From NCBI RefSeq assembly GCF_004010195.1, contig NC_057718.1:95366852-95430851 (forward strand): a stretch of DNA of 64,000 bases, read 5' to 3'. Position 1 is the stretch's first letter. Each line of letters opens with the position of its first letter. A program made the position numbers and the translations under genes. The notes below the pieces were generated by a model. It saw only the letters and a program-made list of their open reading frames with translations, had not been told where the DNA came from and searched no databases. This document shows positions 1-64,000 of the stretch, one piece after another. This DNA is from Chiloscyllium plagiosum (taxonomy: Eukaryota).

Positions 1-1107
1 AGATCTCATGGAATACAGGGAGAACTAGCCATTTGGGTACAGAACTGGCTCAAAGGTAGAAGACAGAGGGTGGTGGTGGAGTGTTGTTTTTCAGACTGGA
101 GGCTTGTGACCAGTGGAGTGCCACAAAGATCAGAGCTGGGTCCACTATTTTTCATCATTTATATAAATGATTTGGATGTGAGCAGAAGAGATACAGTTAG
201 TAAGTTTGCAGATGACACCAAAATTGGAGGAGTAGTGGACAGCGAAGAGGGTTACCTCAGATTATGACGGGATCTTGATCAGATGGGCCAATGGGCTGAG
301 GAGTGGCAAATGGAGTTTAATTTAGATAAATATGAGGTGCTGCATTTTGGGAAAGCAAATCTTAGCAGGATTTATACACTTAATGGTAAGGTGCTAGGGA
401 GTGTTGCTGAACAAAGAGATCTTGGAGTGCAGGTTCATAGCTACTTGAAAGTGGAGTCGCAGGTAGATAGGATAGTGAAGAGGGCATTTGGTATGTTTTC
501 CTTTATTGGTCAGCGACCTGAGTCCAGGAGTTGGGAGGTCATGTTGTAGCTGTACAGGACATTAGTTAGGCCACTTTTGGAATATTGCATGCAATTCTAG
601 TCTCCTTCCTATCAGAAGGATGTTGTGAAACTTGAACGGGTTCAGAAAAGATTTACTGGCATGTTGCCAGGGTTGGAGGGTTTGAGCTATAGGGAGAAGT
701 TGAATAGCCTGGGGCTGTTTTCCCTGGAATGTCGGATGCTGAGGGGCGACCTTATAGAGGTTTATAAAATCATGCTGAGGGGCATAGATAGGATAAATAG
801 ACAAAGTCTTTTTCCCTGGGGTGGGGGAAGTCCAGAACTAGAGGGCATAGGTTTAGGGTGAGAGGGGAAAGATATAAAGAGACCTAAAGGGGCAACTTTT
901 TCATGGAGAGGGTAGTGCATGTATGGAATGAGCTGCCAGAGGAAGTCGTGGAGGCTAGTACAGTTGCAACATTTAAAGGCATCTGGATGGGTATATGAAT
1001 ATGAAGGGTTTGGAGGAATATGAGCCAGATGGTGGCAAGTGGGACTAGATTGGGTTGGGATATCTGGTCGGCATGGATGAGTTTGACCGAAGGATCTGTT
1101 TCCATGC
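1..1107 (+). mobile_element. CR1-clade (HER1-like) LINE, 3' part of ORF2 reverse transcriptase plus 3' tail; disrupted, runs off window start
   Basis: ORFs 70-267, 283-549 and 625-861 contain CR1 RT motifs GVPQ(G)S.LGP, YINDL, KFADDTK, WQMEFN, LERVQKRF; in-frame stops; tail ...gaaggatctgtttccatgctgtacacctctatgactat. Confidence 0.92.
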
Positions 1108-2619
1108 TGTACACCTCTATGACTATAAAATGCGTCTCACTAAGACATTTGATGAAATAGTACAGAGAAAATGTGCAGAATTTCTGAAGTAAGAGCTATA
1201 AATACAGCATTAGACAATCAGTAATATACCTAATAGACGTTCAGGAGAAAATCCCCCTTTGTAGAAAATGATTAAAATGTGAAACCTGTTACCCTATAAG
1301 TTGGTCAAACATAAAAGAAGTAAGTTGAAAGGTATATATAGAAACAAAGAATAGATGGAGACATTGAGGGGGTTAAAGTAGAGTGAGGGTAAACAGTGTG
1401 GATTGTAGTATTAAACTATTAAATTGAATGACCAGTTTCTGTGCTGTAAATTTTACATGTTTCCAATTAAAATAGTAGTGCAGTCCCTTGAATCTCAAAA
1501 CAGAGCCGAACAGGGATATTGAACTCATTGTTGCGCTGCAAATCTGACTGATTCTCAAGAAGAATACTGCTGATGAATGAAGAACGAGATTGTATGTAAG
1601 ATTCATGGAAATTAATTCTGCATCAGTGTGATTTTCTAAGGTACCAGCTAATTAAAAACCTTTCCAGTCGGCTTTTACCTGAACAGCAAGGCTGGGGGCA
1701 GGGTCTTAAAGGTTTGCCAATTGGTTCATTATTATTAAACTTAGAAACAGAAATTTTAAGCTCAGAGTTTTGGCTTGGCCAATCACAAGTAGGAAATGTA
1801 ATTTTATGTCCTCCAGTTTAATGATATAAGTGTAAAGTTCTTTGTGATCTCTACAAATCCCTCACCATAAGCAATAATCTGCACAGAATCCTTTTGCAAT
1901 GTTCATCCACTGCTGACCTCAAATTCCATGCCAAATTTTTTTTCATAAGTTGGAGATTGGGACAGTAAAACAAAAAGATGGCACTAACAGAAGATATAAT
2001 GGAGCACTAAAAGAAGACATACTGGATTGTAATCAAACCCAACTAGCTCATTCTTGTCTCTTATTGTTTCATCTGAGATGGGAAGACTCCACTAGCTCTC
2101 TAGTCCCACTACTCCATGATTGCAACATAAAATAAAAAATATTATTCCCAATCCAGTTGGATCCAATTGGATGATTTTTCTGTATTAGACCTATAATGAA
2201 TAGATCCATCAACTAGTTTTCTTTAATAAACATAAAATTATTGATTAATTGTAGAACAAAACCCATTCAATAGACTTGCAGAATAGGCTAACAGACATAA
2301 CCTGTAGCTTGAAAATATAAATGTTTACCCCTCTCAGTAATGCAAACACACTCACAAACATTCTTCAGAGGAAAGGAAAGAGAAAACTCATATATCTCTG
2401 TAGTTATTCACTTTGTAAAGAAAAACACTTTCTGGTCACTGCCAGTCTTCTAAAAGGCAAGGAGGGTAAGGCCCAGTATATTGCAAAGTCTGCAGATCTG
2501 GTGTTCTTGCATGTGTGGTCATGTTACTGATCATGTGCTGTTGTCAGACACAGTTTATTCAGGAAATACAACCATTAAAAGTTCTTTCAGTCACTTTTCT
2601 AGAAAGAAAATGCATTTCA

Positions 2620-3158
2620 CACTTTGGACTACTATGTACAGTTCTGTCACCCTGTTATAGGAAGATATTATTAAATTTAAAAGGATACGGAATAGACTTA
2701 TAATGATGGTACCAGGACTGAAGACTTTGGGTTATAAGGAGAGGCTGGATAGGTTGGGACTTCTTTCGCTAGAGCATAGGAAGTTGGGGGATGACCTGAT
2801 GGAAGCTTTTTAAAATCATGAAGGGCGCAGATGAGGTAACTAGCAAAGATCTTTTCCTTAGGGTAGAGAAGTTCAAAATGAGAGGGCATAATTTTAAGGT
2901 GGGAGGAGAAAGATTTAAGAGGACCTGAGGGGTATCTTTTTCACAGAGTGTGATTTGCATGTGGAATGAGCTGCCAGAGAAAGTGAGAGATGCAGGTAGA
3001 GTTAAAACATTTAAAGACATTTGGATAGGTATATGAATAGTAAATGTTAGAGGGATGTGGGCCAAGCGCAGGCAAATGGGACTAGTTTAACTTGGGAAAC
3101 TAGTCGGCATGGATGAGTTGGACTGAGGGATCTGTTTCCGTGCTGTATGGCTCTATGA
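2620..3158 (+). mobile_element. 5'-truncated CR1-clade LINE 3' end
   Basis: Same 3' block as 600-1107 (gtggaatgagctgccaga, catttaaagacatttggata, tctgtttccgtgctgtatggctctatga). Confidence 0.85.
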
Positions 3159-3615
3159 ATTCACCACAGACTCTTCAGAAACTGGAGACATGAGCTGAGC
3201 AGCTTGTTCTGAAGCAGGCTTTCCTAAACTGAAAATTCAAATACAAACTCTAAGCTTTAAAATACTGTTCAAACAGAACAACCATACAAACAACCAAGAA
3301 CAGCAATCATCTAGTATCTTGTGGTCTCTAAGAAAAGTTTTTTTTTTGCAAGGAATTTCCATCATACCTTTACATTGACCTTTTAAAAAGTCAATCCAGG
3401 CATTTTGACAAAACTGTATTGAAGCGTTTTCATTAAGCTCTCTAGTCCGGCTTATATGTGCAATTCCATCAAAGTGGGACGCACCTTAACTGCCTTCTGA
3501 AGTGGTTCATCAAGCCACTGCATTGTACCAAATATGTACCCAATCGTTCAATAATCAAGTTCATCACCACATTCTCAAGATAATTCAGAATGGGCAGTAA
3601 ACATCCACAAGTTGT

Positions 3616-3930
3616 GGCGGCACGGTGGCGCAGTGGTTAGCACTGCTGCCTCACAGCGCCAGAGACCTGGGTTCAATTCCCGACTCAGGCGACTGACTGT
3701 GTGGAGTTTGCACATTCTCCCCGTGTCTGCGTGGGTTTCCTCCGGGTGCTCCGGTTTCCTCCCACAGTCCAAAGATATGCAGGTCAGGTGAATTGGCCAT
3801 GCTAAATTGCCCGTAGTGTTAGGTAAAAGGGGTAAATGTAGGGGAATGGGTGGGTTGCGCTTCGGCGGGTCGGTGGGGACTTGTTGGGCCGAAGGGCCTG
3901 TTTCCACACTGTAAGTAATCTAATCTAAAA
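3616..3930 (+). mobile_element. tRNA-derived V-SINE (HE1-like shark SINE), near full length
   Basis: Pol III A box (tggcgcagtgg) and B box (ggttcaattcc), V-SINE core (gtgtggagtttgcacattctccccgtgtctgcgtgggtttcctccggg), CR1-like 3' tail (gaagggcctgtttccacactgta) and taatc repeats. Confidence 0.88.
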
Positions 3931-4929
3931 TTGAGGAGGAATATAAAAGAAGCTTTACTGAGCTCTTTGGTAATTTGGTAGAGCTTTCGATGGGACTGTG
4001 GGGAAGGAGAAATTTGTTGCGAGTAAGTTTAATGAGAGGCTGTAAGACTGTGTGTGTTGTAATTAGTTTCTTTAAGCACTTGGGATATTGTGATTTATTA
4101 CTCTCATTATCCCCAAAATTAAATTAATGCCAAAAGCATAAAAATTAACGCTGTCCTTTTGTAAATCAAGCACGATCTGAGCATCAAAGGTAATGTAAAT
4201 CTTGATGGCATTTACAGAATCAAGCCTTATAATTTTCACCCACTCACAATCAGCACTTTGTAACTACACAATGATTTTGAAAGTGTTCTGCTGCATGTCT
4301 TCATTAATTTGCCTCCAATGGATAATGAAAGAAACCATTGCTGCCTTTTGTGGCAACCAGATGGATGGACACACAGTAGCTATAGCAACCTGATTCTCTG
4401 TACTCTGATTGGACACTTTGGGGAGTCAATACTTTGGGGTCTGATATCTATCTTAATGATGATTATATTTTATTATGGTTGAGACAACCTAGGAACTAAT
4501 TCGATTTGCTGACAATATGAAGCAGTAGTTTAAATTGTTTATAATCTAAATTGAGGAAAATTATGTCTTTGATCAAATTATACTGCACCGTTATACTAAA
4601 ATGAACTTTGATGGGTTGATTAATAGGAACTGAATAAACAACTTTCCATCTTCAGAGAATATCTTTATTGTACCCAGTGCAGAAGAAATTATTAAATTCA
4701 GTCATGTATAAGTTCGCTGAAGTCAGTTAAATATTCTCTCAGTAGATCACTGGAAGCTTTTGGTTTTAGTTTTAATTGTTGTTCATGGGCATAGTAGGTT
4801 AAATGAACACCTCAGAAGGACAGATCCTGTTGAATAGAAGTGAATGAAAGGTAGAAAATTGCAGAAATGTACATGAGGCTTGCCCAGCATCTGGGCAAAG
4901 ATAAAACAGTCAATGTTTTATCTGTGATT

Positions 4930-5125
4930 TGGAGATGCCAGTGTTGGACTGGGGTGTACAAAGTTAAAAATCACACAACACTAGGTTATAGTCCAACAGG
5001 TTTAATTGGAAGCACTAGCTTTCGGAGCACTGCTCCTGCACAACCACCTGATGAAGGAGCAGTGCTCCGAAAGCTAGTGCTTCCAAATAACCTGTTGCGC
5101 TATAACCTGTGTGATTTTTAATATT
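4930..5125. mobile_element. Palindromic PLE-derived non-autonomous element (family B) with minimal hammerhead motif
   Basis: Arms aaaaatcacac...ggttatagtccaacaggtt..ggaagcactagctttcggagcactgctcc and ggagcagtgctccgaaagctagtgcttcc..aacctgttgcgctataacc..gtgtgattttt are reverse complements; second copy at 29985-30335. Confidence 0.75.
5045..5079 (+). ncRNA. Candidate minimal (PLE-type) hammerhead ribozyme, intact core
   Basis: CAC-CUGAUGA-A-GGAGC(AGU)GCUCC-GAAAGCUA-GUG: all core nucleotides present, 5-bp stem II, palindromic AGCU in place of stem III, 3-bp stem I; predicted cleavage after 5076. Confidence 0.6.
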
Positions 5126-7562
5126 TGATTTGTGTGCCTTGATCAATACTGATCAGTTCTGGTCATTCCTGAAGTATTCATTTTTCTGAAAGTTTTATTT
5201 TTGAAAACATGAAATGATATGACCATGAGACCAACCCATATCCTGTAATATATATGTTATATACAAATTCAACTTTACCTTGCATTTCTCATACATCTCC
5301 AACTATTACAGCACACAGCATCTTTGCACATTACTGTTTGCATCTACTGGCACAACAAACTCGGTGTCTGCTTCAAGACTAAGATAAGGCTTAGCTAATA
5401 AGATTCTATAATAGATTTTCATCCAGCAGACCACTGCTGAAAAATATCTGTGCTACCTTTGTGTGGGGAGATTCCACTCAGAGGCTGGTGTTGTGGAAGA
5501 GGGGTGTAAAAGAAGAATTTGAGGTAAACATTATTATTGACTATTCAATATTAGCACAGAGCAATGAAAAGAGGGCTGCTGCTACTGAGTTCCAAGCATA
5601 CCCTTGGTTGACGTCATTTGTTTGTCAAGGGAGATCATGGAGGAAACAAATGGGCTGATTTTGAAAAGTAAAAGCAATTCCTAAAACAAGTGGATCAATG
5701 TAATGTAAATATTATATACGTAGTTCTAAAGAAAGGTCACTGGACTCGAAATGTTGACTCTGTTTCTCTCCACAATCTGATACGGACTGAATTCTTGCCT
5801 TCTGGTATAAAGGTAAGGAGCTTTCACTGGCTTTTGGCCTACATTTGACTTGTTCTCATCTGAGCAGTGTCCTCAACTTCTTTCCAACACCCTCCATTGA
5901 GAGAAATTTTGGGATTCAATGGACACTTTGGGGCGGAAAAAAATTATCTTTTTGTTTTGAGAGAGTGAAGTTTCCTAATTTTTAAGTTCCAAGAAATTGG
6001 AGGAAAAAGAAATCCAGGAAGTGTATTGATCATGATCATCCATGATCCTATTGAATGGCAGAGCAGGCTCAAGGGGCCAAATGGCCTACCGTTGCTCCTA
6101 TTTTCTATGGCCAGACCTGCTGAGTTTCTTCATCAAGTTTTTTTTTAAGATTTCCAACATCCACAGTTCTTTGTTATATTTTAAAAGTCCTAACTCTGTC
6201 CTCTGTACCTCAAGCCCTCTGTCCTTGCAAACTAGGGCCACCTCGCTAACCTTCCTTTGTTCTCCGATATCATTCAAAGTGTCATCACCTTAAAAGTCTA
6301 TACTGATCTTTGCTGAAGCTCTATATTTGAGTTCTGCTCATCAGGTTTCCACTCTGTCATTGTATCAGAATGACTATAACACCAAAGTCACATTGACATT
6401 TTCTGTGTCTGTATCTAGGAAGCATAATCCAACCTTGTTCTCTTTAACCTCTCTACAGCCTTTAACATTATTGATCATACCATTACTTCTAATACAATGT
6501 GCCATTTACATTCTGCTTCCTGTTATCCAATCATAGACAGTGCATTTCCAGCAATATTATCTCTGACTGACCCTGCAATGATATCTTCAGAGACCGACAG
6601 ATCCATTTGTGGTCCTCCCCAATTATTTACATTTCTCCACGCAAACATTATCTGTAAGTATGAGCTCAGCTTCCATGTGTGCTTTGATGGCACCTCTCTT
6701 GAAACCTTGCACAACACTTCTGCTGCTGTACTATCATCAAATGTCACCACTTTACCATAGGCAAAGTCTTTACTGTTGACTGCTAATGTTACCTCTGGAT
6801 CGTTCTTATTTTCCTTTCATCAGCCACTGCCTCAGATTGAATGAGACTGGTTGCAATAGGATGAACATCCAACCCCATATCCACTCAATCACGAAGGTGA
6901 TATAGGTCAGGTCTGGCCACTAATTGCTGAGGGAAGATTCTGATCTGAGACATTATGTGTTCCAAGCAAGCAAGCATTTTTGACCAAGGTTACAATTTTG
7001 AGGTACAAGTGAAAACACCATGTAACACTGCCACACTGTCCATTCATGTCACTGTTGAGACGACTGGTCTTTAAAGTGTAATGATTTTATTGGGAAACTT
7101 CCACCGATAATGATGTCTCATTGTTGCAAAAGCTCCAACTGCAGAAATTCTAATGAACCACCAAAAATGACCAACTTGCCTGTCTGGATACTATTTAGAA
7201 CAAAATTAATTCATGTCAGATTTCTTCAAAAACAGGAACAAATAACTATTTATTGTAACACACACACTTTAACAAGAATAAAGGAAAGAAAGGATTTCAC
7301 TCACTCACTCACTCACTCATAATTAAGTCAGACCTATGTATTAAAAAGAAAATAGATAGGTTAATCAACATTCTGAAGATATAAAGTCCAGACCACAAGG
7401 TGAAATGATATTTTTCTCACAGTCCTTTTGATTTTTACAATGATACATTGTCTGACAGATGATGGTTATCATTTGATTTGATGGTTGATTCACGAATGTA
7501 GGCCTTTTCTTATATGAAAACTTCTTTTAAGTTTGCTTGTTTTATTTTCTGCTTTTCCCCTC

Positions 7563-7587
7563 AGAGACAGAGAGAGAGAGAGAGAGA
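7563..7587. repeat. (AG)n microsatellite
   Basis: agagacagagagagagagagagaga. Confidence 0.9.
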
Positions 7588-10242
7588 TGCTTTCTGTTCT
7601 CTAGTATCTAAATGTTTCTTAAGAAAATGTTTTTTTGAATACATCGCTGTCAGAGGGATGTTTGTTGAATTTTCTTAAATTGAAAGAGTTTGAGTATCAC
7701 TCATTCTTGAAACCACCCTCTTACTGCTTCTTTCAAAAAGTAACATTGTATTCATAACTCAACAAATGCAACGTTTGACTTTCAAGTTGCAAATGCTTCA
7801 GTGTTATTCAGTTATATTAGTCTAACTTGCATTTCAGTTTGGCCTGCCAGAAAAAAAATTAAAATATGTAGTTTCGTGCAAAAGGAGACTGAAAGCAAGT
7901 AAGAGGACTAAATAGATTTTTTTCAGATTGGTCAGATGTGGTGTTCCAGGGATTAGTAGTTTGGATTTTTTGATTTCCTTGTATATAAAAATGTAAGTAA
8001 AAATGCTCTAAGAATGATACCAAAAAATACTGAGAATGACAAATGTTGAGGAACAGTCCAGCAAATTGCAGACCTGTGTAATCTGCCAAGTGGACAGATG
8101 GATGGTAGAATCATTGCAATACAGAGAAATGTGAATGACTTTTACTGGTTAGTGAACTAATAATGAGATATCTGCACTTATGATAAATAGAAGAATAGCC
8201 CATGGTATTTTAAGAGGATTTTGTTTTACAAAGAGAGAAGCTGGATTTACTTGCTACTTGTGGTTATTCAAGCCAACACCATAATTGAATTTAAAATGAA
8301 ATGGAAGCATCTTTGAAAGGAAGAATATTAAATGATACAAGGCAAGGTGAGAGAAATTAGATCAGCATAGATTTCTCCAGCTAGTACTTACTAAATGCAA
8401 ACAGCTGAATGGTTTCCTTTTGTGCTATAATTTCTAAGTGAGTAATATTTCATCATTAGCATCTGATGCAGATTGCTTTATGCCAAGAACTCACATCAAG
8501 AATTCAGGCCCATACCCAAATTGTATGCCTATAATTTTCTATTCCAGAGGTTGTGAAGATGGATAGTTACTGATATCATTCTATAATTTTCTTGAGGGCT
8601 GGCCAAAACTTGTGTTTGCTTGTTTTCTTTTCTTTCCCATCCTCTTTTAGATTTTCCATGTTTCCAAGTGACTTCATGGTATTTAATATATTTTCAATTG
8701 TATGGCATTTTTAAGCCATTCAATCTGGATTTGGCAATGTTCCTCACGACTACATATTTTCAGAAATGATAAATCCTCAACCTGATTGTTAATTTATCAA
8801 AGATCCATTTATAGTTGACTTGGCTATTGAAATTCAGAAGTGTTCTTTCTCCTGAAACTCTCAACTTCTGTGTTTCCTTCACTCACATCTTACTGACCAG
8901 ACCATACTGGAAATATGTAATCAGTCCTTCTTTCTCTTCAGTACTGTAGAATAAGGCCTACTTAAATCTTAGCACAACTTGAGTAAATAATATTGCTGGA
9001 ACAGTTCCAGCATGGTCATAAATCTTGGTAACAGCTATGGCGCAGATAAGGATAGTTTGGTCATTACAATACTTCCCAATCCAGTGTTATGGCCTGGAAT
9101 AACATCATAGAGTCACACAGAGCAGAAGAGGCCCTTTGACCCATCCAAGTCTGCATCTCCACAACTACTCTAAATCTATATTGGTCCCACTTTCCAGCAC
9201 TTGGTCCATGTCCTTGAATGTTGTTCACATTGCAAATGCTTATCCAAGTAATTTTTAATAGGATACTTCTGAATAGTCTTTAATCATTGTTTTACAATTC
9301 TACAGTCCATTTGTTTAATCACTAGAATTAATTTTCATTGTCTAGAATTGATTTTCATTTTAAATATTTTAAGGTAGAGCTAGATAGATTACAAAGGGGA
9401 TGCAAGATTATGGGGAATATGCAAGAATGTAGAGTTGATATGTTACAGTTGATAATCAGATCACACATGATCTTAACGAATGGCAGGGCAGGCTCGAAGG
9501 GCCGAGTGGCCTACTCTTGTTCCTTGTTGTATATTCCTATGTTTGACTGTACTGTATGTAAGAATATGAGTAATGAGATATCAGCTAGAATACTCGGTAT
9601 TCCAAATCATCATTAAAATACATCTACAGATAATGAATGTCTCTTTCATTCCTTCTCAACTTATTTACATATGATGACTGTGAAAACACAATGATAACGA
9701 GCATTTGAGCAAATCCCCCTTCATTTTAAATCATTGTGAATTAGCGTTTAATTCAATCCATTGTTGATGCTAGAATTTCAAGCATTTATGAAAAATTAAC
9801 GGGATGACCCATTAAGTTCCACCGCAATAATTCCGGGCTGTTACTAAACGAATAATTCCTGGAAGGATCTGAGTACTGGTGAATCTCGTGCCGTGGAGAA
9901 AATAAATATTGGGCGAAAATCGACAGATTAAAAAAAAAGCAGTGGCAGCCAAAATATTCCCCCAACTCATTTTCTTTAACCTCACTTTTGAGTTACTGCC
10001 CAATTAGAAGATTGCCAACGACTTGTTAACACAAAAGTGATTTGGGTTAGATAAATGAATAGATTTCAGATTATCAGGTTTGGTAGTTGGGAGTTTTTTT
10101 TAAAAAAGACAAGTTCCGCATTGGTGGATGTAGATGAAAGTTTAATGACAGAACATGAGTTCCAGCTGTTTCTTTTTCTAGAGTGTTGGGGTGCCTACTG
10201 GTAACGATAGGTATTTTTTGTGTAAGTCTGTCTCCGCCTTCT

Positions 10243-10262
10243 CTGACGAAGGGCGCTTTAAA
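10243..10262 (+). promoter_or_regulatory. Putative CHGB core promoter: CRE half-site/variant and TATA-like element
   Basis: TGACGAA at 10244-10250 and TTTAAA at 10257-10262, about 110-130 nt upstream of the ATG; granin promoters are characteristically CRE-driven. Confidence 0.45.
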
Positions 10263-10371
10263 TTGGGGCTGGTGAGGCTGGGCTCCATTCAGAGACCAAC
10301 AGAAAGAGCAAGAGAGCGAGAGAGCAAGCGGCCAGCGAAAAATCCGCAGTGTGTTCCTCTCCCACAGGAGT

Positions 10372-10420
10372 ATGCAGCTGCCGTCTCTCCTAACCTTGTC
10401 CGTTCTGTCTGCTGTGACAG
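10372..10420 (+). CDS. CHGB: Chromogranin B coding exon 1 (signal peptide MQLPSLLTLSVLSAVT)
   Basis: ATG at 10372, hydrophobic leader, donor AG|gtaaaa; 49 nt, phase 1. Confidence 0.9.
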
Positions 10421-10456
10421 GTAAAAAAAAAATCCCCTTCCTCCTCAGCCCCTATT

Positions 10457-10498
10457 CCAATAAAGGGAGCTGTCCATTTCAGCACTTTGGCCAGCGAC
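10457..10498 (+). promoter_or_regulatory. Candidate CArG box plus RE1/NRSE-like site in CHGB intron 1
   Basis: CCAATAAAGG (10457-10466) fits CC(A/T)6GG; TTCAGCACtttGGcCAGCGaC (10478-10498) resembles RE1 TTCAGCACCNNGGACAGCGCC; inverted right half-site GGAGCTGTCCA at 10466-10476. Confidence 0.5.
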
Positions 10499-10756
10499 CT
10501 GCACTTCAGACCCTGTCCCAGCCTCTCCAAGTGAGTGATAGCTGTAGGACCTTGCTCGGCATTTCTTTTGTGTGTCTTAACCTCATTACCTGGAAATCGA
10601 AGCCAAATCTGACATTTATTTACGATAGAGAAACGCGCGTTGGTAGCAGCGATTCGGAAAATCTGTCGTCTCCTTTCTTAAAGCCCAGTTGAGACTAAGA
10701 AACTGTAGGGATTCTATAGTTTGGTCTAGCAATCGGCCGACGCTGAAGCTCTGGTA

Positions 10757-10910
10757 CAACAACAGAAATTGCTGGAGAAACTCAACAGGTCTGGCAGCAT
10801 CTTTGGAGAGAAAGCAGAGTTAAGCTCTGAACTGGATTCGAAACGTTAACTCTGCTTTCTCTATACAAATACTCAACTTCACCTGCAGTCTCTGTGTTTT
10901 GTTTCTTTTG
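10757..10910. mobile_element. Degenerate palindromic PLE-derived element (family C)
   Basis: acagaaattgctggagaaactcaacaggtctggcagcatc...gcagagttaa / cgaaacgttaactctgctttctc; same family as 17805-18022. Confidence 0.65.
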
Positions 10911-11297
10911 CTGAGCTTAGGGGCAAAGATTGTCAAGGGTTCACGCAGAGCCACTGATGTTGTCCCTCTGTCATCTCCGAAGGTGGGAATGACACTGAAG
11001 AGGAAACTGAAGGGAAACGGCACGTCTCCTACAGCAGCTTTGTAACATGGCCAGAGGCACATCAGAACTGAGAAGACAGGTTTCCCGAGAGAGTGTGGGT
11101 GGTCTCTGATTCGAAAGAGCAAATTGGGGTTAGGGCAACTTTCACTTAACTGTAAATTAACCGTCAACAGCTTAAACTGGCACCCACTCGCTGGACTAAA
11201 AGTATGTTGAAGAGCAAAAAAAACTACACATTGTGCAGTTGTTTGATATTGTAATTTGTTTGTCTCCTCCCCCCGTCCTTGCCTTCATACTTAGCAG

Positions 11298-11344
11298 TAG
11301 CCAGATCACTGCCGGTGGAGAGAGGAACACAGAAGGATGAATTG
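11298..11344 (+). CDS. CHGB: Chromogranin B coding exon 2 (VARSLPVERGTQKDEL)
   Basis: Acceptor in tandem tag-cag-tag, donor TTG|gtaggt; 47 nt; S-L-P-V resembles the mature CgB N-terminus. Confidence 0.88.
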
Positions 11345-11461
11345 GTAGGTTTGCATGATCTTTTTTTCCACACATGCACGCAATTCTCCCTGTTCTGATT
11401 CAGAACAAGAGGAAGTTGAGGCCGATGAGTTTGTCTTGCTTTTTTCTGTTTGGACATTTAG

Positions 11462-11552
11462 GTGACACGCTGCATAATCGAAGCACTTTCCACGGCTCTT
11501 GCCAAAGCTAACGCCCCTCCGGTGAGCTCAGAGTGCAGGACAGTCCTCGACA
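11462..11552 (+). CDS. CHGB: Chromogranin B coding exon 3 (disulfide loop VTRCIIEALSTALAKANAPPVSSECRTVLD)
   Basis: Strong match to CgB [29 protein letters not shown]; tttag|GTG acceptor, A|gtaagt donor. Confidence 0.96.
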
Positions 11553-11802
11553 GTAAGTGCATTTCTTTTGTAATTTTGAAAACATCAGCGTTTCCCACTT
11601 CCCCAGTACCTCAAATAGCCGACTGGAGCAGGCTGCACAAGTAAATATATGTGACCTTACTATCGAGAATTGACACTAAAATATTGTACAATAACAGTGT
11701 TTTAGGAAGCTGAATATTTGTTACTGGAACTTTATAATCCACTAAATGGGGTTAGAGAACAACCCAGTCGGCTTGATATGATACGGTTCATTTCTAGTAA
11801 GG

Positions 11803-12030
11803 TCGAGAATGTGGTGCTGGAAAAGCACAGCAGGTCAGGCAGCATCTGAGGAGCAGGAGAATCGACGTTTCGGGCAAAAACCCTTAATCAGGAGTGAGCT
11901 CGTTTCTATGATGGGCTTATGCCCGAAACATCGATACTCTTGCTCATAGGACGCTGCCTGACCTGCTGTGCTTTTCCAGCACCACATTCTCGAATCTGAT
12001 CGACAGCATCTGCAGTCCTCACTTTCTCCT
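11803..12030. mobile_element. Palindromic PLE-derived element (family A) with mutated hammerhead motif
   Basis: Inverted arms gagaatgtggtgctggaaaagcacagcaggtcaggcagc / gctgcctgacctgctgtgcttttccagcaccacattctc; the minus strand reads CUGAUUA-A-GGGU(UUUU)GCCC-GAAACGUC. Confidence 0.8.
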
Positions 12031-12041
12031 CATTTCCAACA

Positions 12042-12449
12042 AGGGCTGTTTTCCCTGGAGCATCTGGGGCTGAAGGGTGACCTTATAGAAGTTTATAAAA
12101 TCTTGAGTGGCATAGATAGGGTGAATAGTCAAAATATTTTCCCCAGAGTAGGGGAGTCCACAAGTAGAGGGCATAGGTTTAAGGTGAGAGGGGAACATGT
12201 AAAAGGGACCTAAGGGGCAACTCTTTCTCACAGAGGATGATGTGTGTATGGAATGAGTTGTCAGAAGAAGTGGTGGGGACTGGTGCAATTATGGCATTTA
12301 AAAGGCATGTGGATGGGTATATGAACAGGAAGGGTTTAGAGGGATATGGATCAAATGCTGGCAAATGGGACTAGATTAGGATATCTGGTCAGCATGGAAC
12401 AGTTAGATCAAAGGGTCTGTTTCCATGCGGTACATCTCTCTGACTCTAT
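12042..12449 (+). mobile_element. 5'-truncated CR1-clade LINE 3' end
   Basis: GLFSLE..LKGDLIEVYKI..GIDRV motif and canonical 3' tail. Confidence 0.87.
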
Positions 12450-12874
12450 GGATGCTTGAATAAGTCAATTCTAGAGTGTTAGCGGTTCATTATTCTAAAA
12501 TGAGGGTTTTTTTTTGCATTAACATTTGATTTAAGGCCATTAATGAGTGACAGGTATGGAAAATCTGTGAATTGAGCCAAGCTTATTTTTTTTGGTGGGA
12601 GGGTGAGTGCAAACCAACAAACCACATCCTCGAAGTACACACTCTCAGGATATTTGTGTGCTTTATTAAATATCTGCCAGATTTGCATTTCTATCCACTT
12701 CAAATTTCAGCCATCATATTTCCAATTTTGACAGTCCACTTACCCTGTTCCTGTCTTTGAGCTCCATGTGCAAGTGAGATTGTAGTGCAGAATGGGTTGG
12801 ATAATCGCTCTCAATCCCCTCCTCACACTTGGGAACCACAGACTGGCTTATAGATATTTTTAATCAACCTGTTT

Positions 12875-12952
12875 AGACACCTCTCCAGCAGGTGGGACTT
12901 GAACCTAGGCCTCCTGCCGCAAAGGCAGGGACACTAACACTGCACCACAACA
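12875..12952 (-). mobile_element. tRNA-derived SINE head fragment
   Basis: Minus strand gtggtgcagtgttagtgtccctg...ggttcaagtcccacctgctgg (A/B boxes); related head at 45675-45745 (+). Confidence 0.55.
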
Positions 12953-13597
12953 GCCCATTGTAGCTTACAACTAGGGAAGAACAAGACGTCATGGTAGTCA
13001 CTTGGCCCCTTAATTTAATGAGAAATTTTGTACAAAAAATATTGAGGATTGGAGGATTCCAATGAGTGACATGGGAGAATTGGCCATGTCTGACATTCTG
13101 GTCTTTTGCATCAACTCTGCTTTTGTGTCTTGGTTTGTCAATACTCAAATTTTCTGAAAATATTCCCTGTGATATGAGATGCAGCATTTACCAAGAATGT
13201 TTATAGGATGATTGATGAATGCAATGACCTTTTACATTGCTGACTATAGTACGATAAACAAAATACTTCACATTACAATTTCAAAACTTCAGCAGGTCCC
13301 ACAGAGTGTCAATCAATGTAAAACTCTTCTGAGACTTTTGAATAAACTCTTTTGATATACAGTCAGTTTTCTATTAACAGCAATGAGACATTGGTCAGTT
13401 GATGTGTTGATTGATGGTGGATGAGTGACATGCATTAACCAGCATAATATGAAGGGCATCTTAATCAAATGAGAGGTAACATCAAATGATTTTGGCCTTC
13501 ATGCAGTGAAGAATATAATTGAGAACCCATGTCCACATTAATGAAATTCTTAGTTCTCAATGCACAATCCTTAAACCTTCATGACATCCTATTACAG

Positions 13598-15255
13598 GTG
13601 GGAAACATGAAGTAGCAAGAAAGAAAAACACCGAAGAAAACCAACACTATGAGGATGAGAGACATGTTCAGGAATCTGAAAAGCATCACTACGAAGATAA
13701 GGGAAGCCAGGAAGCAGAGGGGAGATATGGAGGAGAGCAGTTTGAAGCAGACGATCGAGGTAAAGATGAAAGTGAGGAACAAAAGCATTTCAAGCAAGCC
13801 AATGATGAAGAAAGAAACAGTGAAGATGACAGCAGGAGAGTGGAAGACTTCAAACCAGTCAAAAGCCCCTATGAAGTGAAAGGTCACAGAAATCACCATA
13901 CTGGCCAAAAGTACCATAGCTATGAAGAAAGAAGACATGCAGATGGTCAAAGTGCAGACGATGAAGAAGAAAAACACAGGAAAAGAAGACACAGTGATGA
14001 AGATAGTGGGCAAGAACAAAATAGTCCACCAAAAACAGATGATTCTGAACTTGCAAGCCATGGATTCCATGAGAAATGGCCTCATGGATATGACAAAGGA
14101 AGTGAGGAGTCATTTGAGGAAGATAAGGCGATTGGTTTAGGTGGACAGTCAGACAAAAGAAGACATAGTACTGGAGAAAGGGACAGTGACCAAGAGATGG
14201 ATGGGTCTGAGGAAGATCTCAATGATCAAGATAAAAGAAATGGCAACTATGGACATGAAGCTGAGTCTGAAGAGTCAGAAGAGAATGATAATGAAAAAAG
14301 AGTAAAACTTCTTAATGGTCACATTTATTACCACAAAAGAAACAGCTACAGTCATTCTGATGAGGATAGGAAGAGTTCCCAGCAAGGTGAGAAGAATGCT
14401 GATAAATCTGAAGAAACCAGTAAAGAACTGGAACACATCAAGAGCATTCAGAATTACCTGAAGGGGAATAACATCCAGGAAGCATATGAGAAAGGCAAGC
14501 ATCATTATGAGGATATAGTAGATGGACACATGAGGAGTAACTCAGAAGAATCAGTGGAGGAAGAACAATACCATGGCAAAAGAACCCATAGTGAAGAAAA
14601 AGTACAGTCCAGTGAAAAGAAGCATCATAGCAGAGAGGAGGAAAAGAGACATTATGATGGGAACAAGAGACACAGTGAAGAGGAAAAACCGGGGGAGGAT
14701 GCAGAAAACGAGCATCACGGCCAGGAAAAGAGGCATTATAGTGAAGAAGAAAAGAGGCATATTCATAATGAAAAGTGGCTCCAAACTGACGAAGGTGTGG
14801 AAGAGAAGTTTGCCAACAATGAAGAAGATGAAGACATAGAGAGAAATACAAAACACTTTCCAAGAATGCAGCAGGTTTGGTGGCAGAAGAAGCATAGCAT
14901 GGAGGACAGAACCCCTGACAGGGAAGAAAAAATGAAGCCCAGGGAGAAGAGCTACTTCTATCCAGAATATGAAGGTTATGATGGTAAACTGGAAAAGAGG
15001 CATGAGAAACGATATGAGGATGAAGACCAGGGGCAGGAAGTGGAAGATAGTGAAGGGCATGCCTCAAGACAACATTTTGCCCATGATTTGCAAGAGAAAA
15101 TGATGTATGATAGAATGGACAAGCTGGCACAGTATTTGAAAGCCAAGAAAAAATCATTTGAAGTCCCAGAACTTTATGATTTTGAAGAAAATGAAAAGCA
15201 ACACCATGAAGACAGAAAAAGGAATATGAACCATAGAACTCTGACCAAAGAAGAG
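13598..15255 (+). CDS. CHGB: Chromogranin B coding exon 4 (large acidic, His-rich exon)
   Basis: tacag|GT acceptor in phase with exon 3 and in frame with ORF 13840-15282; many KR/RR sites; conserved YFYPEY, YDRMDKLAQYL, KKSFEVPELYD; donor GAG|gtgagc. Confidence 0.95.
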
Positions 15256-16379
15256 GTGAGCCAATTCATATTTTTTGTTTGATAAACAGGACTAGAGTTA
15301 TTCTTTACTTGGACGATCCAATAAATAAGGCAAAACTGAGTTTATTGAATTTGCAACATAGCTATTTGATAAATAATCTAAAATTTGATAGACACTAAAA
15401 TTATACATTGTTACATAAAACAATTGTGATAATTAATTAAAAAGTAGCATCCTGCTATTTTCAAGGTAAGTTTTGGCATCATCTATTCAAGAAAGGAGGG
15501 AGACAGAAGAAAGGGAACTACAGGCGAGTTAGCTAAACACCTGTCATAGAAAAATCTAGCATTAAGCACTTAAAGCATGGCATTTTGAAAGTCTGAATTA
15601 GAATTAGAATTCAAATTAAATTTTATTGTCATGCATACTCAAGTCCAGAAGTATAGGAGTATAGTAAAAAGTGTATAATGTTGCAACACATGGTGCAATC
15701 TTGAGCACAAAGTACCTAGTTACAAAGCTTAGGTACTAAAATAAATTGGGTACAAAAATAAAGAAAAAAGGCTAAAAGTTCTCCATACCAGTTCCACATA
15801 ATGTAAATTAGGAAGATAAAGAAATAAAGTCTCAAGGAAGTCAGACAGTCTGGAGTACTATATATACTCTCTTATTTAAGCAATGGGTGCAAAGGGGATT
15901 AGAAACAGTTCAGAGAAGTTAAACTCAACTGATTCCCAGGATGGGTTGGGGAGGGATGTGGATGAAATGAAATTACTGTGCCTGCTAGTTCTGGTTCCTC
16001 CCTCATGAAGAGTCATCCTATCATCATCACCCTGTCAAGTCCCTAAATGTTGGAACAGACCCGAGGAACAGAATGATCTCCTCCTGTTTCTAATTTGCAT
16101 GTTCATAGATATCAATTTTCTAAATACTATAACTTTATCTAAGGACATAATTTTTACACGTAATATCTAGAACTTCTGTAACATATAGGAATTAAAATTA
16201 AAGTCATGGTATGCTCACTTTTAAATGTGTATTGATTTAAACTTTTTCTATTTAATATATTTGAGTCTACAATTTTCAAAACAATATACTTGCAGACTTT
16301 GATTTCACAAAACATGTTTGAAAGCGAAAGAGTATTTCAAAATTTAAATAGGATTTAATGCAGCACCCTTCAGATAATA

Positions 16380-16550
16380 GGAGAAAGTGAGACCTGCAGA
16401 TGCTGGAGTGTGTGGCGCTGGAAAAGCACAGCAGGTCAGGCAGCATCCAAGGAGCAGGAGAATTGAACTTTCGGAAGGGCTTTTGCCCAAAACATCGATT
16501 CTCCAGCTCCTCGTACCTGCTGTGCTTTTCCAGCACCACATTCGTGACTC
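16380..16550. mobile_element. Palindromic PLE-derived element (family A), internally deleted
   Basis: ggagaaagtgagacctgcagatgctggag...ctggaaaagcacagcagg / cctgctgtgcttttccagc; remnant gggcttttgccc stem. Confidence 0.78.
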
Positions 16551-17804
16551 TTCAAATAATGTCTGCTTGCAGTTCTCTATATCATCAAGTTCAGGTGCTG
16601 TTGCATACCAGAAGATCTGCTGTGATGGTGCACTATGTTTATTATTACTAATTATTTATGTACTAATTCCTGTTTATGTGTGGTGAATATATGTTTATTT
16701 CACATTTAATAAGTCATTATCTGCAGGCTTGTTTTGTGAATATATCTTAAAGTATTTTTAATCACTGTTGATAAGATAATGATAATTTAATAATTACATT
16801 TAGACTAATACCTTGGATTAATTTTCACTTTCTGAATCACCTTCAGATGATTTAAGTTGAGAATGTGTTAAACATCAGTGAAACCATGGGCAGCTCTATA
16901 CCCAGGTGCGTTAAACTAAAAACACATTAAAAATACCCTGTTTGAAACTTTAAAACCTTAAACTTCCACATTAGTTAGTAGGAATTATTAAACAAACAAC
17001 ACTATTATCTGTTAATTGAATAAAACAAATAATCCTGGTGACCGGAATTATTATGCACAAAGCTTATAAATGTATAAAGATCAGTACAAAACTCGGAAAT
17101 GTGTGAATAACATGTTTTTACACAAACTACGGTGTTCTTGGAATCAAAAGACAGATAAAATAGAGTAAGAATACTTGGTGTAATATTGGATAGCATTTAT
17201 CTGCTAATGAAGCAATTGCACAGCTGGTCAGGTAGCATCTATGGAGAGAGACAAGCAGAATTAATACTTTGAATTCATGATCTTTCTGGTCCTGATGAAA
17301 GCTGACAGATCTGAAGTGCTAACTCTGTTACTGTCTCCCCAGTTGCTTCCACAGCTTCAGAACACTTACAGCACACTCGGATTTTATTTTGAACTTTGGG
17401 CTGCTGCACTGTCAGGACAGCCTTTAGAGTAGGTTGTAATCAGGGGATCAGAGTATTAGTGAGAATGGGGCTGTGGAATGCAATCAACAGGGAAAGGAGG
17501 ATTGAGGGTGGATAACTGTCTATGTTCTTAGCTCTCGAGCTCAGTGGAGAACTCTTATCAGTTCTGGTTTCACGTTCGGATAGTTATTTTGGAAAAGCAT
17601 ACCTTTTAGATGGCAACCAGCCTTTACTGACTGCTGAGTAGGTCCACGAGGGGCTTGGTTATCCTGGAGAGCCTCTGTTCACTACATTCAGGGCAGTTCA
17701 ATTTTGAGAAACAATATTGGATCGGATGTAATGTCTGCACGTTTAAACAATTCAGTCATAGATCATTAAATATAATTAATGCAACATTATCTTATCATTA
17801 AAAA

Positions 17805-18022
17805 CCGAAAGAACAACAGGTGCTATAAATCAGAAACAAAAAACAGAAATTGCTGGAAAAACTCCGGTCTGGCAGCATCTGTGGAGAGAAATCATAGTTA
17901 ATGTTTCAGGTTGAGTGACCCTTCCTCAGAACTGGAAGGGTCACTTGACCCGAAACATTAACTGATTTCTGTCCACAGATGCTGCCAGACCTGCTAAGCT
18001 TTACCAACAATTTCTGTTTTTA
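17805..18022. mobile_element. Palindromic PLE-derived element (family C) with hammerhead motif
   Basis: Long inverted arms aaaaacagaaattgctgg...ggtctggcagcatctgtgga / tccacagatgctgccagacc...caatttctgttttt; minus 17933-17896 reads AGUU-CUGAGGA-A-GGGU(CACUCA)ACCU-GAAACAUU-AACU. Degenerate relatives near 5720, 6110, 17200, 29020 and 63080. Confidence 0.78.
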
Positions 18023-18287
18023 TTATTTTATCAATAGTGAATAAAATAACATTTTAAAGTATATTCACAAAACAAACTTGTCAATAATGACTTCTGAAAT
18101 CTGAGATGCGGTCAGCGTACGTCCAGTGAAGATTTGTACAGACTGACACCACTCACCAGTTCAGAATGTTGGGAGTCTGTTTCATGGCTCTAAGATAGGC
18201 ACAACATCAATTCATTTCTAGGCTATTGTGTTCCTGCACTGCATCTTCCTCTGTGGTAGGCCAACAGACAGCTTTCATCATTTTCTT

Positions 18288-19100
18288 TTTATTCATTCAT
18301 GAAATGAGCAACACTAGCTGGTAAGCATTCATTGCTCATCTCTAATTGCCCTCGAATGTGGTGGTGTGCTATATTTAACCACTGCAGTCCATTTGATGCA
18401 GGTGGACCCACAGTGCTTTTAGGGAGGAAACTTGTGTTTTGCAGCAGTGAAGGAACAGTGACATATTTCCAATCCAGGATTATGAATTGCATGCAGGTGG
18501 TGGTGTTCCCATGAGCAGCTGCCATTGTCCTTCTAGCTGGTAGTGGTTGGTTAGAAGGTGCTATCTCAGTGAATTTCTGCAGAGCATCTTGTAGACAGTA
18601 CACAGTGCTGCGATGGTGATAGAAGAGAATGTTTTGTGGATATGGTACCAATCAAGCATGCTGCTTTGTCCTGGATGGTTTTAAGCTTCTTGAGTGTTAT
18701 TGGAGCTACGTTTATCTAGGTGGCTGAGAGGTATTCCATCACACTCCTGACTTCTCCCCCATCTCCTTATAGATAAAGTAGTTTTGGAAAGTCAAGGTGA
18801 GTTACTTGCTGCAAGATTCCAAGCCTTTGACCCTGCTCTTGTAGCCACAGTACTTACATCACTAGTCCAGCTTCTAGTCAATGATATCTCCAGGATGTTC
18901 ATAGTAGGGAAGTTAGGAGTGCTATTGAATGTCAAGACACAATGGTTAGATTCTGTGTTGTTGAAGATGGTCATTGTCTGGCACGAATGTTACTTGCCAC
19001 TTGTCAGCCCAAGCCATTTGGGTATAGACTACTCCAATAGCAGAGAAGTCCTGAACATAAAGCATTTATCAGCAAACATTCCCACCTCTGACGTTATGCC
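18288..19100 (-). mobile_element. Old degenerate LINE (CR1/L2-like) fragment, interrupted by the younger CR1 at 19105; appears to resume at about 22215-22300
   Basis: Minus-strand remnant translations (MNILEISL..SWTSDVSTVATRAG) resemble LINE RT C-terminus; same family seen at 52920-53070 and 56830-57130. Confidence 0.55.
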
Positions 19101-19104
19101 TGAT

Positions 19105-22100
19105 GGTGCTAGAGGGAGGGGTTCAGATTTTTGGGATATTGGGACCGGTTCTGGGGGAGGTGGGACTATTACTAATTGGATGGTCGACACCTGGGCTGGA
19201 CTGGAACCAATGTCCTTGAGGGTGCTTTTGCTAATGCTGTTGGGGAGGGTTTAAACTAATGTGGTAGGGAGATAGGAATCAAACGAGGTAGTTAATGGAC
19301 AGGAAGGCAATAATAATGAAAGCCTGTAAGGAACTAGATAATGAAGTCAGCGTGACTAAGGGGAAAAGAGTAGGCAGGAAGCAACACACGAACGCATAGG
19401 GACTGGTGGTCTGCAGTACATTTGTTTTAATACAACAATTATAGTAGGTGAAGCAGATGAACTTAGGGCTTGGATTAGCACCTGGGAGTATGATGTTACT
19501 GCTATTACTGAGACTTGGTTGAGGGAAGGGCAAGATTGGCAACTAAATGTCCCAGGATATCGATGCTTCAGGTGGGATAGAGAGGGAAGTAAAAGGGGTG
19601 GAGGAGTTGCATTACAGGTCAAAGAAGATATCACAGCTGTGCTAAAGGAGGGCACTATGGAGGACTCGAACAGTCAATATGGGCAAAGCTCAGAAATAGG
19701 AAGGGTGCGGTAATAATGTTGGGGTTTTACTACAGGTTTCCAAAACAGCGAACATGAGATAGAGTTACAAATATGTAGAGAGAGCATAGAAAGATATAGG
19801 AGCAACAGGGTGGTAGTGATAGGAGATTTTAATTTTCCCAACATTGACTGGGATTCACTTAGTGTTAGAGGATTGAATGATGCAGAATTTATAAGGAACA
19901 TCCAGGAGGGGTTTCTAAAGCAGTATGTAAGTAATCCAACTCGTGAAGGGGCCATACTGGACCTGGGGTTAGGAAATGAGCCCGGTCAGGTGGTTGAAGT
20001 TTCAGTGGAGGATTACTTTGAGAATAGTGATCACAATTCCATAAGTTTTAGGATACTCACATACAAAGACGAGATTGGTCGTAAAGTAAGAGTGCTAAAT
20101 TGGGGAAGGAAAATTCAGCAGGAGCTGGGGAATGCAGATTGGGAGCAGCTGTTTGAAGGAAAGTCCACATTCGATATGTAGGAGGCATTTAAAGAGAGGT
20201 TGATTAGAGTTCAGGAGAGATATGTTCCTGTTTAGGGAACCATACTGATAGGTGAAATTGTGAGACTAGCTAAGAGGAAAAAGGATGCACACATACATAA
20301 GGTCCAAGCAATTGAAATCAGACGAAGCTTTGGAAGAATATTGGGAATGCAGGACCAATCTAAAACTAGGAATTAAGAGGGCTAAAAAGTCATGAGATAT
20401 CCTTAGTGAGCAGGGTTAAGGAAAACCCCAAAGGCTTTTATTCATACATAAGGAGCAAGAGGGTAATGAGGGAATTGATTGGCCCACTCAAGGTCAAAGG
20501 AGAAAAGATATGCATGGAGTCAGAGAAAATGGGTGAGATTCTTAATGAGTTATTTGCATCGGTATTCACCGAGGAGAGGGACATGGTGGATGTTGAGGTT
20601 AGGGATGGATCTTTGATTATGCTAGGTCAAGTCGGCATAAGGAATGATGAAATGTGTGTTCTGAAAGGCATTAAGGTGGACAAGTCCCCAGGACCGAATG
20701 GAATCTATCCCAGGTTACGGGAGCGAGAGAGGAAATAGCTAGGGCTTTAACAGATATCTTTGCAGCATCCTTGAAAACGGGAGAGGTTCCAGAGAACTGG
20801 AGGATTGCTAATGTTGTCCCCTTGTTTAAGAAGGGTAGCAGGGATAATCCAAGTAATTACAGACCCATGAGCCTGACATCAGTGGTAGGGAAGCTACTGG
20901 AGAAGATACTAGGGAATAGGATATCCACCCATTTGGAGGAAAATGGTCTTATCAGTGATAGGCAGCATGGTTTTGTGCAAGGAAGGTCATGTCTTACAAA
21001 CCTAATAGATTTCTTTGATAAGTGACAAAGTTGATTTATGAGGGAAGGGATGTAGATGTCATATACATGGAATTTAGTAAGGCATTTAATAAGGCACCCC
21101 ATGGTAGGATGATAAAGAAGGTGAATTTGCATGGGGTCCAGGGTGTTCTAGCTCTCTGGGTAGAGAACTGTTTGGGCAACAGGAGACAGAAGTAGTAGTG
21201 GAAGGGAGCTTCTCAAAATGGACACCTGTGACCAGTGGTGTCACTGGGATCACTGTTGTTTGCGAGAGATATAAATGATTTGGAGGAAGGTGTAGGTTTC
21301 CACATTAGCAAGTTTACAGATGACACTAAGATTGGTGGAGTAGCAGCAGATGGTGAAGGGGACCTTCAGCGAATACAGCAGAATATAGATAATTTGGAGA
21401 GTTGGGCAGAAAAATGGTAGATGGAGTTCAATCTAGACAAATATGAAGTGATGCATTTTGTTCAATGCAATTCCAGAGCGAACTCTATAGTAAATGGAAA
21501 AATCCTGGTGAAAATTGATATAGAGAGGTCTAGGTGTTCAGGTCCATTGTTCCCTGAAGGTGGCAAGCATGTGGCATGCTTTCCTTCATCAGACAGGGTA
21601 TTGAATACAAGAGTTGGCAAGTCACATTACAATTTTATAAAACTTTGGTTTGGCCATATTTGGAATACTGTGTACAGTTCTGGTCACCACATTACCAAAA
21701 GGACGAGGATGCTTTGGAGAGGATACAGAGGAGGTTCACCAGGATGTTGCGTGGTTTTGACAGTGCTAGCTATGAGGATAGGCTGAATAGATTAGGATTA
21801 TTTTCATTGGAAAGGTGGCGGTTGAGGGGGGGGAAACATGATTTTGTAGGCCTTAATCAGGAGAGTTGTAGACAGGGTGGATAGCATGAAACTTTTTCCC
21901 CAGAGTGGAGAATTCAATCACTCGGGGCTATAAGTTCAAAGTGAGGGGGGGAAAGTTTAGGTGAGATATACCTGGAAAGTTTTTTTTTTAAAAACAGAGT
22001 GGTGGGTGCCTGGAATGCTTTGCTAATGGAGGTGGTAGGAGCTGGAACGATAGTGTCATTTAAGATGTATCTGGACAGATACATGAATGGGCAGGGAGCA

Positions 22101-22205
22101 AAGGGATACAGATCCTTAGATAATAGACAGCAGATTTAGATAGTGGATATGGATTGGCGCAGGCTTGGAGGACCAAAGGGCCTGTTCCTGTGCTGTAATT
22201 TTCTT
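19105..22205 (+). mobile_element. Long CR1-clade LINE (end of ORF1, APE endonuclease, RT, tail); inactive
   Basis: ORF fragments with ITETWL, GGGVAL, GDFNFPNIDW, SDHN, KSPGPNGI, ANVVPLFKKG, QHGF..GRSCLTNL, KFTDDTK, YCVQFWSP; many stops and frameshifts. Confidence 0.93.
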
Positions 22206-22444
22206 TCCTTTTTTGGAAGGTTATTGATGAAAGAACTGAAGAAGGTTGGACTGAACAGCCCACCCTGAGGAACTCCTGCAGAGATGTCCTGCAGCAGTAG
22301 TTGGTCTTGCCATTATTTATTTACTGACTTTCCACAATGTTTTACCCCACATTCTTATATGAAAGTGCCTAATGGGTTCTTTAAAGTCAGATCAAAATGA
22401 ATACACAAAGAAATGTGTGTTTTGATATGAAGCAAATTAGCTTA

Positions 22445-22527
22445 GAGGAGAAAGTGAGGTCTGCAGATGCTGGAGATCAGAGCTGGAAGCTGCCTGACCT
22501 GCTGCGCTTTTCCAGCAACACATTTCC
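22445..22527. mobile_element. Highly collapsed family A PLE-derived element with 14-bp target-site duplication
   Basis: ggagaaagtgaggtctgcagatgctggagatcagagctg...gctgcctgacctgctgcgcttttccagc flanked by agcaaattagctta at 22431-22444 and 22528-22541. Confidence 0.75.
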
Positions 22528-22624
22528 AGCAAATTAGCTTAACCTACTTTAGCTATTTGTAAACAAAATGGGTGACTCTTTTAGCTTAACCTACTTAGAC
22601 ATTTTCAACAACTGTCTCACTGAT

Positions 22625-22846
22625 GAGCTGAAAAATGTGTTGCTGGAAAAGCGCAGCAGGTCAGGCAGCATCCAAGGAGCAGCAGAATCCACGTTTCGGG
22701 CATAAGCCTTTCTTCAGGAATTCCAGAAGGGCTTATGCCCGAAATGTCAATTCTCATGCTCCTTGGATGCTGCCTAACCTGCTGCGCTTTTCCAGCAACA
22801 CATTTTTCAGCTCTGATCTCCAGGAAGTGCAGTCCTCACTTTCTCC
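22625..22846. mobile_element. Palindromic PLE-derived element (family A)
   Basis: About 90-nt inverted arms centred on caggaattcc; gggcttatgccc stems on both strands, hammerhead cores mutated. Confidence 0.82.
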
Positions 22847-24254
22847 TGTCTCTCACTGCCTTCTATTCATCAGGTCTCCTGGATAATGCCATGGCACCAG
22901 TCTGTGAAAGGTGAAAGTCTATGGCCCCAGTCTCATGAACCACATGTTGGCAGTAATTCCGAGAGTCACTGATATTAATACTATTCTGGTTACATGCTGT
23001 AACACCATTTCATAATAACTTCAGTAGGTTTCCAGCCCTGAAAAATAGGCTTAAAACAAAAATCCAGGTTCACCATGTAGATCACACAAGTGGATGGTTC
23101 CCATCCGGCCTCAGTGTCAGACAGCATCCTCCAATCCCCACCCCAGTCAAAACAGACTGGTTTTTGCATTAGGCCTGTTTTTCATGTACTTTTCCACTTT
23201 ACTTCAATTGCTCATTGTCATTGTCAATTAACCAACCCTTAATGGTCTGGTTTGAAGATGTTATTTTTGAGCCTAACATTACAGCATTCATTGACGCAGG
23301 TGTGAAGTAGAAACAACATGGTGCCCTCTCCTAAGGAGATGGAGTTGTGCATCTCCTTAACCAGATTGAATTATTGTGAAATGGACAATGCAGAGACTGA
23401 GGAAGCAGTTAACTAGAATGGGGAAATTCAGGATAGAAAACAGAGGAAATTTATAGATTACATTAGAGAAAAATCAAGTAGAATTTTTTATTTTAACTTA
23501 GTAGGTACTCAACAAAGAGACCATAAATGCAACTGTGCAAATGTAATTAATTAACTACTCAAGTGGTTAACCAGCAGCAATTAACACTTAATTGATTGGG
23601 GCAGCTCATCATGAAATGACTTGTCCTTACATTCTGTATCAAGTTTAGTTTGTATCTACTGTGCAAACGAATGATCTTCACACCTCCCAGTGAAACATCT
23701 GAAAGGAAAACCAGACAGCAGGGTGTGCTTGTGCAAAGCTCGTAGCAGATTAGTGCATCTTGGACAGTAATTTTTGATTTTCATGCCAACATGCTCATGT
23801 GCCCAACCCTGAAGGTACTATTAACCAATCCTCTATTTATGTCAGAACATTACATCCAATACCACATACTTTAATTTTGCTAAATCAACCTCCTATAGGG
23901 GTCCTGTCAAGTCCAGCGTGCCCTGATAATTAGAGGGTGGGGGGAGTAAGGCTAAGGAAGAGTCAGGTAAGTCAAGCATTAGGAGTTGATATTTGGGACC
24001 AGGAAATGTTCCCCAAAAGATATTTACAGAGCTTCCCATTTTAGTGTGTTTTGGAATGATATCTTTAAGAGATCACTGGTTAAGCAGTGCTGAGTAGCAA
24101 AGGATAGAAAGCATGTGGCTCTGGAATTACAAAATTAACTTGACGGTCTCATTGATGACAGGTGATCTCAATTAGCATGAACTAAAATGACTCCTACCTC
24201 CGGATATACTTGGATAATGACCAAAAGCTTACTCAAAAAAGTTTTTTAAAAAAA

Positions 24255-24571
24255 ATTAGATTCCCTTCAGTATGGAAACAGGCCCTTTGGCCCAACAAGT
24301 TCACACCGACCATCTGAAGAGTAACCCACTCAGATCCATTCCCTCCCTTATATTTACCCCTGACTAATGCACCTCACACTATGTGCAATTTATCATGGCC
24401 AATTCACCTGACCTGCACATCTTTGGATTGTGGGAGCAAACCGGTGCACCCACAAGAAACCCACGCAGACACAGGAAGAATGTGCAAACTCCATAGTTCA
24501 GTCTCCAGAGGCTGGAATTGAACCCGGGACCCTAGTGCTGTGAGGCAGCAGTGCTAACCACTGAGTCACCC
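24255..24571 (-). mobile_element. HE1-like V-SINE
   Basis: Reverse complement of the SINE at 3616-3930 (A/B boxes, V core, CR1-like tail). Confidence 0.87.
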
Positions 24572-24726
24572 TAGGCGATTGGAACCTAGGCAGTTTAATA
24601 GAGTATTTGAAGGAAGAGAGAGATGTCGAGATGCAAGAGCATTGGGAGACAGAATAAGAGATTGGAACCTAGGCAGTTGTTGGTTTTCTGTCAATTGTGG
24701 AATAATTAAATTGAGTGATACATGAG

Positions 24727-24918
24727 AGGATCAAGAAGTGGGGTGCTGGAAAAGCACAGTCAGTCAGGCAGCATCCGAGGAGCAGGAGAGTTGACGTTTT
24801 CAGCAAAAGCTCTTCATCAGGAATTCCTGATGGGCTTATGCTGCCTGATTAGCTGTGCTTTACCACCACTACACCTTTTGACTCTGATCTCCAGCAGCTG
24901 CAGTTTACACTTTCTCCC
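24727..24918. mobile_element. Degenerate palindromic family A PLE-derived element
   Basis: gtgctggaaaagcacag...ttcatcaggaattcctgatg...ctctgatctccagcagctgcagtttacactttctcc. Confidence 0.72.
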
Positions 24919-26444
24919 TGATGTGAGGGATCAGAATTAGTAGTAGTACGGAGGCCTGTAAGGACAGTAGGGCTGAAGGTGCTTATGGAATTCGGAAGGC
25001 AACCTCCTGCCCTATTCCTGACTGATGGGGTCTAAAGATGAAAATTAATGTGTGTACACAAAGAAAATAGGTGACATAGTACATAAAAAGTAAATATATC
25101 ATTTCAGCTTACACAGTAACAGCCACAGTCAAATAATTTGATCGCCAAACCAATTATAAAAAATTGCAATATGTCAGGAAATAAAAAATGTGTTTAGAAA
25201 GAGTACAATGGCAGTTATTGTCCCCTAGATCGAAAAAAAAATTAGCTTTGTCGTCATTATATTAAAAAAAAACACTGATTCACCATGATCATCATCACAG
25301 GAGGTTTGCCAATTATATTAAAGAAATGAAATCATCCTTCATAACACTGGGGAAGCCTGAGGTGCTCATTATGACTGAAAAGCTATATTGCAATTTTGAG
25401 AAATGTACTTAATTACACTGCAATTTTCACCACAAATGTCATTTTATGGTAGTTGCTACATTGTTTTATGTTCCAACATGAATACTGTTAATGTACGTAG
25501 AACCATGACAGAAGGAGAAAGTGAGGTCTGCAGATGTTGGAGATCAGAGCTGAAAATGTGTTGCTGGAAAAGTGCAGATAGAAGACAAGAAATAAAATAT
25601 ATACGGGGGTTGGGGTTTATGGATACGAGAGAATAAATAAAATATTGAAAGAAATACTTCAGGAAGTTAGCTGGGTCTACAGAGATATCAGGATTGACTT
25701 GTCAGCTCAAGTGGTGTTGGATGATGTAAATTATGGGATTTATATGTATAATTTTAAGTTTACTTGTTGAGAGTTTGGGTTTGTGGTTTTGAGTTAGCAA
25801 TTGGTGTATAATGTTAATCAATTTGCAAGCACATCTGTAGCCATGGTGATTTCTTTTAAAACAGTTTTGGCAGGCTCAGTTAGATATTGAACGCTGAAGA
25901 GATTCCTTAAAGCTAAGCTATTTTCATTTCCTATCTAAAAATTGAAGTCGCAAAGGACGTAAACCTACCAAAAGTGTGAGAAGCAGGATTGCTGATGTAA
26001 ACGGTATTTTGGGTAACATACAAATTCTTTTATTTTCGATGACTGTGTGTTTTGGGATTGTTGGAACAATGTGTGCTGTTATGGACCAGGCCAGACACCC
26101 TCAAAATATTAAGAAGGTAGCCTATGATGCTAACTTTTTCTTATTTCAAAGGCAGATGTGAAGTGGGTGTTTCAGGGGTAATGCAACTGGTCAAACCACT
26201 CCGCTTTAAGCAAAATAGAATTTACTTAAAACACTACAATTGAAAGACGAACAAAAAAACATGAATTGTAAAATAACTATTGGAAAACTTAACTGAACTG
26301 ATATAGTAACTATTATTAATTAACTGTTCCAACAGAGTAACATCCCATAAACACACCCCTTGGCAAAAAGATAAATTTAAAAACAGATTCTTACAGGTAG
26401 GAGGGAAAATATAGAGAGCAATTTCAGACAGAGGAATTCTTTAC

Positions 26445-26670
26445 TGAACAAAAAAGTAGTACGGCACAGGAACAGGCCCTTTGACCCTCTAAGCTTGTAG
26501 CGATCATCATTCTCTTACTAAAAAGCAAACCTACCTTTATTCAGTCTGCATCCTTCTATTCCCTCCATATTCATGTAACCATCCAGATGCCTCTTAAATG
26601 CCAAAGTGCCTGCCACCACTGCCTCTTCCAGTAGTGTGTTCCAGGCTCCTATCATACTCTGAATGAAAAC
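26445..26670 (-). mobile_element. CR1-clade LINE 3' tail
   Basis: Minus ORF with WNTL.EEAVVAGTL.FKRHLDGYMN. Confidence 0.75.
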
Positions 26671-29221
26671 CTTGAAACTATTGCCTGAACTGGGAGAACT
26701 GGCCAGTACCCTTCCATTGTTAAACACCTTAAACTCTTTGGCACCTTTGCCTTTACATCCCCTCTTCAAAAAACTAAAAAAAATTAATCTTTTTAAAGTG
26801 ACAGCATTGATACAGTACATAGTGTTCAGAAATCTTCGCATTTGTATCAGAAGTAGATAGATTGGATTATTCTATTTTCTTTTGCAATATAAGTCTATTT
26901 TGTTAAGCACACGCTGGTACAAACTTACTTATGTTTCACTATGTGACCACAGAGATAAAACCAAAACAAAAAAAATTCAAACCATCAGGCCAGGTTCCTG
27001 TCTCGGATCTGACCTGTTTGGTAATAAGATTAGCTGGGATCATAATAGTTTGTGGAGTTTTAAATTTTCATAGCCAGAATTATCTTCAAAATTTATACAA
27101 AATATTTAATACAAAAAGATATTGAACGTGTTTGATTGGTTCTTACTTTCTTGTTGCAAAGCTTTGAATATCATACACTTTGGCTGAGGCACTGAAGTGT
27201 TTCCTATTGCGATTGTTGTAAAGATTACACAGACATCAAAACTACATGAGAAGTAACTTTCCCAGTAAAATGGTCCATAGTTAAAGTATACATGTTTGGT
27301 TGTACTGAAGGTAGAAACAGATTTGGGACTCCAGAAACTCACTCCATACCTCCACCTAATGGTTGAAACCTGCAATTATATTGTGGAAATTCAGACATCA
27401 AAACTGAATAAGAATGATTGGCATAGAATTTTACAAAGTTGATGGCAAGGATTGGTTAAAAAGAAATCCGGAAATACAACATATGGACATGAAGTGCACA
27501 TTACCTCCATACACCTTTAAGATATTACATTGAAAGAATCAATGGAGATTAGGAAATATAGTGATTTATAACTTTATTTTACTTCCAGTGCATCCAGTAC
27601 TCGAATGTGACTTCAACTTATGGGCTGCATTGCAGGTTGTAAGGGAGCTTAATAAAAGACAACCTCAATTTACCTCCTACTACTGACTGGTAAAATTACA
27701 TATGAATTAGTTGTTCCCCTCCACAGGGATGGCTGGAGCTGAGAAATGGAAACATTGTCTTTTAAGCCTGAAATTAAGCTAGTAGACAGGAAGAACTTTT
27801 GATTGTAATTGACTTGCATCTTTGAGAGCTGGGTAATATAATGCCAATATTGACAGCTATAATATTCAAGTGAATAAATAATTCATCTTTTCTTTAATGT
27901 AGCTCTTCCAAAAACTGAAAAAGATTAAAAGGATGTTCTAAAGGACAATATGCATTCAAGAGATAATTCTGCTACAGTAAAATAGATAACCAGATTCCTG
28001 TTTCAGGATGACCTCGATTGCACAAAGGCCAAGTATTTTAACCATCAGTTATTTTTGAAATAGAGTTGAGAACTAGAGGACGCCAACTTAAATAAATGTT
28101 AAATGAATCAATTACAATTTAAAAAAGAAATACAGCAAGAGGTTAAGAGCTGGAATGGGTGTACTGAGAGTGTGGCGGAGACAGATTTAATTGTGGCTTT
28201 CAAAACAAAATTGGATAATGAAAAGAACTGTAGGCCACAAGTGGTGGTGTAGGGCCTTGTGACCGTCAGTGATTTTGTACACATATACTTCTGGGTCTCT
28301 GACATTACATCTCATTTAGAATTGTACCCTTTATTTGATACCGACACTCCATATTCTCCCTACCAAAATCAATCACTTCACATTTCTCTACATTAAGCTT
28401 CATCCGCCACTTGTCCACCAATCTATGCCCTCAAGTTTATCTCTACGATCTCCACAGTTCACAATACTTAAAAGTTTGTGTCATTTACAGATTTTGAAAT
28501 TGTGTACACACCAAAGAGTTTTTTTTGCCAGGAACAGCAGGTTCAAACAGCAACATCTGGAATACCACTGCATCCCCTCTCCAGGAAACTCAATCATTTA
28601 CTATTACTGTTTCCTGGCACTCAGCCAATTCCATATAGCTATTGAGCTTAAGGAATAAAAAGGTGGGTAGCAATCAATGTGCTACATAACAGGCATGTCC
28701 TCTATCAATTGCATTACCTTAATAAAATAACTCCAGTTAACCAAATTACCTTTTAAAATAATTGCTGGTTTTCCATTGTTAATATGCAGTTGCTCAAATG
28801 ATTTAACTGTGTCCCAATTTATTGTCTGAAAGCTTTTCCACAATAGATTTGAACAGGTTTGTCTGAAGTTAAAGTTTATCCTTATACCTTTCTTGAGCAA
28901 AGATGCAGCAGTTACAATTTTCCAGTCCTCTGACAGCACTTCAGTGTTTTAGAATTGGAAGACTATAGTCAGTCAGTACCATCACAATTTCCACACTTGT
29001 TTCCTTTTGTATTCACAGAGAAAGTTAACATTTCAGATCTGGAATTTTGACCAGAATTGCTAACTACTTCTTTTGCCTTAGATGCTGCCAGATCTGCTAA
29101 GACTTTCCAGCATTTACTTCTATTAGAGTAGCATTTATTCTGTCCTACAGTTGGAAAATTTCTGTTGGCATATTCTTGCATTGAGTTGAGATAAATAAAT
29201 TGTTTTCCATTGTCCCCAAAG

Positions 29222-29305
29222 GAGAAGGAACTGGAGAATTTGGCAGCTATGGACTTGGAACTGGAGAAAATGGCAGAGAAGCTACATGGAAGTCAAAGAA
29301 ATTAA
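29222..29305 (+). CDS. CHGB: Chromogranin B coding exon 5 (EKELENLAAMDLELEKMAEKLHGSQRN*)
   Basis: Near-identical to the CgB C-terminus KELENLAAMDLELQKIAEK; aag| acceptor, phase 0, TAA at 29303-29305. Confidence 0.95.
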   Translation, partial: EKELENLAAMDLELEKMAEKLHGSQRN

Positions 29306-29616
29306 TTCAATGTTGTCAGAAAAGTCATTTAGCTCCTCTGCTATACCATGTTTTAAAAAACATAAAAGAGCCACATATATTATGTCATGCACTTAAAGTG
29401 AAAGGCAACTTGCACAGTATCACAAAGTATTTTGTTGTTTGCTAGACGCTATGTTTTAGAATGCTGGTAATGTCCCATTGTGCACTTCTATAGTGTTAAA
29501 TGTTATGAATATTTAAAGGCATGAAAAACAAATAGGTTGGGTTCATTATTCATGGAAACTTAGCTTCACTTTTATTTCACGTTATTGTACTGTGGTTCAG
29601 CCTGTAATTTGCTATA

Positions 29617-29683
29617 AATAAAAACAGAAGTACTGACTCTAATCCTCTACGTCACTTCTACTTTCAGCCAACTATGAAATAAA
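29617..29683 (+). terminator. Candidate CHGB polyadenylation signals
   Basis: AATAAA at 29617-29622 and 29678-29683, 310-380 nt after the stop codon. Confidence 0.55.
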
Positions 29684-29984
29684 AGGCAATACTGAAATGG
29701 CAAAATGCAGTTGAATTCAATAACAATTACTTAACCACAGGGCCTGAACAGCATATTCTACAACAGAAGATTACACCGTATAACACATTTCTGGTGGGAT
29801 ACATTACAACTGTACACTTTTTTTAAGTAAACAAAATGATGCCATTTACAGCGCACAATTGGGAAATCTGGGATAGATATTTCAAAAAATTCATAAGAAT
29901 AAATTTAAGTAAATAAAAACTTGCATTTACATAGTATGTTTATGACCTTATGGTGCTTGTGTTATAACTAAAGGACTATGACAT

Positions 29985-30335
29985 AGAGGTGCTGGTGTTG
30001 CACTGGCGTGGATAAAATTAAAAATCACACAACACTACGTTATAAGTCCAACTGGTTTATAGAACAAAGTCTGTTATCTGAATGTCAATTGTCTGAATTT
30101 CGGATTATCCAAACAAGATCTCAAGGTCCCATAAAAATGTTATCCGAACAAAACACTCCCCACCTTGATTCAGATAATCGAGGTTGTTCTGTATTTGGAA
30201 GTACAAGCTTTCTTTTACTATAAACTGCGTGTCCTACGATCCTGCCCCATTAGCTACATGACAAAAGAGCAGCACTCAAAGCTTGCACTTCCAAAAAAAT
30301 TTGTTGGACTATAACCTGGTGTGTGGTTTTTAACA
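29985..30335. mobile_element. Family B palindromic PLE-derived element, split by a MITE
   Basis: aaaaatcacacaacactacgttataagtccaac...tttggaagtacaagcttt / aaagcttgcacttcc...gttggactataacctggtgtgtggttttt. Confidence 0.7.
30060..30191. mobile_element. Tc1/mariner-type (Tigger-like) MITE with TA target-site duplication
   Basis: Imperfect TIRs tagaacaaagtctgttatctgaa / ttcagataatcgaggttgttctg, flanked by TA at 30058-59 and 30192-93; removal restores the host palindrome. Confidence 0.65.
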
Positions 30336-32005
30336 ACTGAAGGACTAATTAAAGTGTCAATTGGCATCACTCTAATGTTGGAAATATTGCAATTTGTGCA
30401 AACGATCAAATAGTTTACCATTAATGACCAGATAATTTACTAAATAAGGTAGGTGAGATACTGGTGGGTGGTGTAAAACTACACACTCTAAAATAGAATT
30501 AAATGTTACATTCTCCTTAAGTTTTCATTGAGAATGAGAAGTTAGGTGGCCAGCAAACAACTTGCCCACCCATCTGGGTTTAATGCATAATTAAAGTCTC
30601 AATTGATCCCAATAATACATATCTTTCTATAGTTAGGCAGTAGTGAACAGCCTGTTTTTAAGAAATTAAAAAAGATGGTGGTGGTATTGTAGATGAGAGA
30701 ACAAACTTCAATTTATCACCTCTGTTCAGATGCAGATTTTTTTCACTCATTTTCTACTGTTCTCACTGTTATAGAATTAACACTTCAATACACTGCAGAG
30801 CTGTTTTTCATGTCCTGAGTAAAGTACAGCATTTGAACTGATCAAATGCTGAGACTTGGGAAATTGTTGTGCATAAATTTGTTTTGGGAATTGTCTTCCT
30901 ATGTACATTTTCAAGCACAAAGCTACTTTAGGTCCATATTTAATCTAAGGATGCAGTTGAATACTTAATCTTCTAGGCTTGTGACAAATTTTATAAGCAT
31001 CCATTTTGGATAGGCAAATCCTTTTTGTAATTGCTTATCTGACCTCAAAAGTGCACTGTTCTCAGTTCCCACATTACAGAAATAATGAAAATTGAGGAAC
31101 TTTAAAGAGCTATCATTTATACATTGTAGTACAGTCTCAACTCACCCATACTTCCAGATAGTGTAGATAATGCTTAGTTTAGCTATCACACTATGAAATG
31201 CTCTCCTCCAGGGAAGGTGATCTTGTAGACCAGTTGGCTCAAGCTTCCTCTCACAATCACATATTTCCAATTACATGCACAGGATCAGAGGTTTACCTCT
31301 TCCAAGAAACCCTGGCATCTTTTTCATCTTTCACTGAAGTACAGCAATTACACAAATTGCTTTCTGTATTTCTAAAGACTGGAGTCACGTTACTTGAAAT
31401 TGCAGCAATGGCATCTTTAGGAGCTGCATGGTCTCAATCTACACCTTTGCGTAAATCTCAAGTTACTGCACAGATCATAGATTTAAACAAGCTGGCCCTG
31501 CTAAATCAGCAGAGGTCAGCATTTACTCTAGCATCAGTGCACACAACTGAATAGGGTGACCACCTCCTTCCTCTCACCACTTCCCATCCTTCCCCAACAG
31601 GGATGTGACTTATATTACTGAGTGAAATGCAACCTTCCTTAAAAATTCTGTACTACATGTACAATGTCAATTACAATGATAAATTCAGGTTGGGCTTTTA
31701 TCCCCCCAAAACATCCACTGAGGGATCCATACCAACAAACATATGAACATGATTAAAACCATAGGTAGTAATATATAACAATCATGCAATAGATAGAGTA
31801 AATAATATTATGTTGGTAAACTGAGCAGTACCAGATTCAGTTCTAATATGGATATTAAAAAACAAAAATGCAACATGTTAATATAAATAGTACAAACTGT
31901 ATAACCTACAAAAAGGTACTAATTTATTTTTAAAAATGTTAACTCTCATGCAGGGAAGATGATAAAAGCATTTATTTAGCTCCCAGTAACCCTAACTGTG
32001 AAGTA

Positions 32006-33135
32006 GGGAGAAAGTGAGGACTGCAGATCAGAGTCGAAAAGCATGGCACTGGAAAAGCACAGCAGGTCAGACAGTGTCCAATAAGAGTGTTGATGTTTTG
32101 GGCATAAGCCCTTCATCAGGTATGTGAGGAAGGGGGAGCCGAGAGATAAATACGAGGGTGAGGGTGGGAGAAAAAGGTAGATACAGGTGGGGGATGGTGG
32201 TGATAGGTCAGAGCAGATAGGTGGGAAGGAAGATGGACAAGTGGGACAGGTCAAGGAGCAGTACTGACTTGGAGGGTTGGGTTTGGAATGAGGTACGGGG
32301 AAGGGAGATAACAAAACTGGTGAAGTCGACGTTGATGCGGCATGGTTGGAGGGTCCCGAGACGAAAGATGAGGCTTTCTTCCTCTGTTGGTGGGTGGCAT
32401 GGATTTGGTGGAGGTGGCAACCCAAGACTTTAATGTCCTTGGCAGAGTGGGAGGGAGAGTGGTCAGCCACAGGGCAGTGGGGTTGTTTGATGCGTGTGAC
32501 CCAGAAATGTTCCCTGAAATATTCCACGAGTTGGCATCCTGTCTCTTCAATGTAGAAAAGACCACATTGAGAGCAACAGAGAGTAGATGAGGTGTATGGA
32601 TATGCAGGAAAATCTCTGCTGGATGTGGAAGGATCCTTTGGGGCCTTGAACAGAGATTTTGGGGGGGGTGAGCGCAGGTTTTACATCACTTGCGGCAATA
32701 AGGGACAGTGCCAGGAGTGGAGGGTGGGCTGGTGGGGTGTGCACCTAATGGGAGAGTCACATAGGGAATGGTCTCTGTGGAATGCAGATGGGGTGGGGAG
32801 GGAAATCTCTCTCTGGTGGTGAGGTCTGATTGTAGGTGGTAGAAATGGTAGAGGATAATGCACTGTATCTGGAGATTAGTGGAGTGGAAGGTGAGGACCG
32901 GGGAGTTCTAGTCTTGTTGCAGTTGGAGGGGTGGGGTTCAAGGGCAGAGGTGCAGGAAGTGGAGATGCATGGGACGGCATTGCTCATTATGTGGGAGTGG
33001 AAATTGCAGTCTTTGAAATAGGAGGCCATCTGGGATGTCCTGGAGTGGAAGTGCTCCTCCTGGGAGCAGATATGGCAGTGGTGTAGTCCAGGTAGTAGTG
33101 GGAATTGGCAGGTTTGAAGTAGATGTCTGTGTTGG
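32006..33135 (-). mobile_element. Penelope-like retroelement fragment (RT C-terminus, GIY-YIG endonuclease, 3' terminal repeat with hammerhead remnant)
   Basis: Minus ORF pieces SVQGPKGSFHIQQRFSC, FREH, EESLIFRLGTLQP..INVDF; downstream cctgatgaagggcttatgcccaaaacatc and the family A terminus. Confidence 0.85.
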
Positions 33136-33151
33136 AGAAGCTGAGAAGAGC

Positions 33152-33322
33152 AGAAAGTGAGGACTGCAGATGCTGGAGATCAGAGCTGAAAATGTGTTGC
33201 TGGAAAAGCGCAGGTCAGGCAGCATCCAAGGAACAGGATTCCTGAAGAAGGGCTTATGCCCGAAACGTCAATTCTCCTGTTCCTTGGATGCTGCCTGACC
33301 TGCTGCGCTTTTCCAGCAACAC
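33152..33322. mobile_element. Family A palindromic PLE-derived element with 16-bp target-site duplication
   Basis: Flanked by agaagctgagaagagc at 33136-33151 and 33323-33338; inverted arms. Confidence 0.83.
33236..33275 (+). ncRNA. Candidate minimal hammerhead ribozyme (core intact, stem I weakened)
   Basis: CUGAAGA (33242-48)-A-GGGC(UUAU)GCCC-GAAACGUC; predicted cleavage after 33269. Confidence 0.5.
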
Positions 33323-35454
33323 AGAAGCTGAGAAGAGCTTGGAAACATTAGTACTTCAGTGCAGCTGAGCGCAGGAAGGTTGAAATGCCGACATACAACT
33401 GAGCAGATTAGAGCTTAGGGACGAAACCAGGGACATACCTGGTTGCGAGTACCCAGCTGCTGGTGAAGAGCAGGAATTATGTTTGGAATTTCACAGTGCA
33501 GATCTATAACAGGAGGGTGATAAGCTCGAAGAACAACATTCGTTCAGATAATCCATGATGAAATAGCACTTGAGATGGAATTAATGCCAAATCAGTAAAA
33601 ATGAGGAATTGCAATCTCTTGTAAAGTCAATGACATTTGATGATCAGCGACACTAACAATTGGAGACAGGTGCTGAGAAATTCAAGGAATCTGTTTTGAC
33701 TACATTTACCAAGTTGTGTACACTGTAGAATGTTTTATCATAGTACATACCCATATATACAAGTTAACTGTGGGTGTTAGAAAGAAACTGCACAGGTTCT
33801 GGTGGATTGTATTGGTAGTTCTAGTTTGTACAGTATTGTTATTTGCTCGAATTTGAGGAGTTCTATTGCTTTCATCCAAGTTCTTTGGAAGTCGTCATGG
33901 TCTGCTTGAAAAATAAAGGGAAATGGTGTTAACCAGATCACAGTATAATTTGGTGACCTTTTCCAAGATCACAAGGATTTCTCATCTGGTCCAGGATTAA
34001 ATATTCAATCAATAGAATGCACAGCCAGGTCAGAAAACTACAAAATACAATTTTGGGTCACCACAAGTCAAAAAAGAATAGAAGATTAAATGAGAAAGGA
34101 ATAAAATCCCAATGTAATGGGAATGAAATGCAAGGGAAGATTAAAGAAGCCCAATACACTCTAGAAAGACTAAATTGGGGAAATAAGAGGACATTTAGCA
34201 GGAACAACTCAATCCAAACAAACAAAGATCTGGTGAACTCAGTATTACTGCAGGACAAACCAGTAAGAACAGATGGTGAGGAAACATTTGGAAAAATCTA
34301 AATAATAGGGGAGTACAATGGAGTAAAACATGAGGAGAGTTCAAAGTATGGCTGCATGTTTGACTGGGGATGTTGGTTTGAGGTACAAATTTCAATGGAG
34401 TTCATTATATTTCATTGTTGATATTTTAATGTTATAAGCAAAAGAAAAATCAACTTTTATTTTACCATGGCAAATTTAAGACAATGTGGTTTGAACTGAA
34501 GAATATTTAGAATATATAAATAGTTCTGTTACAGTTTAAGGGCCTGTCAAGTCTTTGCAATCAAAGCACATCCTCAATACATGCAAAATTTATATTAAAA
34601 AAATTCACTTTTGAACACTGAGTGTAGACACTGAATGTTTACCATATCTGAACTTTCAAGTTTGAGTGAAAGAAACAATTATGGCTGTAACGAGGGACAG
34701 CAAGTGTTTTTGAACATTGAATCAAATTTTCCATACATTTAGTTCATGAAAAAGGACTGCATGTTGGACTAAATAATTATTTAGAAAAGCTAATCAAGTT
34801 TAAAATCTTGATTGAGAATTTATTTGAGATAACTCCATTTTTAAAAGTTGATTCCAGTGATGTGACACTTTCAATACAGATAAACTAGTAATGAAAACCG
34901 TTGTACAAATGATAAATAAGATCAATTTAAAATAGCTAAATCCATCAAGAAAAATACTTCAGTGCATGAAGTTAGTTTCCATAACTTGATACGAATGAAA
35001 CTGTGGAAAAAAAAGCAATGTTCGTTCCAGGTGGTCACAATTCCTAATTAATTTGGATAATCTTTTTGTTAAGTTAGAGTTTGTCAAATAGGCTAAGGCT
35101 GCCCGAAACAATTATTCAAGCAGGCTTCTAGAACTCTGAACCTAAGCTTTTCTTGTATTTAATTGCAGCATGCACACATTAAAAAAAAAAATACTTGGTT
35201 TCATTTCTTTTATATCCCAATCCTGCACATGTACACTGTACATAGCAATACTTGTCTCTGCATTAACAGCACCGACCTCACAGATGCAAAATCACTTTTG
35301 CTACTGCTCCACATCGAAGAAAATTCCAAATGGCACACATACCATATTATACCAAAATAAATGTATAGCAGTCTGTAGAAATTTGCAATTTGAGCTTTAC
35401 AATGAGCTCCAAGCTCAATCAATTTCAGGCTTAGCAACAGTATTTGGAGGAAAG

Positions 35455-35613
35455 CTAACTTTTGGATTCCTCAACTTTTTGTCTTTTGGCTGCAGGTTCT
35501 TCAGAAATATTGGCAACTGATTTCGTTCTGTCCATTGCAACCGTAATACCAGTCAGAATGTAGCCACCACCTCCACTCATTGTCAGCTTGGGATGAGTCC
35601 GATTTGGCAAAAC
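35455..35613 (-). CDS. TRMT6: TRMT6 coding exon 11 (VLPNRTHPKLTMSGGGGYILTG...EEPAAKRQKVEESKS*)
   Basis: Conserved HPKL.MSGGGGY motif; TAG at 35457-35455. Confidence 0.95.
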   Translation of the reverse strand, partial: VLPNRTHPKLTMSGGGGYILTGITVAMDRTKSVANISEEPAAKRQKVEESKS

Positions 35614-35763
35614 CTGAAATATTTGGATAAATTAATTTTTATACATTGCTGTAAATTAGTGCTAGAAGTTTAGAATACTTTTCTTTAAACACGCTATTTC
35701 TTCAGTTAATTATTCAAAGCTAATGGTAAAATGAGTGCAGGACCAGAGGGACTTAACATATAT

Positions 35764-35783
35764 ACACACACACACACACACAC
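35764..35783. repeat. (CA)n microsatellite
   Basis: acacacacacacacacacac. Confidence 0.9.
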
Positions 35784-35789
35784 GAGTCA

Positions 35790-36420
35790 TTCAAGGAGGC
35801 AGGACAGATTGAGAGCAAGGTTAATAAAGCATACAGTGCCCTCGGCTTTATTAATACAAACAAAGTACAAGAGAAAGGAGGGTATGTTGCACTTGTTCAA
35901 AACAAGGTGGCTTCAGCTTGAGTCCTGTGCCCATTTCTGGGTGACACACCTTAAGGTTGTGAAGGCATTGAAATGTGTGCAGAAATTACGGTTACAAAGA
36001 CAAATTGCAGATGTTTGGATTACTTTCTATGGAAAAACAAAAGGGCTGACAATAGTTTTGACAGAGGTATTCAAAATCATGAGAAGTGTGGACAGTCTGG
36101 AATAGATAGGGAGAAAATGTCACAGTTAATGGGAGGATCAATACTGATTGTACACGTTTAAAGTAATTGGCAAAAAAACTGTAAAAGATGAAAACAACAT
36201 TTATGCAGTGGATGGTTAGGATCTGGAATGCCAACCTGAGGTGTGTGGTGGAGGCAGGTTTAAGCAAAGCAGTCAAAAAGGAAATTAGCAAGTTATATAG
36301 AAAAGGAACAATGTGTAGGGTTATGGGGAATCTCTGGAGATTGTTTGTACCAGAGAGCTTTTCCAGCACCACGCTCCCGACTCCTGTATTGTAACAACGC
36401 TGTGATTCTGTGGTGTTTAT
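35790..36420 (+). mobile_element. Old degenerate CR1-type LINE 3' fragment
   Basis: Remnants LES CAHFW, EVFKIMRSVD, VRIWNA.L..VVEAG. Confidence 0.65.
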
Positions 36421-37027
36421 TAGGTCTCTCTTTGACGACAATCTTCAGAAAAACTGAATTTGGGTGGACTAAAACTTAGTAGTTCCAGCATGTAAAATTA
36501 ACCAAGTATTTTATGCTGTTCTGTAGTATGGCCACAAACTTGTTGAATTTCTATGTGAAAATTAAAATGCAAGAATATTTCAGCAAAGTTACCATGGTAA
36601 TCTGACTTTGAGAAACAGACAAGGTTTGATGGAATAAACATCTAATATAACTACATTGACAGAGCACATGCAACACATAATTGATGAGGTCTGGCGAGTT
36701 GAGTTAGCATGAAGAAAATTGGTTATATAACACCAAAACAAAACAGGAGAAAAATTTGTGGATCTGTCCAAACAACAATTATTTGCATAAACTGAAGACA
36801 ATCTTGGACAAATGAACATGGCTTGGCTCAGGAACACACAGCTAAAGAGAAACCACACGACTGAAAATGCCCACTGTATTAACAATGTATCTACCTAAGA
36901 GAGGACATGCAGCAGCAGAGCTCAATAGGACACATTATTCTCAGTCAGAAGATCATGGATGCACAAAACCTGTTCTCTGAAGTCCTACATTAATGGTCAA
37001 CTTGTTCAGAGTTTAGTTTAAGTTTAC

Positions 37028-37114
37028 CTGATAGCCTCTCAGCCATGTTTCAGATAACCTCAGGTTAACAACTCCACCCCTTTCTCGTAGATTTGAATAG
37101 CACACAAGCAAAGG
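37028..37114 (-). CDS. TRMT6: TRMT6 coding exon 10 (PLLVCYSNLRERGGVVNLRLSETWLRGYQ)
   Basis: 87 nt, ag/gt boundaries, conserved NLRLSETWLR. Confidence 0.95.
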
Positions 37115-37206
37115 CTAGATGAAGGAAGAGAACAAGGTAATGAACTGAACGGTGTTCTCAAATATTTAATCAAACCAACAATCTACTTTTATGTAGTTTA
37201 TTTTAC

Positions 37207-37309
37207 CTCTTTGTACTGGCAGTAGATGACAAATGGTCTAGATGGTGCCACAAACTCCAAAAGACAAAGTAATAAGGGGCTGGGATACAGGCGACTCGCT
37301 ATAATTAGC
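37207..37309 (-). CDS. TRMT6: TRMT6 coding exon 9 (LIIASRLYPSPLLLCLLEFVAPSRPFVIYCQYKE)
   Basis: 103 nt, conserved FVAPSRPFV.YCQYKE. Confidence 0.95.
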
Positions 37310-39007
37310 CTTGAAAAAATAAAAACAAATTTAACTCCAAACAATTTCATTTACTTGACGTTAGCTAACTTTGAATTTCCAATAAAATGGCTGGACAGAA
37401 ATATGGTATTATATTTAAAACTAAAGCTGATGTATTCACAAATAAAATGATTTAGAGAGCACATTTATCACCATAAAAAAATCCTACAGTGTTACATAAA
37501 AATACTTGGCAGACCTGTGGACTTTAGGGTCACATGGGGTCCCCATAACTAAGCCAGCACAGGAACACATCGTGAGTGTGGTGTGTCAGTAATACATCCC
37601 TTAGATCAGTGGGGCAAAGAATCCAGTTGTCTTTTAGAGGCTGCAGGCAGATTATCTTGCTCACAAATCTATTTTAGGGGATGGGGCATTTTACCCTGAC
37701 GACTGTGCAAAATGGCACAGAGTTTCCACCTCTCATTAATTTCGGCCTCTGCACATGTTAATTGATTGTGCTACAGACAGCAAAATGCTGGTGAGCTGGT
37801 AATATTACTTCTCATGGAGGCCTTATGTACACTGGTTGTTCATTTCCATGGTACAGGTGGCTAATCAGTTTTCCTGCTCAGCCTTGGGATCTTCAAAAGG
37901 GCCATGAAAGTGTGCTGGGCAGCTGTCCTGTCGTGGCTACCAGCTATTTTCCTGCAACGTTGTCTCCAAGCCGGTCACTCACTAAGGTGAAGAAAATTCA
38001 GCTCATTTGGATGGTGACCAAAGCTTGACCAAAGGAGATGGTTTTAAGGAGTTCACAGAAGTTAGAAGTTTCAGGTATGAATTTCAGGACTTTGGACCAA
38101 GGCGATCGATAACATGTTAAAGGAGGTGAGACACGCTAAAGTTGGAGGATTGCAGATTTCTGAGGGGGCTGAAGGTTAAGGGGAATTTGAGCACAAGGAT
38201 GTGAATTTTAGTAAAGGTGGCAGCCAAGGAAAAGGAGGTAACACAGTTGAGCAAAAGCACAAGGATGATGGATGAATGCAACTTTGTGCAAGTCAGGATA
38301 TGGATAGAATTTTAGAAGAACTTAGTTTATGGAGAGTAGGAGCTGACTGGGGCAAATTTGGAATAGTTAAGCCCATAGGTAGCAAACAAAGAAACGTACA
38401 GAGACTTCTGGGGAAAGATAAATATTAAGAAATTGGTGCAAACCAAAGGGAATATAACATGCACACTGCATGCAAATTTACCAGGTCACTGTCTAGGAGG
38501 AAATACGACAATCGAGAGAGACTTGGAAAAGGAGTCTTATTTTAAAAAAGGCGATACAAGGAATGATCTGATAGAAGCAGTCCACTTTGAATGGGTCATA
38601 CATGCAAAATTATGTGGGCATGTAGAAGCAGAGAAACATGTTATTTTAATTACAAAGAAAGTTTTGAGACCGTGAAATGCACCCTCAGAAACTTCATATC
38701 GCAAAGCTTAAGAATGGTTGACATAAGCATTTGAAGCAAAGGAAGATAACAGGAGTAGGGGAACTGTCAGGCACATGGTGATAAGACTCCAGTTTATGCA
38801 TAGGATTAACAGTAGAATGGATTGGTTGGGTTGAAAGGCTTATTTACTTGTGCAATTTCTACAAATTTTAATTCATGCAGGATAAATGTTGATTACTATC
38901 GTACATATATTTTTAAATGTCAGGGGCATTCAAACTATCACAGTTGCCACTTATAAAAATGATGTGCAACAGAATTATAATGGAGTTCATTTGTTACATC
39001 AGCTCAC

Positions 39008-39093
39008 CCATCTGCATTTCTCTCTTGCAGCACAGCAGCAGCAGCCTGCAATTTCTTTAGTCTATCTTCTTGTTTACTCTTCCTCTCTTCAAC
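39008..39093 (-). CDS. TRMT6: TRMT6 coding exon 8 (VEERKSKQEDRLKKLQAAAAVLQERNADG)
   Basis: 86 nt, cag/gtgag boundaries, ERNADG motif. Confidence 0.93.
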
Positions 39094-39654
39094 CTGTGAA
39101 AAAACATGTCACCAAAGATGGAGTCCAGTTTGACTTTGGAAGACTGGAATTTGCACAAGAACAAGCATAAAACTAGGTTAGAAACCTGGAATATACTGGG
39201 AAAGGAGAGAATTAAATAAAGGCTTGGTTTCAGATCCAGAGTTGCTTTAAAGTTTGAGAATTTTAAAACAATTGTTTTCCTACCAGAAGTATGTTAAAAA
39301 AAGTCAGAGAGAAAGCAGTCAGAATACAGTTACAAATATAGGGTCCCAAGTGAAAGGAGGGCATGATCGGAAAAGAATTGTATCTGTAGGTCTAGAAAAT
39401 ACACAATAATAGGAGCTACTGGCTACTCATGTAGATGCAGGTGGAGCTCAAAATTAACCAAATTTATGAAAGCAACATTATTTCAAAGTTAAATATTGAT
39501 ATTGTGCAATTTGGTTTAACTGAAACAAATTACACATTGAGATCTTACAACAGTATTTTTATATGAATCTTGGACAGAGGGGAGAAAATTTCAATTGCTC
39601 ATTTTTCTTAATAAATGTACTTTAAAAACATTAAGCATAATAACCTAGAGAGAT

Positions 39655-40015
39655 CCGATGACAAACTTACAAGATAATTCATGGCTTAGAAAGGGTGGAC
39701 GCTGGGAAATTGTTTCCATCAGGCAGGGATACCAGGACCCGTGGGCACAGCTTTAGAATTAGAGGGGGGGCCAATTTAGAATGGAAATGAGGAGACATTT
39801 CTTCAGCCAGAGAGTGGTGGGCCTGTGGAATTCATTGCCACCGAGCGCAGTGAAGACCCGGACATTAAATGTCTTCAAGGCAGAGATTGATAAATTCCTA
39901 ATCTCGCAGGTAATTAAAGGCTATGGGGAGAATGCAGGTAAGTGGCATTGAAATGCCCATCAGACATGATTGAATGGCTGAGTGGCTTTACTTCCACTCC
40001 TATTTCTTATGGTCA
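39655..40015 (+). mobile_element. CR1-clade LINE 3' end
   Basis: YKIIHGLERVD..., FFSQRVVGLWNSLP, FKAEIDKFL motifs and tail. Confidence 0.8.
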
Positions 40016-40724
40016 GAAGGACACTTGCTGGGATCTATTTTTGCTTGACAAGGCCTGAGCAAATTAGCAGCATCTTAAATAGAGCACAATATCTAGGAAA
40101 GATAGAAATTTGCTAGTTTGACTGAAGTACTTGATTAAAGCAGAGCAAAATGTCGAAACCCTTAGTGACAAAATAGTGACTTCCCATACTAGCAGCATCA
40201 GTAAATGAGCCTAAAATGAGTTGAACGATGTAGTATAAACAAACTTTACAAAACATAAGACAACAACTGGAAAAGTGGTGTCTAAAACTAAAAATGGACA
40301 AGTTATTAGCACAAAAATGTTACAATACAGCTAGTGACTGAAGCAAAAGTTTAAGCACCTTTTTAATTTAAAAAACGCAATGGCAAAATTATGCAGCACA
40401 ATGTTTAAATAAGTGCAATTGTTTAGCATTTTGCTAGGTCACAATATCATAAACCCTGCTTTCGTGAATCAGTTTAGTTCATGACCATTTTCCGCACAAA
40501 AGAAAAGCAAAGCATTAAAATCAATGTGCTTTAAAACATTGAGTATTGTCACTATTTTAGTGTTGCTTTACATCAATTAACAGAACCAGCTACCAACAGA
40601 TAAGTCTCAAAATCTGGAAAAATTTCTGCTCACATACAGTAACTGTTTAAAATACCTGAGCCCTTGAAATTGGTTACATTCGAATTTAACATTCCACATT
40701 ACCTCCTACAGGAACAAATCTTAC

Positions 40725-41071
40725 ATTGGATTTTCGGTCTGAATTTTTTTCTTTATTTTCAGCCTCCTCACAAGCAACATCCATGGCCTCAGTTTCTTCA
40801 GATTTGTTGTTATCCATCACGGTCTCACCACAAGGCATTCCATCACCCTGGCATATGTTCAGCAGGCTCCCATTACCTTCTTCCACCATAACTTCAGTTT
40901 GTTTTTGCAGCGTTTCTTTCTCAGCCAAGAAAACTCCAGAAAGAAGGCTGTTCAATTTGTTGATAGGGAAATCATATAGATGGTTATAGAAGGATTTTGG
41001 AAACCCAAAATTCTCCATCGCTGCCCTGATAGGCAAGCTACCTGGATACATGTGGATAACAGAGCCAAAAC
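40725..41071 (-). CDS. TRMT6: TRMT6 coding exon 7
   Basis: GFGSVIHMYPGSLPIRAAMENFGFPKSF..LYDFPINK then acidic linker; cag| acceptor, AAT|gtaaga donor; 347 nt. Confidence 0.93.
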
Positions 41072-41569
41072 CTGCAGAAAAAGGTTAAACAGGAGACATA
41101 GCATAGATAGTTTATTATTATTTAGACACTGATAGCTAGGTGGTCACTTTGCAAATTAAAGATAGTCAGTTGGAATCCTAATTTGTCATTCTTGAACCAA
41201 GGATGGCTTGGTAAGGTGGGTAATGTAAAGATTAGTAGTTAAGCAGGAGGCTCTTATGATGGCAAAGAGGATAATGAGCACCTCAAACAATAAGGATGGT
41301 GACTGATTGATTGGACCACCACAGGGAGTGGGGTGGAAGTAGATAGCAGAGGAAGATGAGAGTTGAGCTTGAAGTAGTCTCACCCGACCTGGTAAGGGCG
41401 ATTTCAACGGGGGTTAAACACTAGACATGCTCAATGCTTTTCCATCTGTATTACAGTAAATATGGGACCATACCAGGAATGACAGATGGATAACGCAGGC
41501 AAGAGGTTGACTGAACAAATTGATGGCTGGGCTGGAATTGTGTGGAATTGAAGAATTTTCAAATACAAG

Positions 41570-41910
41570 TAGCGAGTTTTGAGAAGATTGTAGCTCAGGT
41601 TGAGGTTCTGCATGTAGGTTTGCTTGCTGAGCTGGAAGGTTCATTTTCAAACATTTTGTGGCATTCCAACCAGAACTCTATCAACAAACACATTGACCTG
41701 AACCCGACTTACCACCCCCTGAGAAAAAGAACAGGAAATGACATCACCATAGGAAATGACATCACCAACCCAAAGAAACCCAAACATATAAATAGAAAGC
41801 GGAATCATCGGTAGTGCTTCATCTGCAGGCTCACTGAAGATGTTACCTTGTATGGTGACAAAATGTCTGAAAATGAACCTTCCAGCTCAGCGAGCAAACC
41901 TACATCCACA
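41570..41910 (+). mobile_element. Penelope-like element 3' end (family D) with inverted terminal segment and decayed hammerhead
   Basis: WHSNQNSINKHIDLNPTY resembles a PLE GIY-YIG C-terminus; 41613-41658 is the reverse complement of 41859-41903; UCA-CUGAAGA-U-GUUACC(UUGUAU)GGUGAC-AAAAUGUC-UGA at 41831-41870. Confidence 0.72.
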
Positions 41911-42544
41911 TCTAAGTAACTCAGAAGATATTCTTACAGGGCAAAATCAAACAGTATTAGAAGACAGAATAATTAGAATTTGCAAATCACAACAAACCAA
42001 TAATATTTAATGTGAGATTTAGAACTGGAAAGTTGTGGCTTTCTCGACACGGGTGTTAAATTTATTAGCAGAACTAATACTGTCTGATCTTTCTTAATAA
42101 TACTTTTGCTTGGTTTTTATGCACACTTAGATATCCAAGTGCATTGCCAATGATTCATTTCTAATGTGTAAATCATGAAGCTTACGTAGCAAGTGCTATA
42201 AGGGAGGGAAATTCAATTAGGAAATTACAACTTTTAATTTGTTAACGAAAATAATCAACATTGCATCAACATCCCTAACCCAAACATGCAATTCTTTGAA
42301 GTGAACTCTTATTTCTCTCACCGATCCACTGTTCACTCTGTACTCAGCAATTAAACATGTGCCACAAAATTTGAATTTGTTTTTAAAAAAGGAAAGAAGT
42401 GATATCAGCAGATTAATAGACATGATAGTGAATCAAGAACACAGCACGGATTAAAGAAGATATTCTGAAGTCTTCGTAACATTTGTACTTTGAGGTTCAT
42501 TTGCACAAATATCCATTGTAGATCATGTTTACATTTCTACAGTA

Positions 42545-42876
42545 CAGGGAGACAATTCTTTGTCCGAAATCCTGAAATCTGAAAAGCTGCAAAATCTGAA
42601 GGTTTTTTTTTGTGAAGTTTTTAATCTTACTAACAAGGTTGTTTGGTGTGCAAACACTTAATCCAACTTCACACCCACTTGATACTACGCCATTCAGATG
42701 CGACATAGGGGGCATGGCAGACCTCAATTCCGTTACTCAGTGAGTCTGCTGTTTGGTAAGATTTTTTTTAAAAAAAAGTGTCACTGTTGAACCATCACTT
42801 ATTCCAAGATTAAAAAAATTCCAAATTCCGAAAACTAGCTGGTCCCAAGGGTTTCTGATAAAGGATTGTGTACCTG
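42545..42876. mobile_element. Tc1/mariner-type MITE with TA target-site duplication
   Basis: TIRs cagggagacaattctttgtccgaaa / tttctgataaaggattgtgtacctg, both flanked by TA. Confidence 0.72.
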
Positions 42877-43094
42877 TACAGCATTCAATTTTGAACATCA
42901 TTCCCAACTAAGCTTCTCAAATTGAACTTCAGTACGATATACTGCAAATAGATTCAGCTTCACTCAGTTAAAAGGTCAATGCAGAATGTTCACATTTGCA
43001 ATCAACCAGGTCAGCTAAACTCACTACAATTCAATTAAGTTACAACACATTAGGAATTCTCAGGCGAATATGGTGCAAATTTAGATTTTATTAC

Positions 43095-43219
43095 CTCCTA
43101 ATCTCTCCATTACAGCACCAAGCACCAGACCAGCACAGGTTTCTGCTACAATTACTTTGGAGCCTGCATGGATGTTCCCAAGAGTTAACATCTGAGCCAG
43201 TGTGTCATACCTTAAGTAG
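43095..43219 (-). CDS. TRMT6: TRMT6 coding exon 6 (YLRYDTLAQMLTLGNIHAG...ETCAGLVLGAVMERLGG)
   Basis: 125 nt, highly conserved motif. Confidence 0.96.
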
Positions 43220-44989
43220 CTGAAAAAAATGGTTAGTTAATAATGGTTTTAATTCTGGTGATCTGTTGGGGATACAGCAACATTAACAATGCCATTTAAA
43301 GATGCTTATGCAAGCAAGCCAGTCTTTCTCTCCCCCCTCCACTCTTTTCACCTCATCACAAAGTAGTCAAAAAGTAACACCACATTCAGCAAGTAGTTTT
43401 AATGATAAAAATTGAAGTGTAATGTTTCATAAATTAGAACAAAAATAATAAGTGATTTGAATAGAATATCTTGAGATTCCTTTCCTTATGCCCAAAAAAG
43501 AAAAGGATCAGACATGCCTATTCACCTCCGAAGAGTTGAACATGCATATGAATTAATATGGGACTGTGTTCAGCAGGTGCTCAATAAACCCATTTATTGG
43601 CTCTAAATTTACATATTTTAAGTCAACTGTTCATAAATCAGATTTCGAACCAGCTAATTTCAGTAAACCAAGCTATTGCATTTGTTTAGTCACAGACATA
43701 AGCTATTAATGAAGCAGATTCAAAACAAAACTTTGGACCAGTTAATGAAGGACTTAAAACAGGCAAATCGGTCAGAAGAATGGGTCTCTTAATTCTTACT
43801 GAATTAAAACAAGATTGCCTCACAGCAAGTAACTTCATCCATCTCAAATTATCCCAAATGGTTACAACTTTTATCTGAATAATCCACTGTGCTATTTTAA
43901 CATTACCTAGTGTGAACAACTCTTATTTCAGATTTTTTGAAAAATTGAACTCAAACTTCACCATCTGCCATGGCAGGATTCAAACCAGGGTCCCCAGAAC
44001 ATTATCTGAGTCTCTGGATTAACAGTGCAGCGAGAGTCCCACTAAACCATCACCATTCCAGATATTCAGAGCCTATGGTCTTGCTGTTGAACCTACAATC
44101 TCACTTGATTAATGATAATGAACTTCACAATGATGTGACAACTACTAAAGTTGTCTGACAAGTGATATCTTTAGAACACAGGAAAAGACAGTGACAAAGA
44201 AAGCTTGTTGCTCACGACTGATCATCTACCTCAAAATATATCTATCCATGCTATCCCTGTAACACTCAAAGTCATTAGAATTTAGACAGTGATCAATGTC
44301 TGTCCTGAGCAGGCTCAATGATCAAGCTACCATGGCTTTCCTGGTTAACGAATCCCAAAGATTCACTATCTTCCAATTTAAGACAGCCCTCATCTCAGCA
44401 CAAATGGCTTGCCCCTTATTCTGTTGGGCATGTCTATATGTATTAGCTATCCTCATCACATTATGGCTTAATGGCCTGGTGACATAGATTTGTATTTCAT
44501 TTATAATGCTTCGGGAGGTTCGACAACGTAACTTACTTCACTGGTACTTGACACAATGAAGAACCAACTTGATACATGCAGAGAGCATTCTGAACAATAT
44601 TTTCTGAAAAACTATTTTAATTAAAAAGAAACGATCTTTCGACCAAGATCAAAAGAAGTTTTATTTTTAAAATTAATAAAAATGGATCAAATTCAGTAGT
44701 GTCAAAAAGCAAGATATTGCAACTGGAGGAATAATTGGCAGAACAGAATCCAAGTAGCTAGAAAAGATGGTCAGATTCAAAAAGCCATCCTTGATTTAAA
44801 TTGTCATTGTAGACAGTAAATAATTCTCCATGACACCTTAATGCCCTGCCCAGTTCCAACAAAGCAGGAGTTAAAATCCACCTGTCAAGACAGAAACCAA
44901 AGGACTCAGCTAAAATTCAAAACAGCTACTAGTCTGAATCATGCCTCGTATCAAAAAACAAAAGAGAAAGTTCAACTTTATTTACTCAC

Positions 44990-45073
44990 CAAATTTTACC
45001 TGGCTCACGGGAATGATACATCATGGCCATTATGCGAGTGGTAGGCTTTAGGATAGTTATAAATGCTTCGTAC
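44990..45073 (-). CDS. TRMT6: TRMT6 coding exon 5 (YEAFITILKPTTRIMAMMYHSREPGKI)
   Basis: 84 nt, ag/gtgag boundaries. Confidence 0.95.
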
Positions 45074-45468
45074 CTATCAACAAGATTTAACTAAATTAGA
45101 AGTTGTTGCGACTTATTGCTCTGCAAGGTCTAAGATTAACATTTATTTGAATTCTAAACAGTTACATAACTGAATTTCTTCTGATAATCTGTGATGTCAA
45201 GGTGCATATTAAATAGTCAATCTAGTTAAGCACATCGATTCTGAATTTTGGTTACACTAACAGTTAGACATTTCTTTGCAACTGCAGTGCCTCAGACTGA
45301 CTCGATTAGGATTTCACAATAAAAAAACTATAAACTATTTGCCTAAGTAAACTATTGTTTTTAGAGAGAGAAAAAATCAATTTAACTGACATGCCAGGAT
45401 ATCTCAATCAGGAAAAGTCTCTTTCAACCAACATGAGACTCTAGAACACCCTAAGAACAGAATCTTAC

Positions 45469-45560
45469 TTTTTCTTTTTCTTCTTGATGTACTTTTCTTG
45501 AGCAAATCCAGTTTTGTCTCTAAATGTTGTGCTATTCTCTATCAAATGTTGAACAATATC
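45469..45560 (-). CDS. TRMT6: TRMT6 coding exon 4 (DIVQHLIENSTTFRDKTGFAQEKYIKKKKK)
   Basis: 92 nt, conserved LIENSTTFRDKT. Confidence 0.96.
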
Positions 45561-45797
45561 CTGTGTAAAATAAAATCTCAGCTTTAAGAAGTTAATTATT
45601 TGGGGACACACACAACAATTTCTGTGGAGAAAATTATTAGTAAGTAGACGTCACCAGTATAAAAGTCATTCCTCAGGCTTTGTTGCATTGGAAATGCCCT
45701 CATCTCTGGCCTAGAAGACCTGGGTTCAAGTCCCACCTGCTCCAGGTTTAAAATAACAACTGAACAGTGATTATAAATATCAAAAAGTCATCCCTAC

Positions 45798-45907
45798 CTG
45801 ACCTTTTAATCCCTGCTCTTTAAGTGCCTCAATGTCATCTCTGCTGAGCTTTTGGGACTTGCCATCATCAATGATGTTTCGATTATCAACACCAGCTTCA
45901 TTTACTT
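45798..45907 (-). CDS. TRMT6: TRMT6 coding exon 3 (EVNEAGVDNRNIIDDGKSQKLSRDDIEALKEQGLKGQ)
   Basis: 110 nt, conserved DNRNI.DDGKSQKL. Confidence 0.96.
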
Positions 45908-46099
45908 CTGGCAGAATTAAAAGAAAAACAAATCATGGACTGCTTTAAAACAAACTAAAAAACCACACAAATCCATTTAACTTGCATTAACCAAGATCAA
46001 ATGTAGCTACAGTGCTAGGTTGAAAATATAATCATTCCACGTGAAATAAATGGCAAGCTTCAACACAGACCTGAGTGGTGAAGAGCCCTCAATATTATA

Positions 46100-46317
46100 T
46101 TCCCCCACCCTCCTCTCTGACCTCCATCCCCACCCCCTTTCACCTATCGTACTCTATGCTACTTTCTCCCCACCCCCTTCTCATTTCTCTCTTCACACTG
46201 CAGGCACCCTGCCTCTATTCCTGATGAAGGGCTTTTGCCCGAAGCGTCGATTTTCCTGCTCCTCGGATGTTGCCTGACCTGCTGCGCTTTTCCAGCATCA
46301 CTAATCTAGACCCCCTC
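46100..46317 (+). mobile_element. Solo PLE 3' terminal repeat (family A) with 14-bp target-site duplication and near-intact hammerhead
   Basis: Flanked by ccctcaatattata (46086-46099, 46318-46331); CUGAUGA-A-GGGC(UUUU)GCCC-GAAgCGUC at 46221-46248. Confidence 0.8.
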
Positions 46318-46987
46318 CCCTCAATATTATACCCAACTCCCATAATTTAGTACCCACAGTCATCACTGCTTTTCAAACACGAGAGTTAAGAAACAGTTTA
46401 CTGAAAAAATTAAATGCAAACTATATTCTTAATCGTAACCTGCAGAAAGGACAACAAATAACAATTCATTTTGAAAGTAAATTTTATTTTACTGCTTCAT
46501 TAGCTTTGGTACATAACAAGGGGAATATACATTTGTCTTCTCTTTCAGTTCAATAAAGGCAACCATTAAAAGTGATAAAACGTAAAATGGAAGCCCAAGT
46601 CACTAACCAAGATTTAAATTTCAAGTCAGAAATAATTTAGTCAGTTCTGGAACTATAAATGTAAAAGGTGCATTTTATCCAATTAAATCCTGACTGAATC
46701 ACCTGGCCATATTTTATCCTATGGCAGAGGATGGGACCATACAAAGGAGTAAGCATATGAACAATCACTATGGACATTATAGCTTTACACAGCATAAGAA
46801 TACTGAATATTATCCTTGAAGAGGTTTACAAACCTGGCATTTGTCAAACCTGACAAAGATTTATTAGAACAAACAGTGTGCATGTGTATACACTATCTGG
46901 TGGAATGTCTACCTTCAGACAATTGTTTTATTTTTCAGCAATGCTGATATTAAAATGTCCATGATGCAATTTACAATACAATATTAC

Positions 46988-47118
46988 CTTTGGCAACTTC
47001 TTTAGTTTTTACTTTAAGTGGTTGGAGTACTCCTCCACTGGAAACCTCAAAAGTGGTACCATACTGCTGTCCAATCGCATTGTCCAAGTAAAACCACTGT
47101 TTCTCAAAGGTGATTTTT
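46988..47118 (-). CDS. TRMT6: TRMT6 coding exon 2 (KITFEKQWFYLDNAIGQQYGTTFEVSSGGVLQP...)
   Basis: 131 nt, conserved FEKQWFYLDN. Confidence 0.96.
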
Positions 47119-47249
47119 CTAGAAAGCAAAGTTTGAGATCCATTTAGTTCTAAATAGAATATTAAGTTCATCCCCAGTTATAGCAAAAATCAGTGACATA
47201 TGTACAAAATATTCTTAAAAATTTCAGATCTTTAACAGATGTCATGTGA

Positions 47250-48345
47250 ATAGCCATTTGGATACAGAACTGGCTCAAGGTAGAAGACAGAGGGTGGTGG
47301 TGGAGAGTTTTTTTTTAGACTGGAGGCCTGTGACCACTGGAGTGCCACAAGGATCAGTGCTGGGCCCTCTACTTTTGGTCATTTACATAAATGATTTGGA
47401 TGCAAACATAAGAGGTACAGTTAGTAAGTTTACAGATGACAGCAAAATTGGAGGTGTAGCGGACAGCGAAGAGGGTTACCTCAGATTACAACAGGATCTG
47501 GACCAGATGGGCCAATGGGCTGAGAAGTGGCAGATAGAGTTTAATTCAGATAAATGCGAAATGCTGCATTTTGGGAAAGCAAATCTTAGCAGGACCTATA
47601 CACTTAATGGTAAGGTCCTAGGGAGTGTTGCTGAACAAAGAGACCTTGGAGTGCAGGTTCATAGCTACTTGAAAGTGGAGTTGCAGGTAAATAGGATAGT
47701 GAAGGTGGTGTTTGGTATGCTTTCCTTTATTGGTCCGAGTATTGAGTACAGGAATTGGGAAGTCATGTTGCGGTTGTACAGGGCATTGGTTAGGCCACTG
47801 TTGGAATATTGCGTGCAATTCTGGTCTCCTTCGTATCGAAAAGATGTTGTGAAACTTGAAAGGGTTCAGAAAAGATTTACAAGGATGTCGCAAGGGCTGG
47901 AGGATCTGAGCTACAGGGAAAGGCTTAACAGGCTGGGGCTGTTTTCCCTGGAGCGTCGGAGCTGAGGGGTGACCTTATAGAGGTTTACAAAATTATGAGG
48001 GGCATGGATAGGATAAATAGGCAAAGACTTTTCCCTGGGGTCAGGGAGTCCAGAACTAGAGGGCATAGGTTTAGGGTGAGAGGGGAAAGATATAAAAGAG
48101 ACCTACGGGGCAAATTATTCACGCAGAGGGTGGTACGTGTATGGAATGAATTGCCAGCGGAAGTGGTGGAGGCTGGTACAATTGCAACATTTAAGAGGCA
48201 TTTGGATGGGTATATGAATAGGAGGGGTTTGGAGGGATATGGGCCGGGTGCTGGCAGGTGGGATTAGATTGGGTTGGCATATCTGGTCGGCATGGACAGG
48301 TTGGACCAAAGGGTCTGTTTCCATGCTGTACATCTCCATGACTTT
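47250..48345 (+). mobile_element. Relatively young 5'-truncated CR1-clade LINE (RT C-terminal half)
   Basis: 239-aa ORF with GVPQGSVLGP, YINDLD, KFTDD, YCVQFWSP followed by 90-aa C-terminal ORF; very similar to 1-1107. Confidence 0.93.
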
Positions 48346-49244
48346 ATGAATGGCTCTGGTCCACTTAAAAGTAACCATACTCAACATACTAAAAAAGTGT
48401 TTAATTCACCAGGTTAAACAAAATGATAGTTTTAAGACAGTGGAAGTCAAATATTTGCAATGAATTTTGAAGATGTAAATAAAAGATGTTTATGGGTTAG
48501 GACAAACTGAAACACAATGAAGCGCCCTAAAGTATAATACTTTTCCTTCCAGTCCAAGTTCCCAATTTCAGCCATACTGCTGTGGGGACACAATGAGTAT
48601 CTTTCATACTTCTGAGTTAAAGAGTGAAAATAAAGCAGAGATAACAGGAAAAAGTCAGAATGGGGCAATAATTGGACTGCTCCATTATCAATTTTCGTGG
48701 CCATAGGAAGCAAATATTTTCAGCAAATATTTTCAGTGTGTGAACAGAAGAAAGTTTTTTTTAAAACATGTATAACTCAAACTCTTGTAACTGTACTTTA
48801 AACAAAATTTCTTGTTATATCACACAAGCAAGTAGTTTTTTTTTTGTCAGTCAAGCTGTACTGATATTTACAGGGATATGCAGAAACAAAACAGGAGTTG
48901 CCATTCTGCCAATTGAGCCTGCTCCGCCATTCAATATGATCATGGCAATGTCTAACTTCTTGAAAGAAAATCCAATATTCTGGCCTCACTGGTTTGTGGC
49001 AGAAAATTCCACAGGCTCACCACTGACTGGGTGAAGGCATTTCTCCTCTTCTCAGTTCTAAATGGCTGAACCTGTATCCTTAAGATTGTGACCCCTAGTT
49101 CTGGACTGTCCAGTCAACAGCAAGATCTTTTTTGCATTCACCTTGTCTCGTTCTGTTAACATTTTGTAGGTTTCTACAAGATGCTCCTCATTCTCAACTT
49201 CAGTAAATGTAAACTTAACCAATCCAGTCTCCTTTCATGATATC

Positions 49245-50402
49245 AATGATGGATAAGTTGTTGGAGGGGATTCTGAGGGACAGGATTTACATGCATTTGG
49301 AAAGGCAAAGACTGATTAGGGATATTCAACATTGTTCTGTGCATGGGAAATAGTGTCTCACTGTCACCTCCCAAAACAAGACTCAGTTAAGTCAAAGAAG
49401 ACTGATGAAGGCAGAGTGTTAGACTGTGTCCCTATGGACTTCAGCAAAGCATTCGACAAGGTTCTGCATGGTAGATTGCTTATTAAGGTTAGATCAGGTG
49501 GAGTCCATTTTGGGGATGGGGGGAACAACTGGACAAAATTGCCTTGAAGGTAGGAGACAGTGTAGTGATAAAGGGTTGCTTTTCAGATTGGAGGCCTGTG
49601 ACCAGTCATGTGCCACAAGGATCCGTGCTGTGTCCACTGCTTTTCGTCACTCAAATGATTGTGCAGTGGCAGGTGGATTTTAATTTAGATAAACGTGAAG
49701 TGTTGCATTTTGGTCAGGCAAACCAGGGGAGGACATAAGAGTTAATGGCAGGGCCCTGCAGAGTGCTGCCAAAGAGATCTAGTTCCTTGAAAATGAAGTC
49801 ATAGGAGGACAGAGTGGTGAAGATGGTGTTGGGCATGCTCGTCTTCATTGGTCAGTGCACTGAGCACAGGAATTGGGACATCATGTTGTGGCTGTTTAGG
49901 CCACTGGTTAGGTCACTTTTACAATTCTGATCTCGTTGCTCTAAGTTGTTAAACTCGAAAGGGTGCAAAAAAGATTTACAAGGATGTTGCTGGGATCAGA
50001 GGGCTTGAACTTTGGGAGAGGCTGGATTAGCTTGTGCTGTTTTTGCCCCTGGATCATTAAAGGCGGAGGGGTGACTCTTAGATTTATAAAATCAGGAGGG
50101 GCATGGATAGGTTAAATAGCTAAGGTCTTGTTCCCCAGAGTAGGGGAGTCCATCAGTCCCTTTAAGTTGAGAGGGGCAAGATTTAAAAGGGACCTGAAAG
50201 ACAGATTTATTTTTATGCAGAGGTGGTGCATATATGGATGGAGGCACCAAGTACAATTACATTTAAAAGGCATCTGGATGGATACACGAATAGCAAGGGT
50301 TTAGAGGGACATGGCCCAAATGGGACGATATCAGTTTAGGATATCTGGTCAGCATGGATGAATTGGATTGAAGGATCTCTTTCCCTGCTGTATCACTATG
50401 AT
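49245..50402 (+). mobile_element. Degenerate CR1-clade LINE RT fragment inserted in an older minus-strand CR1 (about 49030-49240, 50410-50750, 51310-51650)
   Basis: DFSKAFDKV, VPQGSVL motifs on +; flanking minus ORFs VPQRSVL and ALMRQSLEFYV. Confidence 0.8.
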
Positions 50403-50756
50403 TTATCCATCGATCCAGCCATCCCAAGAATCAGTCTTGTAAATCTTCACTGCACTCCCTCCATAGCCAGGCCATTTTTCCTCAGATAAGGAGATCAAAT
50501 GCTACACATAAAACTCTAGACTTTGCCTCATCAAAGCCCTGTGCAATTGCACCAAGACATCCCTGTTCCTGTGCTGGAATCTGCTCATTATGAAGGCCAA
50601 CATAGCATCTGCCTTCCTCACTATTTGCTGACTTGCACACTTGCTTTTAGCAAGCGGTATACAAGGACACTCCGATCTCATTCCACCACCCACCTTCCCA
50701 ATACATTGCCATTCAGATTATAATCTGTGTTCCTGCTTTTGTTACTGAAGTGGACA

Positions 50757-51290
50757 GGAGGAAGTGAGAACCACAGATACTGGAGAGTCAGAGTCAAACA
50801 GTGTAGTGCTGGATAAACCACAGCTGGTCAGGCAGCATCTGAGGAGCAGGAAAGTCAACGTTTTGGGCGTAAGTCCTTCATTGGGAGTTTGGAGGGGAAA
50901 AGGGGGGCTTAAAAGATAAATAGGGGGTTAAGAAAGGTTGGTGGGATGGTTATGGATGGATCAGGTAGGAGGTGATTTTGATATGTCAGAGGGGAGGGTG
51001 AAGCGGATGATTGGGAAGGAAGATGGACAGGTAGGTCAGGTCCAGAGAGCAGTGCCAAGTTGGAGGTTGGATGTAGGGAGATTTGGAAACTGGTGAAGTC
51101 AATATTGATGCTGTGTGGTTATAGGATCCCTAGGCAGAAGGTTAATTGTTCTCCTTCCAGATGGCGGGTGGCTTTGATTTGGCAGTGGAGGCAGCCCAGG
51201 ATTTGCATGTCCTTTGGGGATGGTAGGGAAACGAAGTGGTTGACCACAGGGCATGAGTTGTTTGGTGCATGCAGACCAGAGATTTCCCTG
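50757..51290 (-). mobile_element. Penelope-like element 3' end with family A terminus
   Basis: Same sequence family as 32006-32530. Confidence 0.78.
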
Positions 51291-53249
51291 AACGGCACCC
51301 CTTACATTTATCCATCTTATACTTTTTCTGCCATGCATATGCCCACAACTTGGATCAAATCACACAAACACCTCTGCAATCTCCCAAGTTCAACCTTCCA
51401 TCCAGCCTTTTGCCTGAAAACCTGAGAGATATTACCTTTAGTTCCCTCACCTAAATCATTTAATATTGTGAATTGCCAAGGGTGAAGCACTGATCGCTGT
51501 GGTACTGCACAAGCCACTGGCTGACACTTAGCAAAGACCCGTTTATTCCTATTGTTTCCTGTTGCCAGCAGTTTCTTTTGTCTATGTCAGCACATTACCT
51601 CCCATGCACTTTAATTTTACATGCTAATCTCTTAAATTGGACCTTACTGAAATGTATATTACACTTTCTCATTTGTGATTTAAGGCATTATACCCATGAA
51701 TGTACATGAAATCAATCATACCAAAAGTTAATGTAACTGCACTTTTGGGAAGTAAAATTAATGTGGTACTTTATGATTACTAGTCAAATAATATGAATGA
51801 GTAACAATTACATTTGATTGCAGGTAGGTACATTAGCTGAACATTTCTTCAGAGTTTCTAATTTGAGATTCTTACAATGACTAATGTAAGCTAACGACTG
51901 GAGATAAATGTTACCTGAAAAATTCTTGAACTGTAAACTCCCACTTAATTTTCAAATACAAACCCAAAGAGTAATGTTAAAAAAAAAGTCTGATGGTCCA
52001 TCAGCAACTGATAAGTTTTAACAAACTTTCCAACTTTTTCGTTCATCTCTGCCTGAGACAAAGTTATCTGTCACCTAATCCAGTCTTTTGCCACACATTA
52101 TTTGTAGCAAGGTGGATAGGGAATTCCTCCACAGTTCTCCAACAATGTTCATCTGATCAGTTCCTGAATAAGTACCCAATCACAATATTCTCGCTCAAAT
52201 AATGACATTCAGTTTATTACAATAACCTCTTCAGTGCTGTTGGCCCCCCAAAAGCTGTGTGTAATACTTTCTATAGATCATGGTATAACTTGTACTCATG
52301 CTATTTAAGTTAATCAGGAATGTAAGTAATTGTTAATCATAACAGATATTGTTATGATTTGGACCAGGATGCCAAATTTGTGCCAAATGCAGTGATCAAT
52401 AGCCTTCTTTTAAAAATGTAGGCATAGAGAGAGATCTATGGGTTATACTATTCAGATAAAGCCTTAAGACTCCATTGTTTTGAACTTTGCCATACAGTTT
52501 CTTCATGCATTGTAGATTGTATTTGAGTACCCAGAATGAACGTATGGTCAATATGGGCAATTGACTGACCAAATGTCAAACAGCACATAGCGAAGCCAAT
52601 CAAAATAAATCCCGCATGAATAAATGTGAACAATACTATAAATTACAAATCATTTTGCTTGTTTTCCTAATCCCTAGCTGTATTTATACAATCAAGTTGC
52701 CATAGTCTTACCAAACCATAGCGCTACTCTTTCATCAGAGAGCAATGACCGGTGGTGATTTAACCAGAGGATCACCATGCCTCAAGCGAGGGTAGAGGCT
52801 GAGAAGGAGAATCCTTCAGGGTAACCTCAGCTCCGGACACCACACTGCTTTGCAAACAATTCCTTCAGCCGATAACACTCTTCGATTAACATACCAAGAC
52901 ATCTGATCCTCCTGCAACCTCTCCTAATTCCTGTGAATGTTGAAGGTGGTGCATGGGATATTAATCAAGCAGGCTGCTTTGTTCAGGATCATGTCAAGCT
53001 TCTTAAAATGCTGTTGGTGCTACACCCACCCAGGTAAATGTAAATTATTCCATCATACTCCTGATCAGTTTGGGAAGATTTGTAGCTGTAACAGCTGCCC
53101 CTTTTGAGGTATTTTAGGTGTTCGAGGTGGTTTCCTCGAATTCCAGGAGCACCAATTACTGTTGTATAAGCTGTTGCATTGTTTTGGAACTTAGGAGGTA
53201 AAAAAAATTAAAACAACAGCACTTTTTAAAAGAGAGAAAGACAGACAAA

Positions 53250-56200
53250 GGCAGCGAGAACATGGTCTGTGAGAGAGGAGGTGGTAGGCAAGTAGTGCAG
53301 AAGTCTTCTGTGGCTATCCCCATTTCAAACAAGTATGCTGTTTTGGAAAATGGAGGGGGTGATGGACTTTCAGGGGAATGTAGCATGAACAGCTAAGTTT
53401 CTGGTATCAAGGCAAGTTCTAATTTAATGAGGGGAACATCAGATTCCAAGCGATCAATTGTGATAGGGGACTCTCTAGACAGAGGCACAGATAGACGTGC
53501 CTGCAGCCAGCGGTGAAAAATCAGAATGGCATGTTGCCTCCCTGGTGCCAAGATCAAGGACGTCTCAGAGGGTGCAGAATGTTCACAAAGGGGAGAGGGA
53601 CCAGCAGGAGGTCATTGTACATATGACACAGGAAGGGAAAAGGATGAGATTCTGAGGGGAGAATATAGAAAGTTAGACAGAAATTTAAAAAGGAGGGCCT
53701 TGATGGTAGTATTATCTAGATTACTCCTGGTGCTACAAGCCAATGAGGGGAGGAATAGGAGGATAGAGCAGATGAATACGTGGCTGAGGAGCTGGTGTAT
53801 TGGAGAAGGATTCACATTTTTGAATCACTGAAATCTCTTCTGGGGTAGAAGTGACCTGTACAAGAATAGATTGCACCAGAGTTGGAAGGGGACTAATATA
53901 CTGGCAGGGAGATTTGCTAGAGCTGTTTGGGAGGATTTAAACTAGTAAGCGGGGGTGGGGCCCAGCGAGATACTGAAGAGATCAATGTGAGACTAGTACA
54001 GTTGACAAAAGAAGTGAGTCAAACAGTGAGGGACAAAGCAGAGAACAAGAAAGGACTGAAATTAAACTGCATTTACTTCAATGCAAGAGGCTAACAGGGA
54101 AGGCAGATGAACTCATGGCTTGGTTAGGAACATTGGACTGGGATATCATAGCAATTACAGGGATGGACAGGACTGGTAGCTTAATGTTCCAGGATACAAA
54201 TGGTACAGGAAAGACAGAAAGGGAGGCAAGAGAGGAGGGGTTGGGGTGTGGGTGGGGGTGGAGGAGTGGCGTTTTTGATCAGGGATAGCATTACATCTGT
54301 ACTGTGGGAGGATAGTCCAGGAAATACATCCAGGGAAGTTATTTGGGAGGAACTGAGAAATAAAAAAGGGATGATCACCCCAGTGGGATTGTATTTATAG
54401 ACCCTCTAATAGTCAGTGAGAAATTAAGAAGCCAATTTGTAAGGAGATTTCAGTTATCTATAAGAATAATAGGTTGGTTATAGCAGGGGATTTTAACGTT
54501 CCAAACATAGACTGGGACTGCTATAGTGTTAAGGATTTAGATGGAGAAGAATTTAAGTGTCCAAGAAAATGTTCTGATTCAATATAGGGATGTACCTACT
54601 ACAGAAGGTTCAAAACTTGAGCTACTCTTGGGTAATAAGGCAGGGCAGGTGACTGAGGTGTGAGTGAGCGCGCACTTTGGGGCCAGTCACCATAACTCTT
54701 AGTTTTAAAATAGTGATGGAAAAGGATAGACCCAGATCTAAAAGTTGAAGTTTAAATTGGAGGAAGGGTAATTTTGATTGTATTTGGCAAGAACTTTCAA
54801 AAGCTGATTGGGGGCAGATGTTCACAGGTAAAGGGATGACTGGAAAATGGGAAGCCTTCACAAATGAGTGTCCATAGAGTATATTCCTGTTAGGATGAAA
54901 CAAAAGTCTGGTAGGTGGAAGGAATGCTGGATGACTAGAGAAATTGAGGGTTTAATTAAGAAAAAGAAGGAAGCATATGTCAGGTATAGACAGGAGAGAT
55001 CAAGTGAATGCTTAGAGTATAAATGCAGTAGGCGTATACTTAAGACGAAAATCAGGAGGGCAAAAAGGGGACGTAGGCTAGCTTTGGCAAACAGGATTAA
55101 GGGGAATCCAGAGGGTTTTTATTTATACATGAAGGACAAAAGGGTAACTAGGGAGCAAATAGGGCCCCTCAAAGATCAGCAAGGCAGCCTTTGTGTGGAG
55201 CCACAGGAGATGGAAGTGATACTATGAGTATTTTGCATCAGTGTTTACTGTGGAGAAGGACATGGAAGATATAAGTATGTGGGGAAATAGATGGCGACAT
55301 CTTGATAAATGTCCATACTACAGCAGAGGTGGTGTTGGATGTCTTTAAAGGCATAGGTGGATAAATCCCCAGGACCTGATCAGGTGTACCTGGGTCCCTT
55401 GCTGAGATATTTGTATCATCGATAGTCACAGGTGAGGTGCCAGAAGGCTGGAGGTTGGCTAACGTGGTACCATTATTTAAGAAAGTGGTAAGGACAAGCC
55501 ACGGAACTTTCGACCAGTGTACCTGACATCAGTGGTGGGCAGGTTGTTGGAGGGAATCCTGAGAGATAGGATTTACACATATTTGGAAAGGCAAGGACTG
55601 ATTAGGGATAGTCAACATGGCTTGCTGCATGGAAAATCATGTGTCTCAAACTTGATTGAGATTTTTTGTAGTAGTAACAAAGAGGATTGATGAGGGCAGA
55701 GCAGTGGATGTGATCTAGATAGACTTCAGTAAGGCATTCAACAAGGTTCCCCATAGGAGATTGGTTAGATCTCAAAGGAGAACCTCCCATTTGGATACAG
55801 AACTGGCTTGAAGGTAGAAGACAGATGGTAGTGATGGAGGGTTTTTTTTCCAGACTGGAGGCTTGTGACGGGTCCACTACTTTTCTTCATTTATATAAAC
55901 GATGTGGATCTGAGCAGAAGTAGTATAGTTAGTAAGCTTGCAGATGACACCAAAATTGGTGGTGTAGTGGACAGTGAAGGAGGTTACCTCAGATTATAAC
56001 ACAATCTTGATCAGATGGGCCAATGGGCTGAGGAGTGGCAGGTGTAATTTAATTTAGATAAATGAGAGGTGCTGCATTTTGGGAAAACTAAATCAGAACA
56101 GGACTTCTACACTTCATGGTAAGATCCTAAGGAGTGCTATTGAACAGAGACCTTGGAATATAGGTTCATAGTTCCTTGAAAGTAGAGTCGCAGGTAGATA

Positions 56201-56782
56201 GGATAGCGAAGGTATGTTTCCTTTATTGGTCAGAGCATTGACTACAGGAATTGGCAGGTCATTTTGCACCTGTACAGGACATCGGTTAGGCCACTTTTGG
56301 AACATTGCATGCAATTCTGATCTCCTTCCTACTTGAAAGGGTTCAGAAAAGATTTACAAGCAAGTTGCCAGGGTTGGAGGATTTGAGCCAGCAGAGGCTG
56401 GGGCTGTTTTCCCTGGAGCGTCAAAAGCTGAGCTGTGACCTCAGGTGTACAAAATCATGACGGGTGTGGATTGGGTAAGTAGACCTGGAGTGGGAGACTC
56501 TGGAACTAGAGGGCATAGGTTTAGGGTGAGAGGGGAAAGATCTAAAAGGGACCCAAGGGACAACTTTTACACAGAGAGTGGCGCGTGTATGGAATGAGCT
56601 GCCAGAGGAAGTGACGGAGACTAGTACAATTGCAACATTTAAAATATATCTAGATGGGTCTATGAATAGGAAGGGTTTAGAGGGATATGGGCCAATTGCT
56701 GGCAAATGGGACTAGATTAGGTTGGGATTTTTGGTCGCATTGGACAAGTTGGACTGAAGGTGCTGTACATCTGACTCTATAA
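53250..56782 (+). mobile_element. Near-full-span CR1-clade LINE (ORF1 esterase-like remnant, APE, RT, tail); inactive
   Basis: CCLPGAKIKDV and N.WLRSWC..EGF.F (CR1 ORF1), GGGVAFLI, GDFN.PNIDW, DFSKAF, ADDTK, 3' tail; many stops. Confidence 0.9.
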
Positions 56783-57139
56783 CAAGCATCAGGAAACAGG
56801 AAGTGATTTAAATGCTGTAGAATTACTAGCCTCTGATCTGCTCTTATAGCCATAGTATGTGTAGGGTTGACTGGAAATTAGTATTGGCTAGGATGTTGAC
56901 AGATGGGGATTTAGCAATGGTAATGCCATTGACATCTAGTGGGAGACAGTTTAATGCTTGATTGCTGGAGTCAGTCATTTCCTGGCAGTTGTACGATGCC
57001 AGTTTGACAGCATCCGGGTTTGGGCTGATAAGTTTTTCTGCGAATTGACAGACTACTGCAGTTCTGAGTAGTGAATGCATAATGTTCCAAACCAATCAAC
57101 AAACACTTCCATTTCCAGTCTTATAATGAAGTTCATAGG

Positions 57140-58860
57140 GGAGGGGAGGGGAGGGGAGGGGAGGGGGAAAGAGACCGAGCTGAGAAAACGATAGGTAGAT
57201 GAAGATGAGGGACAAGGTAACAGGTCAGCGGGTTGAGTCAGAGCTGATAGATCGGAAAGGTGATGGACAGGTCAGGAGGACAGTGCTCAGTTGGAGGCTT
57301 GGGACTAGGATAATGGTGGGGGGTGGGGTGGAAATGACCAAACTGTTGAAATCCACATTCATTCAGTGTGGTTGCAGGGTCCCAAGGCGGAATAGGAGGC
57401 GTTGGGTGGTAACAGTTTGGTGGAGGCGGCGGCCCAGGACCTGCATGTCCTTGAGAGAGTGGAAGGGGGAATTGAAATTTTCAGCCACAAGGCTGGGGTT
57501 GGTGGGTGCAGGTTTCGCAGAGATGTTCTGAAACGTTCTGCAAGGAAGCATCCTGTCTCCCCGATGTAGAGGATCACAGAGTGCAATGGACACAGTAGAT
57601 GACATTGGTAGAGATACAGGCAAATTTCTGTCGAATGTGGAAGGATCCTTTGGGGCCTTGGACAGAGATGAAGGGACTGGTGTGGGCGCAGGTTTTGCAA
57701 TTCCTATGGTGGCAGGGGAAGGTGCCAGGAGTGAGGTATGGGCTGTTCCTGGGGAAGTAGACCCGACGAGGGAGTTGCAGAGGGAATGGTCTCTCCAAAA
57801 CGCTTATAGCGGTGGGGAGGGAAATATACCTCTGGTGGTAGGCTGTGTTTGGAGGGGGTGGATGATGCAATGTATACAGATGTTGGTTGGAAGGTGAGGA
57901 CTGGGTAGTTCTTTCCTTGCATTGGGAGGGGTGGGGTTCAAGGGCAGTTAGTGCGGGGAGTGGAGGAGATGCACTGGAGAGCACCATCAATCATTTGGGA
58001 ATGGAAATTGAGATCTTGGAAGGAGCCATCTGGGATTTTCTATGGTGGAATTGGTCATCCTGGGAATAGATGAGGCAGAGGAATTGGGAATAAGGGATGA
58101 CATTTTTACAGGAAGTAGGGTGGGAAGCGGTGTCTCGGTAGCTGTGGGAGTCTGTGGGCTTGTCGTAGATGTCAGTGGTTAGTTGGTCACTGGAGACGGT
58201 GATGGAGAGATCCAGGAAGGGGAAGAAATTGTCTGAGATGCTCCCGGTGAATTTGATGTCAGGGTAGAAAGTGTTAGTAAAGTTGAAGAACTGTTCAAAC
58301 CTCTCGTGGGAACATGAGGTGGTGCCAATACTGTCATCAATATAGCGTAGAAACAGGTGGGAGAGGGTGGCGCTAGTGTAACTGCGGAAGATGGACTGTT
58401 CCACGTACCCGACAAAGAGGCAGGCATAGCTGGGTCCCGTGCGAGGTGCCCTTGGTTACCCCTTTGGTAAGGAGGACGCAGGAGGATTGGGAAAGATCAG
58501 TTCAGCCATGCGGATGAGGGTGTCAGTGGAAGGGTACTGGGTGAGACGGCGGGAGAGGAAGAAACGGAGTGCTTGGTGGCCTTCATCCTGGCGGATTGAT
58601 GTGTACAGGAAGTGGATGTTCATGGTGAAGAGGAGAGATTGGGAGCCAGGGGTAATGAAAATCTTGAAGAAGGTGAAGGGCATGGGTGGTGTCCCGAACA
58701 TAGGTGGGACGTTCCTGGACTAAGGGGGACAGGACAGTGTCAAGATAGGCAGAGACGACTTCAGTGGGACAGGCACAGGTTGAGACAATGGGTCGACCAG
58801 GGAAGTCAGGTTTGTGAATCTTTGGTAGGAGGTACAATCAGACGGTGCAGGCTTGCCAGG
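57140..58860 (-). mobile_element. Penelope-like retroelement (RT plus GIY-YIG), degenerate
   Basis: YLLPKIHKPDFPGRPIVS, FLRYIDD, FPFLD, YDKPTDSHSY, NVIYCVHC..LYIGETG, LLFRLGTLQP. Confidence 0.9.
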
Positions 58861-58861
58861 C

Positions 58862-59428
58862 TAAGAGGTTGCACCTGATGTGGTCTCCTCTACATCGGGG
58901 AGACAGGATGCCTCCTTGCAGATTGTTTCAGAGAACATCTCTGAGACACCCGCATCCACCAACCCCGCTATCTCGAGGCTGAACACCAAACTCCCTCCCA
59001 CTCCGTCAAGGACATGCAAGTCCTGGGCCGCCTCCACTACCAAACCGTTACCACCCAAAGCCTGGAGGAAGAACACCTTATATTCTGTCTTGGGATCCTG
59101 CAACCACATGGGATGAATGTGGATTTATACAGTTTGGTCATTTCCCCTCCCTCCACAATATCCCAGTCCCAAGCCTCCAACTCTGCATTGCCCACCTGAC
59201 CTGTCCATCTCCTTTCCCATCTATCCACCCCACCCCCACCCACCGACCCCCCCCCNNNNNNNCCCCCCCCCCCCCCCCCACTTATTTCTCAGCCCTTTGG
59301 CCCACAAGCCTCATTCCTAACAAAGGGCTTATGCCCAAAACGTCAATTCTCCTCAGATGCTGCCTGACCAGCTGTGCTTTTCCAGTGCCACATTCTCGAC
59401 TGATCTCCAGCATCTGCAGTCCTCATCA
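58862..59428 (+). mobile_element. Inverted second PLE 3' segment (GIY-YIG end plus family A terminus)
   Basis: CGLLYIGETG, EEEHLIFCLGILQPHGMNVD, then gggcttatgcccaaaacgtc and tgatctccagcatctgcagtcctca. Confidence 0.85.
59256..59262. other. Assembly gap (7 N) in a poly-C tract
   Basis: nnnnnnn between C runs. Confidence 0.99.
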
Positions 59429-60467
59429 TCTTTAGGGTTCATTGACCATATTCGGTCAAATGGTACCTTGGTGTCAAGGGCTTTCATTTTACCTCCCTTC
59501 TGGAGCTCAGCTGTTTAGTCAGTGTTTAAACAAAGACTGAAATGAGGTCAGGATCCAAGTGGCTCTGTTAGAACCCAAATTAAGTGTTAGTAATCAGTGT
59601 GCTTGCTGAGTAAGTGCCAACTGATGGCATTGTCCATGTCCTCCTCCATCATACTGCAAAAGATTCAGAATAGACTAATAAGACAGTAATTAGACAGCTT
59701 GAATTGATTTTGCTTTTTGTGAAAAGGACATTATCGGCAAATTTCCACATTTCTGGGAGAAATATGTAATCATTATGAACAGCTTGGCTCAATCCTCATT
59801 TGTTTAATTACCAGAGTATTCACTACCATTCACAGCTAGATGTGGTAGGTATGAAAGCTTACATCTGCTTCTCCTTGCAGTAAATTCAGATACGGCACTT
59901 TGTCAAATGACTTCTAGAAAGCCAAATACTATACAACTACCAGCTCCCCTTTATCTATATTATTGCTACTCCCTTAAAAAGAATAAATTAGTGAAACAGG
60001 ATTCCTCTTTCACATTGCTTAGTTACATCAAGATGTTCAAGTGCCCTACTATATCTTAAGTGATTCCATTATTTTCCCTACAACAGCTGATAGGCAACTG
60101 GTTTGCAGTTGCTAGCTTTTTCTTCCATATTCATTAAAAAAACTTGCACTCTGTCTTCTGCAACATTAGGACACCCAGTTAACTACTTTTCTGGAATGCT
60201 GACAGCCAGTTTGTGGACAGGAACCCCACATGTAACAGATAAAATAACTAAATTGCTTTTTGGCAATGTTGACCAAGCAATAAACATAGGCCAGAACACT
60301 TTTCTGAATTGAACCTTGAGATTTTTAATGCCCATCATTCTCACAGGTACAGTAATAGCTATTGGACAGACTAGACATCAGTTTCACAATACAAACATCC
60401 ACTAGACACTTAAAACAAACCTCATGTCAAATGCAAAAACTAACTTTTCTTTTATGGTAATAAAAGT

Positions 60468-60782
60468 GGGCTGCACGGTGGCTCAGTGGTTAGCACTGCT
60501 GCCTCATAGCGACAGGGACTCAGGTCCGATTCCAGCCTCGGGCGACTGTGTGGAGTTTGCACATTCTCCCAGTGTCTGGGTGGGTTTCCTCTGGGTGCTC
60601 CGGTTTCCTGCCACAACCCAAAGATGTGCAGGTCAGGTGAATAGGCCATTCTAAATCACCCATCGCGTTAGGTGCATTTATTGGGGGATAAATGCAGGGC
60701 AGGGGAATGGGTCTGGGTGGGTTACTCTTTGGATGGTCAGTGTGGACTTGGGCCAAAGAACCTGTAGGGAATCCAATCTAAA
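60468..60782 (+). mobile_element. HE1-like V-SINE
   Basis: ggctgcacggtggctcagtggttagcactgctgcc...gtggagtttgcacattctcc... tail. Confidence 0.86.
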
Positions 60783-61340
60783 AACTGCAGCCGTGATAAA
60801 AGAGAAGCAAATTGAGCACACACGTGATTTGTAAAACAAGTCATGGTCCAAGCACAAAGTGCCAGATATATACACATTGAATAAGTTAGTGGGGGGGGGG
60901 GGGGAAGGTGCACATCGCACAGCACTAATAACATTAGTCTTCCTGGTGTCAGCTCAGTGTAGCCAAACCAGAGGTTCTTCAGGCACCTTACATCTGTGGA
61001 ACTTTGATGGCACGGCATTCTGCTAAGACTTCAAGGAGGATGTGAAAGCATTCCAGGTATTGCCAAAGTGATGACAGGGATTAATAACTTGAGTTACAAA
61101 GATACATTGGAGAAATTTGGGTCATCTTCCTTGGAGAATTAGAAGGGAAATCTGAAACCAATGATTAAAATGCTTAAATATTAGCACAGCAGCCGTACCT
61201 TTTTCGTGCTTTAATAACCCCCACTGTCCAAGATCTAACGCAACTCGAGCTGAAACTTTGGCTGAGAGTGTGCGCGCAATGTGCAGCTCTCCGCAAACGT
61301 GGGCGCTCCTCTCCCCTCGCCGTTTGGCCCAGTGCCTTAC

Positions 61341-61477
61341 CTTCCTCTGTGCACTTGCACGGCCTTAAACACCTCCTCCCGCTTGAGCACCACATGGTCA
61401 CCCTCGCTGACAGGCTGGGCTCCACCGCCACCGCCGCCGCCGCCGCCGGGAGCCGGCACCTCCCCGGGCCCGGACAT
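61341..61477 (-). CDS. TRMT6: TRMT6 coding exon 1 (MSGPGEVPAP-G9-AQPVSEGDHVVLKREEVFKAVQVHRGR)
   Basis: GD.VVLKRE.VFKAVQV motif; AG|gtaagg donor; in-frame TGA upstream supports this ATG. Confidence 0.93.
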
Positions 61478-62466
61478 CAAAACCACCGTCTTCCGCACTC
61501 TCCACACGCAGGACAGGCGCCTTCAATCCATTCCCCTCCTCCCGGACCAAAGTTAATGCAGCCGGGCTACTGGTGCTCGAGTGACAGCAACGACAACAAG
61601 ATACTGATCCCGCCACCCGACCGTTCACGGCGCTCGAGTACTCCTCGGACTGACGGTTGGAAACGGACGCACGAGACGCCGGAAATGGGGAGGCGACATG
61701 CGCGCCAGTGCTGGCCGTACCCCAACCTCAGTCAACGGCTGCACGCATGCGCCCCTGCACACTTAACCCCACCCACTCCATTCTGCGCCCACGCACACAT
61801 TCCGTTCCAGGCGTCGCCACACGCTTGCGCTTGACCCAGGCCTCCCATCATCAGGCGCGTCACCGAGTGCCCGTATTGCCCCCACCACGCACGCGCGTGC
61901 GTGCGTGCGCGTCACCGTTGGGTTCCATCGCCCCGACCCATTCAAAACAATCAACGCTCGCTTTCCGGCGCAAGCGTGTCCGTCCCTCACGCCCCGCCTC
62001 TTTATGCCTCCCCTCCCCTTTGACCCCAATACCTCACGCGTCAACATCACGCAGACCCCGCCCCTAATGTTAACATCACGCACCACTGATTCGACCACCC
62101 TCACGTTCAAACGCCCTATAGGGCCCGACCCGATGCGTTAGCGCGATGCAGACCACGCCCTATTACGCACGAACGTTTATCTCCCCGCCCATGCGTACTT
62201 CCGATCGCAGCACCTTGTTCTAGCGCACGCGCGTTAGTGGTACCCACTCCCCGCTGGGACGCGGGAACTGGGAACTTTCAAATGGTTTCGCGGTTGTGTA
62301 CTGGCTGAACGGTTACTGCCTTGAAACACAATGTCTGTCAATAGGTTGGAGAGTGGAGAAAGGCTGCCTGTAATTTGATTTGGAGAGCCGTAGCCGTGAG
62401 AGTAGTACCTGCGGGGGTAGGGACAGCCTTCCCTCGCCCCCCTTTCCTCTTGGGCTATCGGCCGCA

Positions 62467-62590
62467 ATGTCGTCCGACTGGAGAGGTGCCCGGAGCTGGC
62501 GAGGGCCCAGAGGGGGTCTGGCAGGCGGATGGAGGGGCAGACCCTGGAGAGGGAGAGGAAACTGGGACAAGTCCAGAAGAGGTGCAGGAA
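62467..62590 (+). CDS. MCM8: Probable MCM8 DNA helicase first coding exon (partial gene; continues beyond window)
   Basis: gccgcaATG, R/G/W-rich N-terminus MSSDWRGARSWRGPRGG...WRGRGNW resembling MCM8 N-termini, A|gtaagt donor (phase 1), head-to-head with TRMT6 as in other vertebrates. Confidence 0.75.
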
Positions 62591-62919
62591 GTAAGTCCAG
62601 TGAATGTTACCTTGGGAGTCAACGTACCAATTCCTCAAGTGGTTCAACACTGATGTTTTGGCTCAACTTGCTCTGGGTGCTGCTCTATCTCCTCAGGTGC
62701 TGCTTCCCCAGCCTTTAGAAATCACTGGTGTCTCTCCATGCCCAGAGCTAGTCTAATCACTGACCTTGCGAGCTGCCATCGTGTTTCTATCCTATCTTTC
62801 AATTCCAGCATCCCCAAATGGAGTACTCTGTTATCTGTCTGACATCATCCTGGTTGTTTTTTTTTCAGAACAGGTTTCTGTGCTTCTGGTTTTAATGGCC
62901 TTGACTAACATCATGTCTT

Positions 62920-63068
62920 CATAGAATCGCTACAGTGTAGAAGCAGGCCATTCTGCCCATCAAGTCCAACCAACCGTTCGAAGAGCATCCCACCCAGACC
63001 CACTCTTACACTCTGCCTGTAAATTTTAATTTTGCATCCCTAATTCACGTAGCCTGCATATCTATGGA
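62920..63068 (-). mobile_element. Partial SINE/CR1-tail fragment
   Basis: catagaatcgctacagtgtagaagcaggccattctgcccatc...cccacccagaccc, reverse complement of the HE1-type 3' half. Confidence 0.6.
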
Positions 63069-64000
63069 GACCTCATGGCACTTTTGATGAACAGTCACCT
63101 GACTCAATGTTAACTCTGCTTTCTCCCCATAGCTGCTGCCAGATCTCCTGGGTTTTGCCAACAATTTATTTTATTTTTCATGTCTTCACTTTATCTGTGA
63201 TGTTTTATTGTTAGTACTTTTTATTTCAAGTTTTGACACTATGTCTCTCACTATGTCTGTGCAACATTGCATCTCCACAATTGCATTTTCTGATATGTTT
63301 ACATTATCTGTAAGTTATCATTTTTGGTAATAGCTTCCAAAGCTATGGGTCCAGCTTCTTTTATATTTTTTATCTACATTTTCTGATCTCTCTACTGTCT
63401 TGCCAGGCTAATTATCAGATGTAATTCTTATGTCCTTCAGCTTAAAAACTGGAAAGACCAAAGACCTTGTCCTATGTCCCCAGTAAAAACTTCCTAATAC
63501 CTTATCTGAAGTTGAACTGATCCAAATGTATTCAACCTTACCACATGGGAATAATTGGAGATATAACACTTGTTAAGCAAGAGCAAAACTTTACAGTGGG
63601 GAAAAAATGGCAAAGCTGTGATAGGATAGAGGGCAGGGATGATTAAATAACAGGATTTTATAGTAATGCAAGAGGAGTGCTAGTAAAACAAAAAATCGAA
63701 AATTGAATTGGAACAACTGAACATAGTGTAAAATGGCAGATGTCAACATGTCACTTTAAAATTATTTTTAGTGCAGTTCTAAAGTTGCAATGAGGAACAG
63801 TGTATTTTTCAGACTGCAAGGTAATATATAGTACTTGGTGCTGTTCTTTGCATTTTGTCTGGTGTCTCTCTGGGCAAAAGTATGACTAAGGAACTCCAGC
63901 CACTGGACAAAGGAAATTGAGGAGGATACTTGCAATGATTTCTTTCCTCTGGCAGACTACCTTCAATCTAAAACAAAGTCTTCCAAATAATTGAACTCCA

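Follow-up and report, generated by a model that had tools for sequence, protein, structure and literature searches.

Minimal hammerhead ribozymes (min-HHRs) have been described in the pLTRs of metazoan Penelope-like elements (PLEs; Cervera and De la Pena 2014, PMC4209133). They are of type I, lack helix III, are palindromic at residues 15.2-16.2, carry a bulge before stem II and a G10.1-C11.1 pair, occur as several families per genome, and are mostly single motifs from truncated copies, with some opposite-strand pairs 100-700 bp apart. The repeats described here share all these properties; the main text of that study names no shark and reports no pile-up of 5' ends. Its counts, ~4,000 in the coelacanth and ~9,000 in Xenopus, come from a descriptor different from ours, which gives ~31-78 matches per Mb, or ~110,000-280,000 per genome by extrapolation. 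The insertion unit of endonuclease-bearing PLEs, as set out in the excerpted texts of Arkhipova et al. 2013 (PMC3846280) and Craig et al. 2021 (PMC8557442), is likewise recognizable here, with an inverted 5'-truncated copy beside a direct one, a 30-40-bp tail at one end, a short target-site duplication and solo pLTRs, as are the TATA and Inr-like pLTR motifs and the Zn-finger linker of Neptune-type ORFs reported in those excerpts. Non-LTR retrozymes, according to excerpts of two sources (bioRxiv 10.64898/2026.07.22.740005; PMC7229834), are also non-coding, carry a type I hammerhead, derive from PLE pLTRs and have been reported in one chondrichthyan; they are head-to-tail tandem units each with a ribozyme, whereas here we find dispersed solo copies and head-to-head palindromes. 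A literature search on shark PLE hammerheads and on run-off, twin-priming or cap signatures of PLEs returned nothing on point, and the supplements of PMC4209133 or of the bioRxiv study may list such families.

We analyzed a stretch of 64,000 nucleotides from Chiloscyllium plagiosum (contig NC_057718.1, positions 95,366,852 to 95,430,851; hereafter the window). Its hammerhead repeats belong to four coding PLE families, A to D. Their short solo and palindromic copies (stubs) are single insertions, which we think likely to be dead-end run-offs made from the parent RNA at its capped 5' end. The elements are ordinary Penelope debris, a known kind of sequence and not a new mobile RNA.

Hammerhead repeats in the window and their coding parents

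An earlier sequence-only reading of the window cited nine hammerhead sites, all of which were found at, or a few bases off, the coordinates it gave. It overlooked that the majority of the short copies are 100-240-nt palindromes with two tail-out arms. The features, with window coordinates and strand, are:

4927..5129 (.), palindromic stub of family B; the minus arm (4927-5039) is long-tailed and the plus arm (5040-5129) short-tailed
5045..5079 (+), family B intact minimal type I hammerhead: C3 at 5048, tetramer AGCU, arm start at -8 (5040)
5721..5774 (+), fragment of a family C hammerhead, decayed
10737..10892 (.), family C palindromic stub, part of the hammerhead gone at the centre
11786..12025 (.), family A palindromic stub; core on the minus arm at 11891 without G8
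16401..16554 (.), family A palindromic stub, arms joined within stem II
17217..17413 (.), inverted pair, old and C-like
17815..18025 (.), palindromic stub of family C; the minus arm holds a hammerhead (C3 at 17929) whose tetramer has become ACAU by decay
22445..22536 (.), inverted stub of family A consisting of tail only; 14-bp target-site duplication 22431-22444 / 22528-22541
22623..22850 (.), palindromic stub of family A, flanked by an 8-bp duplication (22615-22622 / 22851-22858); G occupies position 17 of the minus-arm core at 22717
24721..24911 (.), palindromic stub of family A, centred on GAATTC and internally deleted; missing from the earlier list
29050..29131 (+), decayed family C arm
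29981..30337 (.), inverted pair of family B, older; its minus arm is 29981-30060 and its plus arm 30255-30337
32015..33081 (-), family A parent copy, 5'-truncated, ~1 kb: thumb, linker, GIY-YIG remnant, 3' UTR, hammerhead (32119, G12 lost), tail
33152..33322 (.), palindromic stub of family A; 16-bp target-site duplication 33136-33151 / 33323-33338; intact hammerhead 33238-33273 (+)
41574..41932 (.), family D (putatively Poseidon-type) insertion: inverted tail arm 41574-41659; plus arm from ~41660 containing the end of the ORF, a TATA box and a hammerhead (C3 41834, G12 lost)
46100..46312 (+), family A solo copy with ~120 nt of 3' UTR; core at 46221 without A15.1
50765..51292 (-), family A copy, 5'-truncated, GIY-YIG end
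57237..58860 (-), decayed Penelope-like ORF with frameshifts and stops: LLPKIHK, YIDD, CX4CX2C linker, LYIGETG; putatively Neptune-type parent of A
58868..59427 (+), inverted 3' end of the 57237..58860 element: GIY-YIG end, 3' UTR, decayed hammerhead (59317), tail
63079..63183 (+), decayed family C solo arm

The hammerhead pattern recurs far above chance: a 1-Mb sample contains 78 strict descriptor matches against 0-2 in five dinucleotide shuffles, and the matches show the core of the PLE min-HHRs (CUGANGA / GAAA / UH, stem II and the bulged base). Family profile searches on reversed sequence gave 0 matches. A single 32-nt pattern of family A, matched exactly, has 46,872 occurrences in the genome and 0 in the reversed control. 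The copy number is very high, the earlier reading having proposed a high-copy system; insertions number ~256 per Mb, an estimated ~0.9 million in the genome, and ribozyme-plus-tail arms alone make up 3.2% of the sampled bases. Rfam searches with E up to 10 gave 13 weak matches, none to a hammerhead, and the miRNA-like ones are the palindromes.

Of the nine cited sites, only two retain an intact core together with a self-complementary tetramer: 33242 (+, A) and 5048 (+, B). The other seven are damaged: G8 is lost at 11891 (-, A), position 17 is G at 22717 (-, A), G12 is lost at 32119 (-, A), 59317 (+, A) and 41834 (+, D), A15.1 is lost at 46221 (+, A), and the tetramer is ACAU at 17929 (-, C). 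The changes in C and D had been marked in the sequence-only reading and those in A overlooked. Among arms spanning the hammerhead the core is intact in 57/123 (A), 18/43 (B), 8/53 (C) and 7/17 (D), and the catalytic G12, conserved in only 58-82%, decays at the CpG rate. The assertion that stem I stays paired holds only in part: its four pairs form in 86, 92, 43 and 62% of 104 core-intact copies (counted by script), and the commonest family-A variant (AUUC/GAUU) carries a U-U mismatch. Helix III is absent as stated, the tetramer being palindromic in 63 of the 104 core-intact copies and a CpG-decay form of ACGT in 33 more. Contrary to what had been supposed, the families are not all unrelated: the tails of A and C align; a cross-family MAFFT alignment was uninformative.

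Each of the four families is the terminal repeat of a GIY-YIG-coding PLE, in agreement with the predicted association with PLE ORF ends. The architecture of the endonuclease-bearing PLEs, a single ORF encoding an RT and, at its C terminus, a GIY-YIG domain, is seen in L057 (725 aa, a relative; RVT_1 E 2.8e-6 and GIY-YIG E 6.5e-4, both below the Pfam curated cut-off) and L059 (RVT_1 match above that cut-off); of the B and C parents the endonuclease end alone was seen. In family A the tail runs on into the ORF, and two such copies (L294 and L295) start at -1 and -4. Going by motifs, from which the clade labels are taken, A, B and C are classed as Neptune-type and D as Poseidon-type: the CX2-5CxxC linker before the endonuclease, given as a Neptune criterion and also found in Nematis in the excerpted text of PMC8557442, is present in the A, B and C parents and absent in D. 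Pfam searches of 32 window ORFs and 15 stop-read-through frames gave no PLE domain, and the motifs were read directly. RT candidates number 48,235 in the genome. Open frames of 1,100-2,200 aa proved to be artefacts of N runs, and the analysis recovered no element that was both intact and of full length. Target-site duplications and two 3' end points 30-35 nt apart uphold the proposal that a Penelope RT/GIY-YIG enzyme mobilized these copies. A DNA-transposon (MITE) origin was rejected, as the tails are unequal, the duplications variable (10-20 bp) and the parents RT-coding.

The 5' boundaries and the likely start of the parent RNA

The 5' boundary lies within 20 nt of C3 in 98/176 arms of A, 9/18 of A3, 32/58 of B and 70/94 of C (together 209/346), as against 0/29 in D and D2 (p 1e-11). 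Boundaries spread across ~25 nt and are graded rather than confined to a single base; as the profiles begin at -8, they may compress there if a parent subfamily is missing. Of the Neptune-type arms, 128/346 start at -10..+4. Only 17/346 arms start at the cleavage site, +25..+34, and we rejected that site, whether through stalling or run-off, as the principal cause of the boundaries. The A, B and C parents have a TATA or TATA-like box 33-40 nt upstream, the starts lie ~30 nt after such a box, and short B and C copies begin downstream of their parents' box; family D has a TATA box at -48, yet no pile-up, which the run-off model leaves unexplained. The Penelope promoter of D. virilis is internal and TATA-less in the excerpted text of PMC2377424, so the boxes seen here need not be used.

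In family B the base at -9, where non-parental (not C), is G in 62, T in 27 and A in 11 of the first 100 of 2,584 cases, against G 15, T 68 and A 17 at the control position -10 (first 100 of 2,331; both hand counts), giving p 7e-12 for the G excess and 1e-4 for G:A. Untemplated G is a mark of the cap in L1 and SVA (PMC4859970, in excerpt). G precedes the start in 5/6 cases in A (p 0.045) and 3/7 in C, both underpowered, and the signal is firm in B alone. Among 13 G cases picked for a 10-nt context without an inverted arm, the G ends an untemplated linker in 4, lies in or probably in the target duplication in 4, possibly belongs to the opposite arm in 3 and is unassigned in 2. The opposite arm is G-rich, and part of the excess in B may thus be plain microhomology.

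Taken together, the pile-up at the ribozyme edge, the TATA spacing and the G before the start suggest that the stubs are likely run-off copies of a capped, uncleaved RNA 5' end; as they would copy the very start of the parent RNA, their ends likely record where it begins. We regard the following course as quite probable. Counting from C3, Pol II would start at -8 in B and at -4 in A and C, so that the ribozyme would occupy the first 35-40 nt of the transcript. Priming internally at the tail, at +88 or +120, the RT would copy the uncleaved RNA up to the cap and add a C, and the cDNA would integrate. Internal initiation at two sites, extension of both strands and uncleaved RNA as the main substrate are known in vitro for an Anolis element (PMC11167929). 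The stubs would lack the upstream promoter and decay neutrally, and the ribozyme would most likely be active in parent transcripts only, as a dimer or with protein assistance, its predicted cut removing the capped leader. RNA reads on a family-A stretch show no start or end peaks, the material being a polyA single-cell library and contigs unsuited to this question; of four RNA runs compared, none has such a peak and X22 gave 0 reads.

The same boundaries might also result from ordinary 5' truncation of copies made from the 3' terminal repeat, through RT stalling on the hammerhead or an endonuclease cut nearby, in which case the pile-up would be unrelated to the transcription start. This accommodates the graded boundaries, the continuum of longer truncations (53/346 Neptune-type arms extend >100 nt) and the ATT at -4 in family A, a motif preferred by the Anolis enzyme (PMC11167929). 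A stall, however, should fall on the 3' side of stem II, and few arms end in that interval (+20..+32); family D, whose stem II is longer, shows no pile-up; B lacks the ATT motif; and the G excess at -9 and the TATA spacing are left unexplained. We consider this account improbable.

Formation of the palindromes

In the sample, tail-out pairs outnumber tail-facing ones 75 to 3, and exactly one long tail is present in 59/75 tail-out pairs (37.5 expected; p 6.5e-7). By arm class the 75 pairs comprise 10 long/long, 1 long/short and 64 short/short. Duplications of at least 10 nt accompany 29/64 palindromes (controls 0-2) and 19/91 solos (controls 0-1), and together with the inverted truncated copy and the 30-40-bp tail at one end they reproduce the insertion pattern of the endonuclease-bearing PLEs. 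The palindromes are predicted to fold as long hairpins in which stem I is not formed, and many stubs are predicted to yield 90-100-bp double-stranded RNA when host transcripts read through them.

There is perhaps an even chance that both nicks of a staggered cut are primed, one per tail site, and that microhomology then links the cDNA of one nick to that of the other, head to head, which would produce the palindromes. Given the same parents and the same dead-end status, and with a pile-up that may still mark the RNA start, palindromes could instead form by fold-back (self-priming) of one cDNA or antisense RNA; excerpts of PMC3846280 and PMC8557442 favour self-priming on an antisense template, and the former proposes self-priming for rotifer Penelope elements. 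Several centres hold short snap-back copies of stem II, the arms of A palindromes resemble each other more (0.898) than other copies (0.843), the subfamily letter is identical in both arms in 50/50 listed A centres, and arm lengths are matched in class; fold-back or a single template fits these letters and classes as well as two-primer joining does. Against fold-back, the loop measures just 0-1 nt in 10/50 listed A centres (GAATTC, GAATC), which is too short for a single strand to fold back on itself, one of the 75 pairs is an A/C chimera, arm boundaries within the 64 short pairs are uncorrelated (rho 0.17, p 0.19), and the rule of one long and one short tail simply follows from two initiation sites. 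We judge fold-back rather unlikely. For Neptune-type elements in general we offer a more tentative proposition, possible but somewhat short of probable, that transcription starts on the first strand of the hammerhead and that the RT copies the capped, uncleaved end from two internal sites at both nicks.

Status of the stubs and comparison with known systems

The sequence-only reading took the families for self-propagating, non-autonomous, retrozyme-like ribozyme elements served by Penelope enzymes in trans, a view that we find very improbable. Family C is nearly all short (0/94 sampled arms extend 50 nt upstream), as such elements would be, but coding parents are known for C as for the other three. 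A few A centres recur (GAATC in 8/50 and GAATGATTC in 5/50 listed), but these span two subfamilies and match short microhomologies, and the 50 listed centres take 36 forms by hand count, with B centres varied too. Two-hammerhead units with internal deletions exist (L291, L292, L297), but each has its own junction, and no family-wide unit boundary emerges. Head-to-tail tandem hammerhead units, the hallmark of retrozymes, are absent as arrays from the sample, where 375 arms include 10 direct pairs within 1 kb, all differently spaced. Stubs do appear in RNA reads, but from both strands and with mixed flanks; one RNA contig has a go-back joint that genomic tandems explain equally. The excerpted text of PMC3846280 has cis-acting pLTRs mobilizable in trans, and non-coding pLTR transcripts may have served as trans templates for some of the stubs, though for no more than one generation. 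The decay of G12, the target-site duplications of the insertions, the lack of a TATA box in short B and C copies and the predicted hairpins of the palindromes count against self-propagation.

The replication cycle of Penelope elements and the role of their ribozyme are described as open questions in PMC11167929 and in the excerpted text of PMC8557442. Should the stubs be run-off products, this single genome would supply natural data in very large number from which the 5' end of the RNA could be fixed, the template would be uncleaved, and the Neptune and Poseidon clades would be mechanistically separate. On the more tentative reading for Neptune-type elements, several hundred thousand genomic stubs would be intermediates of a strong-stop-like kind that became integrated; they would document the Penelope cycle in vivo, with a difference between the Neptune and Poseidon clades, and the ribozyme, whose cleavage is predicted, would be a leader-removing switch and not a monomer-releasing cutter.

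Relative to the insertion unit in the excerpts of PMC3846280 and PMC8557442, there are usually two terminal stubs only (64/75 pairs), and the ends cluster at the ribozyme in Neptune-type and not Poseidon-type elements, with a G excess. The biochemical study of the Anolis carolinensis Poseidon element PAc (Frangieh et al. 2024, PMC11167929) concerns one element in vitro and does not address Neptune, palindromic stubs or transcription starts. Mechanistic likenesses are seen with LTR elements and L1, whose enzymes are of a different class from that of Penelope. Minus-strand strong-stop DNA of LTR elements is primed internally near the RNA 5' end and runs off at the cap, as the stub model proposes here. 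L1 offers a cap-derived extra G and priming from both target strands (PMC4859970, in excerpt); the inverted segment of an L1 twin-priming product consists of upstream sequence, whereas here both arms begin at the same tail.

Hammerhead motifs and their Penelope-like parents

The nine hammerhead sites of the sequence-only reading are all present at the positions it gave, and a descriptor search showed the motif to be far more frequent than expected by chance: the core plus a stem II of at least 3 bp was matched 78 times in 1,000,000 bases (twenty 50-kb blocks placed at round coordinates chosen beforehand) versus 0-2 times in five dinucleotide shuffles. With a stem I of 3 bp added, 31 matches were obtained in the 1,000,000 bases versus 0-1 in shuffles. 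Across the 3.56-Gb assembly there are 46,872 instances of one exact 32-nt family-A pattern and 0 of its reversed control. An intact core together with the palindromic tetramer is found in just two of the cited sites (33242 and 5048); the site at 17929 has kept its core. The tails of families A and C can be aligned to each other. Two other families are absent from the window, namely D2, a second Poseidon-type hammerhead family, and A3, an A-related variant with a compensatory stem I (AGUC/GACU); they were encountered elsewhere in the genome (loci L052, L069 and 12 sampled arms, D2 and A3 together).

Features of the window

57237-58860, minus strand: decayed PLE ORF with LLPKIHK, YIDD, CX4CX2C linker and LYIGETG
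58868-59427: inverted 3' end of the 57237-58860 element, ending in a family-A ribozyme
13585-15282, plus strand: open frame of 565 aa with a high content of Glu, Asp, Ser and His and with dibasic sites
53-1111, 2675-3147, 12066-12432, 19717-22119, 47219-48330, 49238-50392, 55524-56778: APE-type LINE copies
3624-3924, 24255-24570, 60477-60687, both orientations: a further dispersed repeat, ~300 nt long

No Pfam match was obtained for the 565-aa frame, which presumably resembles a large exon of the granin type (chromogranin B-like). The APE-type LINE, which we take to be CR1-like, matches RVT_1 at 47219-47965 and Exo_endo_phos_2 at 19717-20181.

The RT core of the decayed PLE ORF has 48,235 first-look candidates across the genome, and a 725-aa natural frame at one of the loci read (L057) matches RVT_1 and GIY-YIG, both below the Pfam curated cut-offs. 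Upstream extension of long B copies reaches a GIY-YIG end with the CX4CX2C linker as in the A parent, and that of long D copies reaches RT and GIY-YIG without the linker. As 0 of 94 sampled family-C arms extend 50 nt upstream, family C looked parentless at first; the upstream flank of a single locus (L137), used as query, yielded 2,634 candidates, and those that were read have a Neptune-type GIY-YIG end. The Penelope origin proposed in the sequence-only reading thus holds, each of A, B, C and D running into a GIY-YIG-coding PLE parent. Because the linker is present in the first three and absent in the last, the criterion in the accessible text of PMC8557442 classes A, B and C as putatively Neptune-type and D as putatively Poseidon-type. 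Long N runs just past the RT core are very frequent in long PLE copies (L051-L070); hence, intact elements are probably under-represented in the assembly.

Copy structure and the formation of palindromes

An enlarged sample of 24 blocks (1,200,000 bases, 28,553 of them N), searched with six local profiles, contained 375 arms, i.e. ribozyme-plus-tail copies, in 300 insertions (~256 per Mb), which amounts to roughly 0.9 million insertions genome-wide if the sampled blocks are representative. Inverted pairs are tail-out in 75 cases versus tail-facing in 3, and both sides are short in 64 of the 75. Of the 64 short palindromes, 29 lie between duplications of at least 10 nt, versus 0-2 in mismatched-flank controls; for the short solos, or single arms, the figure is 19 of 91, versus 0-1 in controls. 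Each is therefore one insertion event. The 3' ends form two groups ~30-35 nt apart, and exactly one long tail is present in 59/75 pairs (37.5 expected). This structure is the PLE insertion unit, as described in the accessible portions of PMC3846280 and PMC8557442, reduced to its ends. At ~15822 in the L161-L165 block of loci, one palindrome is a chimera of a family-A and a family-C arm, which meet at the edge of the ribozyme.

We consider the chances about even that the palindromes form by two-primer joining, in which two initiation sites on two nicks would give one long and one short tail. The subfamily letter is common to both arms in 50/50 centres listed (~26 expected), and both arms accordingly come from one source. 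Fold-back would also account for the shared letter, and is a possible but rather doubtful route to the palindromes: the loop would be 0-1 nt in 10 of the 50 centres listed, one of the pairs combines an A arm with a C arm, and the one-long, one-short tails fit the two initiation sites on two nicks of two-primer joining.

Centres, tandems and the retrozyme-like reading

A palindrome that propagates itself would transmit its centre, and the diversity of centres is therefore a test of the non-autonomous, retrozyme-like elements envisaged in the sequence-only reading. The family-A centre pattern is present at 8,488 loci, with 36 forms among 50 matches listed (hand count); the commonest, in 8 of these 50, occurs in both subfamilies and is explained by 1-2-nt microhomology. 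Family-B centres (801 loci) are likewise varied. Direct tandems number 10 among the 375 arms, each with a different spacing, and internally deleted two-ribozyme units among 14 loci inspected each have a private junction. The catalytic G12 is part of a CpG and survives in 74% (A), 76% (B), 58% (C) and 82% (D) of arms, compared with 95-100% for the adjoining A13 and A14; this loss of a CpG-borne base beside retained neighbors indicates that the copies decay with no selection for activity. Retrozymes by definition consist of tandem units, according to the accessible part of bioRxiv 10.64898/2026.07.22.740005, which places these copies outside that group. With varied centres, scarce tandems and a decaying G12, self-propagation is not borne out. 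For three window palindromes the predicted fold is a long hairpin, with energies from -115 to -127 kcal/mol and a stem I probability of 0.00; stem I is also weak in the predicted folds of isolated A and C arms.

In the family-A loci L290-L302 an internal deletion has joined the 3' UTR to the initial 140-185 nt that follow the tail, and some (e.g. L291, L292, L297) carry two ribozymes ~270-330 nt apart. The breakpoints on their 5' side fall close together, which suggests a hot spot of template switching; deleted copies of this type are potential retrozyme precursors.

The 5' pile-up and the base before the start

With C3 of CUGANGA as position 0, the ribozyme cut site falls after +27 in A and after +28 in B. 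Arms start no more than 20 nt from C3 in 209/346 Neptune-type cases versus 0/29 Poseidon-type cases. Neptune-type starts, for which the boundary is graded rather than one sharp position and its reading is limited by profiles that begin at -8, number 128 at -10..+4 versus 17 at +25..+34; the template RNA is thus mostly uncut by the ribozyme. TATAAA is present in the parents at -40 to -38 in B (27/42 long copies) and at about -33 in C; in A, 48/101 have the variant TTTATCT, placed at -37 to -35. Read by initiator and TATA-spacing rules, initiator-like motifs follow: CCACAA in B, where the adenine is at -8, and TCATTC in A and TCAGTT in C, both of which place an adenine at -4. In family D a TATA box is found at -48, and there is no pile-up. 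The family-A tail is continuous downstream with the N-terminal part of the PLE ORF. L294 and L295, the copies that reach furthest into it, start at -1 and -4, as expected if the pile-up marks an RNA 5' end. Branch-point, pyrimidine-tract and AG motifs resembling a 3' splice site precede an ATG in the C tail (e.g. window 17886-17905, minus strand), and the A tail has such motifs where it ends.

Among family-B copies intact to -8 with a non-parental (not C) next base, the base before the start is G in 62, T in 27 (mostly mutated parents) and A in 11 of 100 matches listed of 2,584, versus G 15, T 68 and A 17 one base further out (p 7e-12); the same test is underpowered in A and C. Inspection of 13 G cases gave 4 that are untemplated, 4 that lie within the target or probably do so, 3 that may derive from the opposite arm and 2 left unassigned. 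A target-derived G still fits pairing to an added C; an arm-derived G does not discriminate between the readings.

Among the reads of one raw single-cell polyA run, 2,395 match a family-A stretch at a level of at least 85%. Both strands are represented, and depth over ribozyme plus tail is 40-100x that of either side; the flanks are mixed and there is no start or end peak. These reads speak neither for nor against the start site. A second raw run had no reads on this stretch. The pattern mirrors the genomic copy structure, suggesting read-through of many stubs, i.e. short solos or head-to-head palindromes.

No paper dealing with these families, or with signs of run-off or cap copying in PLEs, came up in a literature search that had subscription papers, Repbase and Dfam outside its scope. 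PMC4209133 already describes families of minimal hammerheads, isolated motifs left by truncated PLEs, and pairs on opposite strands; its accessible text names no shark. The comparison also covered the accessible parts of PMC6765202, PMC6155905 and PMC2377424. The significance of the present families is carried by the clade-specific 5' pile-up and the G signature. An extra G ahead of full-length L1 and SVA copies has been read as cap copying (PMC4859970, accessible text). As far as the accessible text of PMC11167929 goes, the uncut template agrees with what was found in vitro for the Anolis element PAc, which also resembles family D in having an ATG where stem II begins.
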